The position numbers and the translations under genes were made by a program. DNA of 63,685 bases, counting the filler, from an uncultured archaeon (GTDB lineage: Archaea > Iainarchaeota > Iainarchaeia > Iainarchaeales > 1-14-0-10-31-34): assembly GCA_964442255.1 (NCBI GenBank). It is 4 parts of 4 records of this genome, joined end to end, with 100 filler letters (N's around TTAATTAATTAA, not from the genome) between each part and the next. Parts side by side here need not be neighbours in the genome. Positions count along the whole stretch, not along the records: positions 1 to 25,619 come from CAYTYC010000021.1; 3 more parts are not named here. One strand, given 5' to 3'. This document shows, one piece after another, positions 1 through 63,685 of this stretch; position 1 is the first letter of the stretch; the number at the start of each line of letters is the position of its first letter. Below the pieces are notes generated by a model, which was not told the origin of the DNA, made no database searches, and was given only the letters and a program-made list of their open reading frames with translations.

Positions 1-111
1 GTTTTTTGTCCAGAAAAGCAAACAAAATTTTATGCTTGCCTTAAACAAATTTGACAGGGTTGGCAGATGCCCGTTTCACTAAAACTATTAATGCTTTTCT
101 TCCCTTTTTAT

Positions 112-1116
112 ATGGAAATGCTTTTTGATTTCGCCCTTAACCTGCTTTTCCTTGCAGTCCTCCTTGTGCTCTCCGGCTTTTTCTCCATGTCCGAAACCGC
201 GCTTGTTTCCCTTGACCGCCTGCGCCTCCGCCAGCTTGTAAGCGAAAACAGGAAAAACGCGCTTCTCGTGAAGAAACTCAAGGCAGACCCTCACAAAATG
301 CTGATAACGATTTTAATTGGAAACAATTTGGTGAATGTTGCCGCCTCCGCAATTGCGGCGGTTCTCGCGGTCGGGGCTTTTGGCTCTTTGGGGGTGGGAA
401 TCGTGACTTTTGCGTTGACCCTGATTATTTTGGTGTTCGGCGAAATTACTCCCAAAAGTGTTGCCACAAGCCATTCTGAAAGGATTTCCTTGTTTGTTGC
501 AAGGCCCCTTTATTTTCTTTCCAGGCTTCTTTCCCCCTTAATTTTTTTCCTTGACTGGATTTCTACTCTGATAATGTTTTTGGTTGGATTGAGGAAACGC
601 CACCCTGACAGGAAGCTCACTGAAAACCAGTTAAAGGATTTGGTGGAGTTGGGCGCAAAGGAGGGCGCGATAGAGCACGAGGAAAAAGAGCTTGTCCACA
701 AGGTGTTCAGGTTTGGGGACATAAGCGTTAAGGAGATAATGAAGCCGAAAAAGGACATGATGTGCCTGGACGCCGACAAAACATTGCGTGACGCGTTGGG
801 CGTGATTATTGCCTCCGGGTTGACCCGTTTTCCGGTCTACCGCGGTTCTCTGGAAAATTTTGCGGGAATACTGAACACAAATGATTTGCTTCGTTTTGTG
901 CGGGAAAAAAAGCTGGACAAAAGAGTCGGGGACGTGATGGTTTCTCCCTTGTTTGTTTCCCAGAACGAAAAAATTGACGACGTAATGGAAACCTTTCAGG
1001 ACACCCACCGCCACATGGCCCTTGTATTGAAGGCCCCGGGAAAGGTTTCCGGCCTAATTACCCTTGAAGACATTATTGAGGAACTGGTTGGCGAAATACA
1101 GGATGAAACAGATTAA
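112..1116 (+). CDS. CNNM/DUF21 + CBS domain membrane protein (CorB/TlyC hemolysin-like, putative Mg2+ transport)
   Basis: SGFFSMSETAL, ITILIGNNLVN and FGEITPKS motifs of DUF21, followed by a CBS pair ending GLITLEDIIEELVGEIQDETD. Start moved from 67 to the ATG at 112. Confidence 0.9.
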   Translation: MEMLFDFALNLLFLAVLLVLSGFFSMSETALVSLDRLRLRQLVSENRKNALLVKKLKADPHKMLITILIGNNLVNVAASAIAAVLAVGAFGSLGVGIVTFALTLIILVFGEITPKSVATSHSERISLFVARPLYFLSRLLSPLIFFLDWISTLIMFLVGLRKRHPDRKLTENQLKDLVELGAKEGAIEHEEKELVHKVFRFGDISVKEIMKPKKDMMCLDADKTLRDALGVIIASGLTRFPVYRGSLENFAGILNTNDLLRFVREKKLDKRVGDVMVSPLFVSQNEKIDDVMETFQDTHRHMALVLKAPGKVSGLITLEDIIEELVGEIQDETD

Positions 1117-1227
1117 TTGATGAATTGATGAGGGCCGCATGGCCCTGCTTATTGAAGCCAAAAAAAATAAAGCAGTTAGGCATAAACCCGGGTTGTTTTT
1201 GGGGTTTTTTTTTTGGCCCTTAAAAGA

Positions 1228-2034
1228 TTAACCTGTTTTTTCAACAGCCTTCCTTGCATGCCTTTCCTCTATCTTTGGGCTTAAGTCTTTTTCCGCGTTC
1301 ATTCCAGCTTCCCGCAGCAGATTGATTCCCGCGCGCATGTCCTTCAATTCAAATGTTTTTTCTGCCACAACTTCAAACGCTTCCCCGCCCCAAACCCCGT
1401 CAAAGAACGCGAACTTTTTCCGTTCCTGCAGGATTTCTTTTGTTTCCCTTTCATTGTATGGCCCGAACTCAATTTTTTCTGCGGAAAGCCTGCTTTTAAT
1501 CCGGTCATCCAGGAAAGAAAACCAGTCCCGGTTGTTTGAAATCAAAATAACGCTTTTTTTTCCCAAATCCTCGAGCAAAGAATAAAGGAAAGAATATTCT
1601 TCCGCCTTGTCCACCTCGTCAAACACTAACACTAGTCCGTTCCTGTTTTTCACGCTTTCAGAAATCTTTTGGCTCATTGCCGCGGAATCAATTTCAAAGC
1701 TTACGCTGTACCCTAAATCCTTGAGCGCTGATTTGAGGATGTTTTTTGAATCAGTTTTTTTCCAGCAGTTCACGTGGCTTACAGCCACTCCATCGTTTTC
1801 TTCCCTGAATTCCTCCAGTACTCTCCGTACAGCATGCGTTTTTCCTATTCCGCTTTTTCCCGTAATCAGCAGGTTTCTTCCCCTTTTTCCCTGCGCAAGC
1901 GGCTCAACCGCTTCGGCCACCATTTTTTGGTGGCTTTCCCTGAAGGGAAGAATTTTTGGGACAAAATCTGAATCCAGGGAATCAATGTTGCTGAAAAGGC
2001 TTTCCTCTTCCCCAAGCTTTTTCAGGCGTTCCAT
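1228..2034 (-). CDS. cdc6: Orc1/Cdc6-family AAA+ ATPase, short form without the C-terminal winged-helix domain
   Basis: N-terminal LDSDFVPKILPFRE, Walker A GKSGIGKT, Walker B VFDEVD, LDDRIKSRL and FGPYN motifs. Only 268 aa. Confidence 0.85.
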   Translation of the reverse strand: MERLKKLGEEESLFSNIDSLDSDFVPKILPFRESHQKMVAEAVEPLAQGKRGRNLLITGKSGIGKTHAVRRVLEEFREENDGVAVSHVNCWKKTDSKNILKSALKDLGYSVSFEIDSAAMSQKISESVKNRNGLVLVFDEVDKAEEYSFLYSLLEDLGKKSVILISNNRDWFSFLDDRIKSRLSAEKIEFGPYNERETKEILQERKKFAFFDGVWGGEAFEVVAEKTFELKDMRAGINLLREAGMNAEKDLSPKIEERHARKAVEKTG

Positions 2035-2137
2035 GCCTTATTTTGTGCCGTAAAATGGTTTTATTCCTATTCCTTCGTCAATCCCTTAAAAAATTAGCCA
2101 AAGGCCCCTTTAAATAAAAAGGCTGAATTGGAGAGCT

Positions 2138-2293
2138 TTACGCGCTCTCCTTTTCTTTTTTGGACTTGTTTGTCTTAAAATTAGCGAACGGCCTGTACTT
2201 GGTTTTTGTCCACGCCGTGGGCTGTTTTTTTCTCAGCTTGAATTCTTGTTCAAGCAGTTTCAGCCTTAATTCCTCTGATGGTTCTGACAGCAT
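2138..2293 (-). CDS. Putative small basic protein (51 aa, MLSEPSEELRLKLLEQEFKLRKK...)
   Basis: Read by hand. ATG lies 8 nt after the TRAM gene stop, open to TAA at 2138-2140. Below the ORF-track cutoff. Confidence 0.4.
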   Translation of the reverse strand: MLSEPSEELRLKLLEQEFKLRKKQPTAWTKTKYRPFANFKTNKSKKEKESA

Positions 2294-2301
2294 TTCCTTT
2301 T

Positions 2302-2763
2302 TCACTCTCCTTTTTTCTTTTCCTCGTTTGGCGGTTCTTCAGCTTCCCCGGCTTTTTCCTCTTCTTCGGCCTGTTCTTCCTCAGGCTTTTCAGCTTCAAT
2401 TTTTTCATTTTTTTCGGGTTCTTCTTCCTCTGCAGCGTTTTCCTCTTCGGGTTCTTCACTGCCTTCATCTTTTTCCTTTTCTTCCCCTGGTTCATCTTCC
2501 TGTTTTTCCTCTGTTTCTTCCTGTTCTTCACCTGTTTTTTCTGCTTCCCCTACCACTTCACCAAAGGAAACCTTTCCCCGGACTGCGTTCACTTTAACTT
2601 TTACTTTGTCTCCTTCCTTTGTTCCTGGCACGACAATCACAAAGCCTTTAATTTTGGCTATGCCGTCCCCTTTTTCCCCTACTGCCTCTATTTCCACATC
2701 ATATGTTTCGCCTTCTTTAACTGGCGTGGTTTTCTGGAAACCCCTGTTTTCCTCGAATCTCAA
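2302..2763 (-). CDS. TRAM-domain RNA chaperone (archaeal cold-shock-like) with a long acidic tail
   Basis: PVKEGETYDVEIEAVGEKGDGIAKIKGFVIVVPG is the stand-alone archaeal TRAM signature. GGAGG RBS precedes a TTG start. Confidence 0.9.
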   Translation of the reverse strand: MRFEENRGFQKTTPVKEGETYDVEIEAVGEKGDGIAKIKGFVIVVPGTKEGDKVKVKVNAVRGKVSFGEVVGEAEKTGEEQEETEEKQEDEPGEEKEKDEGSEEPEEENAAEEEEPEKNEKIEAEKPEEEQAEEEEKAGEAEEPPNEEKKKGE

Positions 2764-3001
2764 TTTAAAAAACCTCCTTATTCAACTCCCATTAAACCCC
2801 TTTTAAACCAGAAAACGGTCTTATCTGCCCGATCTGGTTCAAACAAAAAGCAGGTTAATGTGGGAACACTTTACATAGTAATATATGCCTTGTTCTGCTT
2901 TTAAATCCTTCGTTTTTTCGTTTTCTGCCGAAACCGCGGCTTTCGGGTTATGCTGAAGGCGGTTTTTGGTAAAACCTTTTCCCAAAATGTTTGCATTAGG
3001 C

Positions 3002-3111
3002 ATATCCGGGGCTTGCTTTTGGTCAGCCCCCCTGACAGTTTCCCCAGTTTTTCCATGTCCTCAACCGCCACCCAATGTCCGGGGCTTGCTTTTGGTCAGC
3101 TCCCCTGACAG
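3002..3111. repeat. Repeat-insert-repeat unit: 37-bp direct repeats (3002-3038, 3075-3111) around a 36-bp unique segment
   Basis: atatccggggcttgcttttggtcagcccccctgacag vs atgtccggggcttgcttttggtcagctcccctgacag (2 mismatches). Internal hairpin potential (ggggct/agcccc, gtcag/ctgac). Confidence 0.85.
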
Positions 3112-3172
3112 GGTTTTCCTTTTGCAAAATATCCTTTTAAATGTTTGGGGAAGTTTTTTCTTTTAGGTTGAA

Positions 3173-3388
3173 ATGAAATCCAGGAAGCTGCCCCCTGAAG
3201 GCAAGAAAATAGTCAAACCCGAGGACAGGGTTTGGAGGGAATGGTATGACAAGCTCTCCGAGAAAGAGCACGACCAAATGCTTTCCAGGATAGGCCTTTC
3301 CGCCGATGAATTGGACGAATTCAAGCAGGAGATGAAGGAAGACCCTTTGGAGGGGGAAGCCCTCCCCCAAAAAAAAGCAAAAAAATAA
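3173..3388 (+). CDS. Hypothetical protein (71 aa)
   Basis: ATG with an upstream aggttga RBS-like motif, host-like composition, fills the intergenic space. Confidence 0.6.
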   Translation: MKSRKLPPEGKKIVKPEDRVWREWYDKLSEKEHDQMLSRIGLSADELDEFKQEMKEDPLEGEALPQKKAKK

Positions 3389-3395
3389 GTAAGCC

Positions 3396-3755
3396 TCAGT
3401 CCTCAACCTTCAGCCCCAACTTCTTTTTGTGCTCCTTAAGCACGTACCTGTAATCCTGATAATGCTCAAGCACTTTTACTATAACCGGCTGTTCCCCAGG
3501 CCGTGTCATCTGTTTCTGGTAAATGTCAAAATAAAACTTTTTTGTTTCATTTGGCTGCACCTTATTCAGGCGCTTGGTTTCACTGCTTTTCAGCCCGCCC
3601 TTGTCCAGCGCCAGCTGCCTGGTTAAATTCAGCTCCAGGGAAAGGTCTTTTTCCTCTTGGCCCCTGTTGATTATTTCCACGGTCAGCGAAACAGGTGCCC
3701 TTCTCTTCAGGCTTAGCCTGTAAGGGTTAAAGTAAGTGTTGATTGAAACTGCCAT
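3396..3755 (-). CDS. Hypothetical protein, probable Ig-like beta-sandwich
   Basis: GGTGAG RBS upstream. Alternating beta-strand pattern (LTVEIINRG...VQPNETKKFYFDI). Confidence 0.7.
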   Translation of the reverse strand: MAVSINTYFNPYRLSLKRRAPVSLTVEIINRGQEEKDLSLELNLTRQLALDKGGLKSSETKRLNKVQPNETKKFYFDIYQKQMTRPGEQPVIVKVLEHYQDYRYVLKEHKKKLGLKVED

Positions 3756-4188
3756 CTGCGGCTCACCCCATTAAAAAAGGTGATAAATGTTTTTTAATTA
3801 ATGGGAAAGCCTTAAATTCACTCCAAACCATTATTATGTAGATGTCACAAAGGGTCAAGTCAATCCGGAGCAGGGAGGACATTCCCGGGGAAAATTTGGT
3901 CAAGCTTACCCGGGAAAGCCTTCTTATCCCGAAAGGCAGCGGGAAATGTGGAGGGCTTGGCTTAAAAGGGCTGAATACAGGCGCCTAAGGCCCTGACCTT
4001 TAAATACAACTGCGTGCATGTCTGCCCGAGGTGCGCAACTTCTGTGAGCTGACCTTTTTAAGGCCCTGGCCTTTAACCTTAACGCCAAGAAGCCTATAAC
4101 CTAAACTTTGTTAGGTTATAGATGAATTGGCATAACCTAACAATAGATTTATAAAAACAATAAGGGTAAAATAAATAAGGTGTAAAAA

Positions 4189-4608
4189 GTGAAATACAGT
4201 TTTGATAAGAGTGCCCATTCCGTTTATACACTGAACTACCATTTTGTTCAGTGCATCAAATACAGAAGAAATGTTTTAGATTTTCCTGAAATAATTGATG
4301 AACTGAAGTCAAGAACGAAAAAGATAGCAGAGAGCTATGGCATTGATATTTTGAGCATTGAAACCGATTTAGACCATGTTCATATTCTATTCAAGTGCAA
4401 GCCACAGACTAACCTAATTAAGTTTGTGAACAATTGGAAAAGTGCAACCTCAAAAGTTCTGCAAAGAAAATTCAAAAAACAGATAAAGAGCAAGTTATGG
4501 AAAAACACTTTTTGGAGTGGAAGCTATTGTTTGATAACAACAGGGCAGACAACATTAGACCAAATAAAAAAGTATGTTGAAAGTCAAGGGAAGGGAAAAG
4601 AATTATGA
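4189..4608 (+). CDS. tnpA: IS200/IS605 Y1 HUH transposase
   Basis: HSVYTLNYHFVQCIKYRR, HUH motif DHVHIL, LWKNTFWSGSY, catalytic Tyr in KKYVESQ. Confidence 0.96.
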   Translation: MKYSFDKSAHSVYTLNYHFVQCIKYRRNVLDFPEIIDELKSRTKKIAESYGIDILSIETDLDHVHILFKCKPQTNLIKFVNNWKSATSKVLQRKFKKQIKSKLWKNTFWSGSYCLITTGQTTLDQIKKYVESQGKGKEL

Positions 4609-5759
4609 TGGCATACAAGTTTAGGTTGTATCCAACAGTTCAACAAGAACCGATGTTGCTAAAAACATTTGATTTGTGCAGGTTCACATATAACCAGCTT
4701 TTAGAAATGCTGAACAAACAAGAAAAGATAAACAGAGGAGAAATTCAGCATACTCTTGTTGCTTTGAAAAAACAACACCCAGAACTGCAAGAGGTTTATT
4801 CAAAGACTTTGCAGTATGAGTGCCATCGCTTGTTTGGCAATCTGCGAGCATTAAGCAAATTAAAAAAGCAAGGGAGAAAAGTTGGAAGGTTGCGATTCAA
4901 GGGAAAGGAGTGGTTCAAAACTATTCAGTTCAATCAATCAGGATACAAGCTAACTAAAACAGGTAAAAGGCACGATAAACTGGAGCTGTCAAAAATTGGT
5001 TCGCTGAAAATAAGATGCCACAGAAAAGTTTTAGGGAAAATAAAGCAAATAACAATCAAGAAAACTGCTGGAAAATGGTATGCAATTCTGGTAACTGATA
5101 CAGTTCGCAAACTCAAGAAAGGAACAAAAAGTTTGGGAATTGATTTGGGCATAATCAATTTTGTTGCAGACAGTGAGGGAAACAAAATCAGTTCTCCCTT
5201 ATTTTTGAAAAAGAGTTTGAACAAAATAAAACAAGCATACAAGGATTTGAGCAGAAAAAAGAAGGGAAGCAATAACAGGCAAAAAACAAGGCAAAGGCTT
5301 GGCAAGCTATTTGAAAAAGTTGAAAACCAGAGAAACGATTTTCTGCACAAGGTTTCCACTAACTACATTCAAGAATGCAATACGCTTGTTCTGGAAAAAC
5401 TGCAAATCAAAAACATGGCGAGAAAGCAAAAATATTGGAACAAGAGAAATTTTATGGATTGTTCTTGGGGCAAATTCATTTCTATGCTGAAATGCAAGGC
5501 TGAAAGTGCTGGCGTTGAAGTGCTTGAAGTGAACCCGAAGAACACAAGCAAAATGTGCAGCAATTGCGGAATGCTGCAAAAAATCCTATTATCGCAAAGA
5601 ACATACTCTTGTGAATGTGGGCTGGAAATGGATAGGGATGTAAATTCCGCTAAAAACATATTGGCTTTGGGACAAGGCTTTGTGGAGAACGAAAGCAAAG
5701 TAAGTAGTTCTATGAAGCAAGAAGCCATATCCTCAACAGGAGATGCAATCTCATGTTAG
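4605..5759 (+). CDS. tnpB: TnpB RNA-guided endonuclease
   Basis: AYKFRLYPT N-terminus, RuvC-I GIDLG, RuvC-II VLEKL, zinc finger CSNC...CECG, RuvC-III DRDVNSAKNI. All three catalytic acids are present. Confidence 0.96.
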   Translation: MMAYKFRLYPTVQQEPMLLKTFDLCRFTYNQLLEMLNKQEKINRGEIQHTLVALKKQHPELQEVYSKTLQYECHRLFGNLRALSKLKKQGRKVGRLRFKGKEWFKTIQFNQSGYKLTKTGKRHDKLELSKIGSLKIRCHRKVLGKIKQITIKKTAGKWYAILVTDTVRKLKKGTKSLGIDLGIINFVADSEGNKISSPLFLKKSLNKIKQAYKDLSRKKKGSNNRQKTRQRLGKLFEKVENQRNDFLHKVSTNYIQECNTLVLEKLQIKNMARKQKYWNKRNFMDCSWGKFISMLKCKAESAGVEVLEVNPKNTSKMCSNCGMLQKILLSQRTYSCECGLEMDRDVNSAKNILALGQGFVENESKVSSSMKQEAISSTGDAISC

Positions 5760-5790
5760 GTTATGGTAGTTCACATACAACTGCCCAATC
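5690..5790 (+). ncRNA. Predicted omegaRNA/reRNA 3' region overlapping the tnpB end; guide begins at 5775 (atacaactgcccaatc...)
   Basis: Inferred from established IS605 architecture plus the right-end hairpin and TCAC boundary seen here. The 5' boundary is not determined. Confidence 0.55.
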
Positions 5791-5910
5791 CTCTACGGGA
5801 ACTTCTACAAGCCGCACTGACCTTTGCCAAAACCCTAACCTTTAAATACAACCTTTGAATTATCTATTACCAAAGGAAAAACTTTTTTTCCCCGATGGCG
5901 GCGCAAAAAA

Positions 5911-6384
5911 ATGGCTGAATTCCCTGAATCAGAGTTAATACGAAAAACATTCATTGTCCGTGAAATGGACCTTCCCCCGAATGTGAAGCTCACCAGGCGT
6001 TCCCTGCTCCGCTGGTTTGCGCTCGGTTTTGGCTTAATCTCTGAAAAAGAATCCCGCACAACAGTGTTTGAAATCCTTGATGCACTCTTTACTTTAACGC
6101 TTTCCAAAAACCAGCCCCCCACAACGCCGGAGGTGCGGGCCTTCATTAAGGAGCGCTCAAAAAAAAAGGTTTCTGAAAAGCTTATCCGCTACCATTTGAA
6201 CAAACTAATTGGCCTCAATATCCTCCAAAGAAAGAAAATGCGCTATTCCTTCAACCCGTCCCCGAATGCGGAGCGCGAGGATTTGAAAAGTGCCTTCAAT
6301 TTCCACGTCACAAATTCCCTCCAGAAAACCGCAACAAATTTGGAGGAAGTCTTCCGCTCCCTTTCCGAGAGCTATAAAAAGTAA
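5911..6384 (+). CDS. Conserved archaeal winged-helix protein, putative regulator
   Basis: LLRWFALGFGLISEKESR and helix-turn-helix-like VSEKLIRYHLNKLIGLNIL. TATA box tttaaata at 5841-5848. Confidence 0.7.
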   Translation: MAEFPESELIRKTFIVREMDLPPNVKLTRRSLLRWFALGFGLISEKESRTTVFEILDALFTLTLSKNQPPTTPEVRAFIKERSKKKVSEKLIRYHLNKLIGLNILQRKKMRYSFNPSPNAEREDLKSAFNFHVTNSLQKTATNLEEVFRSLSESYKK

Positions 6385-6402
6385 TTCCTTCGTTTGCTTT
6401 TT

Positions 6403-7215
6403 ATGCCTGCAATAATTGTCTCAAAAACCGATTTGGCAGGATTGAACATAAAAAAACAGCTCACCGAAAACTTTTCCTTCAAGGAAACCGGAAAAGAGTT
6501 CGACGCAAACCCGGTTCTCTCAAACGGGAAACTCGAACTCTTCACAATAAACGGGGCCCAGATTTTTGCCGATTCGGTGAATCGCATTGAAACGGACCTG
6601 TTCATTTTCGCCTCCCGGCACAAGTCAGCCTCCGAAAAACCCACTTTAACAGCCCACCCCATCGGAAACTTTTCCGGGGCTGAAATGGGGGGAAAAGACT
6701 CAACTTTAATTCCCACCTCCGCCCTCGCATTAAAGTATTTCCTCCTCGCGCTCCAGGCCCGAAAGGAATCCAAAAGCCTTTCCTATGAAGTGTCCCTTGA
6801 ATGCACCCACCACGGCCCTTTCCTAACCAGGCCGGCTGTTTTCGTTGAGCTGGGCTCAAGTGAAGCGCAGTGGAAAGACGAAACCGCCGCAGAATCCGTG
6901 GCTGAAACAATATCCTCTTTTTCTCCCGCAAAAAACGATTCCAAAATTTGCATTGGCTTCGGCGGAGGCCATTACTGCCCGTCCTTCACCCAAATTGAAC
7001 TCCGCTCTGGCTTCGCTTTCTCCCACATCATGCCTAAATACGCTTTCCCTTCATTAGGCCGGGAAATAATCCGCCAAATGGTTTCCTCCACAAAGGAAAA
7101 GGTTTCCTTCGCTGTTTTGGATTGGAAGGGCCTGGGAAAGGAAAAACAAAAGCTTGCCTCCTTGTTGGAGGGGGAGGGGCTGGAAATAATCCGTTCAAAG
7201 GATATTGAAAAATAG
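6403..7215 (+). CDS. dtdA: D-aminoacyl-tRNA deacylase (archaeal DTD2)
   Basis: FASRHKS, LTAHPIGN, LECTHHGP, FVELGSSE and GFGGGHY motifs. Confidence 0.93.
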   Translation: MPAIIVSKTDLAGLNIKKQLTENFSFKETGKEFDANPVLSNGKLELFTINGAQIFADSVNRIETDLFIFASRHKSASEKPTLTAHPIGNFSGAEMGGKDSTLIPTSALALKYFLLALQARKESKSLSYEVSLECTHHGPFLTRPAVFVELGSSEAQWKDETAAESVAETISSFSPAKNDSKICIGFGGGHYCPSFTQIELRSGFAFSHIMPKYAFPSLGREIIRQMVSSTKEKVSFAVLDWKGLGKEKQKLASLLEGEGLEIIRSKDIEK

Positions 7216-7290
7216 CCGTTATGTAGAAATAAGAACCAGCGGTTCCCATAATCCAAAGCCTGCCGGATAACCTGTGGTTCCATGATTAAC

Positions 7291-8349
7291 TTATAACTGC
7301 TCTGCCCATTCCCTTGTTTTTCCGAACAAAAAATATTTCTTTTTTTTCAGTTCCCCTAAATTTTTCGCGCCCACAAGGAACATCGCTGTTTTGATTTCCT
7401 TTTTTTTCTGTTCCAGATACTTTTCTGCCCCCCTTCCTTGTTTGTTACCGCCTTTTGCCTGCGCCTTCAGGGCAGGCAGCGCAATTTCGCCCAAATCCGC
7501 CCCCAAAACCATTGATTTCACCACATCCAGGCCGTTTCTTATGCCCCCGGATGCAATTATTTTGCCCTTGAAATGTTTTCTTACGGCTAAAACGCTTACC
7601 GCAGTCGGAACACCAAAATCCCAGAAAACCTTTCCCAGGCCCCTGTGCCCCCGCAGCGAGTCTATTCCTGCCCAGGAGGTTCCTCCCGCCCCCGCAACAT
7701 CAACCGCTTTTATCCCTGTTTTTTCCAGTTCCTTTGCAATTCCCGCGCTTATTCCGTGGCCCACTTCTTTCACGTAAACAGGCTTTTTTATTCCCCTGAC
7801 TGTTCGCTTAATTTCTTTTATGCAGTCCCTGAAGTCTGTGCTTCCCTCAAACTGCATTGCCTCCTGCGCAGAGTTCAGGTGCACAGCCAATGCGTCCGCG
7901 CCAACGTCTTTCAATGCATGATTCAATTCCGTGTTGCTGTATTCCCTTAACTGCGTTGCCCCGATGTTTCCGGCCAAAAAAATTCCTGGCGCAACGTCCC
8001 TCACAAAATAGGTTTCCCGCAGCTGCCGCTCCTCAAGCATTGCCCGCATGCTTCCCAACCCCATTCCAATCCCCGTCCTTTCGCACGCTTTTGCGATGTC
8101 CTTGTTTATTTTCTTCGCCCTTTCCGTTCCCCCCGTCATCCCTGAAACCATTAAAGGCGCGGAAAATTTTTTTCCAAGAAACTGCGTTTCTGTTTTCACT
8201 TCCTTTAAATCTATTTCAGGCAGCGATTTGTACTCCGGTTCAACGTCTGAAAATCCGACTTCCTCCAGCCCTGTGCTCTTTTCCCTGAACTGCACGTTTT
8301 TTGAAAGGCTGATGTTTATGTGTTCCAGTTTCCTTTTTTTTATCTTCAT
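7291..8349 (-). CDS. fni: Type 2 isopentenyl-diphosphate isomerase (IDI-2)
   Basis: RKLEHI, SGMTGG, GLGSMR, HLNSAQE, VKEVGHG, AGAGGTSW, ASGGIRNG. Confidence 0.96.
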   Translation of the reverse strand: MKIKKRKLEHINISLSKNVQFREKSTGLEEVGFSDVEPEYKSLPEIDLKEVKTETQFLGKKFSAPLMVSGMTGGTERAKKINKDIAKACERTGIGMGLGSMRAMLEERQLRETYFVRDVAPGIFLAGNIGATQLREYSNTELNHALKDVGADALAVHLNSAQEAMQFEGSTDFRDCIKEIKRTVRGIKKPVYVKEVGHGISAGIAKELEKTGIKAVDVAGAGGTSWAGIDSLRGHRGLGKVFWDFGVPTAVSVLAVRKHFKGKIIASGGIRNGLDVVKSMVLGADLGEIALPALKAQAKGGNKQGRGAEKYLEQKKKEIKTAMFLVGAKNLGELKKKKYFLFGKTREWAEQL

Positions 8350-9135
8350 TTAAAGCTTCACCCTTGTCCCAAGCGTTTTTCCGGTTAAAAGCTTTTCCAG
8401 GTTGCCTTTTTTCTCCAGGTTAAATATAACCGCGTCAGTCCCTTTTAACGTTTTCTTGAGTTCCGTAAGCTTTCCCCGCATTCCGCCGGTTACATCCACT
8501 GCCCTTGAGCCCTTTGCATTTTCAAGAACCGGGTTGAAGTTCTTGCGGTTTATTTCCTTCAAAACCCTTCCTTTCCTGTCCTTTACGCCCTCAACATCCG
8601 TCCCAAGCAAAAATTTTTCCGGCTTGAGCCTTTTTGCAATCTCCGCGGCAATCCGGTCCCCTGAAATTACGCTTGCCCCAAGCCTTTCATCCAAAACCAT
8701 GTCCCCGTACAGCAGCGGGATAATGCCTTTCTTCATTCCCAGGAGCCCTTTTATCAGCCGAATGTCGAAGCTTTTGGTTTTCTTGTTTTTTTGCGCCGCT
8801 ATTGTTGCGGGCATTATCGGGAATGGAAGCATTCCCTGTTTTTCCATTTCATCCACAAAAACCCCGTTCAGTTTCCTGCAGGAGTTAACGGTTTTCACAA
8901 ACCCTTCAGCCCGCTTCGCGTTCTTCACCCCGTTGTTTATTCCGTATTTTTTCACCATTGAATGCCCGTACGGCCCTGCGCCGTGAACCAGAACCAAATC
9001 AAATTTTTTCTTTTTTTTTGCCTCCTTAATCTCGCGCACCATCCTTTTGATTACAGCTTTCCTTGCTTTCGCCCTGTTTTTCTTTTTCTCTGTGCACACG
9101 CTGCCCCCGGCCTTCAGCACAACCAAACCTTTCAT
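8350..9135 (-). CDS. ipk: Isopentenyl phosphate kinase
   Basis: LKAGGS, VHGAGPYGH, YGDMV, ISGD, DVTGGMRGK. Start set at the ATGA overlap at 9135. Confidence 0.93.
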   Translation of the reverse strand: MKGLVVLKAGGSVCTEKKKNRAKARKAVIKRMVREIKEAKKKKKFDLVLVHGAGPYGHSMVKKYGINNGVKNAKRAEGFVKTVNSCRKLNGVFVDEMEKQGMLPFPIMPATIAAQKNKKTKSFDIRLIKGLLGMKKGIIPLLYGDMVLDERLGASVISGDRIAAEIAKRLKPEKFLLGTDVEGVKDRKGRVLKEINRKNFNPVLENAKGSRAVDVTGGMRGKLTELKKTLKGTDAVIFNLEKKGNLEKLLTGKTLGTRVKL

Positions 9136-9524
9136 TTGATTTTCACTTTTTCTTTTTCCGAATCCACTTCTACAGTCATTCCGTTTTCCAGTCCCCTTAA
9201 GTCCACCTTGTCCATGCATGGAATCTCCGAGATAATCGCCCCCACAGCCACAATCGGATCGGTTTCCCCGTTGATGATTGCGGCGGGCGCAACCCCTTTC
9301 TTTTTTGCCATGTACAGCGCGTATGAGCCCACCGTTGAGCCCTTTCCTTTCGGAAAAACCAGCACTTTTCCCTTAAAGCTTTTTCCCTCCAGGGGATGCC
9401 CCTTTTCAATAACTGTGCCGGTTTCCGGGTTTGTGCCCCCGTAAAAGGAAATCCCTTCACCTGATTTCAGCACTTCTCCCCGCGCTTTTCCCCCGAAAAT
9501 TTTTCTTCCCTTTAATTCCTTCAT
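9132..9524 (-). CDS. Phosphomevalonate dehydratase small subunit (aconitase X swivel, DUF126)
   Basis: ISFYGG, GHPLEG, FPKGKGSTVGSY, DPIVAVGAIISEIP. Adjacent to the large subunit. Confidence 0.92.
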   Translation of the reverse strand: MKELKGRKIFGGKARGEVLKSGEGISFYGGTNPETGTVIEKGHPLEGKSFKGKVLVFPKGKGSTVGSYALYMAKKKGVAPAAIINGETDPIVAVGAIISEIPCMDKVDLRGLENGMTVEVDSEKEKVKIK

Positions 9525-9596
9525 ATAAACCCTTTTCCTTCCTTCTTTCCCTTAATTTTCCGGCTTCCCCCTCTTTTTTTCTTCCAGCCAATCATT

Positions 9597-10769
9597 TTAC
9601 TTTAACGCCTCTTCCACGCATTCCCTTAAACTCATGATTTTGACCTTGAATGCATTCACCCCTCTGCCGTAGTAGCAGGCTTTCGCGGAATTTGTTGCCA
9701 GAACGCTGAACCGGCCCTTCAATGGCGCGACAACCATGCACGTGTCACAGGCAAACTTCGCCCCTGTTCCCTCTATTTTCTGCGCAATTCCTTTCTTTTC
9801 CGCCAGCTCTTTTGTTTTCCTTGCAGTGGTAATCCACATCTCTTTTTTCACTTTTTTTCCTTCAAGCATTCCTGCGATTTCCTTCAATTCCCCCAAACTT
9901 GCGTGCGGGCACCCTACACTCACAAAATCCACTTCCCCTTCGTCATTCAGTTCCCTTAAAGTCTTTTCAATTTCCCATTCCGTCACTTCCACTTTTTCTT
10001 CCGGCTCTTTTGTTTCATTCGGCGTAAGGCCTTCCATGTGAAAGAGTGCGGTGCCACCAAATGTTGCGAGCGACGCGCCAAAGCTTTTCAGCCCCTCAAG
10101 CGAAGCCCCTTCCGTCCCTGTAATGAATGGAATCTTGTTCCCGATTTTTTTTCCAATCGCTTTTCCCAGCGCACCAAATTTCACAACGTCATTCATTTCC
10201 GCCTTCACTTCCACTTTTACCTGCGCCTGCCTGTTTTCCTCCAAATGCATTCCATACTCTGCTGTCCTTCCCGTTAAAGCTGCGCTTAATGCGCTTGGAC
10301 CTCCCTCCCTGTTTGTTTTCGCGCCAAGCACAGAGTTTGCGTAAACCACGGCCGAACTTTCGCTCCACGCGATGTGTTCTCCTTTTTTCGGCGAATTTCC
10401 AACCAGGTAGGGGGTGCAGGTGCAGCTTGCCTGAATTCCCATTTTTTCAAAAGCGTCCAGCACTTTTTTTTGCTTTTTCGCAAACTCTTCGCTTATCCCC
10501 AGATTTTTCCAGTTCTCCAAATCCATTCCCGCGGGGTTTAGCGTAGTTAAGACTTTTACTTTCCCGTCTTCTGCCATTTCCTCCAGAAACTTTAATCCCG
10601 CGTCCCCCAAATTTTTATAGCTTACCCCTGCAACCTGCACTGACCCGACAGGAATGAGCCTTTTTGCGCCGTAAATTTTTCCAAGCGCGGTGATGATTTC
10701 CATTGCCTTTTTGACTGCTTTTCCCTGCCTTCCTTCAAGCATTTCCTTTTCTTTAGGGGTTAATTCCAT
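9597..10769 (-). CDS. Phosphomevalonate dehydratase large subunit (aconitase X, DUF521)
   Basis: QVAGVSYKNLG, TTLNPAG, CTCTPY, AWSESSA, TNREGGP, GCPH and DTCMVV with the Fe-S cysteines. Confidence 0.93.
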   Translation of the reverse strand: MELTPKEKEMLEGRQGKAVKKAMEIITALGKIYGAKRLIPVGSVQVAGVSYKNLGDAGLKFLEEMAEDGKVKVLTTLNPAGMDLENWKNLGISEEFAKKQKKVLDAFEKMGIQASCTCTPYLVGNSPKKGEHIAWSESSAVVYANSVLGAKTNREGGPSALSAALTGRTAEYGMHLEENRQAQVKVEVKAEMNDVVKFGALGKAIGKKIGNKIPFITGTEGASLEGLKSFGASLATFGGTALFHMEGLTPNETKEPEEKVEVTEWEIEKTLRELNDEGEVDFVSVGCPHASLGELKEIAGMLEGKKVKKEMWITTARKTKELAEKKGIAQKIEGTGAKFACDTCMVVAPLKGRFSVLATNSAKACYYGRGVNAFKVKIMSLRECVEEALK

Positions 10770-10789
10770 AAAAACCACCCAAATTTTTT

Positions 10790-12100
10790 TCATTCATTGG
10801 ATCCTTCAGCCAAAAACTTTTTTGAATCCATTTCCGGAAATCCGGCCTTAACCATTTTGTCTTTCCTGTTTAAGGGCATTGTGCAGTCAAAACCCAGTTT
10901 GGTTGTTTTCCTGCTCTCAAAGTCTGCGCTCGGGTCCAGCGAAGAGCCTTTTTCCCCTTTCCTTAGCGCCAAATCCTTGTCCCCCTGAAAGCGCGTTGCA
11001 AAAGCCCATTCCACTTCCCTTTCATCAAACAAGTCAATGTCTTCGTCCACTATCCACACGTGCTTCATTGATTTATGCCCTTTGAAGGCGGCTTCAATCG
11101 CTTTTTTTCCGTCCTCTTCCTTTTCCTTTTTTATCTGCACTACCCCGTGCAGCCACGAGCATCCCCCCAAGCTTATGCCGGCATTCCTGCATGTGCACAC
11201 CTTGTTCACTTCCCTGTAAATGGTGGGCTCTTTGGGCAGGCCCATGAGGAGCTTGTGTTCCATCATTCCGGGAAGGAGGGCATGCCATATTGCGTTTTTC
11301 CTGTGGGTTACTTTTTTTACCTCAAAAACCGGCTGCTTTCTTACAATGTCGTATGTTTCAGTAAGATCCACAAAAGGCCCTTCCTTTTCCTCTTCTTTCA
11401 GAATCCTTCCCTCCAAAACGAATTCGCTGTCCGCGGGCACCAAAACACTCGAGCTTTTTGCCTTCACCACTTCCAGTTCCTCCAAAGAGTTTGCGATGTG
11501 CGTTTCGTCTTCCCCTAATTCCACGGATGTTGCCGCCGCAAGCAAAACGTTTGCTCCGTTTCCCACGCTTAACGCCACATCCAGTTCCCCGCCATTTCGT
11601 TCAATGAATTCGTGGAGGTGCCTTGGGAGGATCCTGACCGAAAACCTTTTTTTGTCCAATTGCATGCACCGGTGGAAGCTCATGTTCTGCCCCATTTCTT
11701 CATCCCCTGCAATCATGACCCCTGAACTCACGTAGTTTCCGCCGTCTTTTTCGCAGTGGAAAAGTATTGGCAGCCTGTTGAGATCCACGCCTTCTTCCAC
11801 CACCTCCTGGCACGCGCCTTTTCCAACTTCTTCCGGTTTTGTGGGGGAGTCAATCGCTTTCACCATTTTTTTCAGCAGCGCTTCTTTCCTTAACCCGAAG
11901 TATTCCGCAATGAGTTCGCGCGTGGAAAAAATGTTTCCGGCAACAGGGAATTCCGATTCCTTTACGTTTTCAAATTTCAGCGGCTGTTCCTTCAGCCCGT
12001 GCATCAGCCCCGCGATTTCCAGTTTTTTTGAAATCCCTTCCCCCACTTTCTTTGTTTTTCCGTCTTTTTCCAGCCTTTCCAGAAACCCGCGGAAACTCAT
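10790..12100 (-). CDS. UbiD-family decarboxylase, probably trans-anhydromevalonate-phosphate decarboxylase
   Basis: DGGNYVSSG, NMSFHR, EGPFVDLTETYD, EHKLLMG, VDEDID, SSLDPS. Substrate assigned from operon context. Confidence 0.9.
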   Translation of the reverse strand: MSFRGFLERLEKDGKTKKVGEGISKKLEIAGLMHGLKEQPLKFENVKESEFPVAGNIFSTRELIAEYFGLRKEALLKKMVKAIDSPTKPEEVGKGACQEVVEEGVDLNRLPILFHCEKDGGNYVSSGVMIAGDEEMGQNMSFHRCMQLDKKRFSVRILPRHLHEFIERNGGELDVALSVGNGANVLLAAATSVELGEDETHIANSLEELEVVKAKSSSVLVPADSEFVLEGRILKEEEKEGPFVDLTETYDIVRKQPVFEVKKVTHRKNAIWHALLPGMMEHKLLMGLPKEPTIYREVNKVCTCRNAGISLGGCSWLHGVVQIKKEKEEDGKKAIEAAFKGHKSMKHVWIVDEDIDLFDEREVEWAFATRFQGDKDLALRKGEKGSSLDPSADFESRKTTKLGFDCTMPLNRKDKMVKAGFPEMDSKKFLAEGSNE

Positions 12101-12651
12101 CCCTTCCACCTCTCAAAATTTTCGTTTTCTATTTCCAATAAATCCAGGAGCTTCCCCGTAATAAATGCATCCAATTCCTTGATGTTTTTGGGCTTGTGGT
12201 AAAATCCAGGGCTTAACGGAAAAATTATTCCCCCCGCAGACGCGATTTTATGCATGTTTTTCAGCGCCCCGGCGCTTAAAGGCGTTTCCCTCACGCATAC
12301 GACCAGTTTTTTACGCATCCTGAGCGCGTTATCCGCGCACTTGCTTATCAGTGAACCGGTCCACGCGTTTGCTATTTCTGAAACAGTTTTAATGCTTGCC
12401 GGCACCACCACAACCGCATCAAACAGCGCCGAACTGCTTGAAATTGTTTCCCCCAAATTTTTGTTGTCGTAAACATTTTCCGCCATTTTTTCCAGATCCC
12501 CCGCTTTTTTCCCTGTTTCCTCTTCTATGATTTTTTTTCCCCATTCGCTTACAATCAAATGCACTTCGGCTTTTTTTTCTTTAAGCGCCTTAACCAAACC
12601 GAAAGCGTAATGGATTCCGCTTGCCCCGCTTACCCCCACAATTACCTTCAT
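12097..12651 (-). CDS. ubiX: Flavin prenyltransferase
   Basis: VGVSGASG, VRETPL, PLSPGFYHKP. Confidence 0.93.
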   Translation of the reverse strand: MKVIVGVSGASGIHYAFGLVKALKEKKAEVHLIVSEWGKKIIEEETGKKAGDLEKMAENVYDNKNLGETISSSSALFDAVVVVPASIKTVSEIANAWTGSLISKCADNALRMRKKLVVCVRETPLSAGALKNMHKIASAGGIIFPLSPGFYHKPKNIKELDAFITGKLLDLLEIENENFERWKG

Positions 12652-13551
12652 TCACACCCCTATCCTTGTTTTGATTGCCTTAAATCCCAAATCCGTTATT
12701 CCTTGCGCAACATTTTCCTGCAGAATTTTTCCGGGGGTTAACGCAATTATGCATCCTCCCCCTCCCGCCCCGGTCAGCTTTGCGCCCAATGCCCCCCGGC
12801 TTAACGCGGTGTCGCACATTTTTTCAAGCGCATTTGTTGAAACCCCCAGCTCCCTCAATTTTTCCTGGTTTTTGGTCATCAGTTTCCCTGTTTTTTTCAG
12901 TTCAAACCCTTCCAGCGCCTTCTTTGCCTCAAAAACTATTCCTTCAATTTCCCTTAAAAGTTTTCCGAGCCGTTCCGGCTCTTTTTCTTTTTTTTCCTTC
13001 ACCTTCTGCACGATTTTTTTCGTGTTTCCCGTTTTTCCGCAGTGCCCCAGCACAACCTCCACTGGCTGCCGGATTTTCAGCCTTTCAACCGTGTTTTTTC
13101 CCCCGCCCAAATTCCGCCTGAACCAGACAATTCCGCCGTATGCGGCAACAGTGTTGTCTATCCCGGAAGGGTTTCCGTGGGAAATTTTTTCCCCCTCATA
13201 AGCGTAATTGTTTACTTCTTTTTCACCCATTTTTTTTCCGAAGTATTCCGCCAGTGCCCTTACCGTTGCGACGCAGTAGGAGGCGCTTGAGCCCATTCCC
13301 GCGCCGACAATCAATTCAGTTTTTTCCTCCAGTTCCACGTTTTCCTTTAGTTCCATTTTGTCCATTATCGCAAGCGTAATCTCTTTCAGTGCCTCAATGT
13401 TTGATTCTTTTCCTGCCCTGATTTTCAGCTCTTTCCCCGTGCCCGTGACTTTTACTTCTGTTTTTAATCCAATCGCGGAGGCAATTGCCGGAACCCCGTA
13501 AACCACGGCGTGCTCCCCAAACAGAATGGTTTTCCCGAACGCGGCGGCCAT
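12652..13551 (-). CDS. mvk: Mevalonate kinase
   Basis: GKTILFGEHAVVYG, GHMP motif GAGMGSSAS, HGNPSGID, GAKLTGAGGGG. Confidence 0.96.
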   Translation of the reverse strand: MAAAFGKTILFGEHAVVYGVPAIASAIGLKTEVKVTGTGKELKIRAGKESNIEALKEITLAIMDKMELKENVELEEKTELIVGAGMGSSASYCVATVRALAEYFGKKMGEKEVNNYAYEGEKISHGNPSGIDNTVAAYGGIVWFRRNLGGGKNTVERLKIRQPVEVVLGHCGKTGNTKKIVQKVKEKKEKEPERLGKLLREIEGIVFEAKKALEGFELKKTGKLMTKNQEKLRELGVSTNALEKMCDTALSRGALGAKLTGAGGGGCIIALTPGKILQENVAQGITDLGFKAIKTRIGV

Positions 13552-13952
13552 TATTTCACGACCCTGAATTTGTATCCGTAGGCTATTGCGCCTTTCTCTG
13601 ATGTGTCCGAGACTTTCCTGAAAACCTTTTCCACCTTTGCCCCTATTTTTACGTTCCCTTTCCCTGAATCAGCCAGCTGCGACAAAAGCCTTACCTTGTT
13701 TTCCAGTTCAATCAGCGCAATGAAGTAAGGGGTTTCGTGCTCGAATCCAGCCGGGCCCACAAAAACTTCACTGAAGGAAACTATTTTTCCTTTCCGCGGC
13801 ATTTTTTTGTTTGTAAGCCTGCCTTTTCTCCTGCATTTCGGGCAGATAACCCTCCTTGGAAAAAACTCCTGCCCGCATTTTTCGCACCTGCTTCCAATTA
13901 GCGCGTATCTTTCCGGGAACCTTCTCCAAATCAATGGAAGTGTTTCACCCAT
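13551..13952 (-). CDS. DUF35 Zn-ribbon/OB-fold scaffold of the thiolase-HMG-CoA synthase complex
   Basis: CEKC...FFPRR..CPKC and C-terminal YGYKF. Directly downstream of the thiolase. Confidence 0.9.
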   Translation of the reverse strand: MGETLPLIWRRFPERYALIGSRCEKCGQEFFPRRVICPKCRRKGRLTNKKMPRKGKIVSFSEVFVGPAGFEHETPYFIALIELENKVRLLSQLADSGKGNVKIGAKVEKVFRKVSDTSEKGAIAYGYKFRVVK

Positions 13953-15117
13953 TTCTTTCACCCAGCCTTTTGTACAGGTGCACTGCCGCTGTGGCGCCGC
14001 TTCCCCCGACATTGTGGGTCAGGCCTGTATTTGCGTCTTTCACCTGCCTTTTTTCAGCGTTTCCCCGAAGTTGCTGAAAGATTTCAACTGCCTGTTTTAC
14101 GCCTGTTGCCCCAACCGGGTGCCCTGCCTTTAACCCGCCTGAAGGGTTAACCGCGATTTCACCTTCTAAAGAAGTCTTTCCTTCTTCCACAGCTTTTCCG
14201 CCCAAGCCTTTTTTGAAGAAACCCAAGTCTTCAATAGCCATGAGGTATGCGATGCTGAAGCAGTCATGCAATTCTACTATGTCAATGTCTTTTGCTGAAA
14301 TTTTCGCGTGTTTGCAGGCGTCCCCTGAAGCAACTTTTGTTGCCTTTAATTCCGTCAGGCTTTTCCTTCCCGCCAGATCAAGCGTGTCTGATGCCTGGGA
14401 GGATGCAAGTATTTCAACCGGCTGTTCGCACACTTTTTTTGCCTGTTCGCTTTCCATTAAAATTACCGCGGCGGCTCCGTCTGTTATCGGTGAGCAATCT
14501 AAAAGCTTTAGTGGAGAGGCCACGTATCCTGAGTTCATCACATCTTCGACACTTATTTCTCTGTGAAACTGGGCATTTGGGTTGTGCATCGCATTTTTGT
14601 GTGACTGCACCGAGCACATCGCAAGCTGCTCCTCTGTTGTCCCGAATTCTTTCATGTGCTTTTGCGCAAGCAGCGCGTAAAGCGCGGGGAAAGTCGCGCC
14701 ATGGAACAATTCCGTTTCCTGGTCTCCCGCGCCCCCCAAAGCAAAGCCGGCTTCCTCAGTGCTTACTTCAGTCATTTTTTCTGCGCCCCCCACCGCAACA
14801 ACATCGTACCTTCCGGAGGCTATCGCCAAAAATGCGTTGCTTAGCGCAACTCCCCCTGAAGCGCATGCCGCTTCAAGCCTTGTGGAAGGAATCGGATTCA
14901 AGCCGAGCTGGTCCGCAATCAGTGCGCCGATGTGCTCCTGCCCGATGAACCTGCCGGAAGCCATTGTTCCCCCGTAAATTGCCTCAATGTCTTTTCCTTC
15001 AATGCCTGAGTCAACCAATGCCTTCATTCCGGCTTCAGCTATCAGTTCCCTGAAGCTTTTTTCCCAGTGCTCCCCGAACCGCGTGCAGCCGGCGCCTATT
15101 ATTGAAACGCTTCTCAT
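13945..15117 (-). CDS. Acetoacetyl-CoA thiolase (archaeal type)
   Basis: EAACASGG, GAEKM, CSPITDGAAA, ELHDCF, GHPVGATG, HNVGGSG. Confidence 0.95.
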   Translation of the reverse strand: MRSVSIIGAGCTRFGEHWEKSFRELIAEAGMKALVDSGIEGKDIEAIYGGTMASGRFIGQEHIGALIADQLGLNPIPSTRLEAACASGGVALSNAFLAIASGRYDVVAVGGAEKMTEVSTEEAGFALGGAGDQETELFHGATFPALYALLAQKHMKEFGTTEEQLAMCSVQSHKNAMHNPNAQFHREISVEDVMNSGYVASPLKLLDCSPITDGAAAVILMESEQAKKVCEQPVEILASSQASDTLDLAGRKSLTELKATKVASGDACKHAKISAKDIDIVELHDCFSIAYLMAIEDLGFFKKGLGGKAVEEGKTSLEGEIAVNPSGGLKAGHPVGATGVKQAVEIFQQLRGNAEKRQVKDANTGLTHNVGGSGATAAVHLYKRLGERNG

Positions 15118-15359
15118 TTTTTTTTACCTTTTTTTTCCGTTTTTGATGAAATTTTTCCTAAAATTTTCTTTTGATAAACTTTTCCTCACAGTTCTTTTTA
15201 CCTTTTTTTTCCGTTTTTGATGAAATTTTTCCTAAAATTTTCTTTTGATNNNNNNNNNNNNNNNNNNNNNNNNNNNNNNNNNNNNNNNNNNNNNNNNNNN
15301 NNNNNNNNNNNNNNNNNNNNNNNNNNNNNNNNNNNNNNNNNNNNNNNNNAAACTTTTCC

Positions 15360-16412
15360 TCACAGGCTTTTGATTTTTCTCCTGTGCTTCAGGTACTGCG
15401 CGTAGTCCACGTACTCTTTTTCTTCAATCATTTCCATCACAGGAACCTTTGCCCTTCTGTTTTCAATGTTTTTTGTTCCCGTGAAAACAAACGCGTCGCT
15501 TCCTGCCCCGCTTCCATACGAAACCACAAGCACTTTTTCCCTGTCCTCCAGCACATCCAGCACGGAGCACAGCCCGATCATTGAGCTTCCTGAGTAAGTG
15601 TTTCCGATGAACGGGGTAATAAGCCCCTGCTTCAGCTTTTCGGCCTCAAACCCAAGGATTTTTCCGGCCTTTACCGGAAACTTTCCGTTTGGCTGGTGGA
15701 ATACCGCATAATCAAAATCTTCCGCCTTTAACCCGGTTTTTTTCATTATTCCTTTTCCCGCGCTTACCACGTGCCTGAAGTAAGCGGGCTCCCCTGTGAA
15801 CCGCCCGCCGTGCCTTGGAAACTCTTCGTGCTGCCTCCTCCAGAAATCCGGCGTGTCTGTGGTATAGGAATATGTTTCATTCATTTCCGCAATCATTTCC
15901 CCCTTTTTTTTTCCCATTATTACTGCCCCTGCCCCGCTTCCTGCAGTGAATTCCAGCGCATCGTTGGGCTTGCTTTGCGCTGTGTCCGTGCCGACAGCCA
16001 GGCCGTATTCAATCATTCCCGCTTTAACCATTCCCGCCGCGGCCTGCATTCCGGCTGTCCCTGCCTTGCACGCGAACTCCAGGTCTGCTGCAGTGAGCTC
16101 TGGGCTTGCGCCAATCGCGTCCGCGACAATTGAGGCAGTGGGCTTAACCGCGTAAGGGTGGCTTTCCGAGCCTATGTAAACCGCGCCGATTTTTTCTGCC
16201 TTGACTGAAAAATCCTCCACGGCTTTTCTCGCGGCCTCAACCGCGAGGGTGCAGGCGTCTTCATCAAACCCCGCAACCGCCTTCTCTTTAACCCCCAAAC
16301 CCGAGGAAATCTTTTTTCCGTCCTTGTTCCAGACCCTCGCAATCTCTTCCACCCTTATTCTCCGCAAAGGAACCCGGACCCCGCAGGCAACTATTCCGGC
16401 GTTTTCCATCAT
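15360..16412 (-). CDS. Hydroxymethylglutaryl-CoA synthase (archaeal)
   Basis: GSESHPYAVKP, EFACKAGT, DTPDFWRR, FHQPNGKFP, IGNTYSG, SYGSGAGSD. Confidence 0.96.
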   Translation of the reverse strand: MMENAGIVACGVRVPLRRIRVEEIARVWNKDGKKISSGLGVKEKAVAGFDEDACTLAVEAARKAVEDFSVKAEKIGAVYIGSESHPYAVKPTASIVADAIGASPELTAADLEFACKAGTAGMQAAAGMVKAGMIEYGLAVGTDTAQSKPNDALEFTAGSGAGAVIMGKKKGEMIAEMNETYSYTTDTPDFWRRQHEEFPRHGGRFTGEPAYFRHVVSAGKGIMKKTGLKAEDFDYAVFHQPNGKFPVKAGKILGFEAEKLKQGLITPFIGNTYSGSSMIGLCSVLDVLEDREKVLVVSYGSGAGSDAFVFTGTKNIENRRAKVPVMEMIEEKEYVDYAQYLKHRRKIKSL

Positions 16413-17674
16413 TAATTCTTCTCCTTAAATTCTTTTAAAATCTCTTTCGCCCTGTCCACGGAAACCTTTCCCTCTTCAGCCATTTTTTCCGCAACTTTCC
16501 CGATTTCCCTGCCTTTCGCCCCGGCAATAACCGCGATATTCCTTGAATGTAGTTTCATGTGCCCTTTTTGTATTCCTTCCGTTGCCAGCGCCCTCAATGC
16601 CGCGAAATTGTTTGCCAACCCCGCGGCCGCAACCACTTCACTTAATTCTTTTGCGCTTTTAATCCCCAGAATTTTTAACGCAATCTGCGCGGCGGGATGG
16701 GTTTTTGTCGCCCCCCCGACTATTCCGACCGCCATCGGCACCTCCGCCTCCCCGACCAAATCGCCTTCCCGGTTTTCGTAAAACCTTGCAATCGGCCCGT
16801 ATTTTCCGTTCCTGCTTGCATACGCGTGAATCCCCGCTTCCACCGCACGGAAGTCGTTTCCTGTCGCAATAAGCACCGCGTCAACCCCGTTCATGAATCC
16901 CTTGTTGTTTGTCACGGCCCTGTACACGTCAGCCTCCGCAAAATCGTTCGCTTCGACAATTCCGTTCACCGCTTCTTTTCCCAGCGCCTCTTTTTTCCAC
17001 ACTGCCTTCACTTTAACCTTTCTTTTCACCGCGTAATTGCTTAAAATCCTCAGCCCAGTTTTTCCTCCCGTAATTTCCTCCATTTTCGGCGCAACCGCTT
17101 CGCACATGCTGTTCACGCAGTTTGCGCCCATTGCGTCCCCGGCATCCACGAGCAGATGCAACACAAGCATTTTTCCTTTCCTTCCCTTAATTTCCCTTAC
17201 TTCCAAACCCTTTGCTCCCCCGGTTATTTTGCACAGCGTTTTATCCTGTTCGTTCGCAAGCTTAAGCAAAACACCCTTATTATGCAGGAGTTTTTCCCTT
17301 GCTTGCGCAAAATTCCTGACTCCTTTCGCCTGCACCTGCCCGATCATTTCCTGCCCTTCCGCTTCCGAAAAAAAGCCTCCGCCCTGCCTTGAGAGTTTCG
17401 CCGCATTTGATGCAGCCGCAACCACGCTTGGCTCTTCCGTGACCATCGGCACCAAATAATCCTTGCCGTTGATTTTGAAATTAACCGCAATCCCGAAAGG
17501 CAGTTTCATTCCGCCCACAACATTTTCAGACATTCTTTCCAGGGTTTCCTGCGCGACCGCCCCTTTTTCCAGGGCTTCCGCCTCTTTTGCGCTTAACCCC
17601 GCAAATTCCTTTACTGCCTTGACTCTTTCCCCTGCCTTCAGCCTGTGGAATCCGCTGATTTCGCTTGACTTCAT
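16412..17674 (-). CDS. mvaA: HMG-CoA reductase, class II (bacterial-type)
   Basis: ENVVG, PMVTEEPSVVAAAS, DAMGAN, TNNKGFMNG, ATGNDFRAVEAG, EGIQKGHM. Confidence 0.93.
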   Translation of the reverse strand: MKSSEISGFHRLKAGERVKAVKEFAGLSAKEAEALEKGAVAQETLERMSENVVGGMKLPFGIAVNFKINGKDYLVPMVTEEPSVVAAASNAAKLSRQGGGFFSEAEGQEMIGQVQAKGVRNFAQAREKLLHNKGVLLKLANEQDKTLCKITGGAKGLEVREIKGRKGKMLVLHLLVDAGDAMGANCVNSMCEAVAPKMEEITGGKTGLRILSNYAVKRKVKVKAVWKKEALGKEAVNGIVEANDFAEADVYRAVTNNKGFMNGVDAVLIATGNDFRAVEAGIHAYASRNGKYGPIARFYENREGDLVGEAEVPMAVGIVGGATKTHPAAQIALKILGIKSAKELSEVVAAAGLANNFAALRALATEGIQKGHMKLHSRNIAVIAGAKGREIGKVAEKMAEEGKVSVDRAKEILKEFKEKN

Positions 17675-17777
17675 TTTCCTTCCCCTTTTAAGAAAAAGCC
17701 CGCAATTCTTTAATACAGGATTATTTATTCCCGCCACAAAGGCTATTTAAAGGTTTCGTTAAAACCCAAACCGACAT

Positions 17778-17805
17778 TCGTTAATTAACGACGTAATTAA
17801 CGACG
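17778..17805. promoter_or_regulatory. 14-bp palindrome plus 12-bp tandem repeat in the divergent promoter of the MVA cluster
   Basis: tcgttaattaacga (17778-17791) is self-complementary; taattaacgacg occurs twice (17782-17805). Confidence 0.35.
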
Positions 17806-17835
17806 TAAGGTTTTTTATTTTCCTTTTCCCTTTTA

Positions 17836-18135
17836 ATGCGTATGCTGATTGAAAACCTTGCAATTCTGCTTGAGGTGGCCATAATGTACCTTTCAATCGC
17901 AACAGCCGTTTTTGCCTTTAATTTTTACCGCAAAAACAGGGGAATGATTACAAGGGGAGGAAAGCTCATTGTTTTCGGGATGCTGGTTTTTTCCGCCGCC
18001 TCCTTCTTCCGTTACCTTAAGCTCTTTGAAAACTTCCGCGTTCCCCTTGTCGTTGAACTCCTTGTCCTTGCTTTCGTTTGCTTTATGCTTGCCGGCTTCA
18101 TGCTTGAGGCCAGGGGCTCTGAAATACTGAAATGA
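17836..18135 (+). CDS. Small membrane protein (about 3 TM)
   Basis: Three hydrophobic segments in 99 aa. Confidence 0.65.
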   Translation: MRMLIENLAILLEVAIMYLSIATAVFAFNFYRKNRGMITRGGKLIVFGMLVFSAASFFRYLKLFENFRVPLVVELLVLAFVCFMLAGFMLEARGSEILK

Positions 18136-18607
18136 ATCCCATCACCGCCTTCAGTATCCCGCTTTTTATCGTGCTTGCCGCGCTTATTCCCTGGCAGGAA
18201 ATTTCCCCCCCTGAAAACCTTTTCACAAACTCCCCCGCCTTGTCCCCGGCATACCTTATTTCGTCCGCTGTTTTCTCTTTCACGGCCGCAGCCATTGTCG
18301 CATTTCCCAATTCCCCCCGCTTCACCTCTGCAACTTTCGCGTTCTTCGTGACAACCCCCAGGGTTTCCCTGCTTCCATCATCGTATTCAACCGTGACATT
18401 GATTTTTTCGTTCCCGAAGATTGCCCTCAAAAAGAAAGGAATTTTTTCGACCCGCGCATTTATTTTCCCTATTTCCTTGATGCTTTCCTCCTTTAATTCT
18501 CCCCTGTAATCAAATCCCCGCGAAATGCGTTCCTTCAGGTTTCCTGCACTCGCAAAGGAAAACAAAAGCAGGAAGCAAAAGCCCAGAACAAAAATTTTTT
18601 TGTCCAT
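18098..18607 (-). CDS. Secreted hypothetical protein
   Basis: N-terminal signal peptide MDKKIFVLGFCFLLLFSFASA. Confidence 0.7.
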   Translation of the reverse strand: MDKKIFVLGFCFLLLFSFASAGNLKERISRGFDYRGELKEESIKEIGKINARVEKIPFFLRAIFGNEKINVTVEYDDGSRETLGVVTKNAKVAEVKRGELGNATMAAAVKEKTADEIRYAGDKAGEFVKRFSGGEISCQGISAASTIKSGILKAVMGFISVFQSPWPQA

Positions 18608-18643
18608 CCAATTAATTAGTGTCCTTCCGCATTTTTATAACTT

Positions 18644-18913
18644 TCACCGAACCGGGCAGGTGTTTTTTTCCATTGAACTGAAGTCCAGCTTTTTTTCCCA
18701 TTCCATTGCCTTTCCCCAGTAATTTTTCCTTAAATAGTATTTTGTCGGGTATCCGCTTCTTTTCTCCACTACGCCTTTCCTTATAAGCCCCTTTACCTTG
18801 TCCCTCATTTCCCGGTACTCAAACCCGTTTTCCTGCAGCAGCTCTTCAATTGTTTTAGGGGTCCTGAGCAATGCAACGGCGACCTCTTTTTCCCTTAAAT
18901 CCAGCGATTCCAT
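18644..18913 (-). CDS. Small winged-helix protein
   Basis: PKTIEEL...VKGLIRKGVVEKRSGYPTKYYL winged-helix pattern. Confidence 0.65.
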   Translation of the reverse strand: MESLDLREKEVAVALLRTPKTIEELLQENGFEYREMRDKVKGLIRKGVVEKRSGYPTKYYLRKNYWGKAMEWEKKLDFSSMEKNTCPVR

Positions 18914-18917
18914 AAAA

Positions 18918-19301
18918 TCAGTATTTAGCCCTTTGTTTAATATAGCTTACCCTTACCTCAACAGCCCTTGCGAATTCTTCCCTTGAATCCAGTTCCTCCA
19001 GCTTGTCCGCGAGGGTGAAGTCCCCCACGCTGTTCCTCACCCACTCGCTGAAATGGCTTCCGCTGCATTTCACGCATTTTTTGAAGTTCTGGTCGTCCAT
19101 TTCCTTCAGCACATTTGCCAGTTCACACAGGCTCTTCACTTCCACGCCTTGTCCAAGCTTTAAATACAAATCCGGGTGCTTTACCTCTGAAAGCATTATC
19201 CTTGCGCACTCCTTGCCCGAATGCCTTTTCAGTTCCGGGTGCTTGAACTCGTACCAAAAATTCTGCAGTTCCCTGAACATCCACTGAAAAATCCGTTTCA
19301 T
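18918..19301 (-). CDS. Hypothetical protein, DUF5752-like
   Basis: VKSLCELANVLKEMD...HFSEWVRNSVGDFTLADKL pattern. Confidence 0.6.
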   Translation of the reverse strand: MKRIFQWMFRELQNFWYEFKHPELKRHSGKECARIMLSEVKHPDLYLKLGQGVEVKSLCELANVLKEMDDQNFKKCVKCSGSHFSEWVRNSVGDFTLADKLEELDSREEFARAVEVRVSYIKQRAKY

Positions 19302-19310
19302 TTTTTTTTT

Positions 19311-20309
19311 TCACTTCAACTTTCTAATTTTTGTTTTCGTATTTTTATTCTCTTTTCTTTTAATAAACCTTTCCGCTTCTTTCCATTTCAGCAGGCCCTT
19401 GTTTGTCCCCACGTGCTGAATTACCGAGCACGCATTTGCTGACCCGAACTTCAGCGCCTTTTCCAGTGAGCCTGTTTTAATCAGCCCGCTCAAGAATCCC
19501 GAGCCGAATGCGTCCCCTGCGCCTGTGCTGTCCTCTATTTTCACGTTGTATGGCTTTTTTTCAAGGATCACCGAACCGTCGCTTACAAGCTCTTTTTTCG
19601 GCCCTTCAGTGACCGCAACCAGCTCAGCCCCCGCCTCATGCGCCTTTTCAATCGCATCCTCAGCATCACTTTTTCCGGTAAAGGAGGTGATTTCGTAGTT
19701 GTTCAGCAACAATACAGCGGTTTTCCTGAGCAGTGGCTTCATTTTTTTGAACCCGTGTTTTCTCTGCTGCGAACCCGGGTTAAACATTATTTTTATTCCG
19801 TTCTTTTTCGCGAACCTAAAAAGTTTTTCCAGCAATCCCCCCAATTCGCCTTTTGATGCAAAAGAGCTAACATACATCCACTTTGTTTTTTTCAGTTCCT
19901 TCCAGTTCACTTTCCTTGCTTCCAGCAGATTGTTTGCCCCCCTGTAAACAAGAACTGTCCTGTCCGCATTTGATTTCCTTAAAATAACCGAAAAGCCGCT
20001 GCTTTCCTCTTTGCATTCCATCAAAAGCCTTTCGCTTATCCCTTCTTTTTCCATTCTCTGCATGGCCTTTTCCGCTATTAAATCCTTTCCCATGTTTGCG
20101 CATATTCCCGCTTTCAGCCCCATTCTGCTGAACCCTGTCGCTGAATTTAATGCCCCTCCCCCCAAATCAAACCTTACGTCCTTTAACTCGATTTTTCTCC
20201 CGAACGGAAAGCAGATGTCCCTTTCCCTGTGGTCTTTTATCAGGTGAAATGTTTTGGAGGAAACAAACACGTCCTCTGTAACAGAACCAAAACTAACCAC
20301 ATCATACAT
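19311..20309 (-). CDS. PfkB-family carbohydrate kinase
   Basis: GGGALNSA, FNPG, LLLNNYE, DSTGAGDAFGSG. Confidence 0.92.
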   Translation of the reverse strand: MYDVVSFGSVTEDVFVSSKTFHLIKDHRERDICFPFGRKIELKDVRFDLGGGALNSATGFSRMGLKAGICANMGKDLIAEKAMQRMEKEGISERLLMECKEESSGFSVILRKSNADRTVLVYRGANNLLEARKVNWKELKKTKWMYVSSFASKGELGGLLEKLFRFAKKNGIKIMFNPGSQQRKHGFKKMKPLLRKTAVLLLNNYEITSFTGKSDAEDAIEKAHEAGAELVAVTEGPKKELVSDGSVILEKKPYNVKIEDSTGAGDAFGSGFLSGLIKTGSLEKALKFGSANACSVIQHVGTNKGLLKWKEAERFIKRKENKNTKTKIRKLK

Positions 20310-20333
20310 TGCATGAATTAGGTTGTTTCTGAT

Positions 20334-20867
20334 TTATATTTTTTCCCCCATGGCCTCAAACAATTCTTTCTCCATTTCCTTCACAATCCTTTCTGTTTTG
20401 TTTATTTTATCCAGGATTTTTCCCGAAATTTTTCCGTACCTTTCCCTCATGTACCCGTACCTTTCATCCAATGAAACCGTTCCCTCCGGGTTCACCCTTT
20501 TATCGGCGTAAAAAACGATTTTTTCCTCCCAGCTTTTTGGCTTCATTTTTTCATCAAGCACCGACTCCAGCACATGCTTTCTCGCAATCCACGCAACCTT
20601 CCCAAACCCTTTTCCGCTTAAAACCTCGAAAGCCTTTTTTCCATGCAAAGGCTTGTTTTTCAGCGCATCCATTTTGTCGGCATCATGCAGCAGCGCACCC
20701 GCCTTCACCAAACCCAAATCCACTTTCACTCCCCTTGCAATCAATTTTTCCGCAATTTTTTCGCCCAGCTTTTCCACCCTTTTTGAGTGTTCAATGAGCT
20801 CCCTGCCTGCCCCGCATTCCTTCAGGATTTCAATGCATTCTTTTTCCGAAGGAATTTTTTCTTTCAT
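20334..20867 (-). CDS. HD (HDIG) domain phosphohydrolase
   Basis: EHSKRV, ALLHD, EEKIVFYADK. Confidence 0.88.
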   Translation of the reverse strand: MKEKIPSEKECIEILKECGAGRELIEHSKRVEKLGEKIAEKLIARGVKVDLGLVKAGALLHDADKMDALKNKPLHGKKAFEVLSGKGFGKVAWIARKHVLESVLDEKMKPKSWEEKIVFYADKRVNPEGTVSLDERYGYMRERYGKISGKILDKINKTERIVKEMEKELFEAMGEKI

Positions 20868-21077
20868 TTTTTCACTTGAATTATTCTGAAAAATTCTGAA
20901 AAAAAGTTTTTCTTTTTTTTTTCCTTTTTGGTTTCCCGGGATTTTCCTTAAACATTTTCCCTGAAAAAACTTTTTTTCCGTTCAGCTCTTTTTCCGGGAC
21001 AGGCTTTCTTTCTTCCCTTTTCTTTGTATCTTTTCTTAGCCGAGGCTTTTAAACCTTTTTCAGCCATTTAAATCCCT

Positions 21078-22448
21078 ATGCCCAAGCTTAACCCCGGAAT
21101 TTTCCGCGAATACGACATCCGCGGAATCGTGGATGAAGACCTCAATGAAGAAACCTACCTGCTTTTGGGAAAGGCCTTCGGGACCTTCATTAAGCGCAAG
21201 GGCGGAAAAAAAGTGTGCGTGTGCAGGGACAACCGTTTGAGTTCAGGAAAATTCGCCGAATCTTTGGTAAAAGGAATCAATTCCACGGGGGTAAGCGTCC
21301 TTGACATCGGCGAAAACCCTGTGCCTTTAAGCTACTTCACTGTACTGAAAAAATCCTTGGACGGCGCCGCAACGGTGACGGCCTCCCACAACCCCATTGA
21401 ATTCAACGGATTAAAGCTTGCCTATAAGCATATGAGTTTGTTCGGTGAAAGCATACAGAAAATGCGTGAATTGATTGAATCGAATGATTTTGATTCAGGG
21501 AAGGGAAAAACCGAATCCTTTTCGCCGGAAAAACTTTACATTGAGGAAATCTGCTCCAAAATCAGGTTAAAAAAGAAACTCAAGGTTGTTCTCGATTGCG
21601 GCAACGGCACTGCCTCCGCTCTTGGCCCTAAATTCCTCCGCGCGCTTGGCTGTGAGGTAATTGAATTGTACTGTAATTCGGATGGTTCCTTTCCCAACCA
21701 CTTGCCTGACCCCACTCGTGAAGAGCTGATGAAGGATTTGATGAAAAAAGTGGCTGAAGAAAAGGCTGACCTCGGAATAGGCTTTGACGGCGACGGCGAC
21801 AGAATTGGCGCAGTCAACGAGAAAGGCGAACTCGTGTTTCCTGACAAAATACTGGTTTTGTTTGCCCGTGAAATCCTCTCAAAAAACCCCGGCGCAAAAA
21901 TAATAATCGAGGTGAAGTGCACGCAGGCACTGATTGAGGAGGTTGAGAAGCATGGCGGAAAGCCAATCCTCTGGAAAACCGGCTACTCCCTTATAGAGGA
22001 AAAAATGCGCCAGGAATCCGCGCTCCTTGCAGGGGAAATGTCCGGGCACGTGTACTTTGCCGACGAATTCTACGGATTCAACGACGCACTGTATGCGGCA
22101 GCAAGGCTTCTCCGCATTGTTTCAGAAAAGGGAAAGCCTTTCTCTGAACTGTTCTCCGATATCCCAAAATATTTTTCCACCCCTGAGCTCCGTATTGATT
22201 ATCCTGAGGAAGAAAAATTTGAGCTAATAAAGAAGCTTGTTTCAGCGTTTAAGGCGGAGCACGAGGTAATCGGCATTGACGGCGCAAGGGTTTTGTTTCC
22301 CGAAGGCTGGGCTTTGGTCAGGGCGTCAAACACGCAGCCCAAAATAATTGTGCGCATTGAGTCAAAAACCAGGGAAGGGCTGGAAAAAATCCGTGCAATT
22401 GTGCGGAAGAAAATAAATGAATTCAGTTTCCGCAAAATAGATTTCTGA
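21078..22448 (+). CDS. Phosphomannomutase/phosphoglucomutase
   Basis: IFREYDIRG, TASHNP, FDGDGDR, GEMSGH, VRASNTQP. Confidence 0.95.
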   Translation: MPKLNPGIFREYDIRGIVDEDLNEETYLLLGKAFGTFIKRKGGKKVCVCRDNRLSSGKFAESLVKGINSTGVSVLDIGENPVPLSYFTVLKKSLDGAATVTASHNPIEFNGLKLAYKHMSLFGESIQKMRELIESNDFDSGKGKTESFSPEKLYIEEICSKIRLKKKLKVVLDCGNGTASALGPKFLRALGCEVIELYCNSDGSFPNHLPDPTREELMKDLMKKVAEEKADLGIGFDGDGDRIGAVNEKGELVFPDKILVLFAREILSKNPGAKIIIEVKCTQALIEEVEKHGGKPILWKTGYSLIEEKMRQESALLAGEMSGHVYFADEFYGFNDALYAAARLLRIVSEKGKPFSELFSDIPKYFSTPELRIDYPEEEKFELIKKLVSAFKAEHEVIGIDGARVLFPEGWALVRASNTQPKIIVRIESKTREGLEKIRAIVRKKINEFSFRKIDF

Positions 22449-22456
22449 GTTTTCCC

Positions 22457-22555
22457 TCAAATGAACATTCCAACAGCAAACCCTGTGATTATCCCCAGCT
22501 CCAACCCGAATATCCCGAAAACCATTACCTTGTTTCTTTCCATGAATCCAGCCAT
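22457..22555 (-). CDS. Putative 32-aa single-TM microprotein (MAGFMERNKVMVFGIFGLELGIITGFAVGMFI)
   Basis: Read by hand. Strong AGGTGAT RBS just upstream of the ATG; one hydrophobic helix with a Gly repeat. Confidence 0.6.
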   Translation of the reverse strand: MAGFMERNKVMVFGIFGLELGIITGFAVGMFI

Positions 22556-22607
22556 TGCTTATCACCTGAAACTTAATGTGTTTCTTTTGTATTTAATTCT
22601 TTCCCGG

Positions 22608-22636
22608 AAACTTTTTTCCAAAAAGTTTCATCAAAA
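22608..22636. repeat. Dispersed ~29-bp palindromic repeat, family B
   Basis: aaacttttttccaaaaagtttcatcaaaa. Relatives at 25509-25594 (x3), 51437-51463 and, reversed, 15141-15168. Confidence 0.75.
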
Positions 22637-24007
22637 AGCGGCTTTAAGTTTTTTCCCGAGCTTTTCCAGGAATTTTTCTTTTTGTGTTTTCCTTATCCTG
22701 CATCCCGCCGCGATTTTGTGCCCGCCGCCTTCCGCGCCTTCCCCCAATTCCGTGCAGATTTCCCGGAACATTTTCCCAATATTCAGCCCTTTTTCCACTA
22801 ACCCTTGTGTGCCGCGTCCGCTTACCTTGAAAAACGCTTCATTTTGTTCCGCAAACGCGATTATCGGCTTTCCCCTGATTATTCCTCCCCCGTAAAGCAT
22901 TCCCGCAACTATTCCGACAATTTCTTCCTTTATTTTGTTTCCTGAATCAAAGAAATAAAAATTTTCCTTTTCCTTCACGCCGTTTTCCTGCACAAACCCT
23001 ATTCCTTCCTTGAGTTGTTTCCTGTGTTCCGCAAGCAGGGCAAGCGCCTTTCCGTACCCTTCTCTGCGGTCCCCTTTGCATACGCTTAAACCCACTTCAC
23101 CCATTCCGTGCCTTCCGCACGCATTCAATAGTGTGCTGTACTCTTTTGCGTCCCTTAGCACTGTCCCCGGCTTTTCCTTTAAAAGGGTGTAAACCTCCCC
23201 AATAAGGCTTTTTGCCTTCCGTTCGCTTTCCCCGTCCAAAACCATTCGAGTAAGAAGCGCGTTTGCAAACCTTTTTTTTCCTTCTTTTCCCAGTTCTTCG
23301 TATGAACCCCATTTTTTGCCTTCTTTGGGTGAAAAGCCGTTTTCATTCAAAAACTTTTTGCATCCTTCCTCGTTTGCCGTCAGCCCCGGGAGAAAAGGGT
23401 TTGAAGCAAACACCAGAAACTGGGTTAACGGCCGGCTTACCCTTCCATACAGCCTTAAGTCGTTTTCCTTTTTCACCAGCCCTTTTTCTTCCGCTTCACC
23501 CAAAATTTTCCTGTTTTCCCCCAACAATTTTCCGCTTGAATCCTGCATGTCCCCCACTGCGCCCACAATTGCAAGCGGCGCCAGGTCAGCGTTCCATGCG
23601 TCCATTTCCTTTGCAACTAAGTAAGCCGCCCCTGCGCCGCTTAATTCAGTGCCTCCGTCCACCCCGTGTTGCATTGGGTTGAATTCCCGCATTATTTTTT
23701 TTTCCGTGGGCTGGTGGTGGTCTATTACCGCAATTTTTTTCCCGAATTTTTTGACCAGAAGCTCTTTTTGCCCTGAACCGAAATCCAGAAAAACGTGGTT
23801 TTTTCCTTTTCCCCTTATTTCTTCAATGGTTTCAGTGTAAAGCTGTTTCACGGGAATTGGAGTGAACTTTTTTTCCTCCCTTTCCAGTGCCCTGCACATT
23901 ATTCCGCCTGCGCTCAAACCGTCAGCGTCAATGTGATGGACAACCGCAATTTCGTTCATTTCCTTTACCGCTTCAGCAACTTCTTTTGCCTTTTCCTTTA
24001 GCCCCAT
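22631..24007 (-). CDS. Archaeal RecJ-like DHH/DHHA1 phosphoesterase
   Basis: HHIDADG, FLDFGSG, IDHH, GAVGDMQ, LLNACGR, GGGHKIAAG. Confidence 0.92.
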   Translation of the reverse strand: MGLKEKAKEVAEAVKEMNEIAVVHHIDADGLSAGGIMCRALEREEKKFTPIPVKQLYTETIEEIRGKGKNHVFLDFGSGQKELLVKKFGKKIAVIDHHQPTEKKIMREFNPMQHGVDGGTELSGAGAAYLVAKEMDAWNADLAPLAIVGAVGDMQDSSGKLLGENRKILGEAEEKGLVKKENDLRLYGRVSRPLTQFLVFASNPFLPGLTANEEGCKKFLNENGFSPKEGKKWGSYEELGKEGKKRFANALLTRMVLDGESERKAKSLIGEVYTLLKEKPGTVLRDAKEYSTLLNACGRHGMGEVGLSVCKGDRREGYGKALALLAEHRKQLKEGIGFVQENGVKEKENFYFFDSGNKIKEEIVGIVAGMLYGGGIIRGKPIIAFAEQNEAFFKVSGRGTQGLVEKGLNIGKMFREICTELGEGAEGGGHKIAAGCRIRKTQKEKFLEKLGKKLKAAF

Positions 24008-24115
24008 ACATACCTTTTTTTCCCGGGAGTTCTTTTATTCCTTTTCCGGCCTTTTTTCCTTTCATTCAATAGCCTTTTTATTGGGTTTCCTGGAAAGACT
24101 TTTTAGTGGGTTGAA

Positions 24116-25420
24116 ATGGGTTTCCTGGAAAAAATTTTTGGCGGAAAAAAGCCCGAGGAAAGGCCTTCCAAACCATTTTTTTTGGGGGAAGTTCCCGAAC
24201 TCCTTGATTCCCGCGCCAGGGAAGAATTTCAGGGATTGGAGAAAAAGGTTTTCAGCAAGTTTGCGGAAATAAAGCATTCCTTGCGCGAGCTGGATTCCCT
24301 CCTCAAGGAATTCAATGAAAAGGATTTAAGCACCGAAGAAGGAAACAAGCGCTTAAGGAAAATTGTTTCAACCTCCAAGAAAAGCGTTTACGCGAAAATG
24401 TCCTCTCTTTTGAAAAAGCTTGAGCCTCCTTCCGTGCATGAGTTCCGCGCGTTAAAGGATTATTCCACGAACGCGAATTCCTTGATTGACTCCGAGCTCA
24501 AAACTTTTGCGAGAACCATTTCCTACACTGGAATAGTGATGAAAGAGGAAATGAAGGGAATCGGGAAAAAAATCCAGGGCCTCAAAAAGCAGTTCACCGA
24601 GCTTGAGGAATTGTTTAAGTCATCTTCCTTTGAAAAGGCATTTTCCCTGAAGGAGTCCGCGGAATCCCTTTCTTCACTGAAAAAATCAATTGAATCCGGC
24701 GAAAAAACCCTTTCATCCCTTGAATCCGGGATTTCCTCAAAGGAAGCGGAACTCAAAAAAGCCAGGGAAAGCCTTTCTTCTTTTGACTCTTCCCCAGAGC
24801 TTTCGGAGTTCAGGGAACTGAATGGAAAAAAGCGTTCCTTTCTTGAAAAAAAATCGGAACTCAAAAACCGGTTCCTCCAGCTCCTTTCCCCTGTGGACAA
24901 GCCCTTGAAGCGCTTCTCCAAGCTCGTGGAAAGCGGGCAGTTTCCTTTGGAGAAAGAGGAGGAGGAATTCCTTTTCTCCTATAAGTCCGAGCCTTTTTCC
25001 GCTTTCAGGAAGGACCCAAAGGCGGTGAGGCTGAAGCGCATTCTTTCCCAGCTCAAGAAACTCGTGAAAGACAATACCCTTTCCCTGAAGGAAAAGGAGA
25101 AAGAGAAAAAGCTTTCCGCAATTGATGAACTGATGGAAACCGATTTTTTTGGCGAACTGTTCTGGGAAACCAACCGCATTGACTCTGAAATTAATGCAAT
25201 TGAGAAAAGGCTTTCCCAAAGCAATGCCTTCAGAAAGCGCCAGGAACTGGAATCAGGGGTTAAATCCCTTGAATCGGTTCTTTCCTCCCTTAAGGAATCT
25301 TTTTCCAAATCCGGGCCTTCTCCGCAGGAATTGAGGAAAAAATTGGGGGAAAAGAGGGCGGAGCTTGAATCAGAATTGTCCGAGTTTTTTGGCGCCGAGG
25401 TTTCCCTTAAAGGAACTTGA
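24116..25420 (+). CDS. Coiled-coil hypothetical protein
   Basis: 434 aa with L/E/K/S heptad periodicity; no ATPase motif seen. Confidence 0.75.
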   Translation: MGFLEKIFGGKKPEERPSKPFFLGEVPELLDSRAREEFQGLEKKVFSKFAEIKHSLRELDSLLKEFNEKDLSTEEGNKRLRKIVSTSKKSVYAKMSSLLKKLEPPSVHEFRALKDYSTNANSLIDSELKTFARTISYTGIVMKEEMKGIGKKIQGLKKQFTELEELFKSSSFEKAFSLKESAESLSSLKKSIESGEKTLSSLESGISSKEAELKKARESLSSFDSSPELSEFRELNGKKRSFLEKKSELKNRFLQLLSPVDKPLKRFSKLVESGQFPLEKEEEEFLFSYKSEPFSAFRKDPKAVRLKRILSQLKKLVKDNTLSLKEKEKEKKLSAIDELMETDFFGELFWETNRIDSEINAIEKRLSQSNAFRKRQELESGVKSLESVLSSLKESFSKSGPSPQELRKKLGEKRAELESELSEFFGAEVSLKGT

Positions 25421-25450
25421 TTTAAGGAAAAAAATCAGGGAATCAGGTTA

Positions 25451-25510
25451 TTAACAACCCAAAAAAATCCGCTGCCTTCAGGCAGCGGTCTGCGGATTTC
25501 TTCCCAAAAA
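25451..25510. repeat. Dispersed ~60-bp palindromic element, family A (copy 1)
   Basis: ttaacaacccaaaaaaatccgctgccttcaggcagcggtctgcggatttcttcccaaaaa; nested inverted repeats ccgctgcc/ggcagcgg and aaatccgc/gcggattt. Confidence 0.85.
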
Positions 25511-25594
25511 ACTTTTTCAAAAAAGTTTTATCAAAACAAACTTTTTTCCAAAAAGTTTGATCAAAAGAAACTTTTCAAAAAAGTTTCATCAAAA
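25509..25594. repeat. Three tandem copies of palindromic repeat family B
   Basis: aaactttt..aaaaagttt.atcaaaa three times, directly after element A. Confidence 0.8.
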
Positions 25595-25849
25595 CATGAA
25601 TCTCACACAGGGTCAGGGGNNNNNNNNNNNNNNNNNNNNNNNNNNNNNNNNNNNNNNNNNNNNTTAATTAATTAANNNNNNNNNNNNNNNNNNNNNNNNN
25701 NNNNNNNNNNNNNNNNNNNTTTTTTTTTTTTTGCGTTCCCAGCGGCCCGTACTTCAGCGGTTTTTTTGTGTTCATTCCCTCCGCTTTCATTTCCTTTTCC
25801 AGGGAGGATGGGGCAGTACTGGAAATGAACCTCCCTTTTTTCATCCACC

Positions 25850-25959
25850 CAGCCCTTTCCCGCCGCCAATTTCACTAAGGAAGCGCCAATTTTCCGCCGC
25901 CATTTCGGGGCAAAAGCGCCAGCAGACTTTTCCACCGCCAATTTCACTAAGGAAGCGCC
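25850..25959. repeat. Repeat-insert-repeat unit: ~37-38-bp direct repeats (25850-25887, 25923-25959) around 35 bp
   Basis: The 25-bp core ccgccaatttcactaaggaagcgcc is identical at 25863 and 25935; the 5' part is degenerate. The insert partly resembles the repeat. Confidence 0.7.
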
Positions 25960-25972
25960 CAATGCAAATGCA

Positions 25973-27478
25973 TTAACAGGCCCTTTCCACGTTTTTCTTT
26001 TCACCCGGACTATTTAACCGCATCCGTGTTAAAAAATTTTTTTTTTCCTTTCGGCCTGCCCGGAAGGCGGGCTGTTTTTTCTTTTCCAGGTTTGGCTTTA
26101 CAGTGAAGGAAGGTGAAAACAGTTTCCTGATTTCCTTTTCGCTTAACAGCCTTTTTTCCCGCACAACTTCAAGAATTGTTCTGTTCTTCCCCCGGGCCTC
26201 TTTAACAACTTCTGCGGCTTTTTCGTATCCAACAAACCTGTTCAGAATTGTTCCCATCCCCAAACTTTTCTCAAAGTAGTCCCTTGAGGCCTTTTCATTC
26301 ACCTTCAGCCCGCGCACGCACTTTGAGTCAAACGCCTTCACCGCATTCTTCAGAATTTTAAGCGACTGAACCAGATTCAATCCAACCAGCGGGGCGGTGA
26401 AATTCAATTCCAACTGGGAAGAGCCTGCCGCAAGCTCAATTGTTTTGTTGTTTCCCGCAACCTGAAAGCAAACCATGTTCACCATTTCCGGCACGGATGG
26501 ATTGATTTTCCCCGGCATAATGGATGAACCGGGTTCAGCCTCCGGCAGCTTCACTTCCCCAAGTCCGGTGTTCGGGCCTGAGGAAAGCAGCCTTAAATCG
26601 TTTGCAATCCTGTTTAATTCCACGCCCAATTCGTTCAATGAATTTGAAAAACTCAGGAAATCCGCATAGCTTTGGGTTGCGTCCACAAAATTTTCCGCGC
26701 TTTCAAACTTCACTCCTGCAAGCCTTCCCAAATGCCTCACTGCCTTCCCGTTAAACTTCGGCGCTGCACCAAAGCCCGTTCCAATCGCAGTTCCCCCGAT
26801 GCTCAGCTTCCTTAAACCCAAAACTTCTTTTTCCACCGCCTTCCTTTTTTTTCCCAGAGAAAACGCGTACGCATTGAATACCTGTTTCCATGAAACCGGA
26901 ACAGCGTCCTGCAAATGCGTTCTCCCGCTTTTCACAATCCTGCCGTATTTTCCCGCAAGCCTTTTGAAGCTTTTTTCCAGCCCTGAAACATTTTCAACCA
27001 ATTCCAGCGCCATTGGAACGCCTGCAACCCTTACGGCGGTTGGAACCACGTTGTTGCTGCTCTGGCACAGGTTCACGTGGTCGTTTGGATGCACGGGCTT
27101 GTATGTTCCCTTTTTTCCCCCAAGCAAAACATTTGCCTTGTTTGCAAGGACTTCGTTTGCGTTCATATTGTAAGGAGTGCCGGCTCCCGCCTGAAACACG
27201 TCCAGGGGAAATTCTTTCCAGTCCTTTTCCCGCACAATTCTCCTGCCTGCTTTGGAAACCGCTTTTCCTGTTTTTGGCGCAAGAAGCCCGAGTTCCGTGT
27301 TTGCTTTTGCTGAAGCGATTTTCACGTAAAGCAGCGCCTCCAAAAACTCTTTGCCTGCTTTCTCCCCGCTTATTGGAAAGTTTTCTTTCGCGCGCTGTGT
27401 GAAGATTCCGTAAAACGCCTCGTTTGGGACTTTTTTTTTCCCAAGGGAATCCTTTTCTTCCCTGAATGAATTTGCCAT
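25973..27478 (-). CDS. Class II fumarate hydratase / aspartate ammonia-lyase
   Basis: FQAGAGT..NMNANEV, HPNDHVN, GRTHLQDA, signature GSSIMPGKINP. FumC versus AspA is not resolved. Confidence 0.92.
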   Translation of the reverse strand: MANSFREEKDSLGKKKVPNEAFYGIFTQRAKENFPISGEKAGKEFLEALLYVKIASAKANTELGLLAPKTGKAVSKAGRRIVREKDWKEFPLDVFQAGAGTPYNMNANEVLANKANVLLGGKKGTYKPVHPNDHVNLCQSSNNVVPTAVRVAGVPMALELVENVSGLEKSFKRLAGKYGRIVKSGRTHLQDAVPVSWKQVFNAYAFSLGKKRKAVEKEVLGLRKLSIGGTAIGTGFGAAPKFNGKAVRHLGRLAGVKFESAENFVDATQSYADFLSFSNSLNELGVELNRIANDLRLLSSGPNTGLGEVKLPEAEPGSSIMPGKINPSVPEMVNMVCFQVAGNNKTIELAAGSSQLELNFTAPLVGLNLVQSLKILKNAVKAFDSKCVRGLKVNEKASRDYFEKSLGMGTILNRFVGYEKAAEVVKEARGKNRTILEVVREKRLLSEKEIRKLFSPSFTVKPNLEKKKQPAFRAGRKEKKNFLTRMRLNSPGEKKNVERAC

Positions 27479-27589
27479 TGCACCAATTTAATTCAGAACT
27501 TCTTTAAACTTTAGAGGTCCCAATTATGTATAAGTTTGGGCTCTTTTTTTTGCCGTTGTTTTTTTATTTCTTTTTGTTTTGCTTCTTTT

Positions 27590-29101
27590 ATGGACTCATT
27601 CTTCAGGGACGCGGTCAAAAGAATTGAGGAAAACGCGGGACTGGTTGTTAATCCCTCTGATTCCGGGCTCCGGGAATTAGCGCGCAAGGATGAAAGAACA
27701 ACAGAATTCGGCAGCCCAAGTTATGTAACCAAAATAAGGAACAGGAGCGCAAAATTCACGGAGGTAGTTGAATCCTCCCCTCCCCCGAAGGAGCACGTTG
27801 AATTAATTGAAAAGGTTGTTGAATCCCTTAAAGGAAAGAAACTAATACTAACTGAGAGGACACTCTGCCAAAACCGGCGGGTAAATTTCCAATGCAAAAT
27901 CCTTTACCCGGTGGAATTCGCGAGAATTCCGTTCATGTGGCAGAAAACAATGTTTCCCTCAAAACCAGGCAGTGAACCGGATATTCTGGTTGTCGCCGTC
28001 CCTGATTGGGGCGAGCGGAAAATGCTGGTGGACGCCCCCAGTGGGGTGAGTTTTCTTTTGGGCAGCGATTACTTTGGTGAATGCAAGAAAGCAAACCTCA
28101 GGATGGGGATGTATTTGTTCAAGAAAAGGTTTGGCGGATTGGGCCTTCACGCCGGAAGCAAATTGCTTCGCGTCAAAAAAAAGGACGGAAAACCCGTTGA
28201 CAAGGGCGCAATCCTTTTCGGCTTGAGCGGAACAGGCAAAACCACCCTCACAGTGCACGACCACGAATTAAAGGGCGAGGAAAGGGTTTTAATCCGCCAG
28301 GATGACGTTGTGTTGATGGATGAAAAAGGGTTTTGCTTTGGGACCGAAGAAAGCTTTTTCATTAAAACCGAGGGCCTGACCCCCGGCCAAAAAGTGATGT
28401 ACGACGCTGCCACAAAGCCGAGCGCGGTTCTGGAGAATGTTTTCGTGGACGAAAACGGAAAAGTTGATTTCCTTGATTATTCCCTCACCTCCAACGGCCG
28501 CGGAATTGTTAGGAGGAAGGAAATAAGGGAACGCGATGAAAGCATTGACCTTCAAAAAGCGAATATCGTGATTTTCATCACCAGAAGGCATGACATTGCG
28601 CCCCCTGCCGCAAAGCTTTCCCCTGAACAGGGCGCCGCGATGTTTATGCTCGGGGAAAGCATTGAAACCTCTGCCGGAGACCCTTCAAAGGAGGGGCAAA
28701 GTAAGAGAGAAGTGGGCACAAACCCTTTCATTGTGGGGCCGAAGCATGTGGAAGGAAACCGTTTTTTGGAGATTTTGAGGAAAAACCCTGACATGGAGTG
28801 CTTTGTTTTAAACACCGGAAGGGTTGGCGGAAAAGATTCAGGGGACAAGATTACAATCGCGGATTCCACAAAAATAATTAAGGAAATCGCAAGGGAAACA
28901 ATTGAATGGAAAAAAGACCCCTTCTGGGGTTACTTCCTGCCCAAATCGGTTCCCGGAGTTGAAACAAAAAAACTTGACCCCTTAAACTATTACCCGGAAA
29001 AAGAGTACAGGGAATTGGTTGAAAGGCTTCGCGCAGAAAGAAGGGATTGGATGAAGCAGTTCCCTGAACTGAACCCTGAAATCTCCCGGCAGTTCACGTA
29101 A
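27590..29101 (+). CDS. pckA: Phosphoenolpyruvate carboxykinase (ATP)
   Basis: YFGECKK, LHAGSK, FGLSGTGKTTL, QDD, TSNGR, VGTNPF, LNTG. Confidence 0.92.
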   Translation: MDSFFRDAVKRIEENAGLVVNPSDSGLRELARKDERTTEFGSPSYVTKIRNRSAKFTEVVESSPPPKEHVELIEKVVESLKGKKLILTERTLCQNRRVNFQCKILYPVEFARIPFMWQKTMFPSKPGSEPDILVVAVPDWGERKMLVDAPSGVSFLLGSDYFGECKKANLRMGMYLFKKRFGGLGLHAGSKLLRVKKKDGKPVDKGAILFGLSGTGKTTLTVHDHELKGEERVLIRQDDVVLMDEKGFCFGTEESFFIKTEGLTPGQKVMYDAATKPSAVLENVFVDENGKVDFLDYSLTSNGRGIVRRKEIRERDESIDLQKANIVIFITRRHDIAPPAAKLSPEQGAAMFMLGESIETSAGDPSKEGQSKREVGTNPFIVGPKHVEGNRFLEILRKNPDMECFVLNTGRVGGKDSGDKITIADSTKIIKEIARETIEWKKDPFWGYFLPKSVPGVETKKLDPLNYYPEKEYRELVERLRAERRDWMKQFPELNPEISRQFT

Positions 29102-29119
29102 AGGAAAAAGGCCCGGAAG

Positions 29120-29413
29120 CTACTTGTGTTTCCTTAGTGAATTTATTCCGCATGCAGCCAAATAAGGGATGACAATTAACGTTAAAAACATCAAGAAATA
29201 CCCTGCTGGCGTGAGCACTTTGCTGGCGCCAAAATACACGCCTAAGCCGCAAACACTGTCTTTTAACGGCGGCGGGTCAGGGATTACTGGTTGTGTCTGG
29301 CACGGAAAAATCCTTGTGTCTGTGTTTGCGAAGAACAAATAAATTGCAATCGCCAGCACAACGAACACGGCAACTGTCCGCTTGGTTGGCTTAAAAAATT
29401 CTTTCCAGCCCAT
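29120..29413 (-). CDS. Small membrane protein (2 TM, Cys pair in the loop)
   Basis: MGWKEFFKPT followed by two hydrophobic helices. Confidence 0.65.
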   Translation of the reverse strand: MGWKEFFKPTKRTVAVFVVLAIAIYLFFANTDTRIFPCQTQPVIPDPPPLKDSVCGLGVYFGASKVLTPAGYFLMFLTLIVIPYLAACGINSLRKHK

Positions 29414-29503
29414 GATTGTTCATTGAACTATTGTTTGATGTTTTATTTAAATATGCCGAAAACATTAGATATAAGGCTATTTGAGGCAGATTGTTGGATT
29501 TGG

Positions 29504-30703
29504 CTATTTTTTTCTCAGCGCCTCGGTGGGCTCCAAATGTGCCGCCATTCTCGCGGGCACAACCCCCGCGATTATCCCGATTCCCATTGCAAACCCTATG
29601 GCGCCCAATACAGCAGGCGGCTCTATCACCGTGTAAAAGTCCAGGCCCAAAACCGCGATTGCAGCGGAAACCCCGAGTGAGAGAAGAATTCCCAGCGTAG
29701 CGCCGATTATTCCGCCAACCAGGCCAACTTCGCCTGCCTCCATTAAAAACAAAAACAACACCTGCCTGTTGGTTGCCCCGACCGCCTTCATTATTCCGAT
29801 TTCATGCGTTCTTTCCGTTACCGCCATGACCATTGTGTTCAGTATCCCGATTCCGCCCACAAACAATGAAATTGCCGCAATTCCAACCAGCACCAGCGCA
29901 ATAACCCCGACAACACTCATTATCATGTCGCTTATCTGCGACGCGTCCGTGACCTGAAAGTCTTCCGCCCCGTGCGCGTCTTCAAGCTTGTCTTTAATCC
30001 TTTCCTTTACTTCCTCAACCTCAAACCTTTCGCTGACTTTCACGAAAAGCCTGTTTGGCAGCATGCCTGCCCCCGCCACTTCCTTTAAGCCGGATTCGCC
30101 CATTATAACCGCGTTGTCCATTATCGCGCCCGCAAAATGCGTTGCCTTTTCGTTTACCGCAACCACCCCAAAGTTTTTGCCCTCGATTTTTATTGTGTCG
30201 TTTGTTGTAAGCGGCCTTTCAAACCCTTCTCCCGCAATTTTTGCGCCAAGCATTACGCTTGTTTTTTCCGTTGGATTCAAAAACCTTCCGTGCTCAACAA
30301 CAACCAGGTTCAGGCTCTCGAACTCAGCCCCTTTTTTTGGGTCTATCCCTATCAGCACCAGTGTTTTCTTTTCTTTTTTGAATTCAACTGTCCCGGACTC
30401 AAGGTAAATTTCAAGCGCTTCATCCACCCCCCGAACTTTTTCCACTGCCTTAGCGTCGCCTTCCTGAAGCCTGCTGAACGCGGATTCCATGAAGCTTTTT
30501 CCCGGCAAAACAATCACGCTGTGGGTTCCCAGACTTTCAAACTGCTGTTCAACCGACTTGTTCAGTCCCGCGCCGACTGAAGTCAGGACAACTATTGCGG
30601 TTACCCCGATGACTATTCCGAGGATTGTGAGCCAGCTTCTTTTTCCCTGCTTCCTTATGTTTGTGGAGGCGTACTTCAATACTTCCATGTTGTCCATTTT
30701 CAT
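29504..30703 (-). CDS. MacB/FtsX-family ABC permease
   Basis: RSWLTILGIVIG, VGGIGILNTM..AVTERTHEIGIMKAVGA, PARMAAHLEPTEALR. Confidence 0.93.
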   Translation of the reverse strand: MKMDNMEVLKYASTNIRKQGKRSWLTILGIVIGVTAIVVLTSVGAGLNKSVEQQFESLGTHSVIVLPGKSFMESAFSRLQEGDAKAVEKVRGVDEALEIYLESGTVEFKKEKKTLVLIGIDPKKGAEFESLNLVVVEHGRFLNPTEKTSVMLGAKIAGEGFERPLTTNDTIKIEGKNFGVVAVNEKATHFAGAIMDNAVIMGESGLKEVAGAGMLPNRLFVKVSERFEVEEVKERIKDKLEDAHGAEDFQVTDASQISDMIMSVVGVIALVLVGIAAISLFVGGIGILNTMVMAVTERTHEIGIMKAVGATNRQVLFLFLMEAGEVGLVGGIIGATLGILLSLGVSAAIAVLGLDFYTVIEPPAVLGAIGFAMGIGIIAGVVPARMAAHLEPTEALRKK

Positions 30704-30766
30704 TCACGCCTTTGCAGGAGCATGTTTTCTTTTTCTTTTTTCAGTTTCCGGCCCAAAGTTTTTTTT

Positions 30767-31960
30767 TCATTCATATCTCAGCGCCTCCACGGGGTCAAGT
30801 TTTGCCGCGCTTCTTGCGGGCACGAAACCAGCAACAGCCCCCAGCAGGGTGGAAAACCCTATTGCCCCTGACACAAGCACCGGGTCAACGGGAATGCTTA
30901 ACCCGAATCCCAGTGTTTCCGCAACCATTCCAACACCGAATGCAGTGAGATAGCCGAGCACTGCCCCTATTGCCCCGCCCGCAAGCCCTATGAAGGAGCT
31001 TTCCAGCACAAATATTTTGAGTATTATTCCTTCCGTTGCGCCAATGGCTTTCATTGCCCCGATTTCCTGCGTTCTTTCAATGATTGACATAACCATTGTG
31101 TTCGTGATTCCAATCGCGCCCACCATGAGCGCGATGCCTGCAATCGCTGCCAGCACAACTGAAACCAACCCAATGATTGCGCCTGCGGACTGAATCAATC
31201 CCTCTAAAGTGTAAACAGTGAAGTTTTTTTCCCCGTGCTCGTCTTCAAGTTTTTTTTCAATTCTTTCCGCTACTTCATTTGGGTCCTCTCCTTCATTGAC
31301 TTTCACAATCAGTTCCATGGGGTTTTTTTCCCCGAAAACCTCTTTCACCGCGTCCTTGTGCGCGTAAACAAGGTTTATTCCGCCCAGACTCATTGCCGCC
31401 ATATCCGATTCCCCTAAAATTCCGGCCACCTTGAAGTTTCTGCCCTTCATTTCCACGGTGCTGCGGACACCGATTTTTCCTTTAAAGCCTTCTTCCACCA
31501 GTGTTTTGTCAATCATTATGCCGAACTTGTCGCTGTCGGACAAAAGCCGTCCTTCCTCCAAATTAATCATTCCGGATTCAACCAAATAGTCTATTTTGTT
31601 TGGGTCTATTCCTATAGTGAATGCCCCTGCACTGTCTTTTCCGTGGATAATCGTTGCGGCGGTTTCATAGAATGCGTTGACTTCTTTAACCCCCTTTATT
31701 CCTTCAATTGTTTCAATGTCGTCTTCGGGAATCCTTGCAAACATCATTGTCGCAAAGTTTTCTCCCCCCGGCTCAACCGTGATTGTGTCAAAGCCGACAG
31801 CGGCAAAGCTTTCGTAGATGGTTGCGTTCAATCCCTGCCCCAGCGCAACCAAACACACGATTGCCGCAATCCCGATAATCACGCCTAAAATAGTGAGGTT
31901 GCTTCTCAGTTTTTGCGCACAAACATTCTTGAACGCAAATTCCAGCGTTTCCGTGTCCAT
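30767..31960 (-). CDS. MacB/FtsX-family ABC permease
   Basis: RSNLTILGVIIG, IGITNTM..SIIERTQEIGAMKAIGA, PARSAAKLDPVEALRYE. Confidence 0.93.
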   Translation of the reverse strand: MDTETLEFAFKNVCAQKLRSNLTILGVIIGIAAIVCLVALGQGLNATIYESFAAVGFDTITVEPGGENFATMMFARIPEDDIETIEGIKGVKEVNAFYETAATIIHGKDSAGAFTIGIDPNKIDYLVESGMINLEEGRLLSDSDKFGIMIDKTLVEEGFKGKIGVRSTVEMKGRNFKVAGILGESDMAAMSLGGINLVYAHKDAVKEVFGEKNPMELIVKVNEGEDPNEVAERIEKKLEDEHGEKNFTVYTLEGLIQSAGAIIGLVSVVLAAIAGIALMVGAIGITNTMVMSIIERTQEIGAMKAIGATEGIILKIFVLESSFIGLAGGAIGAVLGYLTAFGVGMVAETLGFGLSIPVDPVLVSGAIGFSTLLGAVAGFVPARSAAKLDPVEALRYE

Positions 31961-31991
31961 GGAATCCGGAAAAATAAGTGAACAAAGGGAT

Positions 31992-32417
31992 TTAAGGGTT
32001 GGTTTTTGCCTTTCCGCTGAGCCTAAGCAAATCTATGTTGGTGAACACTTTTGCTTTTTTTTGTTCCCTGAAGTGCAGGTCATGTGTCCAAATCCCTTCT
32101 GCATTTGTTGCTAGGCAGACTGCAAGATATGGCACATCTTTTGGGTCCTTTATTTCTGCCCCCATTTTTGGGATAAATTCTTTGTATCCGGAGTACGGAA
32201 TTATCGAGATATTCTCCACAACCAGCGCAAGCAGGATTCTGAACTCTTTTTCCGTTAAGCCTGATTTCTTTACGGTAGTGGAGTGGTGTTTGAAGATTTC
32301 TTCCGCGATATACTCCGGAGCCACGAATTCAAAAGTTTTGTCGAATAAGATTTCCCGTGTAGTGCTGTCTTTTAACAGCCCGGCTATCGCCCTGTTGGAG
32401 TCTATCACAACCCTTAT
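31992..32417 (-). CDS. PIN-domain toxin (VapC-like)
   Basis: RVVIDSN..., [22 protein letters not shown]. The expected start position carries ATA (32417); a GTG at 32408 is an alternative. The upstream part of the track ORF overlaps the antitoxin and is probably not real. Confidence 0.85.
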
Positions 32418-32647
32418 TGAATCAGACCGTGGCGTTTGGCTATTCCCTTGTTTATTTTCCTGCCTATTTCCAGCGCGTCTTTCTCGGTCAGTTTGCTTTT
32501 GGAAAGCATTCTGTCCATTAGCTCCAGTTTTCTTGCCTTCTCCCGCATTGCCTGCCTCGCCACCTCGCTCCATTTGATTTCCCTGTGCTTTTTCATTATC
32601 TGGTGCAAGTCTTCCGGAACCGCCAAAGTCATGTTAGTCAAAAACAA
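32414..32647 (-). CDS. Putative antitoxin (ribbon-helix-helix-like)
   Basis: [11 protein letters not shown]...[12 protein letters not shown]. Immediately upstream of and overlapping the PIN gene; AGGTGAT RBS. Confidence 0.82.
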
Positions 32648-32761
32648 TCACCTAAGTAAATTAAGTATTCCTACTTATTTAAGCTTTTTGGTTCCCTATG
32701 CACTTTGCTCCGCTGAAAGCCTTAATAACCTGATTCACAGGGAATCGACGAAAACGCTTTT

Positions 32762-34183
32762 TCATTTTTCCCTGAACAGCCAGCAGAAGCCTGTGCTGAC
32801 TGCAACAATGAACAGCGACGCGCCCACAATGAGCAGCGGGTCTTCAACCAGATTCCCGTAAACAAACAACGGAATTCCCACAACAAATGCTGTTAAAACT
32901 CCCCAGAAAACCCCTTTTGCGCTCAACTTTTTCCAGTACAAACTCAGCACAGTTGGAACCATTACGCATGCAGCGATGGTATTGAAAACCCACCACAAAT
33001 GCTTCAGCCCGAACTCAGGCACAAGCATTACCGCAACCGCTACCCCCAATCCAGCCAAAGTTATTCCAACCATTGCCTTTCTTGCAGCTGAAACGCTTTT
33101 CTTTTCGTTTTTTTCCTTTGCCACATCAACAGTGTACAGGGAACTCGCTGCACACAAACCCGAGTCCAGTGTGGAACTTAACCCAGCCAATAACACAACC
33201 ACAAACAAAACCAGCGCCCAGGAAGGAAGCAGTGTTCCGACTGTCGCTACTCCAATCATTGAAACATCCACGCCTTCTTCCAACTCAACTCCCAATGCGG
33301 GGTTTGCCCCAAGGAAACCCAGCGGAGCCAAAGCCAGCGGAACAATTCCAAACAGCAGCGCGCCAACAATAAACGCTTTCCTTAAGTCTGTTTTCTTTAC
33401 CGCAAAACTCCTTTGCCAGTACTGCTGGTCAGAGATTGCGCCTGCAATCAGCCCAACCGCAGTGACTATTCCAAAGCTGAACGCAACGCCCGGGTCAAAA
33501 AGGTTTGTGTATGCCCCGCTTTCTCCCCCCAACCCATCCAGCACCGAGTCCGGCCCTCCTGCCGCCCCAATAACCCATGGAATGATCACAATTATTCCGA
33601 CAAATATGAGCGCCATCTGGATGAAGTCAGTTGTAATTGACGCCCTTAACCCGGAGATTAAGGAATAACTTAATGCAATCACTGAAATCAAAACCATTGA
33701 TGTGAGCAAGGGAATTCCGGTTAAGAGTGTGAGAATGTTTCCCCCGGCAAACACCTGCACAGTTACAGCCATTAACTGGTAAAAGAAGTAAGGGAAAAGG
33801 TAAACCTTGTGCACTTTCTCGCTTTTCAGCCTATGCAAAATCCACTGCGGCAGGGTGTAGCCTTCAGGCATTTTTTCCCTTATTTTTGGGGCAAGGAAAG
33901 CAAAGACCGCAAGCGCCAAAATATTCGGAAAAGTAAACCAAAACAGCCCGGGCAAACCCAGCTGGAATGCCATCTGCACTGAAACAAACAACGCCGGAGC
34001 CCAGATCCAGGAGGCGGCAATACTCGCGCCCCCGACTGTCCACGGAATTCTCCTGCCTGCAGCCAGAAAGCCAACTTTGGTTCCTGAGTCTTTTCTTTGT
34101 GCAAAAACACAGGTTATTCCGGCCATTGTCAGGCCAAATAAAAAAATAAACAGATAACCCTCAAGTTCGCTGATGAATGCCAC
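32762..34183 (-). CDS. Sodium:solute symporter (DUR3/urea-transporter-like)
   Basis: About 13 TM; SIAASWIWAPAL, GLRASITTDFIQ, DQQYWQR, SSTLDSGLCA. Substrate uncertain. Confidence 0.85.
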   Translation of the reverse strand: MAFISELEGYLFIFLFGLTMAGITCVFAQRKDSGTKVGFLAAGRRIPWTVGGASIAASWIWAPALFVSVQMAFQLGLPGLFWFTFPNILALAVFAFLAPKIREKMPEGYTLPQWILHRLKSEKVHKVYLFPYFFYQLMAVTVQVFAGGNILTLLTGIPLLTSMVLISVIALSYSLISGLRASITTDFIQMALIFVGIIVIIPWVIGAAGGPDSVLDGLGGESGAYTNLFDPGVAFSFGIVTAVGLIAGAISDQQYWQRSFAVKKTDLRKAFIVGALLFGIVPLALAPLGFLGANPALGVELEEGVDVSMIGVATVGTLLPSWALVLFVVVLLAGLSSTLDSGLCAASSLYTVDVAKEKNEKKSVSAARKAMVGITLAGLGVAVAVMLVPEFGLKHLWWVFNTIAACVMVPTVLSLYWKKLSAKGVFWGVLTAFVVGIPLFVYGNLVEDPLLIVGASLFIVAVSTGFCWLFREK

Positions 34184-34264
34184 TGTTTTTTCCTCCCTGT
34201 TTGCTTGTCCCTGAAAGAATGCCCTTTCTGATATATTTCCCTTAGCAGGGCATATATAAATTAG

Positions 34265-34282
34265 TGGTGGTTTTTACCACCA
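34265..34282. promoter_or_regulatory. Candidate operator palindrome TGGTGGT-N4-ACCACCA
   Basis: Perfect 7-4-7 inverted repeat between the divergent transporter and TrmB-like genes, next to an AT-rich TATA-like run. Confidence 0.5.
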
Positions 34283-34324
34283 ATTTTAGACAGGTTTTTA
34301 TTTCCTTTCCCGCAGGTTTTCTGT

Positions 34325-35068
34325 ATGTACTTTGATGTTTTGTCTTCCCTTGGCTTGAGCCCTAATGAAGCCAAGGTGTATGAGTCCCTTCTGAATATTG
34401 GAAAGGCCCCAATTAACGAAATTGCATTGGAGTCCAATGTGCACAGAAGAAATGTTTATGACTCAACTGAAAAGCTTTTGAAGAAGGGCCTTGTTTCAGA
34501 GGAATTTGATTCCGGGAAACGGTTCTTTAAGCCTGTTTCCCCTGAACGGCTTGTTTCAATCCTGAAAGAAAAAGAAACAGCGGTTGATTCTATCCTGCCG
34601 GGGCTGCAGAAAAAATTCGCGAAAAGCGTTGCAAAAGAGGAGGCAGTAATGTACGCAGGAATTGAGGGCGTGAAAACTTATCTCCAGGATATTTTAAATG
34701 TGGGCGAACCAGCTTATTTCATCGGCGCAAAGGCCTTCTGGCTTGATCCCCGTCTCCAGTACTTCCTCCCCAAATTTGAAAAACAGAGGGTAAAGAAAAG
34801 GATTCACTTGAAGCACATCTTTGACCACGAAGTAAGAAGCCTTGCCCCCGGCATCCTTAAGCTCAAATTCAATGATTACAGGTTTTTTCCTCCTGAATTT
34901 TCCAGCTCAACCGCAATTGACATTTTTGGTGACCGTGTTGTGAGCTTTTATGGCCTTTCACCCGGGAAGTTGCCAGAAGAACCTGTCCAGTTCACTATTG
35001 TGAGCGAAAAAATTGCGGAAGGCTACAGGAAGTTCTTTGAATTCATGTGGAAGGGCTGCAAAAAGTGA
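34325..35068 (+). CDS. TrmB-family transcriptional regulator
   Basis: LGLSPNEAKVYESLL...VHRRNVYDSTEKLLKKGLV N-terminal HTH. Confidence 0.88.
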   Translation: MYFDVLSSLGLSPNEAKVYESLLNIGKAPINEIALESNVHRRNVYDSTEKLLKKGLVSEEFDSGKRFFKPVSPERLVSILKEKETAVDSILPGLQKKFAKSVAKEEAVMYAGIEGVKTYLQDILNVGEPAYFIGAKAFWLDPRLQYFLPKFEKQRVKKRIHLKHIFDHEVRSLAPGILKLKFNDYRFFPPEFSSSTAIDIFGDRVVSFYGLSPGKLPEEPVQFTIVSEKIAEGYRKFFEFMWKGCKK

Positions 35069-35112
35069 AAGGGAGGATGGAGGAGAAGAATCCCCCTCCA
35101 ATTAAGTTTCTT

Positions 35113-35400
35113 TTAATGCATCATTTCATGCATTCCTTCGCTGTTTTCGTGCATTGCTTTGCAGTGTTCCTGCATGTCCTCAAAACTGTCGAAACCCATT
35201 TCTTCCATGTGCCGGTCAAGGCTTTCGCCGTGCATCTCTTCATGGAGTTCGTTCATTTGCGCGTAGCTGAAATCAAAGCCCCCGGTATTGCCTTCTTCCT
35301 GCACTGAAAGCGAGTGCGCGAAAACAAATCCCGAGGCAAGCACTATGGAAACTGCGGCAACCAACCCAAACAAGTGTTTTCCTTTCATTTTTTTTTCCAC
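35113..35400 (-). CDS. Secreted His/Met-rich small protein (putative metal binding)
   Basis: Signal peptide, then MNELHEEMHG...MQEHCKAMH...MHEMMH. Confidence 0.7.
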   Translation of the reverse strand: MEKKMKGKHLFGLVAAVSIVLASGFVFAHSLSVQEEGNTGGFDFSYAQMNELHEEMHGESLDRHMEEMGFDSFEDMQEHCKAMHENSEGMHEMMH

Positions 35401-35430
35401 CTCCTTTGAATTCTTTACTTTGTGTTTCCT

Positions 35431-36105
35431 TCAGCATCCGCCGACCATGTCAGGTAATGCGTTCAGGTTTGTCACTGTAATTCCCTGGTTCTCTGCCTGA
35501 AGCTGTATTGCTTTTTGGATTGTCTGTTTCGGGAAAAACAGTGTTTTCCAGTTTGTCAGCTCCTGCAGAACTTCATCATTGCTTAACTCAGGGTGCTCTG
35601 TTATAAGGTATTTTGCCAGGCCGCGCATTGCGTAACTGTGCTCGCAGCCGCATGCCGCCCTGCCGTCCTCAAATGTTATGCTTTCCGCTCCGCAGCAGTA
35701 CTCGCAGCTGATGCTGGTTCCGACATCTGTGTAACGGATTTGCTCTTCCGGGCTCATTGCACTGAACTGAATGCTTCTGTCCAGGTTTGCAAGCACACTC
35801 AACCCTGCAACCGGCTCCTCAAAGCTCACGCTTAACTCGTTTCCGTATCCCTCCGGAACGCCCCGTGGAATGATTTCTTTCATCAGCATCGCCGTCGGGT
35901 CTTCCGCCTGTGCTGCAGTGCCTGTGCCTTGGCTTGCGCTTAATGCAACGCCTCCGCTGCCTGCACCGATCGAACCTTTCATTGAGGCTATCACCGCGCT
36001 TTGCTGGCTTAATTCTTCAATAATGTTTGACTGAAGGTAAGTGTTGTAGAGCATCAGCCCCACTACTGCAAAACCTAAAACCACAAAAATATTGTTTTTG
36101 TCCAT
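35431..36105 (-). CDS. Membrane-anchored protein with CEYCCG / CGCEH motifs and C-terminal GGC
   Basis: N-terminal TM helix, clustered Cys/His, GGAGGAG RBS before the ATG at 36105. Confidence 0.75.
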   Translation of the reverse strand: MDKNNIFVVLGFAVVGLMLYNTYLQSNIIEELSQQSAVIASMKGSIGAGSGGVALSASQGTGTAAQAEDPTAMLMKEIIPRGVPEGYGNELSVSFEEPVAGLSVLANLDRSIQFSAMSPEEQIRYTDVGTSISCEYCCGAESITFEDGRAACGCEHSYAMRGLAKYLITEHPELSNDEVLQELTNWKTLFFPKQTIQKAIQLQAENQGITVTNLNALPDMVGGC

Positions 36106-36228
36106 TAAACTCCTCCTCGGGCTTAAACCCTGTACTAACCTTAGCTGAAACCATATATAGGCGTTCATGAAACCATGGTTTCACGTATTTTTTCCGCATT
36201 TACCGGAAAGAAAGAGGGCTTTTTTTGC

Positions 36229-38847
36229 CTAAACCGCCGGCTCCTTGACAAGCCGTGAAACCATTCTGCTGATAACCATTGCCCCGACCCACACAACGCC
36301 TGCGCCAAGCAAAAGCATTCCCCAGTTCATTAAACCGAATGGAACCATTCCAAGCACAGCGTTTGCGGGAGAGTAAATCAGCACAGCCATTAACGCAAGC
36401 GAAGCCGCAATTGCGATAATCAGCCACTTGTTTGAAAAGAAGCTTAACTTTTCCTGGCTCCTTATCACCACAATCCTGCTGAACTCAAACACAATGAATG
36501 CAGCAAAAACCATTGTCTGCGCTGAAGTCAGTCCCTGTGGAAGAGCCGCAAAGAACAAAACCAGAATCACAAGCGAAATCTTTAATCCAACCGCCCCAAT
36601 AATATAGCCCATTCTTTTGTCAATCACCCCTGCGCCTTTTTGCCTCGGCTTTTTCTCCATTATTCCCGGGCAGCTTGGGTCAACGCCCAACGCAAGCGCG
36701 GGAAAGCCGTCGGTGACAAAATTGATAATCAAAAGCTGTACCGCGGTAATCGGAAGCAAACCATGGAGAGACGCAAGAAACACGACAAACACTTCAGCAA
36801 AATTCGTGGTCAAAAGATAGTTCACAAACTTTTTGATGTTTGAAAAAATTGTTCTTCCCTCTTTCACCGCGTCCACAATGGACTCAAAATTGTCGTCCAA
36901 TAAAACCAAATCGCTTGCCTCTTTTGCCACTTCTGTTCCGCGGATTCCCATTGCAATTCCCACTTCCGCGTTCTTTAATGCGGGCGCGTCGTTAACCCCG
37001 TCTCCGGTCATCGCGACCACGTGGCCGTTTTTTTGGAGCATTTGCAGTATTCTAACCTTGTGCCTTGGCTCAACCCTCGCAAAAATATCCACCTTCTCAA
37101 CCTTTTTTTTCAGCTCTTCATCCGGAAAATTGTCCAGCTCTTTTCCCTCCATTGCCTCCCCGGGTATCCCTATTTCTTTTGCTATTGCCTTTGCGGTTAA
37201 TGCCTTGTCCCCTGTAATCACTTTCACTGAAATCCCGGCGTCCCTGCACAATTGAAGCGCTTTTTTCACTCCTTTTCTGGGCGAGTCCCTTAACCCGGCC
37301 ATTCCCAAAAAAATCATGCCCCTTTCCTCTTTGTCTCCTTTTGTTTCCACTTTTTTTGCCGCAAACGCCAGAACGCGGAGAGCGCGGGAAGCCATTTCAT
37401 CCTCCCGCATAATTATTTCACTCTTCGCTTTCCGGGTTAATGTTTTCACTTCCCCTTCCTCAAAAAACCGGCTGCAGTTGTTCAGGACCCTTTCCAGCGC
37501 GCCCTTTGAAAGCATCCATTCCTCTTCCCCGAATTTGTGGATTGTGCTCATTTTTTTCCTTTCATGCGTGAAGCCGATTTCCCCGGTACGCGGAAACCTT
37601 TCCTCCAGCCCTTTTTTTTCAATTCCCTGCGCGTAAGCAAACTCCAAAAGCGCTATTTCCGTGTAGTTGCCTGACATTTTTCCCCCAATCCTTTTTGCGT
37701 CATTGCATAAAACAGCGGTTTTCAGCAGCAAATCAATTTCCGTTTCCCCTTTGTCCAGTTTTTTTTCCGCATCCATTTTTCTTCCATAAAAGTACACTTC
37801 TCTTGCACTCATTTTTCCTTCAGTTATTGTTCCTGTCTTGTCCGAGCAAATCACGTCAACCGCCCCAAGCTCTTCCACAACGGAAAGCTTCCGCACCAAA
37901 CTGTTTTTTTTCACCATTTTTCTTGTGCCCAAAGCCAAGGCAATCGTCATTATTGCCGGCAGTCCCTCCGGAATTGCGGCCACAGCCAATGCAACCGCTA
38001 TCACAAAAATTTCCACCACGCTTCCCGCGTGCATGAACCACTGCACTGCAGCAATCACCGCAATTATTGCCCCAATCGCTATTCCAATTTTTGTCCCAAG
38101 CCTGTCCATTTCCTGCCCGAATCCGCCTGGCTTTTCCTCCACTGAAAGCATTTGCTCCGCAATCTTCCCCACTTCAGTTCCTTTCGCTGTTTCCACTATG
38201 ACTCCTTTCCCTTTTCCTTTCACAACGCGTGTGCTCATGTAAGCCATGCATGCCCTTTCCGCAAGGATTGTTTCCTGCCTTACGGCGAACTCTTTTTTTT
38301 GCACGGGCTCGCTTTCACCGGTGAGCAGAGATTCGTCTATTTCCAGTTCCGAGGTTTCATAAATCCGCAAGTCCGCCGGCACCAGGTCGCCTTCTTCCAG
38401 CAGCACCACGTCCCCGGGAACAAGCTCTGTGGAATTTATTTTCTGCAGTTCTCCGTTTCTTTGCACTACGCATTTTGGGACAGCCATTTTTTTCAGCTCT
38501 TGAATGCTTTTTTCCGCCTTAAAGTTCTGGAAAAACCCGAACAATCCGTTCACTACGACAATAAAAAGAATCAGCCCCGCGTTCAGCAGTTCCTCTTTTT
38601 CCCCGTAATACAGCCCGATGAACAGGAGCGCGAGCGCCGCAAAAATCAGTATGATTATGAGAATGCTCTTGAATTGCGCCAAAAAAAGCTTAACCAAATT
38701 CAGGCGCTTTTTCACTTCCAGTGAATTCGGCCCGTGTTCCTGAAGCCTTTTTTGCGCTTCCTTTTCGCTTAACCCTTTCAAAGAGGAACCCAGTTTCCGG
38801 AGCACTTCCTCTTTTTGCAGCGCGTGCCATCCTTTTTCCGCCGGCAT
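36229..38847 (-). CDS. P-type cation-transporting ATPase (type II, Ca2+-like)
   Basis: TGES, PEGLP, DKTGT, KGA, TGD, MTGDGVNDAPAL. Confidence 0.95.
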   Translation of the reverse strand: MPAEKGWHALQKEEVLRKLGSSLKGLSEKEAQKRLQEHGPNSLEVKKRLNLVKLFLAQFKSILIIILIFAALALLFIGLYYGEKEELLNAGLILFIVVVNGLFGFFQNFKAEKSIQELKKMAVPKCVVQRNGELQKINSTELVPGDVVLLEEGDLVPADLRIYETSELEIDESLLTGESEPVQKKEFAVRQETILAERACMAYMSTRVVKGKGKGVIVETAKGTEVGKIAEQMLSVEEKPGGFGQEMDRLGTKIGIAIGAIIAVIAAVQWFMHAGSVVEIFVIAVALAVAAIPEGLPAIMTIALALGTRKMVKKNSLVRKLSVVEELGAVDVICSDKTGTITEGKMSAREVYFYGRKMDAEKKLDKGETEIDLLLKTAVLCNDAKRIGGKMSGNYTEIALLEFAYAQGIEKKGLEERFPRTGEIGFTHERKKMSTIHKFGEEEWMLSKGALERVLNNCSRFFEEGEVKTLTRKAKSEIIMREDEMASRALRVLAFAAKKVETKGDKEERGMIFLGMAGLRDSPRKGVKKALQLCRDAGISVKVITGDKALTAKAIAKEIGIPGEAMEGKELDNFPDEELKKKVEKVDIFARVEPRHKVRILQMLQKNGHVVAMTGDGVNDAPALKNAEVGIAMGIRGTEVAKEASDLVLLDDNFESIVDAVKEGRTIFSNIKKFVNYLLTTNFAEVFVVFLASLHGLLPITAVQLLIINFVTDGFPALALGVDPSCPGIMEKKPRQKGAGVIDKRMGYIIGAVGLKISLVILVLFFAALPQGLTSAQTMVFAAFIVFEFSRIVVIRSQEKLSFFSNKWLIIAIAASLALMAVLIYSPANAVLGMVPFGLMNWGMLLLGAGVVWVGAMVISRMVSRLVKEPAV

Positions 38848-38895
38848 GCACTAGAAAAGGGTTTTCAGTTTTTTAATGCTTTGCGTTTTGGAGAA

Positions 38896-41325
38896 TCAGC
38901 CGCCGAATATTCCGCACAATCCCGCTGCCCCCGCGGCTTTTGCTTGTGCGTCGCTTTCCACGCCCGCTTTTTCGTTTTCCAGTTCCTGAATCATTCCGGT
39001 TATCCTTGAGCGTGAAGCCTGATCAGGCATTTGTTCCGCCACTTCCTGCAGTACTTCAATCAGGCCGTCCACCCTTTGCGCCTGGGCCGAAAGCTTTTCC
39101 GCTTCCTTTCTTTCCCTTTCCCCCTGCATGCAGAAAAACTTGCTTATCTCGTAACCCAGCCCTTCCTCTGAGTCCTGCCTGTTGATTTCCTCCACCCCAG
39201 CCGCGGCTTCAACCACTTCTGTCTGCGCGGCTGCAATCATGCTTCCCATGTTTCCCCCAGAGTACTGCGCCGCATAATCAAGGTTTCTTGCCACGTTAAC
39301 CATTTCCTTTGGCGCAAACACGTCGTCCTTTAAGAGCCCCTGCCATTTGAAAAAGTTTTCAAGCGCGGCCCGTATGTGTTTTTTTATTGCCTCTTCATTC
39401 TGGCTTTCCTCGCAAAATTTTTTCTTTTCTTCAAGGAATTTGCATCCCTCCTCAAAGTGCTGCATGCACATTTCTTTTCCCCTGCTTTTTTCCGCGCACA
39501 TTTTCCTGAATTCTCCAACCATTCTTTTTGCCTCCCATTGCGCCCGTTTTTCCATTATTTTGCTTTCCCTTTCCATTCCCTGCAGGTTCCGCCGTTTTGC
39601 CTCTTCCATGCAATGGCTCATGTGGCCGGCGTAATCGCATGGAGGCTCATTAAGGTCCGGCTTTGGGCCTGGCTTGGGCATCGGCATTGGTTCCTGTTCA
39701 GGGAAAGGCATTGGCTCAGGATAAGATTTCGGGGGCCCCGGTTCCTGCCCGAAACTTGAATCATCCCCTCCGTCCCCTGTTTCATCGGAAGCCGCGGTTT
39801 CGGTTTCTTCGCCTGAAGTTTCAGGGGAAGTTTCTTCCGCAGCAGTTTCAGTTGAAGTTTCAGTTGTTGATTCTTTTGTTGCAGGTTCGGTTTTGTCCGT
39901 TTTAGTGCTGCTGCTTTCGCTTTGGGTTGTTGTTTCTGTTGTGTCCGTTTCAGTGGAAGTGCTGCTTTCCGTTGTTGTTTCGCTTTCGGCCCCGGTTGTT
40001 TCTTCGCCTTCAAAAAATAACTGGAAAAAGTTTTCCAGAACGCTGAACCCAATAAAGTTTGGGAAACCCCATGGCGCAGCCTCTGCTTCGGTTGTTGTTT
40101 CAGTTGTCGTGGTTTCTTCAGGCGCGGGTTCGGGTGCCGGCTCCGGTTCGGGGGCAGTTGAAGTTTCGGTTTCAGTTGTTGATTCTTTTGTTGCAGGTTC
40201 GGTTGTTTCCGTTTCAGTGCTGCTGCTTTCGGTTTCTGTTGCCGGCTCTGCAGTGGTTTCTTCTGTCACCTGTTCGGTTATTGTTTCTGTTTCAGTTGAA
40301 GTTTCCGTCCCTGGTTCAGTGGAAGGGCTTTCCTCGTGCACAGGTTCACTTGGCGCGGATGGGGGAATGTGTGGCTCCGGCTTCGCGGAAGGCTGCCACG
40401 GGGAAGGCGGGTTCCAGAATTCACGCTGCCTTTGCTTTTCTTCCATGCGTTCCCGTTCAATCTTTTCCTGTTTTTCCCTTTCCGCGCGCATTTCGCAGTC
40501 TTGCTGGCGGTATTCCCACATCATTTCGCATTCCATTTTTTTGAATTCCAGTTCTTCCTCCATTTTCTGTTTCATGTGCTCAACCATTCCTTCCTTCATT
40601 GCCTGCGCGATTTCGCTTTCATTCAGGTTGTCGCAGGAAATGATTTCAAACACTTTCTTCATTTCCGGCGGTCCTTCTTGCCCAGGCCCCTGGCCCGTTG
40701 ACCCAAACTGCTGGTCAATGCGGTCGCAGAAGCCTTTTCCTTCCCCGCATATTTCAACCCCTTTTTCCAGTTCCTCGCACATCCTGTCGTCCCGGAAATC
40801 GTTTAAGGAAGTGTAAACAAAGTCTGTCGCCCCTTTCAGGTCCCCGTTTTCAAAGTATTGCACCAAATTGTCGGGGTTGACGTAAAACATTATCGCTTTC
40901 CTTACCTCTGCACGGAACATTTCCTCCGGCAAAATTCCTTTCGGAAACTTTGGCGGCATGTATGAGCCCATTCCCATTCCGTATCCTCCGCCATAGCCTC
41001 CCTGCATTGGCTCGCCAAATTCTTCAGTTCCGGGCCCATAACCCGCAAAATCGCCTGGAGGCGACCCGTATCCCTGTCCTCCGAAGGGATCACCGTCCAT
41101 CATGTTTTCTGGCGGGTTGCCGTACGGGTCACCATATTGTTCCGGTCCTGGCCCATAATCCGGCCCTCCGAATGGCTCTCCGCCCATTTGGTTTCCCGGG
41201 TTTTTTCCGTAAGGGTCATCGTAAAAGGGGTCCTCGTATTGGGCGGAAGCAGGAAGGCTTACTGCAATAACTGTCAGCAGAAATAAAATGAACGGGGCTA
41301 TCTTAAGGTTTCCGGGGGAAGACAT
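38896..41325 (-). CDS. Large secreted/surface protein with Gly/Pro/Tyr-rich, Cys-containing helical and Thr/Glu-rich repeat regions
   Basis: Signal peptide; duplicated ESSST.T..TEPATKESTTET block; paired Cys in helical segments. Confidence 0.75.
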   Translation of the reverse strand: MSSPGNLKIAPFILFLLTVIAVSLPASAQYEDPFYDDPYGKNPGNQMGGEPFGGPDYGPGPEQYGDPYGNPPENMMDGDPFGGQGYGSPPGDFAGYGPGTEEFGEPMQGGYGGGYGMGMGSYMPPKFPKGILPEEMFRAEVRKAIMFYVNPDNLVQYFENGDLKGATDFVYTSLNDFRDDRMCEELEKGVEICGEGKGFCDRIDQQFGSTGQGPGQEGPPEMKKVFEIISCDNLNESEIAQAMKEGMVEHMKQKMEEELEFKKMECEMMWEYRQQDCEMRAEREKQEKIERERMEEKQRQREFWNPPSPWQPSAKPEPHIPPSAPSEPVHEESPSTEPGTETSTETETITEQVTEETTAEPATETESSSTETETTEPATKESTTETETSTAPEPEPAPEPAPEETTTTETTTEAEAAPWGFPNFIGFSVLENFFQLFFEGEETTGAESETTTESSTSTETDTTETTTQSESSSTKTDKTEPATKESTTETSTETAAEETSPETSGEETETAASDETGDGGDDSSFGQEPGPPKSYPEPMPFPEQEPMPMPKPGPKPDLNEPPCDYAGHMSHCMEEAKRRNLQGMERESKIMEKRAQWEAKRMVGEFRKMCAEKSRGKEMCMQHFEEGCKFLEEKKKFCEESQNEEAIKKHIRAALENFFKWQGLLKDDVFAPKEMVNVARNLDYAAQYSGGNMGSMIAAAQTEVVEAAAGVEEINRQDSEEGLGYEISKFFCMQGERERKEAEKLSAQAQRVDGLIEVLQEVAEQMPDQASRSRITGMIQELENEKAGVESDAQAKAAGAAGLCGIFGG

Positions 41326-41435
41326 TGCTTTATTAGAGACCTTTTCCCCTATTTAAAGTTTTCCGGTTTAAAAAACAAATAAAAGGGGCCAAGGGAAAGG
41401 GGGCTTTTCCCCTAAGCCTTTTTTTGGGGTTGCTT

Positions 41436-43565
41436 TTATTCAAGTATTTTTGGATAGGGAGGCTCTTGTCCTTCCGCCAGGACCAGTTCCTTTAATTCCG
41501 CCAAATCCGTCAACGAGTTCAGCAGAATCCTGTTGTTGGAGACTGTGTACAGGATGTTTCCGATGAACAGGGACCTCTGCACCTCATAGCCTCCGCCGTA
41601 GTAATACCAGCCTGACTTCAGGAAAGAATCGTTGTCTTCAATGTGCGTAATCCTTCCCCTGAATTCAAACCCGTTCTCCAAGCTGAGGTTGTACACGTAG
41701 GCCCCCTGGAACACGTAATCCCCGTACAGCGGCCTTCCCCAGTTGTCCAGTGTTTTCTGGTCTTCGGGAATCTCCGCCAACTGAATTGGCAGCACAAGCA
41801 ACCCTGTTTCTTTGTCAAACAGGAAAGCCTTGTGGTCGTGCAGTGCATAGGACTCTGTTCCGCGGTCTCCAATCACTTCCACCCACAATTCCTTCGGGTT
41901 CTCCACATCACTTACATCAAATAACGCTATTTTCACTCCCTGGTACCACGCAAAGTCCCCTTCTTTGGCCGGAATTGAGTCTTTTCCCACTCCAATCAAA
42001 TGCGTTTCATCAAAGGGATGCAAATAATCGGAGTATCCGGGAATCTTCAGTTTTCCCAAAACTCTCGGATTGTATGGGTCGCTTAAGTCTATCACAAACA
42101 ACGGGTCGACTTTCTTGAAAGTCACAAGATAGCCTTTTTCGCCCATGAACCTCGCCGAGTAAATGCTTTCGCCTGGCGCAAGGCCCTCAATTTTTCCTCG
42201 CATTTCCATGTTTTCCCCGAAAATGTAGACATTGTTTGACGTGCTTCCGCCAACTCCTGTAAAGTCCCTGCTTGTTGTCGCTATCCTGAAGTTTTCTTCA
42301 AATTCGTCCATGGAAAACTGGTTTAAAACCGTTCCGGGTGCGGACATTTTTCCGGTGTAGCCAATGTTTCCGTTGTCCAAAGAAAACTTGTGGATTACTG
42401 TTTCCTGCCTTGCTTCCCTTGGCGCAGGCGCAATTTCTTCAATTAATGGCCTCACCCCGAAAGTGTGCTGGTACTGTGCAAGATACAAATTTTCCTGCGA
42501 TGCGTAAACGTTCTGCCCCGAACCCACAACCGTTTCTTTTCGTATTTCCCTGCCAAGGTCTTCCATTGAAACCGACGCAATTGTCACAAAGCTTTCCGCG
42601 ACAACCGGTTCAATGTAGCCGATTTCCGTGCAGCGGGCGATTGGCTTTAATTCAACATCTTCATCCTCTTCTCCTTCTTCCAGTTCCCTGTACAATGGAA
42701 CAAGCCCTGCACAGTCTTCTTCGCTTGCCACGGGCTTTTCAATTACTTCCTGCAACAACCAGTAATGCGGGTAAGCGTTGACAACAAAGTAAACGTTTCC
42801 GCCGATTTTTCTTGAACTAACGTAATTTCCTTCTAATTCAACCGTCCTCTTTAGCTCCGGGTTTTTCTTGTCTGAAATGTCCCATAACTGAACCGCAGTC
42901 AAATTAATTGACGGCCTGTATTCAGGGGGCATTACAGGCATTATTTTTTCCGAGATGGTGCCTGTGGTGGTGCCAGCCTGCGGCGCAACCGCTTCCCCTG
43001 CCGAAGTGACAATTTCTTCAACTGCCCCGCCTGAACCTTTTGTTTCTTCAGCCAAAGGCATTGGCAGCGGCATGCCGTATTCCCTGTAAGTTGAGCCGAA
43101 TACAAGCAAAGTGTTTTTGTGAATGAATATTTCGCTTGGGTGCACTTCACCTAATTCGGTTATTGAAAGCACTTTTGAGGCGACCGCGGGATATGCTTCC
43201 GCGATAGCCAGCTTTTGGCTGGAAAGCGTGTAAATGTATTTTCCGTCTGTTTTCATTATGTCCGCTTCATCCACCCCTTCAACCTGTATATTGGTTTCAG
43301 AGTATCTTGTGCCGGAATCCCCTGCACCTGAATCAGCTTCTGAGCCTGCCTTTGCCCCTGCATCCATTGCAGTTGGCGCAATTGCCTGTTTCATTGCCCC
43401 AAAGCTTCTTCCGTAATTTCTGCTTTCCTTGAAAGCCTCAATTAATTCTGCCCCGGATGAAAACCTTGGAATGTCCGTCCCTTCTGCGGGAGGACGGATT
43501 CCGGTGCATCCAAGCAGCACCAATGCAAACAAAAACAATAATCCAGTCACCGCAAACCTGTCCAT
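41436..43565 (-). CDS. Secreted beta-propeller domain lipoprotein
   Basis: LLGC lipobox; YSETNIQVEGVDEADIMKTDG, LNQFSMDE, VTFKKVDPLFVIDL, GKLKIPGYSDYLHP. Confidence 0.88.
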   Translation of the reverse strand: MDRFAVTGLLFLFALVLLGCTGIRPPAEGTDIPRFSSGAELIEAFKESRNYGRSFGAMKQAIAPTAMDAGAKAGSEADSGAGDSGTRYSETNIQVEGVDEADIMKTDGKYIYTLSSQKLAIAEAYPAVASKVLSITELGEVHPSEIFIHKNTLLVFGSTYREYGMPLPMPLAEETKGSGGAVEEIVTSAGEAVAPQAGTTTGTISEKIMPVMPPEYRPSINLTAVQLWDISDKKNPELKRTVELEGNYVSSRKIGGNVYFVVNAYPHYWLLQEVIEKPVASEEDCAGLVPLYRELEEGEEDEDVELKPIARCTEIGYIEPVVAESFVTIASVSMEDLGREIRKETVVGSGQNVYASQENLYLAQYQHTFGVRPLIEEIAPAPREARQETVIHKFSLDNGNIGYTGKMSAPGTVLNQFSMDEFEENFRIATTSRDFTGVGGSTSNNVYIFGENMEMRGKIEGLAPGESIYSARFMGEKGYLVTFKKVDPLFVIDLSDPYNPRVLGKLKIPGYSDYLHPFDETHLIGVGKDSIPAKEGDFAWYQGVKIALFDVSDVENPKELWVEVIGDRGTESYALHDHKAFLFDKETGLLVLPIQLAEIPEDQKTLDNWGRPLYGDYVFQGAYVYNLSLENGFEFRGRITHIEDNDSFLKSGWYYYGGGYEVQRSLFIGNILYTVSNNRILLNSLTDLAELKELVLAEGQEPPYPKILE

Positions 43566-43655
43566 TTGATTACCTCCAAAACCGTTTTACTTACCCTATG
43601 CACTTTCCCTGCTTTTAAGGTTTTCTTTTAATTAGGCAAAACTCTAACAACCGTT

Positions 43656-44711
43656 TCAGGCTTTTTTTTGCGGTTCGATGATTACCTTAATTGACTCTTC
43701 GGCTTCTTCCACTAACTTGAATCCTTCGCCTGTGTCCTTTAAGGGGAGCCTGTGCGTTATCATGTCCTTTACGTTGACCTTTTTTTCCGCAATCAGCCTT
43801 AACGCTTCCTCCAAATCCTCTTTCACGGCAGCGTAAGAGGTTGTTAAAGTTGCGCATTTGAACCAGAAATCGTTTACAGGCAGCTTCACTTCAGCACCCG
43901 GGCCGGGGGGCGCGAAGAGCAGAATGTTTCCGCCCCTTTCCACCAAATCAAATGCCTGGTCTATTGCAGGCATTGCCCCCGTGCTGACTATAACCAAGTC
44001 AGCCAAACGGTTTTCGTTTTCCTTCAGCAGTTCGCCTTTCACGTCCTCGTCCGCGTTCCAAACCCTGTCCGCACCGAAATTTTTTGCCGCCCTTATCCTG
44101 AATTCATTCACGTCTGTCGCAAAAACTTTTTTTGCTTCCCTGGCTTTCGCGAGCTGAATGTGCAGTAATCCGGAAATTCCGCTTCCCAGCACAAGCACAG
44201 AGAGGTCTTCCCTTATTTCCGCAAGCCTTTGCCCCCGCACAGCGCAACCCAATGGCTCCACAAAAGTGCCTTCCTCGAATGAAACGTTTTCCGGAAGCTT
44301 TAGTGTGCCGGTTTCCACGTTTATTTTCGGCACCCTGACGTACTCGGAAAAGCCTCCCGGAAAAAATTTTGTTGTCCGCAGGGTGTCGCAGACTGTTTCC
44401 CTGCCTTTTTTGCAGTACCTGCATTTTCCGCACGGCACGTGGTGCGTTGCCACAACCCTGTCGCCTTTTTTTATTCCTTCCGCCTGCACCGCGTCCTCCA
44501 CTGTTCCCGCAATTTCGTGTCCAAGCACAAGGGGCGCTTTTTTTATGCGGTACCATTCCATTACGTCGCTTCCGCAGATTCCCGAAGCCATCACCTTAAC
44601 CAGAATCTCCCCGTCCGCTATGTCCGGCTTGGGAATTTCTTCTTCCACTATGTTTTTGTTGTTGTAGTACATTGCGACGCGCATTCTGGTTTCACCCAAA
44701 AAGAGTTTCAT
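43656..44711 (-). CDS. Zinc-dependent alcohol/polyol dehydrogenase
   Basis: GICGSD, GHE, C..C..C...C structural zinc site, EPLGC, GSGISG. Confidence 0.92.
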   Translation of the reverse strand: MKLFLGETRMRVAMYYNNKNIVEEEIPKPDIADGEILVKVMASGICGSDVMEWYRIKKAPLVLGHEIAGTVEDAVQAEGIKKGDRVVATHHVPCGKCRYCKKGRETVCDTLRTTKFFPGGFSEYVRVPKINVETGTLKLPENVSFEEGTFVEPLGCAVRGQRLAEIREDLSVLVLGSGISGLLHIQLAKAREAKKVFATDVNEFRIRAAKNFGADRVWNADEDVKGELLKENENRLADLVIVSTGAMPAIDQAFDLVERGGNILLFAPPGPGAEVKLPVNDFWFKCATLTTSYAAVKEDLEEALRLIAEKKVNVKDMITHRLPLKDTGEGFKLVEEAEESIKVIIEPQKKA

Positions 44712-45496
44712 TCTTTTTTGGCTTTTTCAAATACTTCAAGCGCTTCCTTTGGCGTGTGGTTGTCGTGCACAACCGCCCTGACGGCCTTAATCATTGGAAT
44801 TGCATTGGGCGACTGCCAGATGTTTCTCCCCATGTCAACCCCCACTGCGCCTTTCTGTATTGCGTCGTAAGCCATCTTCAGCGCGTCCAGCTCTGTTTCA
44901 AGTTTTGGCCCGCCTGCAATCACCAAAGGGACAGGGCATCCTTCAACAACTTTTTCAAAGCCTTCGCAGTAATAGGTTTTCACAAAGCTTGCGCCAAATT
45001 CCGCCGCAATCCTGCAGCACAACCCAAGGTAACGTGCATCTCGCTTTTCCAGTTCCTTGCCTACAGCGGTTACAGCCAATACAGGCATCCCCGCTTTTTC
45101 GCCTTCATCAACCAGCTTTGCCAGATTTAATATGGTCTGCTTTTCGTGCACTGTTCCCACAAAAATTGATAACGCGACAGCCGAAGCGTTCAGCCTTACC
45201 GCGTCTTCCATGGAGGTCGCAATTCCTTCATCTGAAAGGTCTTTTCCAATGACACTTGTTCCCCCTGAAACCCTTAAAACCACTGGAACCTTTTCCTGCG
45301 GATCAAAGCAGTTCCTCAGCACCCCGCGGGAAAGCATTAACGCATCAGCATAGGGAATCAGCGGCTTGATTGTTTCGCCCGGCTTTTCAAGCATTCTTGT
45401 TGGACCCAAAAAATACCCGTGGTCCAGTGCCAGCATTACGGTGTGCCCGTCTTTTTGAATTATCCGTGAAAGCCTGTTTTTTTTGCCCCAACTCAT
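44708..45496 (-). CDS. lsrF: LsrF-like thiolase / class I aldolase (DhnA family)
   Basis: MSWGKKNRL, LALDHGYFLGPT, AVTAVGK, VKTYYC, IAGG, GVDMGRNIWQ. Confidence 0.85.
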   Translation of the reverse strand: MSWGKKNRLSRIIQKDGHTVMLALDHGYFLGPTRMLEKPGETIKPLIPYADALMLSRGVLRNCFDPQEKVPVVLRVSGGTSVIGKDLSDEGIATSMEDAVRLNASAVALSIFVGTVHEKQTILNLAKLVDEGEKAGMPVLAVTAVGKELEKRDARYLGLCCRIAAEFGASFVKTYYCEGFEKVVEGCPVPLVIAGGPKLETELDALKMAYDAIQKGAVGVDMGRNIWQSPNAIPMIKAVRAVVHDNHTPKEALEVFEKAKKE

Positions 45497-45700
45497 TTAT
45501 TTAACCTCCTTTAAACCATAAGAAATCAGTATAAAAGCAATAAAAAGCTAATGGAGAAAAGAAATGGGAAAGTTGCCCCGGAAAAAGTTTTTGGGGCTTT
45601 TTTTTGTTCAACTAAAGAAAAAAGGGAATGGAAAAAGAAGTATTATTCAAAGAGAAGAAAAATTTGGGTTAAACATCATTAACCCTTTTTTTCAATTTCA

Positions 45701-45909
45701 CGCCCTGGACGGGAATTGAACCCGCGTCACAGCCTTGCTGCAAACCCTCCTTAAGGGAGGCATCGAAAACCTTTGTTCCAGTCTCCCTGAAACTTAAGGG
45801 AGGCACCGAACGGGAGGTTCGGGTTTATTCCCCCAAACTTAAGGGAGGCATCGAAACTGCAGGTTCTGATTCCGACAGGGCTGTATCCTAACCACTAGAC
45901 TACCAGGGC
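45701..45909 (-). tRNA. tRNA-Asp(GTC) with a 137-nt intron at position 37/38 (intron 45736-45872)
   Basis: Acceptor GCCCTGG/CCAGGGC, anticodon stem CAGCC/GGCTG, loop CT-GTC-G|A, T-arm GCGGG-TTCAATT-CCCGT. BHB central helix CTGT/GCAG with 3-nt bulges. Confidence 0.93.
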
Positions 45910-45985
45910 AGATTTGTCTCTGCCAGATTAATTCTTTCACAAGAATGTTTAATAAATTTTGCCGTTTAGCCCAAAACAGGCTTTT

Positions 45986-47548
45986 TTAAGAGGCAATTAT
46001 TTTAATTGGCTGCCCAACCGGCTTTTCCGGGGTTTCTTCCGGCCCAGGCAAAGGGAAATGCGCTGCATTGTATGCCTTGAACACGTCAATTATCCCGTGT
46101 CCCATGAATTCGTCCCAGTTGTTTCCTTTTTCCGTAGACTGAATTATCGGGTCAATGTCTTTATGCGGGTTGGTGCTTGTTTTTGGTTTCGTGTTGCTTT
46201 CAATGATTTCCTTCACTTCCTCCGGCGCAAGACCCGGGTTTTTGTTTAGTATTATTGCCGCAAGAGATGAAACGTGCGGCGCTGACATGCTTGTCCCTGA
46301 AAACCAGGTGTAGTATTCTCCTCCGTTGCAGGTTAAATCCGCGTTTCCTTCTAAGGGGTAGCAGGAGTAAGTTGAAAGCACTCCTCCTCCCGGAGCCATT
46401 ACATCCAGCGCCTCTCCGTAATTGCTGAAGCACGCCCTTCTTCCGGCATTGGTTGTTTCATCCACGCATGCCTGTGTGCAGGTTCCGTTCAGGCAAAACC
46501 CTCTTTCGCCTATGTCGTCATGGTATACTGCGCCAACTGCGATTACTTTTGAGCCGCATGCAGGGCTGCTTACACCGGAATTTTCGTTTCCGGCTGAAGC
46601 CACCACCACTATTCCCTGCTCTACTGCCTGGTTTGCCTTGTCAGCCAGATATTCCCCGTCGCAGTGGCCGGGATAGTTTCCGCCTCCAAGGCTTAAGTTT
46701 ATTACGTCCATTCCGTTTTCAACAGCCCATTCAATTGCATTGGCAATGTCCCATGCATGGCAGTAACCGTCTTCATTGCATACTTTAAGTGAATAAATTT
46801 CCGGGCCAGAGTAAACGCCTTTCGCGTAATCAGGTGAAGGAAAACCGTATTCGTTTTCCACTTCAGTTAAGCCAAAGCCCGTGATTATCCCAATTACGTT
46901 TGTTCCGTGGCCTGCCCAGTCCAGCGGAGTCTGGTCGTGAATGTACCTGCAGCTTGTCTTTGCACTGCAAAACACTTCCATTCCTGCAATTGTTTCACTT
47001 ATCTCCGAATGGTTTGGGTCAACCCCTGTGTCAATTACCGCAATCTTAACATTGTTTTCAGCACCGGCGCCTGAAGTAGTGTGGGGAATTTTTTTTCTTG
47101 GCGGAGAGCTCCAAACTTTGTCCGCGTTAAGGAATTCCGCAGCGCTTAACCCTCTTACCCTGTAAATTTTGTCTTCTTCTGCCATTCCCTTTCGCACAAG
47201 GCTTTTTGCGGTGCGGGAATCGCATTCCATTGCAATTGCATCTGAAAGCGCACCAACAATCCTGCATTTTTTGGAGCTTAAATCATTTTTATATTTTAAA
47301 TTGTCTTGCCTTAAAATTATCCTTTCTTTTCTTTCCCCTGAAAACTTTTCAGTTAAAGGGGTTACCTTAACAATCTTTTTTTCAACTTTTTTTCCGTTTT
47401 CAATTCCCACGGCATTTACAATTTCAAATGAATTAAGCCTGAGTGAATTCAAGTTAAACGGATTTAACTTCGGGTTAACGGAAAAAGCAGAGGCGGTTCC
47501 GCTGAATAAAACCAGTGCAATCAAAACCGTAATCCATTCTTTTCCCAT
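45986..47548 (-). CDS. Secreted subtilisin-like S8 serine protease
   Basis: Catalytic triad motifs IDTG, GHGT, GTSMSAPHV; signal peptide. Confidence 0.93.
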   Translation of the reverse strand: MGKEWITVLIALVLFSGTASAFSVNPKLNPFNLNSLRLNSFEIVNAVGIENGKKVEKKIVKVTPLTEKFSGERKERIILRQDNLKYKNDLSSKKCRIVGALSDAIAMECDSRTAKSLVRKGMAEEDKIYRVRGLSAAEFLNADKVWSSPPRKKIPHTTSGAGAENNVKIAVIDTGVDPNHSEISETIAGMEVFCSAKTSCRYIHDQTPLDWAGHGTNVIGIITGFGLTEVENEYGFPSPDYAKGVYSGPEIYSLKVCNEDGYCHAWDIANAIEWAVENGMDVINLSLGGGNYPGHCDGEYLADKANQAVEQGIVVVASAGNENSGVSSPACGSKVIAVGAVYHDDIGERGFCLNGTCTQACVDETTNAGRRACFSNYGEALDVMAPGGGVLSTYSCYPLEGNADLTCNGGEYYTWFSGTSMSAPHVSSLAAIILNKNPGLAPEEVKEIIESNTKPKTSTNPHKDIDPIIQSTEKGNNWDEFMGHGIIDVFKAYNAAHFPLPGPEETPEKPVGQPIKIIAS

Positions 47549-47653
47549 AAAACCACGTTATGTATAATTTATTTCTTTTATAGATAATATGAATGTTGTT
47601 TTTTTTGGATTTAATTCTTTCCAGCCAGGTTTTTATACTTGAAAAGACATAGT

Positions 47654-48593
47654 TGTTACGTGACAGCGCTTATGACTCCGTTTTTTCGCTTGTTTCTATA
47701 AACTTGGTTGGGCGTTCTGTATTTAAGGCTTGAGTGTGGCGTGTTGTTGTATTCGCGCGTAAAGCGCGCCAACAACTGGTTGGCGTGGGCAATGCTGCGC
47801 ACAGTGTAGCGGGAGAGGTATTGCTTGATTTTTTTGACTACCGCTTCTGCTTTGCCGTTGCATTTTGGGTTGTGGACGCGGGTGCGAATGTGTTTGATTC
47901 CTTTGAGTTGTGCATCAAAGTTTTTGCGGTATTGGCGGCCGTTGTCTGTTAGCATGGCTTTGAATCCGCCTGTTTGTTTTCTGGCTAACCTGAGGTTGTC
48001 GAGAGTGTTTTCAAGCGTTGACCGCTCATACGCCTTTAACGCAAACAGTTTTCTGGAAGCGTCATCCTCGTAGAATGAAAAATAACAGCGTACTCCGTGT
48101 AAAATGCGTTTTCTGCTCCAATCAGTGTGCATTAGAGACAATGCGTGTTTTCGCTCATACCGGCGTACCTTTACTTTTGGTTTTGGTTGTTCAGGAAACC
48201 ATTTTTTCTTATAACGCTGTATTGTCCTCAAACAGCGTTTTTTGAGCTTCAACCACGTTAACGTAGTTGACAGGCCTTTTGATAAAAGAGCCTTCATTTC
48301 ATCCAATAACGGTTGAATGGTCTTGTTCCAAACCCGCTTTGCGGTCCGCTTAAAGCGCATAGGCTGGCCGGATTGTTTTCGTTTCTTTCACCGGCCAAGA
48401 GTCTTTCTTGGCACTTTTATTGCCTTTTCAAACGCTCGCAAGCTCATGTCGCCCGACATGAGCCTATCCGCAATCTTTTCAACAAAATCGCTACCATACT
48501 TCATAGGGAAAACCTCCATTCCACAAACAAATAATGGAGTTTTCCCCAAAAAAACCTATTTCACAGTGGGGACATATCCGCTGTCACCAAACA
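47654..48593 (-). mobile_element. IS481-family insertion sequence (940 bp)
   Basis: TGT...ACA ends. Imperfect TIR tgttacgtgacagcgcttatg vs tgtttggtgacagcggatatg. Flanks catagt / cttagt differ by one base. Confidence 0.88.
47656..48504 (-). pseudogene. IS481 DDE transposase with an in-frame TGA at 48388-48390
   Basis: GGAGG-preceded ATG at 48504 reads MKYGSDF...VPRKTLGR*KKRKQSGQPMRFK into the rve core (HTD, DDASR, TDNG, NGKAE, YNN..PHSSL). Confidence 0.82.
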
Positions 48594-49603
48594 CTTAGTC
48601 AATGTTCCGGGAATCTTCCTTTCCCAGCCCACGGTGCAGGTTAAAGTAAAGTCTGATGTTTTTGATTCCCCGAACTATGTGCAGTTTGTTCCGCAGGCCC
48701 TTTCCCAGCATGTGAGGCAGATTCCTGAAAACAGCGGTTACTTCCTTGAAAGCTATTACACCGCAACCGGAAAATACCTTAAGACCGAGCTTTACGGCTT
48801 TGATTCAATGGGAAGCAGTGTTCCCCTGCAAAACTCTTTGACAGGCTACGGGCTTGAAGCCGAGGGAGGGGCATTGAAGGGATTTGCGGAGAACGGGTCC
48901 CCTGAAAACCTGTATTTGGGGGTAACCTCTTACAATGAAAGCGCTTATTCCAGGCTTGAAATCATTACCCCGGACGGGGTTCCGCACACTTTTAACAGCG
49001 GAACAGACTTCTTCAAGTCCGCCTATTACCCTCCGTGGAATATCTGCTCAACTTCCTTCGCAAACAGGGTTATTGCCCCTCCGTGCCAAGTGGGGCTGTA
49101 CCAGATCCACTGGTTTGATTCGGGGCTGTTCAACTTTCGCGGAATCTTCACTTCATCCGCAATCTTCATTGTACCAGATCCACTGGTTTGATTCGGGGCT
49201 GTTCAACGGCGGCCCCTTTGAATTGCGGCAGAACGCCTACTTTGACGGCTCAACCTTTACTGTAATGTTGCCTCTGCCAACGCCTGACCCTGAATCCATT
49301 ATTGAAAACAGTTCCGAAAACCCGGTGGATGTCGAGGTAACACTTAAACTCCGGAAATATTCTTCGGACTGGGCCTGGCAGGACGTGGAAGTGTTTCTGG
49401 GCAATTCCCCGAAAACAATCCCAGCATACAACTTCCTGGACTTAACCGATTATTGGAATGTTTCACAGGGGCTGAATTACGGAAGCTACCGCGCGTACCT
49501 AAAGATTACCTCCGCGGATGGGGGGAAAATTGTGAGAACAAAAAACTTTAATGTCGTGAAACCAAAGTCCCAGGAAGAACCAATGGCTCCGGTTATCCCC
49601 TGA
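48594..49603 (+). pseudogene. Truncated, frameshifted gene for a beta-rich (surface-type) protein
   Basis: The frame is open right from the IS481 end. Track ORFs 48634-49191 and 48935-49603 fuse into one frame if the 73-bp unit at 49097-49169 is removed (...LYQIHWFDSGLFNGGPFELRQ...). Confidence 0.7.
49097..49207. repeat. Repeat-insert-repeat unit: perfect 38-bp direct repeats (49097-49134, 49170-49207) around a 35-bp insert
   Basis: tgtaccagatccactggtttgattcggggctgttcaac twice; insert tttcgcggaatcttcacttcatccgcaatcttcat. Confidence 0.9.
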
Positions 49604-49622
49604 CTTAGGGGAAATTTTTTCT

Positions 49623-50981
49623 TCAGTCAACAATCATTTCAACAGGCTCTGCCCTTCTCTCCGGCTTTTCTTCAGTTGCCGCGTTCACTGCTGCAAGTGC
49701 ATCGATTACCCCTGATCCGTAAAAGTCATCCCTTCCTGGTGCCCCCAAATCCCGTGCAGTGCTTTCAATTATTTCCTTTACTTCTGCTGGCGTAAGCCCG
49801 GAGTTTTTCTCTAAAACCAATGCAGCCAATGCTGCGACATGCGGAGATGACTGGCTTGTCCCAAACATCCAAGCATACCATACACTGCCGCAGTCTCCTG
49901 CTGCAATGCAGGAGTATGAAGAAAGAATTGCTGCCCCTGGCGCCATTACGTCCAATGCTTCCCCGTAGTTGCTGAAGCAAACCCTTTGATCTGGTTGGGT
50001 TGCTGCATCAGCGCAATTCCCGTAGTCTTGGCTGCCGATGTCCGCATGGTAAACTGCACCAACTGCAATAACCTTTGAGCCGCATGCAGGGCTGCTTACA
50101 CCGGAATTTTCGTTTCCGGCTGAAGCCACAACTATTGTGCCCTGCTCCACGGCCCAGTTTGCTTTTGCAGCCAAAGCGCTTCCGTCGCAGTGCCCTCCGT
50201 AATTGCCTCCTCCAAGGCTTAAGTTGATTACGTCTGCCCCTTGTGCTACTGCCCACTCAATTCCGGCTGAAACATCTGAAGTAAAGCATCCGGCATTTCC
50301 GCATACCCTTGCCGAAAGAATTCCTGCATTTGGGGCAACACCTGTTGCCCAATTAGGGGAAGGAAAGCCATAAGTGTTGGTTATTTCGTACACCCCGTTT
50401 GCTGTCACAATCCCAATTACATGCGTTCCGTGCCCGTCCTTGTCCTCTGTTCCGCCAGGGCCGCGGGCAAAATTGGCTTTTGCGATAATGCTGTCGCTTA
50501 TCTCTGGGTGTGAATCATCAACCCCACTATCCAAAACCGCAACCGTCACTCCTGTGCCGCGGATTCCTTTTTCGTTCCACACCCTTTCAGCGCGAATGTA
50601 AGCATCTGCGTTCAAATCATGCAGCTTAAGGAGTTCATCTTTTTCCGCTAAACCGTTCCCCAGCAATTCTTCAGCTGTTTTCGCTTCGCACGACAAAGCC
50701 AAGCCTTCAATCAGCCTGTGCACTACAGAGCATTTTCCTTCCATTAAAGCTTTTTCCTGTTCCAAGCCTGAAGCCTTGGAGAGTATCCGGATTTTTCCGT
50801 TTGAAGAAGCATAGGGAAAGGGCTGTCCAATTCTTTTTTCCAGCAGTTTTCCGTTCTTTACTTTGACTGCGTTAATTTCGTTGTGGTTTTTTTCCGCAGA
50901 AAAAAAGGCCAAGGCGCTTCCGGCCAATAAAAAGAACATCAACAGGAAAGCAATCCACGTTTTCTTCATGAAATCCGCCAA
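49623..50981 (-). CDS. Secreted subtilisin-like S8 serine protease (paralog)
   Basis: LDSG, GHGTHV, GTSQSSPHV; signal peptide. Confidence 0.93.
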   Translation of the reverse strand: MADFMKKTWIAFLLMFFLLAGSALAFFSAEKNHNEINAVKVKNGKLLEKRIGQPFPYASSNGKIRILSKASGLEQEKALMEGKCSVVHRLIEGLALSCEAKTAEELLGNGLAEKDELLKLHDLNADAYIRAERVWNEKGIRGTGVTVAVLDSGVDDSHPEISDSIIAKANFARGPGGTEDKDGHGTHVIGIVTANGVYEITNTYGFPSPNWATGVAPNAGILSARVCGNAGCFTSDVSAGIEWAVAQGADVINLSLGGGNYGGHCDGSALAAKANWAVEQGTIVVASAGNENSGVSSPACGSKVIAVGAVYHADIGSQDYGNCADAATQPDQRVCFSNYGEALDVMAPGAAILSSYSCIAAGDCGSVWYAWMFGTSQSSPHVAALAALVLEKNSGLTPAEVKEIIESTARDLGAPGRDDFYGSGVIDALAAVNAATEEKPERRAEPVEMIVD

Positions 50982-51191
50982 ATCCTTTTATAATTCTCTT
51001 CCACCGAAAGAATTTTATTTGTTTCCACTGCAAAGTAACAGCACAGCGGTTTCTTCGGAACCCCGCAAACTCGTTATAGTGAAACGCTTATGCATTTGAA
51101 CCATAAATTGCGTTTCACACACATATGGCAAACAACAATAAAAAGTTCAAAAACATAAGTTGTTCGCCATAGTTTGTCTTTTAAAGCAGTT

Positions 51192-51251
51192 TTAACAACC
51201 CAAAGAAATCCGCTGCCTTCAGGCAGCGGTTCGCGGATTTCTTCCCAAAAA
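51192..51251. repeat. Palindromic element family A (copy 2)
   Basis: ttaacaacccaaagaaatccgctgccttcaggcagcggttcgcggatttcttcccaaaaa, near-identical to 25451-25510. Confidence 0.85.
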
Positions 51252-51485
51252 GCTTTTTAGGAAACCTTGTAAATGCTTTGCGTCGTTAAAAAACCTTTCG
51301 GTTTTTTGACGCGTCNNNNNNNNNNNNNNNNNNNNNNNNNNNNNNNNNNNNNNNNNNNNTTAATTAATTAANNNNNNNNNNNNNNNNNNNNNNNNNNNNN
51401 NNNNNNNNNNNNNNNTGGACCCGGAGGGAATCAAAGAAACTTTTGGAAAAAGTTTCATCAAAAGAAACGATTCCCTGGCTTAAAT

Positions 51486-51578
51486 TGGACCCGGAGGGAA
51501 TCGAACCCTCAGTCTCAGCCTCTTCCGGAACTGGAAAAGCCCTGCGAAGGCCGTATGTTACCATTACACTACGGGCCC
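51486..51578 (-). tRNA. tRNA-Ala(CGC) with a 21-nt intron at 37/38 (intron 51522-51542)
   Basis: Acceptor GGGCCCG/CGGGTCC with the G3:U70 alanine identity pair; anticodon stem CGGCC/GGCTG, loop TT-CGC-A|A; BHB helix TTCG/CGGA; T-loop TTCGATT. Confidence 0.93.
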
Positions 51579-52702
51579 GGCAATATCCTGCCGGTTTCAC
51601 AAAATTCTTTGTATTTATCCGTGATTCGGGGATTGCTGCTTCCAATCAAGTCAAACCATTTGTGAATGTTTTTGATTCCTCTCACGCTGACACTTTCAGC
51701 GTGAATGAATGCTGGAATGCCCTGCTTCCGCAGAATCTCTTTTATTTGGCCCCTTAGCGGGGCGCTATATGATTTTATTGTGACATAAGGGTATTTATAG
51801 TTTTCATCTTTTCTTGCGTTAATATGGTCGTCAGTATCGAGAAACCCCCTTAACAAGGCATTAAGGTTCTCAACAGGCAGCTTTACCACAGCTTCCGGCA
51901 AAGCAAAATCTTTAGGTTTTTTCCCCACAGGATACCCTAACCTTAGCAACCATTCGTAAACAAATCGGCTTCTAACTGAAAGCTGCAGGGCATTATCCTT
52001 TCTAATAGTATCGGACATAAGTTTTGGAAACTTTTTGGTTTTTGGAACCTTGTTTTTTGCCTGCATTTTGGCAAACTAAAGCATTTCCTAATGTACAAAA
52101 GTTCAATTATTTATGTCCATGGCTATAACCCTTAAATATGGCTTAACCTTGAAGTTTTCTTTTATAATCAGGCCAATTCTCTTAATGTATTCCTCGTCTT
52201 TTGAAGCATTCCCTACAATCTGCGTGGGGTAAATTAACCTGCTTTTTTTCTCTTTTGCAAGATATTTTCCAGTGCAGCCATCCCCATACATGGCGCCAAG
52301 AAATTCGCACAAATCCAAGTTTTCTAAGGGGGGAGAGTTATAAGCCTCATTTCGTGCCGGTCTAATGTTATCCCTCACTTTTTTCATTCTTTCCTTTAAC
52401 TGCTCTTTAGAGAACTTAGATGCCAAAGAAATTCCCCCTTTTCTTTGGCCCCAGTTCTTATCCCGTAATTCTGCCTTGCCCAAAAAATGTTTCCGGCGCC
52501 CTTCATTCAAAAACCCCAATAACCTCAAAAAAACGGTTACACAAAGCGTTAATTCGCCCCGTCTGAAAGCCTTTAATGAAGTGCTGTTTGTTTTGACTCT
52601 CTCAACCAATTTTTTCCAACCACAGTAATCAGGCGAACTCTTAACCAACTGAAATAGCTCACCTGCATCAAATGCACTCAGTCTTACTCGCTTATCACGC
52701 AT
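51569..52702 (-). pseudogene. Stand-alone LAGLIDADG-family endonuclease-like gene split by a MITE
   Basis: Motifs EFLGAMYGDG and LLRGFLDTDD lie in two same-frame ORFs (52103-52702, 51569-52066). Removing 123 nt restores a 336-aa ORF. Confidence 0.82.
52006..52125. mobile_element. 120-bp MITE with imperfect 15-bp TIRs and a 3-bp TAA target duplication
   Basis: taa|tagtatcggacataa ... ttatgtccatggcta|taa. Excision gives the in-frame junction PYLR-V-RKDNAL. Confidence 0.8.
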
Positions 52703-52846
52703 TATGGAAAAAAGGCTTTGCCCTTTAAATTCGCGTTGAGGGGGCAGATTTCCACTGAAGCTGAAACTGAGCTATCAGCCCTTTTTTGAAACCCTTAAAG
52801 AGAATACTTTAATATATCTTTAAAACCTATTATTTTAGGGTTAACA

Positions 52847-55800
52847 ATGCCGGAAGAAGAAAAGCGGGCCCAGCCAAGGGAATTAAGCGAAGGGGAAAGA
52901 GTGAAAAAAGTGAAAGTGGTTGAGGACGTGGACCTGTTTGACGAGGTATTTGAGGGCAAAAAGGAAAGGCACGTGGAAGTGGATGAAAGCCTTCCCTCCG
53001 CTGAAAAAAACGTTAAAGCCCTAAAAAAACCGGAATCCCGGAAAAACGAGCCGGAAAGGACGCCTGAAGCGGAAGAAGATTTTGGGGGAGCAGGCAAAAA
53101 AGAAGAAAAGGAAGAGCCAAAAGAAAATGAAAAGGGTTTGCAGGAAAAAGGCGGAGGAGAAAAATGGGAAGACGAACCGGAATTAAAAGAAGACCGAAAA
53201 CCTGAAGGCGGCGATGAAAACGATTTAGAAGAACCCGAAAAAGGGGAAAACGAGCCAGATGAAGGGGAAAAAGAACCAGAAAAAGAAAAAAAGAAGCAGC
53301 TTTTAAGAAAGGAAGAAAAAATAAACAATTTGAAAAGGGTGAAAGTCAAAAAAAAGTCTGCAAAGGATTCGGTAAAGGGAATGGACGACGAGATTGCCGA
53401 AGAATTTAAGGGAGTTCCGTCCAAGGAAGAAATAAAGGAAAAGCTTGTTGAAAAGGCGTCCAAAGCCGCGGGGACTGGCCCGGAAATGGAGCCGGAACAG
53501 GACAACACCGTTCCCTTAAGGTTTTTGGAGGACAAGGAAAATCAAAACGTTTTCATTGGAATGAAGCGCGGGGTGTTCAATTCTTTCGGCGGAGACCAGG
53601 CGCTGCTGGTTGGAAAGCTGAAGGAACGCGGGGAAGGGGAAAGAAACGTTTTCCTCGATTCACTAAACCCGCACGTGGTGTTTGTGTGCGGTGCAAGGGG
53701 AAGCGGAAAAAGCTATGTTTTAGGGGTTATTGCTGAAGAGATGGCGCACAAAAACCCTGACGTGGGAATGCTGGTAATAGACCCCATAGGGGTGTTTTGG
53801 AGCATGCGCCACCCGAACCGGGAAACACGGGAATTGGAGGCATTAGGAAAATGGGGTTTGGAGCCAAAGGGAGTGGAAAACCTGAAAGTGTTCATTCCAG
53901 AGGGAATGAAAAACTCCGTCCCCGGAAACACTTTTGATTCAACGTTCTCCATTCCTCCCTCGCTTTTGACTTCAGAGGACTGGAGTTTAACATTTGGAAT
54001 GGAAAGGTTTGGCCCGACCGGACTGCTGTTGGACAAGCTCCTGAAAAAGGTTGAGCACGGCTACACAACAGAAGAAGGAAAAAATGTTAAAGGAAAAAAA
54101 GGCTCTTACAGTTTGAATGACATGATTCACTGCCTGGAAAACGACGCGGATTTGAATTCGCGGGAACGCGGATACAAAATGGATTCAATTCGTGCATTGG
54201 TTTCAAGGTTTGAGGCAGCGAAAGGCTGGGGAATTTTCAGCGAAAAAGGAACACCACTCAGTGAGTTAAGCCGCGCGGGGCAGTTAAGCATCCTTGACAC
54301 AAGCTTTCTGGAAGAAAACGTCACTTCATTGGTGATTGGAATAATTGCCAGACGAATTCTCGCGGCAAGAAAGCTTTCCACGAGAAGGGAGGCCGCCGAC
54401 AAATTCAAGTCAATGGAAATGGATGAATTACTGGAGTTAGAGATTCCCCCGACCTGGCTGTTCGTAGATGAAGCGCACACCCTCATTCCGTCGGGAACAA
54501 CAAAAACCCCTGCAACTTCTGCCCTTGTGGAATACGTTAAACAGGGGCGAAGGCCGGGATGCAGTGTTGTTTTTGCAACGCAGCAGCCGAGCGCAATTGA
54601 CACCAAAGTTTTAAGCCAGTTGGACGTTTTGCTTTGCCATAAGCTTGTGTTTGACGACGACATCAAGGCCGTGTTCAAAAGAATTCCCACAATTATTCCC
54701 TGGAAATACAAGAAAAGCAATTTCATCCGCTCCCTTCCAATCGGAACAACCCTTACAGGGGACAGAAGGGAAGAAACCAGCAGGGCTTTTGTGATGAAGA
54801 TTCGCCCAAGAATGTCTCAGCACGAGGGAAGGGACGCGGAAACTTTGCAGAAAATCAAGTCCCTTTCCCCTGAACAGGTGGAAAACCTTGCAAAAGGAAT
54901 GATTTTAAAGAAGGTGGAGGCGCAAGGCGAACTTGAAATGCCCACATTAAACCAGCTGGTTGAAACCCTTTCCTCCAAATACAAGGCAAAAGCCCAGTTA
55001 TCCAATGTGCTGGACTTACTGGAGGAAAGCGGGTTAAGTGTGGACGACAAAAGGGTTTTCCTTTCAGGGGAAGAAGAGGGAGAGCCTGAAGAAGATGAAG
55101 AAGAAGAGGAAGAGGAAATGGAGGGCGGAGAGCCGGAAGTCTACGGGGAAGAAAACGAAGCTGCCCCAAAATCCGAGGCGGAACTGCTTGTGTTTGCCCC
55201 CAAGATTGACGCAAAAATGGCTGAAAAAATCGCGGGCAAAAGCGTGGACAAAAAGTTTTTGTTTTTCGGCGCAAAAGAGAAGGTAAAGGAAGTCAAATTG
55301 GTGCACAGGAAGGTTTACAAGATTGAATTCAATGAATTCAACACCAAAAGCGAGTACCTTCCCAGGGCGTGCTATGTGGACTCCTTTTCCGGCGAATTGT
55401 TGCATTTTGTGGACGGGGCGTTTGTTTTGTCCAAGGGCTTCAGCCGCACTTCGGCTTTGAATGCGGATGAAATGCGTGTGCTGAAGTATTTGGTTCAGCA
55501 CAAGAAACTTCCAGCGCGAATTGACAGGGAGCTGGACTTGAATGAAACGAAGGTGAAAACTGTTTTGGACAGGCTTGCGGAAAACAATTTCGTGAAAAAG
55601 GAATCCAAAAACAAGGTTTCAACTTATTACTTCAACAACGAGGTTGAATTGCCGTTAAGCGCTTCCCATTCCGTGCTTTCTTCATTGGATGCGCTTTCCT
55701 TAACGCAACAGAGTTCGGTGGAAGCGGAGCCCGAAGTTTTTGAACGCACTTCAATCACAAAAACCTTGAACAGGTTTTTTCCGAACACGGTTGTGAAAAG

Positions 55801-55897
55801 AATCAAAGAACTTTACAGGCCGGTTTACAAGGTCCTTTTATCAGGCGAAAAAGAAAGACTTGTGCACATTGACGCGGTAAGCGGGAAAACTATTTGA
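52847..55897 (+). CDS. HerA/DUF87-family ATPase with a long charged N-terminal extension and a C-terminal winged-helix-containing region
   Basis: PHVVFVCGARGSGKS, IDPIG, WLFVDEAH, KQGRRPG, ATQQP. Confidence 0.88.
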   Translation: MPEEEKRAQPRELSEGERVKKVKVVEDVDLFDEVFEGKKERHVEVDESLPSAEKNVKALKKPESRKNEPERTPEAEEDFGGAGKKEEKEEPKENEKGLQEKGGGEKWEDEPELKEDRKPEGGDENDLEEPEKGENEPDEGEKEPEKEKKKQLLRKEEKINNLKRVKVKKKSAKDSVKGMDDEIAEEFKGVPSKEEIKEKLVEKASKAAGTGPEMEPEQDNTVPLRFLEDKENQNVFIGMKRGVFNSFGGDQALLVGKLKERGEGERNVFLDSLNPHVVFVCGARGSGKSYVLGVIAEEMAHKNPDVGMLVIDPIGVFWSMRHPNRETRELEALGKWGLEPKGVENLKVFIPEGMKNSVPGNTFDSTFSIPPSLLTSEDWSLTFGMERFGPTGLLLDKLLKKVEHGYTTEEGKNVKGKKGSYSLNDMIHCLENDADLNSRERGYKMDSIRALVSRFEAAKGWGIFSEKGTPLSELSRAGQLSILDTSFLEENVTSLVIGIIARRILAARKLSTRREAADKFKSMEMDELLELEIPPTWLFVDEAHTLIPSGTTKTPATSALVEYVKQGRRPGCSVVFATQQPSAIDTKVLSQLDVLLCHKLVFDDDIKAVFKRIPTIIPWKYKKSNFIRSLPIGTTLTGDRREETSRAFVMKIRPRMSQHEGRDAETLQKIKSLSPEQVENLAKGMILKKVEAQGELEMPTLNQLVETLSSKYKAKAQLSNVLDLLEESGLSVDDKRVFLSGEEEGEPEEDEEEEEEEMEGGEPEVYGEENEAAPKSEAELLVFAPKIDAKMAEKIAGKSVDKKFLFFGAKEKVKEVKLVHRKVYKIEFNEFNTKSEYLPRACYVDSFSGELLHFVDGAFVLSKGFSRTSALNADEMRVLKYLVQHKKLPARIDRELDLNETKVKTVLDRLAENNFVKKESKNKVSTYYFNNEVELPLSASHSVLSSLDALSLTQQSSVEAEPEVFERTSITKTLNRFFPNTVVKRIKELYRPVYKVLLSGEKERLVHIDAVSGKTI

Positions 55898-56652
55898 AGA
55901 GGCTAAAAATGCCTGCAGGAAGAAGAAGGGCTAAAACCCCTGCTTGGTTGAAATCAGAAGCTGAAAAAGTCATAAAACTGGAAAGGCAATCGCACACCAT
56001 CCCAAAGGAAAAGCGGGCATATGTTGCCGACATTGTAAGAAACCTGAGGATCCTGGGCAGAATAAATGGATTTTGCAAAGTTCAGCTCAGAAAGGACAAC
56101 CTTGCGAAAATCCACATGAAAGCGCCAAAAGCATTCCACACTTTTGACCATTTTGGCGCGTATTCAAATGTGGCGATAAGGGCAATATTAAAGCCAGCTG
56201 GAGCAGAACTTAAGTCAAACCCTGAACTCGCAAAACTCAAGAACCTGGCTTCATATGATGCAAGCCAAAACCTGTCAAATGCAATTGGACACATGGCATT
56301 CAGGCTTATGTGGTGCGGAGGAGAAAAAAATCCCACTAGGTTAGTAACAATAATTAAGGCGCGGGAAAATTTCTTTTCATTATCAAATAGGGAGAAAAGA
56401 AGGTTCAAGCAATGGGATGACGCACTTTTGGGGTTTTTGGAGGAACAATTCAGGCCGGCTGGGGCAAAAAGAATTGTGATAGTTGGAGAAGACGCGCCGG
56501 AAGCCAAGAAAGCGCCCCCTATTGCAAGAGAGACGCATTACGTTCAATTGCCGAAAAGCAGAAATTACGGAAAAGACCCTGAGTTTGAGGGAAAAATTCC
56601 CGGGGACTTAAGAATAATGGTTGGAAAGTATCACTCAAAAACGCTGAATTGA
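55894..56652 (+). CDS. Basic hypothetical protein
   Basis: 252-aa ORF overlapping the ATPase stop; no motif recognised. Confidence 0.6.
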   Translation: MKRLKMPAGRRRAKTPAWLKSEAEKVIKLERQSHTIPKEKRAYVADIVRNLRILGRINGFCKVQLRKDNLAKIHMKAPKAFHTFDHFGAYSNVAIRAILKPAGAELKSNPELAKLKNLASYDASQNLSNAIGHMAFRLMWCGGEKNPTRLVTIIKARENFFSLSNREKRRFKQWDDALLGFLEEQFRPAGAKRIVIVGEDAPEAKKAPPIARETHYVQLPKSRNYGKDPEFEGKIPGDLRIMVGKYHSKTLN

Positions 56653-58481
56653 TTATTTAACAAGCGCAAGCAAATTGTTCGCCAATTTTTCCGGGTCGTG
56701 GCGCAGGTAGTCCTTTTTGTTCCAGTGCACCCTCGGCGCGGAGGAATCCTCCAGAATGTCTGCGCGCACAATCTTTGTTTTGCCGAACGAATCCTTCAAG
56801 TCATNNNNNNNNNNNNNNNNNNNNNNNNNNNNNNNNNNNNNNNNNNNNNNNNNNNNNNNNNNNNNNNNNNNNNNNNNNNNNNNNNNNNNNNNNNNNNNNN
56901 NNNNTCCAGAATGTCTGCGCGCACAATCTTTGTTTTGCCGAACGAATCCTTCAAGTCATCCTTCACAAGGAATGCGCCCTGTTCCTCGTATTTTTTCAAA
57001 AGCTTTTTGGAAGGATTTTTGGAATTCAGGATTGAATAATCCAAAACATTTTTTCCCAAATATTTTTCCACCTGGTTTAAGTGCTGTGCCGCAGTATATG
57101 AATCCGTTTGCCCGGGCTGGGTCATCACATTGCAGATGTAAACCTTTCTCGCACTTGATTTTTTAATCGCTTCAGGCACTCCCTCCACCAAAAGGTTTGG
57201 AATAATGCTGGTAAACAGGCTTCCGGGCCCAAAGACAATCAAATCCGCTTCTTTTATCGCCTCCAAAGCCTCTTTCAGAGGCCTTGCTTTCCTTGGCTTA
57301 AGGAACACCTCCTGTATTGGGGGCTTTCCCGGCTCATAGACATTGAAGTCCTTTTCCACTGTTCTCCCGTCCTCCAGCTTCGCGCAAATCTGCACGTCCT
57401 CAAGGGTAGAGGGCAGAACCCGCCCCTTAATGCGCAAAATTTTGCTTGTCTCCTTTATTGCCTCCAAAAAGTTTCCCTTAATTTTGCTTAAGGCCGCAAT
57501 GAAAAGGTTTCCGAAGCTGTGGCCGTTCAGGGAATTCCCTTCCCCAAACCTGTACTGAAAAAGGTCCAAAAGGAGTTTTTCGGAATCGGATAAGGCAACA
57601 ATGCAGTTCCTCAAATCCCCGGGAGGCAAGACATTCAAGTCCTCCCTCAGCTTGCCCGAGCTTCTTCCGGCGTCAGTCACAGTGACTATTGCGGTGAGGT
57701 TGGAGGTGCGCTGCTTCAAGCCCTCCAGAACGTTTGGAAGCCCTGTGCCTCCGCCGATCGCGACAATTTTGGGCGGGTTTTTAGCTGATTCAATTTCATC
57801 CAGCAAAGGAATTAATTCGGAAACCTTTTTGATTTTGAAGTCCGGCTGCTCCAACGCGTTCTTTGGTTTGAGTGAAGAAAACCTGCCGTGCAAAAACTGC
57901 ACGGTGTTCATTCCCAAAGAATTCGAGATTTTAATCTCGGAATGGATTCTGTCCCCGACTGAAACGATTTCCTCCGGTTTTAGGCTGAAGTGGTCCATTG
58001 CCTCAAGGAAAAAGTCTTCCTTGGATTTGTCCAAGTCAACGTCATGAATTAAAACCAAATCAAAGAATTTTTTGAGCCCGAGTTTCCTGATTTTTTTCCT
58101 CTGCCTTGCGTGCACCCCTGAAGTGACCAGAATAAGCCTGAATTTCTTCTTTAATTCCGCAAGGGTTTTCGGAACATCAGGGAAAGGGGAAATGTTTTCC
58201 ACGATGTCCGCGTTGTAGGCAAGGAAAGCCCTTTCTTTTGCCCCCTCGTTCTTTACCCCAAACTCTTCGCAGACTTTGTCGAACACGTTCACCCGGGGAC
58301 CGAATTTTTTCGCGTAAAACTCCTGTTTTTCAAGAAGCTCTTTTTCCGTGCAAGGAATGCCGCTGTTAACCAAGGACTTTGCCGCGCGCTTTCTCGCGTT
58401 TTTCACCAGGGAACCGGAGCAGTCAAAAAGCGTGTCGTCCAAATCAAAGATTATTGCCTTCAGTTTCCCCATGCCCTTCAC
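56653..58481 (-). CDS. Fusion of a HAD-family hydrolase and a YvcK/GlmR (CofD-like, UDP-GlcNAc-binding) domain; spans a scaffold gap
   Basis: FDLDDTL, VTSG and VGD HAD motifs, then IGGGTGL, DAGRSSG, PPGDLRNC, GHSFGNL, GPGSLFTS, NVMTQPG. The C-terminus ...LRHDPEKLA... resumes on the other side of the gap. Confidence 0.88.
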
Positions 58482-58967
58482 CTAATCCAAATCAAGCCTC
58501 ATTTCAACTGAGAATTCCTTGAACCCGCTTTTTTCATAGAAAGGAATGTTTTCTTTCTTGCACGCCAGAATTATTTTGTAGGCGCCCTTTTCCTTCGCCT
58601 TTTCCACAAGGAAATCAATTATCTTTCTCCCAACCCCCTCTTTTCTGTGCGCGGAGTCAACCACAATGTTTTCAATGTGCGCAACCGGCTTTCCGCCGTG
58701 GGAGATGTTAAGCTGCAGGAAAAGCGTTCCCGTGCCGAGGATTTTCCCTTCCCTTTCCAGAACGCAAAGGAAATAGTCTTCATTTGAAAGCATTTTCCGC
58801 AGAATTCCCTTAAGCTTTTCCTTGCCTTCTTTCAAATCCTCTTCACTTGGGGGGCTTAACTGGTGCAGCAGCTCCAGCAATGAATCCAAGTCCTTTTCAT
58901 TTGCCTTCCTTATTCCCATTTCATTTCCCTTCCTTATTCCCATTTCATTTCCCTTCCTTATTCCCAT
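58482..58967 (-). CDS. GNAT acetyltransferase, glucosamine-6-phosphate N-acetyltransferase (GNA1)-like
   Basis: LLHQLS, HGGKPVAHIENIVVD..HRKEGVG, YKIILAC, FYEKSGF. Directly downstream of glmS. Confidence 0.8.
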   Translation of the reverse strand: MGIRKGNEMGIRKGNEMGIRKANEKDLDSLLELLHQLSPPSEEDLKEGKEKLKGILRKMLSNEDYFLCVLEREGKILGTGTLFLQLNISHGGKPVAHIENIVVDSAHRKEGVGRKIIDFLVEKAKEKGAYKIILACKKENIPFYEKSGFKEFSVEMRLDLD

Positions 58968-58975
58968 TTCATTTC
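58904..58975. repeat. 24-bp tandem repeat x3 covering the GNAT start
   Basis: ccttccttattcccatttcatttc three times; encodes MGIRKGNE repeats. Confidence 0.9.
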
Positions 58976-59035
58976 ACCTCAAAATCCCCGCAGGATTCCT
59001 TTGGCTTTGCTTTTCTTGTCTCCATTTTTTTCCAC

Positions 59036-60793
59036 CTAACGCACTGTAACCGATTTTGCGAGGTTTCTGGGCCTGTCCGGGTTTCTCTTGAGTGCGAGGC
59101 TTGTGTAAAGCGCGAGGAACTGCATGGGGATTGCGAGAAGCAGGGGGAAAAATTCCTGCTTAACTTTTGGAACGGGAAAACGGAAGTCAAATTCCCCGCG
59201 GTTTTTGTCCGAGATTCCGATTATGAATGCCCCCCGCGATTTTGCCTCCGAAACATTGTTCAAAGTGTCGGAAAATGTTTCATCCGAAGGCGCAACGCAC
59301 AGCACAGGGGTTTGCCTGCCCACAAGCGCAAGAGGGCCGTGCTTTAACTCCCCCGCGGGAAATGCCTCCGCATGCAGGTAGGATATTTCCTTCAGCTTCA
59401 GTGCGCCTTCCTGCGCAAGGGGATAATTTGCCCCGCGCCCGATGAAGTAAACGTCGTTTTTTTTCTTTATGGCCTGCGCAAGCCTTTTCGCCTTTTCCCG
59501 TGAAAGCTTGATTGTTTTCGTGAGCTTTGGGGCAAGTTTTTTGAGCTCTTCCGCGCCTTTTTCCGTTTTCCCCTGCAGCGCAAAGGAAAGCAAATAAAGA
59601 ACCGCGAGCTGGGATGTGAAAGCCTTTGTGGAGGCCACACCAATCTCGGAACCGCATTTAAGGTAAATTGTTTCGTTTGCCGCCCTCGCCAGCGAAGAGC
59701 CGAACACATTCACCAGCGCAATCACCGGAATTTTTTTCTTTTTGCATAGTTTCACTGCGTGCAGCACGTCCGCGGTTTCCCCGCTCTGGCTTATTGCAAC
59801 CACCAACGAATTTTTCGGAAGATGCCCCGCCTTGTACGGAAACTCTGACGCGTTAAGCACTGCAGAGGTTTTGGAGGAAAAGCGCTGAAACAAGTCCGCG
59901 CCAACCAAAGAGGCGTTGAAGGAGGTGCCGTTTGAGACAAAGAAAACATTTCGTCTGGAAAGCTTTTTTGCAATCCGTTTGATTTGCGAAAAATCCTGTT
60001 CAAGCGCCTGCAGGAAAGTGGAATCCTGTTCAAGGATTTCCTTTAACATGAAATGCGAGTACCTGAGCTTGCGGGAGGTGGAATAGGCGGCGTCAATTTT
60101 ATGGATTTTTTTATTCACTGCCTTCAAATTGAAGTCAAACACCTTTGCGTTTTTGCCTGACAGAAGCGCAATCTCAAAATCGTCCAGGAAAAGGAACCTG
60201 TCAGTGTGCTTTAAAAGCGGGGTCTGGTCTGAGGAGGCGAAAACCCCTTTTTTGGAGAACCCGAGGAGAAGGGGGGAATCTTTTTTCACGGCAACAATTT
60301 TTTCAGGCTCAAGGGAAGAGAGAACCAGAAAAGCGAAGCTTCCCTTAAGGAAGCCTGCGGTTTCCTGCACCGCCTTCAGCAGGCCTTTTCTTGGATTGAG
60401 TTTTTCCTCAATGAGGTGCGCAATTATTTCTGAATCGGTTTCCGAGGAAAATTTGTGCCCGCGGAGCCTTTTTTTGAGTGAAGGAAAGTTTTCAATTATC
60501 CCGTTGTGCACAACCGCAATCTCCTTTCCGCAGGAAAAATGGGGGTGCGCATTTTTTCTGGAAACCTTTCCGTGGGTTGCCCAGCGGGTGTGGCCGATTG
60601 CTGAAGGCGAGAAAACGCGCTTTCCTTTGATTATTTTTCCGATGCAGCCGGTTCCCTTGAAAAGTTTGAGGGAACCGTTTAAGGGAAAGGCGATTCCAGA
60701 ACTGTCATAGCCCCTGTACTCCAGGTTTTTGAGGCCTGACGAAACCAGTGAAAATGCGTTCCCTTTCCCGGTGTAGCCGATTATTCCGCACAT
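59036..60793 (-). CDS. glmS: Glutamine-fructose-6-phosphate aminotransferase
   Basis: MCGIIG, LEYRGYDS, GHTRWATHG, HNGIIEN, SQSGETAD, ELKHGP, PRNLAKSVTV. Confidence 0.97.
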   Translation of the reverse strand: MCGIIGYTGKGNAFSLVSSGLKNLEYRGYDSSGIAFPLNGSLKLFKGTGCIGKIIKGKRVFSPSAIGHTRWATHGKVSRKNAHPHFSCGKEIAVVHNGIIENFPSLKKRLRGHKFSSETDSEIIAHLIEEKLNPRKGLLKAVQETAGFLKGSFAFLVLSSLEPEKIVAVKKDSPLLLGFSKKGVFASSDQTPLLKHTDRFLFLDDFEIALLSGKNAKVFDFNLKAVNKKIHKIDAAYSTSRKLRYSHFMLKEILEQDSTFLQALEQDFSQIKRIAKKLSRRNVFFVSNGTSFNASLVGADLFQRFSSKTSAVLNASEFPYKAGHLPKNSLVVAISQSGETADVLHAVKLCKKKKIPVIALVNVFGSSLARAANETIYLKCGSEIGVASTKAFTSQLAVLYLLSFALQGKTEKGAEELKKLAPKLTKTIKLSREKAKRLAQAIKKKNDVYFIGRGANYPLAQEGALKLKEISYLHAEAFPAGELKHGPLALVGRQTPVLCVAPSDETFSDTLNNVSEAKSRGAFIIGISDKNRGEFDFRFPVPKVKQEFFPLLLAIPMQFLALYTSLALKRNPDRPRNLAKSVTVR

Positions 60794-60843
60794 CGCAAAT
60801 CAATTGGATTGATAATTGCCGCGATAGATATTTAAAGATAACT

Positions 60844-60860
60844 TTATAATTAAATTATAA
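60844..60860. promoter_or_regulatory. Candidate operator TTATAAT-N3-ATTATAA in the glmS / regulator divergent promoter
   Basis: Perfect 7-3-7 inverted repeat in an 83-bp AT-rich intergenic region. Confidence 0.4.
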
Positions 60861-60876
60861 GTTTTTTTATAATATT

Positions 60877-61851
60877 ATGGGTGGTTTGATGGGGGACTTT
60901 TTGTTATTCACTGAAGGGGAAAAAGAATACCGGGTTAAAACAAAAGTGTTTGAGGAGGCAGGAAAGCTAAGGCCCCTGCTAAACCCTGCCGGATGGGAGA
61001 TTTACCGGCTTTTGAGCGAAAAGCCCCATTATCCGGCTGAAATAGCCAAAAGGCTGTCAATGCACGAGCAAAACGTGTATTATTACATTAAACAGCTAAG
61101 GGACCGCGGTTTAATTGAATTGAAGGGCACAGAAGAAAAACAAGGCACCCTTGCAAAGTATTTTTCCGCAGCTTTTTCCAGCTTTTCCGTGGTTCCGGAC
61201 AGAAAAAGGCTCGCGGATTCAGCCGAATTCAGCCTGGAGGGGGCGGGAAGAAAAATAGGCGCGGATTTGGAGGAATTCTTCACCCCATTTATACATAACG
61301 GGGTTTTGGACGCCAAAATAGTCGTGGGTTCCCCTGACCCGCACGGAAAAATGAAGGCCCGGGCAAAGGACGGGCATCTGGCTGTAGAGTTAAGCGCATT
61401 TCTCGGCTCAATGTGCAGGGAACTCAAATTTCCGCTTATTTTCCTGGACACAATGGTTAAAGGGCTGGAGGAAGAGAACTCCAACTTCATAATAATCGGC
61501 GGAATCCTCACAAACAAGTTGGCCGAAGAAATAAACAAAAAATGCAAAGGCAGGTTCCGGCCTTCAGGGGGGCACTGGACAATCAATTCCCTGGTTTCCG
61601 GAAAAGAATACATTGAAGACTCAATGGGCGTGATAGAAAAAATTCCCCACCCGTTTTTTCCCAAAAAATCAATTCTTCTTGTGGCAGGGAAAAGAAGTTC
61701 AGGCACCAAGGCGGCAATCCTTGCCCTGGTAAAGCATTCCCGTGAAAGCGTCAAGCCAAACTCATTTGACAGGAAGTCCGCAATGCGGGTAGTGGAAGGC
61801 CTGGATTTGGACGGCGACGGCTTGGTGGACGCGGTTGAGTTCAGGGAATAA
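60877..61851 (+). CDS. ArsR-like HTH regulator with a C-terminal ligand-binding/S-layer-C-like domain
   Basis: HYPAEIAKRLSMHEQNVYYYIKQLRDRGLI HTH; IVVGSPDPHG, IIIGG..TN, LLVAG...GT. Divergent from glmS. Confidence 0.8.
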   Translation: MGGLMGDFLLFTEGEKEYRVKTKVFEEAGKLRPLLNPAGWEIYRLLSEKPHYPAEIAKRLSMHEQNVYYYIKQLRDRGLIELKGTEEKQGTLAKYFSAAFSSFSVVPDRKRLADSAEFSLEGAGRKIGADLEEFFTPFIHNGVLDAKIVVGSPDPHGKMKARAKDGHLAVELSAFLGSMCRELKFPLIFLDTMVKGLEEENSNFIIIGGILTNKLAEEINKKCKGRFRPSGGHWTINSLVSGKEYIEDSMGVIEKIPHPFFPKKSILLVAGKRSSGTKAAILALVKHSRESVKPNSFDRKSAMRVVEGLDLDGDGLVDAVEFRE

Positions 61852-61856
61852 AACTT

Positions 61857-61895
61857 TTAACAACCCAAAGAAATCCGCTGCCTTCAGGCAGCGGT
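61857..61895. repeat. Palindromic element family A (copy 3, truncated by the contig end)
   Basis: ttaacaacccaaagaaatccgctgccttcaggcagcggt followed by Ns. Confidence 0.85.
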
Positions 61896-62119
61896 NNNNN
61901 NNNNNNNNNNNNNNNNNNNNNNNNNNNNNNNNNNNNNNNTTAATTAATTAANNNNNNNNNNNNNNNNNNNNNNNNNNNNNNNNNNNNNNNNNNNNGGTGC
62001 ATGGGTTTGCATTATTCAAAATCAGGTTGCGGGCCTTTATAAACCCGGTTAGCAGTTACTGAAACGGGGAAAAAAAGGGGACAGAAAAATTAATTAAGGG
62101 GAAAAAGCGTTAAATCCTT

Positions 62120-62359
62120 GTGGCGGGAAAAAGGCGGAAAAGCAACTCTGGACTGCTGGTTTTTTCACGGAAAACGGGTTCCAGGGACTTTGCAGAGATT
62201 TCAGCCAGATGGCGTGCAAAGGGTTACCGGCTTTTCAGGTTTGAGGAAGGCTGGGTTGCGGCAAAAAGAGACACAAAAGGCCGGCTGATTGCAGTAAACC
62301 CTGCAGATGGAAGCCGGGCAACAGGAAAAGTGGCGGAAAAGGCACGGGAAATAATTTGA
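62120..62359 (+). CDS. Small basic hypothetical protein
   Basis: 79-aa ORF; no motif recognised. Confidence 0.45.
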   Translation: MAGKRRKSNSGLLVFSRKTGSRDFAEISARWRAKGYRLFRFEEGWVAAKRDTKGRLIAVNPADGSRATGKVAEKAREII

Positions 62360-62406
62360 GAAAAAAAGGGAAACGTTAAAATAGGGCAAAGGAGTTACTT
62401 TTTAGC

Positions 62407-62772
62407 ATGCGGCAAAGAAACCCAAGGCACAGGCCAAGAATAAAAGCCAAAACGCTTAGGAGAAAAGGCACGCCACCAAGAAACGCCGTGCCACGCCACT
62501 CAAAAGGACTGGGGGGCGCGTTAAGGGACACCGGAAAAAATCCGTCCAGAGCAGGCAGATACCGCATGGCAGAACGCACAGCCCTAGGGTTTCCACTGAA
62601 TATCAGCGGGATGGCTACTAAAACTGACTCACCAACTTCAATACAGGTGCCGGGAGTCGGGGCAAAGCACAGCGGAAAGCCGGGAAACCGGGGAACAGGA
62701 TACAGGAAAAAGAAAAGCAGGAACCGGGGAGGAAAAAAAGGAACCTACAACAGGAGACGCAGGAGAGGATAA
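62407..62772 (+). CDS. Very basic Arg/Lys/Gly-rich hypothetical protein
   Basis: AGGAG RBS before the ATG; low complexity. Confidence 0.45.
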   Translation: MRQRNPRHRPRIKAKTLRRKGTPPRNAVPRHSKGLGGALRDTGKNPSRAGRYRMAERTALGFPLNISGMATKTDSPTSIQVPGVGAKHSGKPGNRGTGYRKKKSRNRGGKKGTYNRRRRRG

Positions 62773-63151
62773 GCCATATTTTAAATTCAAAAAAGAGGTG
62801 AAAAAAAATGCCCGGAGGAAGAAGAATAATAGGAAATACCGGAAGAAGAAAGATTCCAGGAGGCGCAAGAAGAAGGACCCAAACCAGAAACCCAAAGCCG
62901 GGGGGAAACCCGAAAAAAAGGCGAGGCGCCACAGGAAGGGGAAGCAGAAGCAGAAAGCCAAGAAAATAAAATCAGGCAGCAGGCAAGACCTTTTGGGAAG
63001 AAATAAGGCAGCCAAAACCAACAGTTATGTAGCTACTTTATACATAACATTAACCTGTTTTTGTTTTCCCTGCAAGGTTTTTTGCGCGCTCCGCTTTCTG
63101 ACCACCCAATGCCGGACAATGCTTAAATAAATTGGGGAGACCAATAATGGC

Positions 63152-63373
63152 ATGGCTCCAATAGTTGGCCCGAACAAGGTTTGTTTGGAAGGCGGGAAAG
63201 AGTGGTATTGGGTAGTGGAAATCGGGGGAAGGCTTGAGGTTCTCCACAAGTGGAGCCAGCCGGTAAGAAACTCAAAACTAAGGGAAAAAGTCGCAAAAGA
63301 ATACAAAAAACACAAAAACCGGCCGGCCCCTTGGAAAGGCAAAAGGCTTTTTGAAAGGCGGCGAATGAGGTGA
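63152..63373 (+). CDS. Small basic hypothetical protein
   Basis: GGAG RBS-like motif upstream; 73 aa. Confidence 0.5.
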   Translation: MAPIVGPNKVCLEGGKEWYWVVEIGGRLEVLHKWSQPVRNSKLREKVAKEYKKHKNRPAPWKGKRLFERRRMR

Positions 63374-63539
63374 GGCTTTTAAGCCCTGTTGAACGGCAAA
63401 ATTAACCTTAACTTATACATAACAATCATCTGTGTCGCTCGTGTCGCTCTCAGGAAATATGTTCAACCAGCGCTCCGCCTCCCCCTCACTTCCCCTAAAA
63501 ACAGTTTTTTGCATTTTTGCGAAAAATCCCTTCACAATT

Positions 63540-63567
63540 TTGCGGTATAATGTTGATTATACCGCAT
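63540..63567. other. Candidate dif-like (XerA / tyrosine recombinase) site
   Basis: tTGCGGTATAA-TGTTGA-TTATACCGCAt: perfect 10-bp inverted arms ending ATAA and starting TTAT around a 6-bp asymmetric spacer, intergenic. Confidence 0.65.
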
Positions 63568-63685
63568 TTGGGCTCTTTTTGAGGCACTTTTGAGGCATTT
63601 CCGGCGGAGCGAAAAGCCATTTGAAGGCATATTTAGGCGTTAGGGGCTGTTTCTCCGCATACTTCCGGTAATCGGGTTTAGGGGC

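Follow-up and report, generated by a model that had tools for sequence, protein, structure and literature searches.

Four loci in the DNA of an uncultured archaeon (GCA_964442255.1) carry direct repeats of unrelated sequence and nearly equal spacing, which raises the question whether a single integrating enzyme could have produced them. The initial annotation proposed so, ascribing them to a Cas1-like or unknown ruler-type integrase acting genome-wide; all four loci sharing these dimensions were found again at the same coordinates. The window, i.e. the whole stretch of 63,685 nucleotides that was analysed, consists of four metagenome contigs joined via N44-TTAATTAATTAA-N44 linkers and contains two 100-N gaps. 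The contig joins and two duplications linked to gaps (15121-15249 and 56750-56959) had been overlooked before. The loci are designated L1 (3002-3111), L2 (3974-5852), L3 (25850-25959) and L4 (49097-49207). L1 and L2 are located 1-4 kb away from a gene coding for Orc1/Cdc6 (1228-2034), detected by Pfam search.

L4 is the only locus whose empty site can be reconstructed. It is organized as follows:

48634-49603, plus strand: gene interrupted by L4, frame intact after removal of 73 nt
49097-49134: L4 repeat copy 1, 38 nt, identical to copy 2; normal coding sequence within the interrupted gene
49135-49169: L4 insert, 35 nt, no relation to flanks, weak 5-bp hairpin
49170-49207: L4 repeat copy 2, 38 nt, exact

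The two copies are spaced by 73 nt. Both the frameshift of the gene and the interpretation of the duplicated 38 bp as a target-site duplication, suggested previously, are borne out, since the duplicated sequence is coding and deletion of 49135-49207 regains a 298-codon frame over 48634-49603. L4 is therefore an insertion accompanied by duplication of its 38-bp target, and the gene is broken by it. No relatives of this gene were detected. Empty alleles of L1, L2, L3 or L4 were not seen, and no relatives were found that would give the sites of L1, L2 or L3.

L1 displays the same organization, with its copies of 37 nt spaced by 73 nt as well:

3002-3038: L1 repeat copy 1, 37 nt, matched without difference by record 2 of the X1 Logan contigs
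3039-3074: L1 insert, 36 nt, no further copy in the window or in fetched loci
3075-3111: L1 repeat copy 2, 37 nt, two transitions (the only mismatches) relative to copy 1

No inverted or additional copy of the L1 repeat occurs in the window.

L2 was described earlier as three copies with a period of 73. Three degenerate 37-nt repeats are indeed present, with the first one starting at 3974 and the second period being 71:

3974-4010: L2 repeat 1, left third degenerate, final 26 nt near repeat 2
4011-4046: L2 spacer 1, 36 nt
4047-4076: L2 repeat 2, left part, 30 nt, interrupted by IS
4077-5774, plus strand: IS200/IS605 element within repeat 2, tnpA 4189-4608 and tnpB 4605-5759 (Pfam and NCBIfam)
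5775-5781: L2 repeat 2, right part, 7 nt
5782-5815: L2 spacer 2, 34 nt
5816-5852: L2 repeat 3, 37 nt

In-silico excision of 4077-5774 rejoins repeat 2 and leaves periods of 73 and 71. In having two unique spacers (36 and 34 nt) between three repeats, of which an end one is degenerate, L2 resembles orphan or mini CRISPR arrays. It differs from them in that its repeats are diverged (pairwise identical at only 26-30 of 37-38 aligned positions), an IS200/IS605 element resides within repeat 2, and no array with the L2 repeat was found elsewhere. Only three matches to this repeat were retrieved from metagenome contigs, each of them single and outside any array, and Rfam CRISPR families gave no match. 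Neighbours of L2 are small genes of unknown families, the IS200/IS605 element and a tRNA deacylase gene; none is a cas gene.

L3 is ambiguous:

25850-25887: L3 repeat copy 1, 38 nt
25888-25922: L3 insert, 35 nt, diverged copy of the flanking repeat with register kept
25923-25959: L3 repeat copy 2, 37 nt

The core of this repeat (25855-25887 and 25927-25959) shows 94% identity at a spacing of 72. Because of this likeness between insert and repeat (p <= 0.002), L3 is an imperfect fit to the model provided by L4. Tandem Repeats Finder reports period 34 and three copies here, and a minus-strand frame stays open throughout all 72 added nucleotides. L3 may thus be an integration event or a three-unit tandem repeat.

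Dimensions are constant over the loci: 37-38 nt for repeats, 34-36 nt for inserts. A spacer-length insert between repeat-length direct duplications is found at L1 (37+36+37) and L4 (38+35+38), with L2 having its periods of 73 and 71 and L3 (38+35+37, counted from 25850) its repeat-like insert. As stated in the initial annotation, repeats are mutually unrelated across loci, and we found that inserts are unrelated to each other too. Apart from coding repeats and gap artefacts, strong short-range direct repeats in the window have a period of 72-73 nt only. The distribution of periods, proposed earlier as a check of the idea, was determined for the window over the range of 30-200: 4 of 18 matches fall at 72-73, and other periods are represented by none or one each. 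Spacing of 72-74 is shared by four of the five two-copy families in the window (at least 33 nt, at least 94% identity), and the same period by 4/7 non-overlapping repeats scoring at least 25. Under a uniform null, the probability of such clustering is 0.008, or 0.001 when just the four strongest matches are considered (three at this period). Together with the repeat counts, these values make clustering of periods by chance unlikely. No units with a period of 70-76 outside arrays and coding repeats were found in ~1.07 Mb of other DPANN loci, which speaks for units specific to this genome; the window has three or four units per 63 kb.

Two further duplications in the window do not belong to this family:

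15121-15249: plain tandem array with a period of 74 nt (a repeated stretch of 71 nt and 3 nt more), collapsed against the 100-N gap at 15250
56750-56959: 55-nt duplication, exact overlap flanking a 100-N gap (56750-56804 and 56905-56959), assembly artefact

The former, a fifth repeat with a period of 74, is not of the repeat-insert-repeat type; depth of its X1 unitigs is 34.3 for the unit and 20.3 for the junction, compared to 8.8 and 7.8 for the flanks. Plain tandem duplication is evident at this array and in part at L3. It was rejected for L1 and L4, whose inserts are unrelated to flanks. Exact short-range duplications in draft assemblies may also look like contig-end overlaps of k nucleotides in de Bruijn-graph scaffolds. 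Such overlaps are exactly 55 nt long here and touch runs of N, and only 56750-56804/56905-56959 and 15195-15249 have this signature. L1-L4 have copies of 37-38 nt, carry inserts and lie far from gaps, and the explanation was rejected for them.

Reality of L1 and L2 was further assessed from reads. An independent assembly of run X1 (k=31) reproduces 26-7666 without difference. Logan contigs of X1 span 26-4137 and 4108-7666 with no differences, no gaps and depth equal to flanks, and they cross both IS200/IS605 junctions in L2. L1 and L2 are therefore not assembler artefacts. Mismatches between copies had previously been held against a pure assembly artefact; copies differ at L1, L2 and L3, and reproduction of L1 and L2 by a second assembler points the same way. 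The DNA source is labelled shotgun metagenome, and a second sample (X2) contains a fraction of 0.84 of words sampled over 41000-50900.

The inserts of L1 and L4 are unrelated to their flanks; that of L3 is a repeat copy. Since the best other match of the inserts in the window has just 12-17 nt, they are not considered to be derived from adjacent sequence. Neither the window nor 1.09 Mb of fetched loci gave a match revealing their source, and 28-nt cores of L1 and L4 inserts and of both L2 spacers have no exact match in viral contigs. The inserts share neither ends nor sequence and encode nothing. Likewise, no target motif common to the loci was seen, the sites being too few for a logo. Targets show no significant likeness to each other or to the L2 repeat, and neither targets nor the L2 repeat significantly resemble repeats of relatives.

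The reported absence of cas genes from the window was confirmed by Pfam and NCBIfam searches, and includes cas1, cas2 and cas4. Cas1 was found in none of the five nearest relatives and in 31 of 401 sampled genomes from the phylum of the nearest Cdc6 relative. CRISPR-Cas has been described as under-represented among DPANN archaea (PMC12988326). Eighteen of 20 fetched cas1 loci are accompanied by arrays, and in three of these the repeat is 37 nt long (median periods: 73, 74 and 75). One of these loci (L051) contains type I-B genes; the other two (L037 and L048) are of type V-F and encode Cas12f2 with Cas1 and Cas4, Cas2 being present in L048 only. These arrays have a period of 72-76 (mode 73 in L051), so that both their repeat and period match the duplication and insert lengths observed here. 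They differ in that they consist of 17-36 identical repeats adjoining cas1 and cas4, whereas our units comprise two or three copies of repeats that are decayed or unrelated, and no cas gene adjoins them.

Taken together, the reading we favour, at about an even chance, is that a spacer integrase of Cas1-Cas2 type produced L1, L4 and the L2 mini-array while acting away from any CRISPR array, which would make them neo-CRISPR units. Such an integrase would join a prespacer of ~35-36 bp to two staggered target positions ~37 bp apart, and gap repair would then double those ~37 bp of target. Each event would add ~73 bp, made up of the insert and the extra target copy. Identity of the enzyme is suggested by the 37-nt-repeat arrays (I-B, V-F) of related DPANN archaea; no cas gene of the source organism was seen. 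L2 would be the oldest unit, because its repeats have diverged and the IS element inserted later, L1 would be older, since 2 of 37 positions differ, and L4 is probably recent, as its copies are exact. The genome-wide integrase of the initial annotation thus stands in part. Constant geometry, unrelated repeats and inserts, the insertion at L4, the L2 mini-array and 37-nt arrays in relatives agree with it; against it, no cas gene, insert source, motif or empty allele was found, and L3 is an imperfect fit.

Off-target integration has been stated to give rise to new arrays in E. coli, and for two other species the evidence is described as circumstantial (Nivala et al. 2018, as cited in 10.1101/148544, PMC6698737). 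As far as these sources describe them, neo-CRISPR loci of E. coli type I-E (Nivala, Shipman and Church 2018) have in common with our units a spacer-length insert, a repeat-length duplication of genomic DNA and unrelated sites, and can seed small arrays. Our units differ by their occurrence in an uncultured DPANN archaeon with no integrase gene in the window and by their high density, with one of them breaking a gene in a natural population. Lengths differ as well, being 28 + 33 in type I-E and 37-38 + 34-36 nt here. Transposons and casposons also insert between direct duplications of their target. Known duplications of this kind comprise 2-15 bp, in contrast to the 37-38 bp observed here, where the 35-nt inserts are noncoding and have no common ends.

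Two further points count against the Cas1-Cas2 reading: the density is far above expectation for rare misfires, no such unit being present in 389 kb taken from two genomes that have Cas1 and 37-nt repeats, and the near-equal period of the unrelated 74-nt tandem array is left as coincidence. Both would be accommodated by another process, independent of Cas1-Cas2 and adding fixed ~72-74 nt, either an undescribed ruler-type integrase or a pathway of repair or of template switching, which could generate the repeat-insert-repeat units along with the tandem array (71 + 3, near the 72-73 found elsewhere). Copying of the repeat by the L3 insert and the lack of a cas gene in the window speak for it, too. 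We nevertheless consider this process unlikely. The duplication has 37-38 nt at L1, L3 and L4 and ~37 at L2, with the tandem array as sole departure, so the length of the duplication looks fixed and not just the sum. We know of no enzyme besides the CRISPR integrase that leaves a 28-38-bp duplication, and inserts having no common ends or sequence do not form a transposon family.

Rather improbable is that unrelated loci happen to agree in period, with L2 being an ordinary CRISPR array that has decayed, L1 and L2 origin-linked repeats near cdc6, L3 a three-unit tandem repeat and L4 a one-off insertion. Archaeal origins carry repeats near Orc1/Cdc6, and the distance of L1 and L2 from such a gene is suggestive in this respect; moreover, L3 can be read as three ~36-nt units and insertion is proven for L4 only. 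Four independent causes all arriving at 72-73 are nonetheless improbable, and the L1 repeat does not have the inverted or further copies usual for origin boxes.

Returning to integration by a ruler-type enzyme, we tentatively extend it, as a doubtful proposition, to activity, now or recently, throughout the chromosome of this DPANN archaeon, for which no CRISPR-Cas locus is seen. About one unit per 15-20 kb (37-bp duplication plus ~36-bp insert) would then arise, breaking genes and seeding CRISPR-like arrays, and the enzyme might come from a stand-alone or mobile-element adaptation module or from a host cell, or be an undescribed integrase. If true, a natural population would allow study of how arrays arise and of what adaptation costs in mutations.

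That the exact unit at L4 arose during library preparation or assembly is very unlikely: the assembly does contain real artefacts at its 100-N gaps (an overlap of 55 nt at 56805, the collapsed tandem array at 15250) and the L4 duplication is exact and gene-breaking, but L1 and L2 of equal geometry have diverged copies and were recovered at flank depth when another assembler was used, NODE-named assemblies within the ~1.07 Mb of control loci show the gap artefact and no such unit, the shotgun label of the source and the words shared with X2 argue likewise, and a repeat of 38 nt falls short of k, inferred from gap overlaps to be 55, so that assembly presumably required reads spanning repeat and insert. 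The 55-nt gap-overlap signature is also present in a NODE-named contig (L018).

An ungapped scan of the window at periods up to 600 turned up 13 direct repeats that do not overlap; seven score at least 25, and four of these have a period of 72-74. The initial annotation had suggested looking for a sharp peak in the period distribution. Within the window such a peak lies at 72-73: in the low-complexity-filtered spectrum of periods 30-200 it holds 4 of 18 hits, every other period having at most one (p = 0.008 under a uniform null; p = 0.001 for three of the four strongest hits). The recurrence of this period in the window is real. The dimensions said to be shared by four loci with unrelated repeats were likewise recovered, three of the loci being simple repeat pairs.

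Repeat pairs of the recurrent units, as located by repeat search
3002-3038 and 3075-3111: L1, 37-nt repeats, 95% identity, spacing 73
25855-25887 and 25927-25959: L3, 94% identity, spacing 72
49097-49134 and 49170-49207: L4, 38-nt repeats, exact, spacing 73

The fourth locus, L2, is a mini-array of three repeats (3974-5852) with periods of 73 and 71. The L1 and L2 repeats have no additional copies in the window, in direct or inverted orientation; on this ground their interpretation as origin boxes was rejected, and it survives only inside one rival reading.

At L4, removal of 49135-49207 fuses two broken, overlapping frames (48634-49191 and 48935-49603) into an open frame of 298 codons. L4 is thus a 73-nt insertion, composed of 35 unrelated nt and a duplicate of a 38-nt stretch of the gene, and the earlier claim that the event frameshifts a gene at 49097, with the repeat acting as target-site duplication, holds. 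Relatives of the broken gene (48634-49603, plus strand) were found neither in genome_contigs nor in metagenome_contigs, and a set of 5.8 billion proteins returned only the window's own 185-residue fragment; therefore an empty site from another genome could not be shown. Directly upstream lies an IS481-like DDE transposase gene (47656-48360, minus strand), with two subtilase genes flanking it and the broken gene. This region may be variable.

All three degenerate L2 repeats are closed by the same 14 nt, and the middle one is interrupted by a mobile element.

4077-5774: IS200/IS605 element with tnpA (4189-4608) and tnpB (4605-5759), splitting the middle L2 repeat

In-silico removal of the element rejoins this repeat and restores the two periods, with spacers of 36 and 34 nt. 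The insertion point is directly 3' of TTTAA, common to all three repeats. TnpB is an ordinary member of its IS200/IS605 family; where its guide RNA would be expected (5679-5723), RAGATH-18 matches weakly (28.9 bits, below gathering score), and only tRNA reaches the gathering score in the Rfam search of the window. The L2 repeat matched no Rfam CRISPR family in 2900-6000, even at E <= 10. Its pattern occurs in metagenome contigs as only three single matches, each lacking surrounding repeats, which we took as chance. Comparison of the targets or the L2 repeat with CRISPR repeats of relatives gave a best p of 0.0075, chance level for 156 comparisons. Neither TnpA/TnpB nor the IS481-like transposase was accepted as cause of the units, on account of duplication size: in both families target duplication is absent or spans a few bp.

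The L1 insert, the L4 insert and both L2 spacers show no likeness to one another, to their own repeats or to the rest of the window, and have no match in 1.09 Mb of fetched DPANN loci. They are neither copies of adjacent sequence nor a transposon family, and slippage, which the initial annotation had named as an objection, was not seen for them. Four 28-nt insert and spacer cores had no exact match in viral_contigs, a result that says little, exact matching being insensitive. Folding of repeats and inserts did not exceed that of shuffles, except for the L4 insert, which has a weak hairpin (z -3.3), and a family of hairpin elements was rejected accordingly. The 35-nt insert of L3 lines up, in register, with the repeat around it (p <= 0.002), and a minus-strand frame runs uninterrupted across the 72 added nt. 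L3 may be a three-unit tandem repeat and was counted as ambiguous.

We also searched for integrases in related genomes. The Cdc6 relatives, from 22 loci, reach 47% identity at most and are too distant to provide orthologous intergenic sites for comparison. Cas1 is present in none of the five nearest ones, and in 31 of 401 sampled genomes from the phylum of the nearest. We fetched 20 cas1 loci out of 32 Cas1 places; arrays adjoin 18 of the 20, with repeats of 30 nt (n = 5), 28 nt (n = 3), 36 nt (n = 7) and 37 nt (n = 3). Median periods in the 37-nt-repeat arrays are 73, 74 and 75. In one locus (L051), period 73 occurs 20 times, 72 eight times, 74 five times and 75 twice, and the array neighbours Cas8b, Cas7, Cas5, Cas3, Cas1 and Cas4 identify type I-B. 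Arrays of two others (L037, L048) adjoin Cas12f2, Cas1 and Cas4, in L048 also Cas2, and are type V-F. Related small archaea thus have integrases with both right lengths. CRISPR-Cas is, according to PMC12988326, under-represented among DPANN archaea.

With three or four units, the 63-kb window has an odd density of them. None of period 70-76 was found beyond arrays and coding repeats in 314 kb of Cdc6-linked loci, in about 360 kb around cas1 genes, or in 389 kb sampled from two genomes that have Cas1 and 37-nt repeats. The unit-making process is unusually active in this lineage.

The best reading, held with about even confidence, is that a Cas1-Cas2-type integrase, its ruler set at 37 bp, acted ectopically. 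Such an enzyme would make two staggered joins one repeat-length apart, and gap filling would then leave, at unrelated sites, inserts of 34-36 bp between the copies of a 37-38-bp duplication. L4 would be a recent, gene-breaking unit, L1 an older one, and L2 an old decayed array at which the IS arrived later. Proposed initially as footprints of a Cas1-like or other ruler-type integrase, this reading is partly supported. The geometry, the target duplication at L4 and the 37-nt rulers of relatives favour it; against it count the lack of any cas gene in the window, as had been claimed, the failure to find a source for any insert, the high density of the units, the scarcity of CRISPR-Cas in DPANN archaea and the absence of significant matches for the L2 repeat. 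Most demonstrations of off-target spacer integration come from E. coli in which Cas1-Cas2 was over-produced, and clean natural footprints are scarce. According to 10.1101/148544 and PMC6698737, Nivala et al. 2018 reported off-target integration in E. coli that gives rise to new arrays. Compared with it, the units here would be a known kind of event, their novelty being a natural instance. If so, one genome would bear scars of several ages (exact and gene-breaking, slightly diverged, and a decayed three-repeat array), with a bearing on the birth of CRISPR arrays, on the cost of adaptation machinery to its owner and on whether small, CRISPR-poor DPANN archaea meet such integrases. Should Cas1 be absent from the genome, the scars would point to an undescribed enzyme measuring about 37 bp, a much more interesting case.

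A process that adds a fixed length without Cas1-Cas2 is unlikely. It draws on a further repeat whose period is near 73.

15121-15249: period-74 repeat adjoining the gap at 15250, in the promoter region between thiolase and HMG-CoA synthase genes

Beyond the gap the first copy carries on, so that the structure is a plain tandem repeat in which 3 nt separate two occurrences of one 71-nt stretch. Its depth was followed in X1, a run labelled microbial mat metagenome that contains 0.98 of the window's sampled words and may be the source of its DNA. The 71-nt unit, a separate unitig, has depth 34.3, the unit-unit junction 20.3 and the flanks 8.8 and 7.8, indicating a real 74-nt array of about three to four units that the assembler collapsed to two and a gap. 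Its period was treated as coincidence or as a hint of this rival process, against which stands the duplication length, 37-38 at four loci and departing in the window only in this tandem array. A chance meeting of unrelated causes, to be set beside the period concentration in the window, is rather improbable.

That the exact units are artefacts is very improbable. For L4 and L3 the argument is indirect: with an inferred k of 55, a 38-nt repeat would be assembled in this form only from reads that span repeat and insert. For L1 and L2 we used the Logan contigs of X1, made by a different assembler at k = 31. They span 26-4137 and 4108-7666 with zero differing letters, zero gaps and depth like the surroundings; L1, L2 and both IS junctions are thus present in reads. 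L1 copies are two transitions apart and L2 repeats differ by many more changes, and such differences are not made by assembly duplication, as had been argued from the mismatches. X1 contigs branch within the left end of the IS, which may therefore be multi-copy. A joint from 3550 to 15211 was discarded as another organism or low complexity (contig depth 157, only 20 nt on one side). X2, a different sample of the same study with the same label, contains 0.84 of sampled words; at L1 no indel or joint was reported and no bridging piece listed, by which identity is not proven. A third run, X3, contains next to no window sequence.

Joins and gaps, across which a feature is not contiguous DNA
25620-25719, 51316-51415 and 61896-61995: three six-frame-stop linkers, N44-TTAATTAATTAA-N44, joining four contigs
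15250-15349 and 56805-56904: two 100-N scaffold gaps
56750-56804 and 56905-56959: exact 55-nt duplication on both sides of a 100-N gap

This last duplication arises where two contig ends overlap at k = 55, and the identical signature of 55 nt and 100 N occurs in a NODE-named contig of another genome (L018). An exact 55-nt direct repeat of period 92 in a further DPANN genome (L082 2-56, G255:C8) may be a tandem repeat or again a product of assembly at k = 55.

The genes of the window are archaeal, among them Orc1/Cdc6, archaeal D-aminoacyl-tRNA deacylase, an AcnX-type mevalonate pathway and P-type ATPases. Contig ends at 25509-25596 and 51433-51463 carry AT-rich palindromic motifs of about 28-30 nt in tandem, of the form GAAACTTTT..AAAAGTTTC, with related copies in the thiolase promoter region (15140-15199); they may be a repeat family that breaks assembly. 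tRNA-Ala (51486-51578) is 93 nt long, which suggests an intron, and its 5' end is overlapped by a LAGLIDADG-like ORF (51569-52066, minus strand). A 17-nt copy of its 3' end (51416-51432) and that end itself are 70 nt apart, and a hairpin motif lies between them. Upstream of gene 44708-45496, a motif of about 20 nt, AAACTTAAGGGAGGCAYCGAA, occurs three times in the intergenic stretch 45750-45855, 43-45 nt apart. A 24-nt tandem repeat (58895-58975; 3.4 copies, 98% identity) coincides with the start of a GNAT acetyltransferase gene (58482-58967, minus strand).

Follow-up and report, generated by a model that had tools for sequence, protein, structure and literature searches.

The window analysed here, a 63,685-nucleotide stretch of DNA from an uncultured archaeon of the Iainarchaeota (assembly GCA_964442255.1), carries an insertion sequence with intact tnpA and tnpB genes, placed 3′ of a TTTAA inside the middle one of three direct repeats. 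The element and its parts are the following.

4077..5774, plus strand: IS200/IS605-family element, 1698 bp, boundaries from four left-end and six right-end comparisons
4093..4120, plus strand: left-end subterminal hairpin with an 11-bp stem, 17 nt inside the left end, kept in relatives
4189..4608, plus strand: tnpA, Y1 (HUH) transposase, 139 aa (PF01797, E 3.1e-36, profile positions 1-121 of 121)
4605..5759, plus strand: tnpB, RNA-guided nuclease, 384 aa (PF01385, PF07282, PF12323)
5555..5774, plus strand: right end and presumed omegaRNA scaffold, sequence kept up to ...TTCAC and divergent thereafter
5721-5772, plus strand: terminal hairpin of the right end, present in 7/7 aligned elements
5775..5794, plus strand: presumed 20-nt omegaRNA guide, equal to the homing target, assigned from IS605/TnpB biology (available part of PMC10640517)

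The boundaries of the IS were independently fixed, because related elements in other Iainarchaeota genomes agree on them: TTTAA precedes the left end in the window and in 4/4 relatives with a left-end match, and the right end terminates at GTA(G/A)TTCAC in 6/6 relatives, beyond which the flanks diverge. At this locus the left flank closes with CCTTTAA and the right flank opens with ATACAAC. A scripted join of the flanks after excision of 4077-5774 rebuilt a third TTTAAATACAAC unit that keeps the register of the copies at 3999 and 5841, the three being spaced 73 and 71 nt apart, confirming the first-pass annotation that a TnpB-encoding IS605 interrupts one repeat of a three-repeat set. The rebuilt repeat gained no extra bases compared to its siblings, indicating that the IS made no target duplication. 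Insertion on the 3′ side of a fixed 4–5-nt target and imperfect subterminal hairpins at both ends agreed with the IS200/IS605 family. Both junctions and the repeat units were reproduced without differences in Logan contigs (and in contigs only) of two samples, in which positions 3400-6400 were compared. No Logan contig from three runs bridged 4077-5774; such contigs drop rare variants and are therefore silent on IS-free alleles.

The TnpA translation contained the HVH motif and the C-terminal Tyr. TnpB contained the RuvC Asp-Glu-Asp motifs and a zinc finger; the three residues that we take to be its catalytic positions were chosen by eye from known motif positions. Alignment with ISDra2 TnpB (8bf8, E 1.1e-36) showed that GIDLG, the Glu of LEKL and DRD were retained. 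According to the available part of PMC10640517, SisTnpB1, from a tnpA- and tnpB-carrying element of Sulfolobus islandicus, is a characterised archaeal TnpB with TTTAA as its TAM. Like the SisTnpB1 element, as far as that text describes it, and ISDra2 (PDB 8bf8/8exa), our IS combines a Y1 transposase with TnpB, has subterminal hairpins, inserts 3′ of TTTAA without target duplication, has a conserved right end with a variable guide beyond it, and retains the RuvC triad and zinc finger. Unlike them, it belongs to an Iainarchaeota family and is seated in a TATA box, its TTTAA target being the core of the archaeal TATA box of repeat 2. The G+C content of the IS (35.9%) was below that of the window (46.6%). 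The nearest relatives found were 65–70% identical at the TnpB level, relatives of the IS used TTTAA at unrelated sites, and in 5/6 relatives an ORF started 34–93 nt downstream of the element; a DNA search with the IS in 5 relatives returned only one 38-nt match at chance level. Judged by its sequence, the element is a complete autonomous IS200/IS605 of a routine kind, and it brings to its family a new member found in a DPANN (Iainarchaeota) metagenome.

The repeats around the IS lie upstream of a wHTH-like gene, and their layout is given below.

3976..4013, plus strand: repeat 1 in a 38-nt frame, an extra copy of the wHTH promoter core, identical to repeat 2 at 28/38 positions
4014..4048, plus strand: insert 1 ("spacer" 1), 35 nt, a copy of an ileS fragment in sense orientation, with homology to its source extending to 4050
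4049..4076, plus strand: left 28 nt of repeat 2 by sequence comparison, closing with the TTTAA target (TAM) of the IS
5775..5784, plus strand: right 10 nt of repeat 2 by sequence comparison
5785..5816, plus strand: insert 2 ("spacer" 2), 32 nt, unique in the window
5817..5854, plus strand: repeat 3, the native wHTH-gene promoter with TATA at 5842-5849, aligning with the single promoter of 9 relatives
5875..5891, plus strand: inverted repeat GGAAAAA..TTTTTCC in the 5′ leader, nearly invariant across relatives
5911..6384, plus strand: wHTH-like gene, 157 aa, no Pfam or NCBIfam match
6394-7215: D-aminoacyl-tRNA deacylase gene following the wHTH-like gene

A wHTH protein search returned 26 loci in genome_contigs and 29 in metagenome_contigs, the best relatives being at most 65% identical over the full length, with three partial matches reaching 73%. 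The promoter was single-copy in 53/53 upstream regions of relatives, one of them just 10 nt long. TTAAAT, as expected for a TATA box, was invariant in 10/10 aligned upstream regions, together with the conserved leader inverted repeat, which is probably an operator. By this conservation, repeat 3 corresponds to the one conserved promoter that the wHTH gene has in every relative examined, and presumably acts as one. Repeats 1 and 2, with weaker upstream BRE-like bases, would be spare copies.

An exact 14-mer of the repeats occurred twice in the window and a third time once the split repeat was rebuilt, compared to an expectation of 0.67 even when up to 2 mismatches were allowed. The pairwise identities of 28/38 (R1/R2), 29/39 (R2/R3) and 27/40 (R1/R3), about 74% alike, fall short of the near-identical direct repeats of a functional CRISPR array. 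All but one of the mismatches between repeats 1 and 2 fell within the first 10 nt, confining the match to the 3′ 28 nt, and the period was 73 for R1-R2 and 70–71 for R2-R3. The inserts of 35 and 32 nt were mutually unrelated and each occurred only once in the window, as uniform unique spacers would. The weak fourth unit at about 3914 and the "TAM-deleted" copy at 3971-3979 that were seen by eye are indistinguishable from chance. An Rfam scan of the window returned one tRNA only, and TRF and ARAGORN gave no match at the repeat/IS locus. Two other readings of the repeat units were dropped by eye, a C/D-box sRNA for absence of the C box and a small ORF for a GTG too near the TATA.

In runs X1 and X2 (Logan contigs), insert 1 agreed at 35/37 positions with another contig, and this source contig encodes an orthologue of isoleucyl-tRNA synthetase (ileS; TIGR00392). 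The corresponding part of ileS in 5/5 relatives was the zinc-knuckle region, matching at 24–28/37 positions at the DNA level. The depths of the insert 1 locus and the ileS contig were similar in both samples (8.39 vs 9.2 and 4.2 vs 5.4). The earlier suggestion that the inter-repeat segments are coding fragments is borne out for segment 1; for insert 2, neither the window nor 128 loci yielded a source at the DNA or peptide level, and the same search gave none for the 140 nt at 3846-3985.

The multiplied promoter might have arisen by ordinary duplication through slippage, unequal recombination or template switching, with filler, including the ileS piece, captured during repair and no integrase involved, the IS later landing in a spare TATA. 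The repeated unit being a promoter, the degenerate repeats with internal partial copies of CTGRCCTTT, the loss of the first 10 nt of the unit from repeat 1, and the 2-nt microhomology (CT) at the right junction of insert 1 all speak for such an origin. It would, however, produce no fixed period, yet a period of 73 nt is common to three loci in 62 kb of the window, the other two being the following.

3002..3111, no strand assigned: scar A, a 37-nt duplication (35/37) around a 36-nt insert, period 73, intergenic, from a local repeat scan
49097..49207, no strand assigned: scar D, two identical 38-nt copies flanking a 35-nt insert with a period of 73, interrupting an orphan gene at 48634-49603

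A scan for local direct repeats at offsets of 40–160 returned offsets of 45 (one), 72 (one), 73 (three) and 117 (one locus), and none in five shuffles. A second scan found 8 local repeats in the window, R1/R2 among them, against 0 in each of 20 shuffles. The near emptiness of the other offsets, and the fact that 803 kb of related DNA (128 loci from other Iainarchaeota and metagenome contigs) contained no non-array repeat at offsets 70–76, also argue against slippage or template switching. We consider ordinary duplication possible but rather unlikely. The first-pass annotation had itself allowed for duplicated TATA promoters, and the repeated unit is indeed the promoter of the downstream gene; spacer-sized inserts and a recurrent period go beyond duplication.

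The three independent loci shared not only the 73-nt spacing but also duplications of 37–38 nt and unrelated inserts of 35–36 nt, and the inserts at all scars differed from one another. With 73 nt removed from scar D, two open frames (218 and 225 codons) became a single frame of 331 codons. Since the broken gene has no homologue in 214 genomes of the phylum, the direction of the scar D event rests only on this restored frame. Scars A and D are known from one assembly, the Logan comparison having covered 3400-6400. The inserts of scars A, C and D matched no source in the window or the 128 loci at the DNA or peptide level, and viral_contigs contained no exact match to those of D and A (the latter taken as 3039-3074). 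The duplicated targets A, B (the wHTH-promoter locus) and D had no recognisable motif in common. A locus at 25855 with a 72-nt period was rejected as a fourth scar; its "insert" looks like the repeat of that locus, and a tandem triplet is the better reading.

No cas family was detected among the 46 window ORFs scanned, and Cas1, present in 17/214 genomes of the phylum, was found in 0/5 of the nearest relatives examined. This absence of cas genes fits ordinary promoter duplication and counts against any reading that calls for an integrase. Another genome of the phylum carries a Cas1-Cas2-Cas4 locus beside an array with 37-nt repeats and periods of 72, 73, 72, 73 and 72. The repeats described here were unlike all 6 CRISPR repeats that the phylum yielded. 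The best likeness, between repeat 3 and the L120 repeat, reached 15/300 shuffles and was not significant over the comparisons made.

These results also bear on whether the three repeats form a working orphan mini-array, served by a cas locus elsewhere in the genome. The sizes of 38/35/38/32/38 are typical of an array, and the younger insert lies at one end, as polar growth would have it. A functional array is, on the other hand, recognised by cas genes or by a repeat family common to other arrays, and neither appeared among the 46 ORFs and the 6 phylum repeats. Repeat identities of only 28/38 and 29/39, a third repeat that is itself a conserved promoter, an insert 1 that would target the essential ileS of the cell, the 0/6 likeness to phylum repeats, and a middle repeat now split by 1.7 kb make a working array very improbable. 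The repeats do resemble canonical or orphan CRISPR arrays in their direct repeats of about 38 nt separated by unique 32–35-nt segments; they differ in being only about 74% alike, in the lack of cas genes nearby and of a common repeat family, and in one repeat doubling as a conserved promoter. Given the repeat-spacer geometry, the captured segment 1 and the sibling 73-nt scars, the first-pass label "CRISPR-like" is nonetheless apt for the way in which the repeats probably formed.

Off-target (non-canonical) spacer integration by Cas1-Cas2, giving rise to "neo-CRISPR" loci, was reportedly described by Nivala, Shipman and Church in 2018. The available parts of bioRxiv 10.1101/148544, PMC6698737 and PMC7054753 treat such integration, and the first of these, in the part available, presents it as demonstrated in E. 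coli, the evidence from two other species being only circumstantial. We favour, with reasonable but limited confidence, the reading that the repeats are scars of this kind, hit later by an unrelated IS, so that the TnpB element and the CRISPR-like repeats appear to be neighbours by accident. A repeat-length duplication around a spacer-length insert was found at scars A and D and at this locus; insert DNA from elsewhere was identified for insert 1, and the window and the 128 loci yielded no source for three other inserts. The unit length matches that of the phylum array beside Cas1-Cas2-Cas4 (72–73), which belongs to a genome other than the host's. As far as the available sources describe neo-CRISPR loci, the repeats are like them in the spacer-sized, unrelated and self-derived insert, the repeat-length target duplication, the several sites per genome, and a unit as long as that of a genuine array from the phylum. 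They are unlike them in being natural rather than induced, in having two inserts at one site, which makes a three-repeat unit, in lying at a promoter, in the integrase being only presumed, and in one duplication being incomplete (28/38).

Under off-target integration, the wHTH promoter would have been multiplied by two successive spacer-sized insertions of about 32 and 35 nt, each flanked by a target duplication of about 38 nt, which would be the footprint of a putative Cas1-Cas2-type integrase acting outside an array. The younger, upstream insert would have been copied from the organism's own ileS, and repeat 3 would have stayed the working promoter, leaving repeats 1 and 2 as spares. The autonomous IS200/IS605 would later have inserted by its usual single-strand mechanism 3′ of the TTTAA in repeat 2; the IS probably came last because repeat 1 copies an intact, IS-free repeat 2. 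Several observations sit less easily with this sequence of events. The first 10 nt of repeat 1 differ, whereas a clean duplication of 38 nt would have copied them as well; targets A, B and D lack a common motif and bear a marginal likeness at best to phylum CRISPR repeats; and no cas gene was seen among the 46 window ORFs nor Cas1 in the 5 nearest relatives. The older of the two events may have been an ordinary promoter duplication, because R2 and R3 agree at only 29/39 positions with a period of 70–71 rather than 73.

The presumed guide (5775-5794) straddles the junction of repeat 2 and insert 2, with 10 nt from each, much as the first-pass annotation had it when equating the guide with repeat tail plus spacer. 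The significance read into this does not follow, since a guide equal to flanking DNA is a property of any IS605 insertion; here as in all elements of its kind, the TnpB-omegaRNA would home by way of a guide made up of the flanking 16–20 nt. In repeat 1, TTTAA (3999-4003) is followed by a perfect 10-nt match to the presumed guide; in repeat 3 the seed match is 7 nt long. In the available part of PMC10640517, the SisTnpB1 seed spans +1 to +10, and cleavage falls at 15–18 nt on the non-target strand and 20–28 nt on the target strand. Insert 1 starts exactly at +11 after the repeat 1 TAM, just past such a seed and just before the SisTnpB1 cut zone, and repeats 1 and 2 are near-identical over 28 nt. 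The insert could accordingly mark a TnpB cut: the guide would have matched a sibling unit after a tandem duplication, and survivors would have replaced the target beyond the seed with captured insert 1. This scenario strikes us as very improbable, requiring as it does three separate events. Scar D has the same geometry, yet its duplicated target lacks TTTAA and no IS lies nearby, and the duplication predates the IS because repeat 1 copies the IS-free repeat 2.

Cas12 descends from TnpB, type V repeats pair with a scaffold or tracrRNA, and TldR proteins are TnpB-derived repressors. The first-pass annotation had seen in this locus an early step of such a TnpB-CRISPR association towards type V, with TnpB guided by repeat-derived RNA or by neighbouring spacers. 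The right end of the IS does abut the repeat tail, insert 2 and repeat 3, all of which a read-through omegaRNA would include, and the TTTAA of repeat 1 precedes a match as long as the SisTnpB1 seed (PMC10640517, available part). Against this, both-strand local alignments of R1-R3 with the IS and with its right end scored no higher than the shuffle means, so that the repeats showed neither similarity nor complementarity to the element. tnpA is intact, which is not expected of a type V precursor marked by loss of tnpA; TTTAA is the usual target, used by the element's relatives at unrelated sites; and the 46 ORFs held no cas gene. TnpB also grouped with ISDra2 TnpB (E 1e-36) and was far more distant from Cas12f, whose matches had E 4e-8 or worse. 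We regard an early TnpB-CRISPR association as highly improbable. The locus is like the TnpB-to-Cas12 transition or TldR, in the available descriptions, in that the guide region matches a promoter (TATA) sequence and adjoins repeats; it is unlike them in its intact nuclease motifs, the presence of tnpA, repeats unrelated to the omegaRNA and no sign of domestication. Equally remote is a combination of both ideas, in which an array caught at birth by stray integration into a promoter supplies TnpB with captured segments as alternative guides through read-through RNA; if true, the locus would illustrate in nature how TnpB is postulated to have begun its conversion into a type V CRISPR system.

Taken together, our analysis adds an Iainarchaeota family to the known IS200/IS605 elements, one that tends to sit in promoters because TTTAA, at which it inserts, forms the core of the archaeal TATA box. 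It also describes a DPANN genome with several insertions of a fixed footprint, each probably a 38-nt duplication plus an insert of roughly 35 nt, among them one of demonstrable self origin (ileS), one that breaks a gene, and one site that was hit twice and so looks like a three-repeat array. If an integrase is found in the organism, the scars would document from nature the way in which new CRISPR arrays begin, and would indicate that adaptation enzymes mutate their own genome.

The window derives from an archaeon in the DPANN group Iainarchaeota/Diapherotrites and carries an IS200/IS605-family element (IS) among three direct repeats (R1–R3) upstream of a wHTH gene, relatives of whose product were found encoded at 26 genome loci.

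Features of the IS locus (repeats and inserts in a 38-nt repeat frame)
3396–3755, minus strand: divergent gene, 119-aa product, upstream neighbour of the IS
3976–4013: R1
4014–4048: insert 1, between R1 and R2
4049–4076 plus 5775–5784: R2, split by the IS
4077–5774: IS, 1698 bp, between the 119-aa gene and the wHTH gene
5785–5816: insert 2, between R2 and R3
5817–5854: R3
5911–6384, plus strand: wHTH gene

The IS, a new member of a known family, codes for a Y1 transposase TnpA (PF01797, E 3e-36; tnpA intact) and a TnpB (PF01385, PF07282 and PF12323). Over residues 3–353 this TnpB aligned with ISDra2 TnpB (8bf8, E 1e-36), and it has the three RuvC motifs (Asp, Glu and Asp) as well as both CxxC pairs; the best E value against Cas12f chains was only 4e-8. 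TnpB relatives (E ≤ 1e-20) occurred in 26 of the 214 genomes of the phylum, the closest being 65–70% identical, and the G+C content of the IS was 35.9% compared to 46.6% for the window. Homology to related elements began at TTTAA in the 4 relatives with an alignable left end and ended at GTA(G/A)TTCAC in 6 relatives, beyond which the flanks differed; these comparisons placed the IS exactly at 4077–5774. The right-end hairpin was retained in 7/7 elements. The IS had inserted 3′ of TTTAA and duplicated no target bases; the joined flanks rebuilt CCTTTAAATACAAC, which confirmed the first-pass annotation of a TnpB-encoding IS lying inside a repeat. Right flanks of related IS copies were present in loci L057, L058, L059, L074 and L083, with several rebuilt targets reading TTTAAATA or TTTAAAATA. 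Logan contigs from two source-sample runs (X1/X2) broke at the left-end hairpin (4100–4137), and one X2 contig had other letters before 4100, indicating that the same community contains further IS copies or related elements.

Removal of the IS left three units spaced by 73 and 70–71 nt. The locus as assembled, IS included, agreed with independent Logan contigs in two samples. R3 and the inverted repeat following it aligned with the single promoter of the wHTH relatives, TTAAAT being invariant in 10/10 aligned regions, and one promoter copy each was found in 53/53 upstream regions inspected, one of these loci having only 10 nt upstream. R1 and R2 are thus additional copies of the promoter that are specific to this lineage, and the earlier suggestion of duplicated TATA promoters was right as to what had been copied. 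The motif (A)TTATGTA(G/T)A, located at 3833–3845 and upstream of the gene in L007, L013, L016, L020–L026 and L041–L050, recurred beside the wHTH gene in many relatives, in intergenic DNA on either side of the promoter.

Logan contigs of three runs were compared with window positions 3400–6400. Positions 4014–4050 were also found, with 2 differences in 37 nt and in two samples, on a different contig with unrelated flanks and a depth near that of the window itself. In frame, that contig encodes the zinc knuckle of a class I aminoacyl-tRNA synthetase. Insert 1, translated into 12 residues, hit this region (VHVCPRC...) in 5/5 relatives, each time in the top tRNA-synt_1 gene; their DNA matched at only 24–28 of 37 positions. 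The gene was identified as ileS (TIGR00392, 843 bits; cut-off 621). Together, the contig match and the gene identification indicated that insert 1 is a recent copy of ~35–37 nt of the organism's own ileS rather than insert 2 in diverged form. No source of insert 2 was found in the window or in 128 compared loci.

A local direct-repeat scan of the window (28-nt window, at least 26 identities, offsets 40–400) returned 8 hits, of which four were spaced 72–73 nt; each of 20 shuffles gave none. At a looser threshold and offsets of 40–160, hits fell at 45 (one), 72 (one), 73 (three) and 117 (one locus), with 0 hits in 5 shuffles. Two sibling sites, scars A and D, emerged.

Duplication-plus-insert scars (window assembly alone)
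3002–3111: scar A, 35/37 duplicated, 36-nt insert, period 73, intergenic
49097–49207: scar D, exact 38-nt duplication, 35-nt insert

Deletion of 73 nt from scar D, which splits an orphan gene (48634–49603) having no homologue in the 214 genomes of the phylum, gave a single frame of 331 codons in place of two that overlap (218 and 225 codons). The inserts of R1/R2, scar A and scar D were all different. The duplicated target of scar A holds a small GC-rich palindrome; the reverse complement of the scar D insert resembles the beginning of a gene, with ATG and 11 further codons. An ORF for a DDE (rve) integrase (47656–48360) is located 0.7 kb from scar D. A 72-nt locus at 25855 was not counted as a scar because its "insert" resembles its own repeat: 25855–25962 comprises three ~36-nt copies, the first and third closer (spacing 72) and the middle one diverged, and is either a tandem triplet or a scar whose insert came from adjacent DNA. 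Immediately upstream are two 44-N runs (25620–25719). Further N runs occupy 15250–15349, 51316–51415 and 61896–61995, and a 100-N run at 56805–56904 has the same ~55 nt on both sides (56748–56960), resembling a scaffold gap with overlapping ends. A tRNA-Ala (CGC) at 51486–51578 is 93 nt long, which suggests an intron, none being reported by either tool.

Among the 128 loci (803 kb; other Iainarchaeota and metagenome contigs), repeats at offsets of 70–76 were found only as CRISPR arrays beside Cas1; in this phylum, an array adjoining Cas1, Cas2 and Cas4 has a 37-nt repeat with periods of 72, 73, 72, 73 and 72. One Iainarchaeota contig (L115, G100:C7:1-20000) combines a CRISPR array with a 37-nt repeat, genes for a DNA methylase and a ResIII helicase, Cas1-Cas2-Cas4, a tyrosine integrase and, at a further 7 kb, a TnpB relative (53% identity). 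Another locus (L127, G115:C11:466-2336) carries an array of 30 repeats; the reverse complement of the repeat ends in ...TCTACTGTGGTAGAT and presumably resembles Cas12a repeats.

A fixed duplication length combined with a fixed length of unrelated inserts points to an enzyme with a ruler, and the CRISPR spacer integrase, when it acts off target, is to our knowledge the only enzyme that leaves such a footprint. We therefore somewhat favor, from sequence comparison, a natural origin of R1–R3 as off-target spacer-integration scars. Two such events at the wHTH promoter would have generated the three repeats, the older leaving insert 2 (repeats 29/39 alike, period 70–71) and the younger insert 1 (27/28 of the 3′ nucleotides alike; source 35/37 alike). 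Because the R2 that R1 copies is uninterrupted, the IS is placed last in the order of events. Published accounts (bioRxiv 10.1101/148544, PMC6698737, PMC7054753) report that off-target integration gives rise to "neo-CRISPR arrays" in E. coli, and the evidence from two other species is circumstantial. Our confidence was held down by the failure to find an integrase in what was searched (no cas gene among 46 window ORFs; Cas1 in 17/214 genomes of the phylum and in 0/5 nearest relatives with genomes), by the mismatch of the first 10 nt of R1 to R2, by the older period of 70–71 rather than 73, and by the lack of a clear motif common to the duplicated targets or shared with the phylum's CRISPR repeats. 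The rival reading of an ordinary duplication that captured filler DNA, for which the fixed period is awkward, appears less likely. "CRISPR-like", as the repeats had been called, is reasonable as history, given spacer-size inserts and a recurring 73-nt footprint.

Nothing supports a functional link between TnpB and the repeats, and the proposed early TnpB-CRISPR association was not borne out. In 12/12 comparisons, R1–R3 were neither similar nor complementary to the IS or to its right end (88–200 of 200 shuffles equalled or exceeded the observed score), tnpA is intact, and the presumed guide (5775–5794) is simply IS flank. The guide matched R1 at the first 10 nt after a TTTAA and R3 at the first 7 nt, with 13/20 overall in each case. 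The characterized archaeal SisTnpB1 has a seed at +1 to +10 and cuts at 15–18 and 20–28 nt; its element likewise comprises tnpA and tnpB, and its TAM is also TTTAA (PMC10640517). Weak binding or cutting of the sibling repeats by TnpB is conceivable from these matches. Generation of the scars by TnpB cutting fails at scar D, which has neither TTTAA nor IS.

The archaeal TATA box has TTTAA as its core. In the IS-less window, TTTAA sites numbered 133 + 118 and TTTAAATA sites only 6 + 4, three of them within the R1–R3 locus, and an ORF started 34–93 nt downstream of the right end in 5/6 IS relatives. This IS family seems to land in TATA boxes, and here insertion into a spare promoter copy comes at no cost.

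Follow-up and report, generated by a model that had tools for sequence, protein, structure and literature searches.

The question raised by this locus is why a gene of an uncultured archaeon should carry a long, perfect direct repeat around a short stretch of unrelated sequence. The gene lies in a stretch of 63,685 nucleotides (hereafter, the window), which consists of several contigs of one genome joined by N linkers, and the whole assembly of that genome (1.277 Mb in 51 contigs, 93.8% complete) was surveyed with it. Exactly as the original prediction had it, the 38-bp sequence of positions 49097-49134 recurs at 49170-49207, with 35 bp between the copies and a period of 73 bp. Since the first T of the duplication can be assigned to the insert, a duplication of 37 bp with an insert of 36 bp fits as well as 38 + 35, and base 36 of the donor match described below coincides with the start of the second target copy. 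The best reading is 37 + 36, since the donor match speaks for it, as do the GGCT flank at 49094-49097 and the length most common among the other scars in this genome. The features of the locus are as follows.

48535-49603, plus strand: frameshifted orphan gene that received the insert, matching no Pfam family
49094-49097, plus strand: RGCY flank (GGCT) directly outside the 37-bp duplication, a flank motif common to other scars
49097-49134 (49098-49134 if 37 bp), no strand assigned: first target copy, a 38-bp maximal match
49135-49170, minus strand: spacer-sized insert of 35-36 bp, an exact copy of contig C3:62838-62873 (xerA)
49170-49207, no strand assigned: second target copy, identical to the first

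Deletion of 73 bp had been predicted to restore a single reading frame, and it does: one open frame of 298 codons runs from the GTG at 48634, and both halves of the gene score as coding where expected (0.20 and 0.19), whereas every other frame is negative and has stops. The open frame extends up to 48535 with no ATG upstream of that GTG, and the 5' end of the gene may already have been damaged before the insertion. An integrase-core (rve) ORF on the minus strand at 47656-48505, probably an IS transposase, stands head to head with this end, and two subtilase paralogs (45986-47548 and 49623-50981), which have 229 nt in common at 80% identity, flank the region. No orthologs of the scarred gene were found in 214 other genomes of the phylum or among longer proteins, and a comparison with 1.84 billion representative proteins returned one weak match of 25 residues. 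Because the gene has no usable orthologs, the ortholog test was moved to another scarred gene, cysS.

The insert had been described as foreign, a view that its source overturns. The 36 nt at 49135-49170 match C3:62838-62873 of the same genome exactly, within a gene for a 288-aa archaeal XerA recombinase (above the NF040815 cut-off), and correspond to about codons 88-98, so that the minus-strand peptide MKIADEVKIPR, present as predicted, begins with a methionine that is an internal residue of XerA. The insert is of spacer length, unrelated to its target and copied from elsewhere, in this case from the cell's own xerA.

The same geometry recurs throughout the genome. Among 86 short-range repeat loci with periods of 50-110, 30 fall at a period of 71-76 (61 periods scanned; binomial p = 3e-10). 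Stricter settings gave 29 loci with a period of 71-76, from which two tandem arrays (C6:45316 and C23:22578) and three hairpin or tRNA-end repeats (C17:16801, C17:27763 and C21:15112) were removed and to which one locus of period 79 (C33:6907) was added, leaving 25 curated scars in 1.28 Mb, every one with a different duplicated sequence. Their periods range from 71 to 79 with a mode of 73 (73 in 10 sites, 74 in six, 72 in five, and 71, 75, 76 and 79 once each), which places 21/25 at 72-74. The maximal duplication is 37 bp long in 10 sites, 38 in six, 36 in four, 39 in two, and 33, 35 or 42 in one each, so that 22 of the 25 lie at 36-39 bp around a mode of 37. The target copies are identical in 18 scars and carry one to four mismatches in six, and at the remaining one, on contig C11, the first copy differs at one end. 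Besides the scar in the orphan gene, the window holds two others and a further site outside the count of 25.

3002-3111, no strand assigned: second scar, period 73, with two mismatches between its 37-bp copies and no donor found in the assembly
25855-25963, no strand assigned: third scar, period 72, with four mismatches between its 37-bp copies and no donor found in the assembly
3986-5852, no strand assigned: degenerate site of three copies and two spacer-sized inserts, broken up by a TnpB element, as read from the sequence

Repeated acquisition at one site, that is, array growth, was seen at C11:3649-3904, where two different inserts lie between four copies of one target. Some scars have the form X-Y-X-Y-X, which would reflect later amplification between copies, or assembly effects where they border gaps. 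At C13:2189-2567, two overlapping scars with different inserts have target starts about 23 bp apart on the insert-free sequence and form a local hotspot, and the scars at C13:15213 and C14:24347 sit within copies of a dispersed palindromic repeat family of more than 15 copies. A functional CRISPR array was considered for these loci and rejected, since the duplicated sequence differs from scar to scar and neither an array nor cas1/cas2 was found. The locus in the orphan gene occurs in no RNA run. No scar was seen in 1,785,079 bp (1.79 Mb) from 10 related genomes, where about 35 would be expected at the rate of this genome; in that control scan, four non-array loci of period 72 (L031, L082, L109 and L159) were judged by inspection to be in-frame coding repeats and excluded.

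Sources for the inserts were sought across the set. Five of the 26 inserts have a donor in the assembly (four exact, one at 35/37), one has a partial match (29/36), and 20 have none. At C1:17573 (37 + 35) and C27:6124 (37 + 38), both donor junctions are exact. For seven of the 20-21 unmatched inserts, viral, metagenome and genome collections gave 0 matches; BLAST of all 26 against the relatives' DNA examined gave only two 16-nt matches at chance level, and a search of metagenome contigs did not recover the 38-bp target. The original prediction had proposed to trace the 35-mer and to look for a PAM at the flanks of its source; the source proved to be xerA, and a PAM could not be demonstrated. 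The 5' flank is T-rich in three of five donors against a background of 21% (p = 0.06, n = 5), and with these five donors, which occur on either strand of their genes, neither a PAM nor an RNA origin of the inserts is supported.

Structures of this kind could also arise during library preparation or assembly, as chimeric fragments or mis-resolved graph loops, and some properties of the data would suit that explanation: the depth is only about 7-10, several scars adjoin scaffold gaps with 55-bp overlaps, the junctions are supported by contigs, with no raw read seen crossing both, and one of the two runs consulted (X1) may be the source of the assembly, both runs being from one study; a third run (X3) was left aside for its negligible cover. 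However, an artefact would not avoid long genes, and only 8/25 scars lie in ORFs of at least 150 aa (in the insert-free allele) compared with 318/398 random sites (Fisher p = 9e-7), a count that is blurred by small genes and by sites near gaps. Nor would it remain in frame in a single-copy essential gene. The only cysS gene of the genome (L060) carries an in-frame scar of 75 bp at C27:6124-6235, with an insert derived from C3:55055-55092, which extends the product from 466 to 491 aa and duplicates the motif region before PTVY; the site is empty in 5/5 relatives. Among the eight long-ORF scars, the period is divisible by three in four (three stay open, cysS among them), against two of the other 17, an in-frame bias that is suggestive only. 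Diverged copies (6/25) and a common target motif are likewise foreign to an artefact, and in an independent assembly of X1 one contig stops at 49126 and the next begins at 49178, the behaviour expected of a 31-mer graph when both junctions are real. Among the contig pieces of X1 and X2 that were listed (all but 96), none passes over the 73 bp; at the 31-mer word length an empty allele in X1 would be undetectable. Because the sole cysS has an in-frame scar that is absent from 5/5 relatives, and because six scars have diverged copies, the scars look heritable and not chimeric, and we regard an artefact as highly improbable. Copy number at X-Y-X-Y-X sites beside gaps may nevertheless be a matter of assembly. 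The start of contig C38 (positions 1-40) is a separate assembly blemish, which we take to be Illumina adapter sequence.

An orientation-free alignment of the 25 insert-free targets holds 11.7 bits, compared with 8.18 +/- 0.42 for locally shifted sites (0/30 reach it), and consists of T at +3, an A-rich block at +15 to +18, S-T-G at +31 to +33, and RGCY directly outside either end. The RGCY motif, which was defined post hoc, occurs at 19/50 half-sites against 3.1 +/- 1.7 expected (maximum 9 in 1000) and marks 14/25 sites only; it is not matchable to a real leader, as the arrays of relatives run off their contigs. In the window, the predicted repeat-like traits of the target are all present, namely the ACCAG-5-CTGGT stem and the GTTGAAC at the minus-strand 5' end. 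The minus strand thus opens with GTTG, as do DPANN 37-bp repeats, and the target is alike to three of these at 17-18/37 positions, the GTTG start included. The signal detected, however, was at the duplication's ends and in the bases just beyond them, not in the internal stem. A comparison with CRISPR repeats of the same genome, as had been suggested, found no array in the assembly to compare with, the best match in the assembly to the repeats of four relatives being 25/37, in single copy. The earlier proposal of an integrase-made insertion of foreign DNA at a CRISPR-repeat-like target accordingly keeps its integrase and its target, through this likeness and the genome-wide recurrence of the geometry, and loses the foreign origin.

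Taken together, the targets weakly resemble, in sequence, the 37-bp repeats that accompany cas1-cas2-cas4 modules in DPANN archaea and belong to the Cas12f1 repeat family. Against eight repeats, the likeness reached z = 3.4 for L070, 2.4 for L014, 2.3 for L079, 1.2 for L015, 0.4 for L100, 0.0 for L071 and -0.4 for L007, yet an unrelated 36-bp repeat (L103) also reached 1.8 (8/300). Two repeats seen after the motif was built behaved alike, L152 scoring 13.0 against 11.4 +/- 0.5 (0/1000) and L173 scoring 13.1 against 11.6 +/- 0.5 (1/1000), where 40 shuffled repeats reached z = 1.6 at most. This excess amounts to only about 1.5 nt in 37, and the matching repeats are kin to each other.

The form of the motif also bears on another explanation, in which the strands are nicked about 37 bp apart at RGCY-flanked sites by a different nuclease or recombinase, such as an enzyme of restriction type, and repair captures a fragment of 35-38 bp. 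The strongest part of the motif lies outside the duplication, is near-symmetric and resembles a 4-bp restriction site; GGCC occurs in the genome at 0.65 of expectation, and cas1/cas2 were not found in the assembly. Such an enzyme would, however, need two independent rulers, both equal to the CRISPR repeat and spacer lengths of the phylum; the target interiors resemble real 37-bp repeats, AGCC and GGCT are over-represented and not avoided, and we know of no enzyme that makes such scars. We therefore consider a ruler other than Cas1 distinctly unlikely. In the genome as a whole, GATC (0.25 of expected) is strongly under-represented along with GGCC, which suggests restriction-site avoidance.

Neither cas1 nor cas2 was detected by Pfam in the 51 contigs, and a six-frame hmmsearch --max with profiles from relatives detected no cas1, cas2 or casposase. 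No CRISPR array appears among the repeat loci, and there is one Cas4-like match in the genome. A type V-F (Cas12f1/Cas14a) locus was considered and rejected, the search for Cas12f/TnpB having given nothing beyond one IS605 TnpB, whose TNB-domain match, the only one, lies in the window at 4605-5759. In the phylum, Cas1 scores above the cut-off in 17/215 genomes, several of which have cas1-cas2-cas4 with 37-bp GTTGC...TGCAAC repeats, and the DPANN arrays with such modules and 37-bp repeats have periods of 72-73 (L152), 73-75 (L014) and 74-76 (L070). The Cas1 of the module was not found in viral contigs. A contig of a same-family genome with Cas1 and a reverse transcriptase (L019, G002:C5) was left out, as its gene content looks bacterial and it may be a binning contaminant.

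Two of these modules deserve mention in their own right. In genome G167 (L152:1-10753), a CRISPR array, a type III restriction-modification pair and cas1-cas2-cas4 lie within 11 kb of a tyrosine integrase, at 39% GC in a genome of 52% and with no effector seen on the contig, making this locus a possible mobile adaptation module; since its GC differs by 13 points from that of the genome, binning could drop such a locus. In genome G075 (L070:6875-6948), beside cas1-cas2-cas4, one copy of the L079-type 37-bp repeat abuts the first copy of a different 37-bp type, which looks like a repeat switch within the array.

Solo Cas1 genes of 393-410 aa, with no cas2, occur in three genomes of the same order (L011, L012 and L013) and are presumably casposase-like. 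Their presence brings up the insertion of short fragments by a casposase, the solo Cas1 of a casposon, which, like the enzyme proposed here, is a Cas1-family integrase that duplicates its target. Reported casposase duplications, however, are of 14-15 bp, on substrates with terminal inverted repeats (PMC7786333), in contrast to the 37-bp duplication and 36-bp insert seen here. With no such gene in the assembly and no scars in 400 kb of the three solo-Cas1 carriers, a casposon insertion was rejected, its chance being next to negligible.

The reading that we prefer, and hold to be very probable, is that the scars stem from off-target spacer integration by Cas1-Cas2. During normal adaptation, this complex joins the two 3' ends of the spacer to opposite strands at the two repeat borders, archaeal Cas1-Cas2 also accepts non-CRISPR sites whose borders are a repeat length apart, and the Cas1 of a type II-A system contacts leader positions -1 to -4 (PMC6698737). 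Such an enzyme would be expected to leave duplications of 37 bp around inserts of 34-39 bp, a motif at the junctions, repeated hits and donors that for the most part are not chromosomal. At the window locus, the integrase would be a Cas1-Cas2 complex that measures 37 bp and probably includes Cas4, of the sort seen in DPANN archaea beside GTTGC...TGCAAC repeats. It would have taken up 36 bp of the cell's own xerA and attached the two 3' ends of this fragment to different strands, at points 37 bp apart in a loose chromosomal mimic of a repeat with RGCY just outside the junction. Repair after Cas1-Cas2 joining duplicates the repeat, and gap filling after such a full-site integration would likewise have duplicated the 37 bp. 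The resulting gain of 73 bp would have frameshifted a dispensable or already damaged gene and then been fixed. The same process would account for about 25 scars, with some sites struck again or amplified to X-Y-X-Y-X, and selection would keep the scars mostly outside long genes or in frame.

The geometry, the donor, the recurrence, the motif and the signature of selection are observations, from which the enzyme, its subtype and its place of encoding are deduced. As for where the enzyme is encoded, its genes would lie in an unassembled or unbinned part of the genome, or on a mobile island, or would have been lost recently. Identical copies and exact donors point to recent activity, which makes an unbinned cas locus plausible. 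However, three relatives with such modules have no scars in 735 kb, so the load of this genome needs an extra cause, which we infer to be the loss of a proper leader or of a specificity factor. A bolder version, to which we give some credence while thinking it rather unlikely, is that an orphan Cas4-Cas1-Cas2 module of the Cas12f1 repeat family was carried through the lineage by a mobile island, or worked in trans from another element resident in the cell or from a neighbouring cell, and, having no leader and array of its own, became a genome-wide insertional mutagen.

Events of this kind are already published. Nivala, Shipman and Church reportedly described off-target spacer integration and 'neo-CRISPR' loci in 2018 for the type I-E system of E. 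coli. The locus in the window has the same two marks, namely a duplication of repeat length (37-38 bp, the phylum having 37-bp repeats) and a spacer-length insert copied from elsewhere. As in the E. coli case, a spacer-sized insert and a repeat-length duplication appear at non-CRISPR chromosomal sites (10.1101/148544; PMC7054753; PMC6698737), although overproduced Cas1-Cas2 was needed there, and the natural cases given are circumstantial and from two other species (10.1101/148544). Here, by contrast, one archaeal genome of 1.28 Mb holds about 25 natural scars that are fixed, with RGCY flanks and a ruler of 37 bp, and its assembly shows no cas1. Another parallel is Pyrococcus furiosus Cas1-Cas2 in vitro, an archaeal integrase that uses non-CRISPR sites with repeat-length spacing, G/C borders and a few conserved inner bases; its spacing, however, is 30 bp, on plasmid DNA, with a GTT / -3C motif (PMC6698737), whereas the events described here are spaced at 37 bp, took place in vivo and are inherited. 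The DPANN cas1-cas2-cas4 modules (L010/L070, L014, L101/L152, L173 and L174) share with the scars a 37-bp repeat, a period of 72-77 and a weak but repeatable likeness to the targets, and differ in that this assembly has no such module or array. The type V-F label is given because of repeat likeness alone, no Cas12f effector being seen next to the modules within the contigs examined; the two ends of the L173 repeat look like those of the crRNA portion of an engineered Un1Cas12f1 guide (10.1101/2022.10.20.513037), and Cas14 homologs are reported to occur in DPANN (PMC10606334).

What is new in our work is the xerA donor, the genome-wide count with its controls, the selection signature, the RGCY flank and the link with a DPANN repeat family. 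No report of a genome-wide natural scar load in DPANN archaea was found in the literature searched, where the supplements of key papers may hold natural examples, and no description of a leader code for type V-F adaptation was found there either. Should the orphan-module version be true, its cost would be about 20 fixed hits per Mb, including the in-frame gain of 25 residues at the N-terminus of cysteinyl-tRNA synthetase, and the RGCY flank would be a direct read-out of the leader code of type V-F adaptation. What is known of off-target spacer integration comes mainly from overexpression in E. coli, and about 25 fixed events would make it a real mutational force in a streamlined archaeon, one that kills genes and adds 24-25 residues to proteins, an essential synthetase among them. 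The scars also predict the ruler (37 bp) and the junction preference (RGCY outside the repeat) of the DPANN adaptation module, and would thereby be the record of an enzyme that the assembly does not contain.
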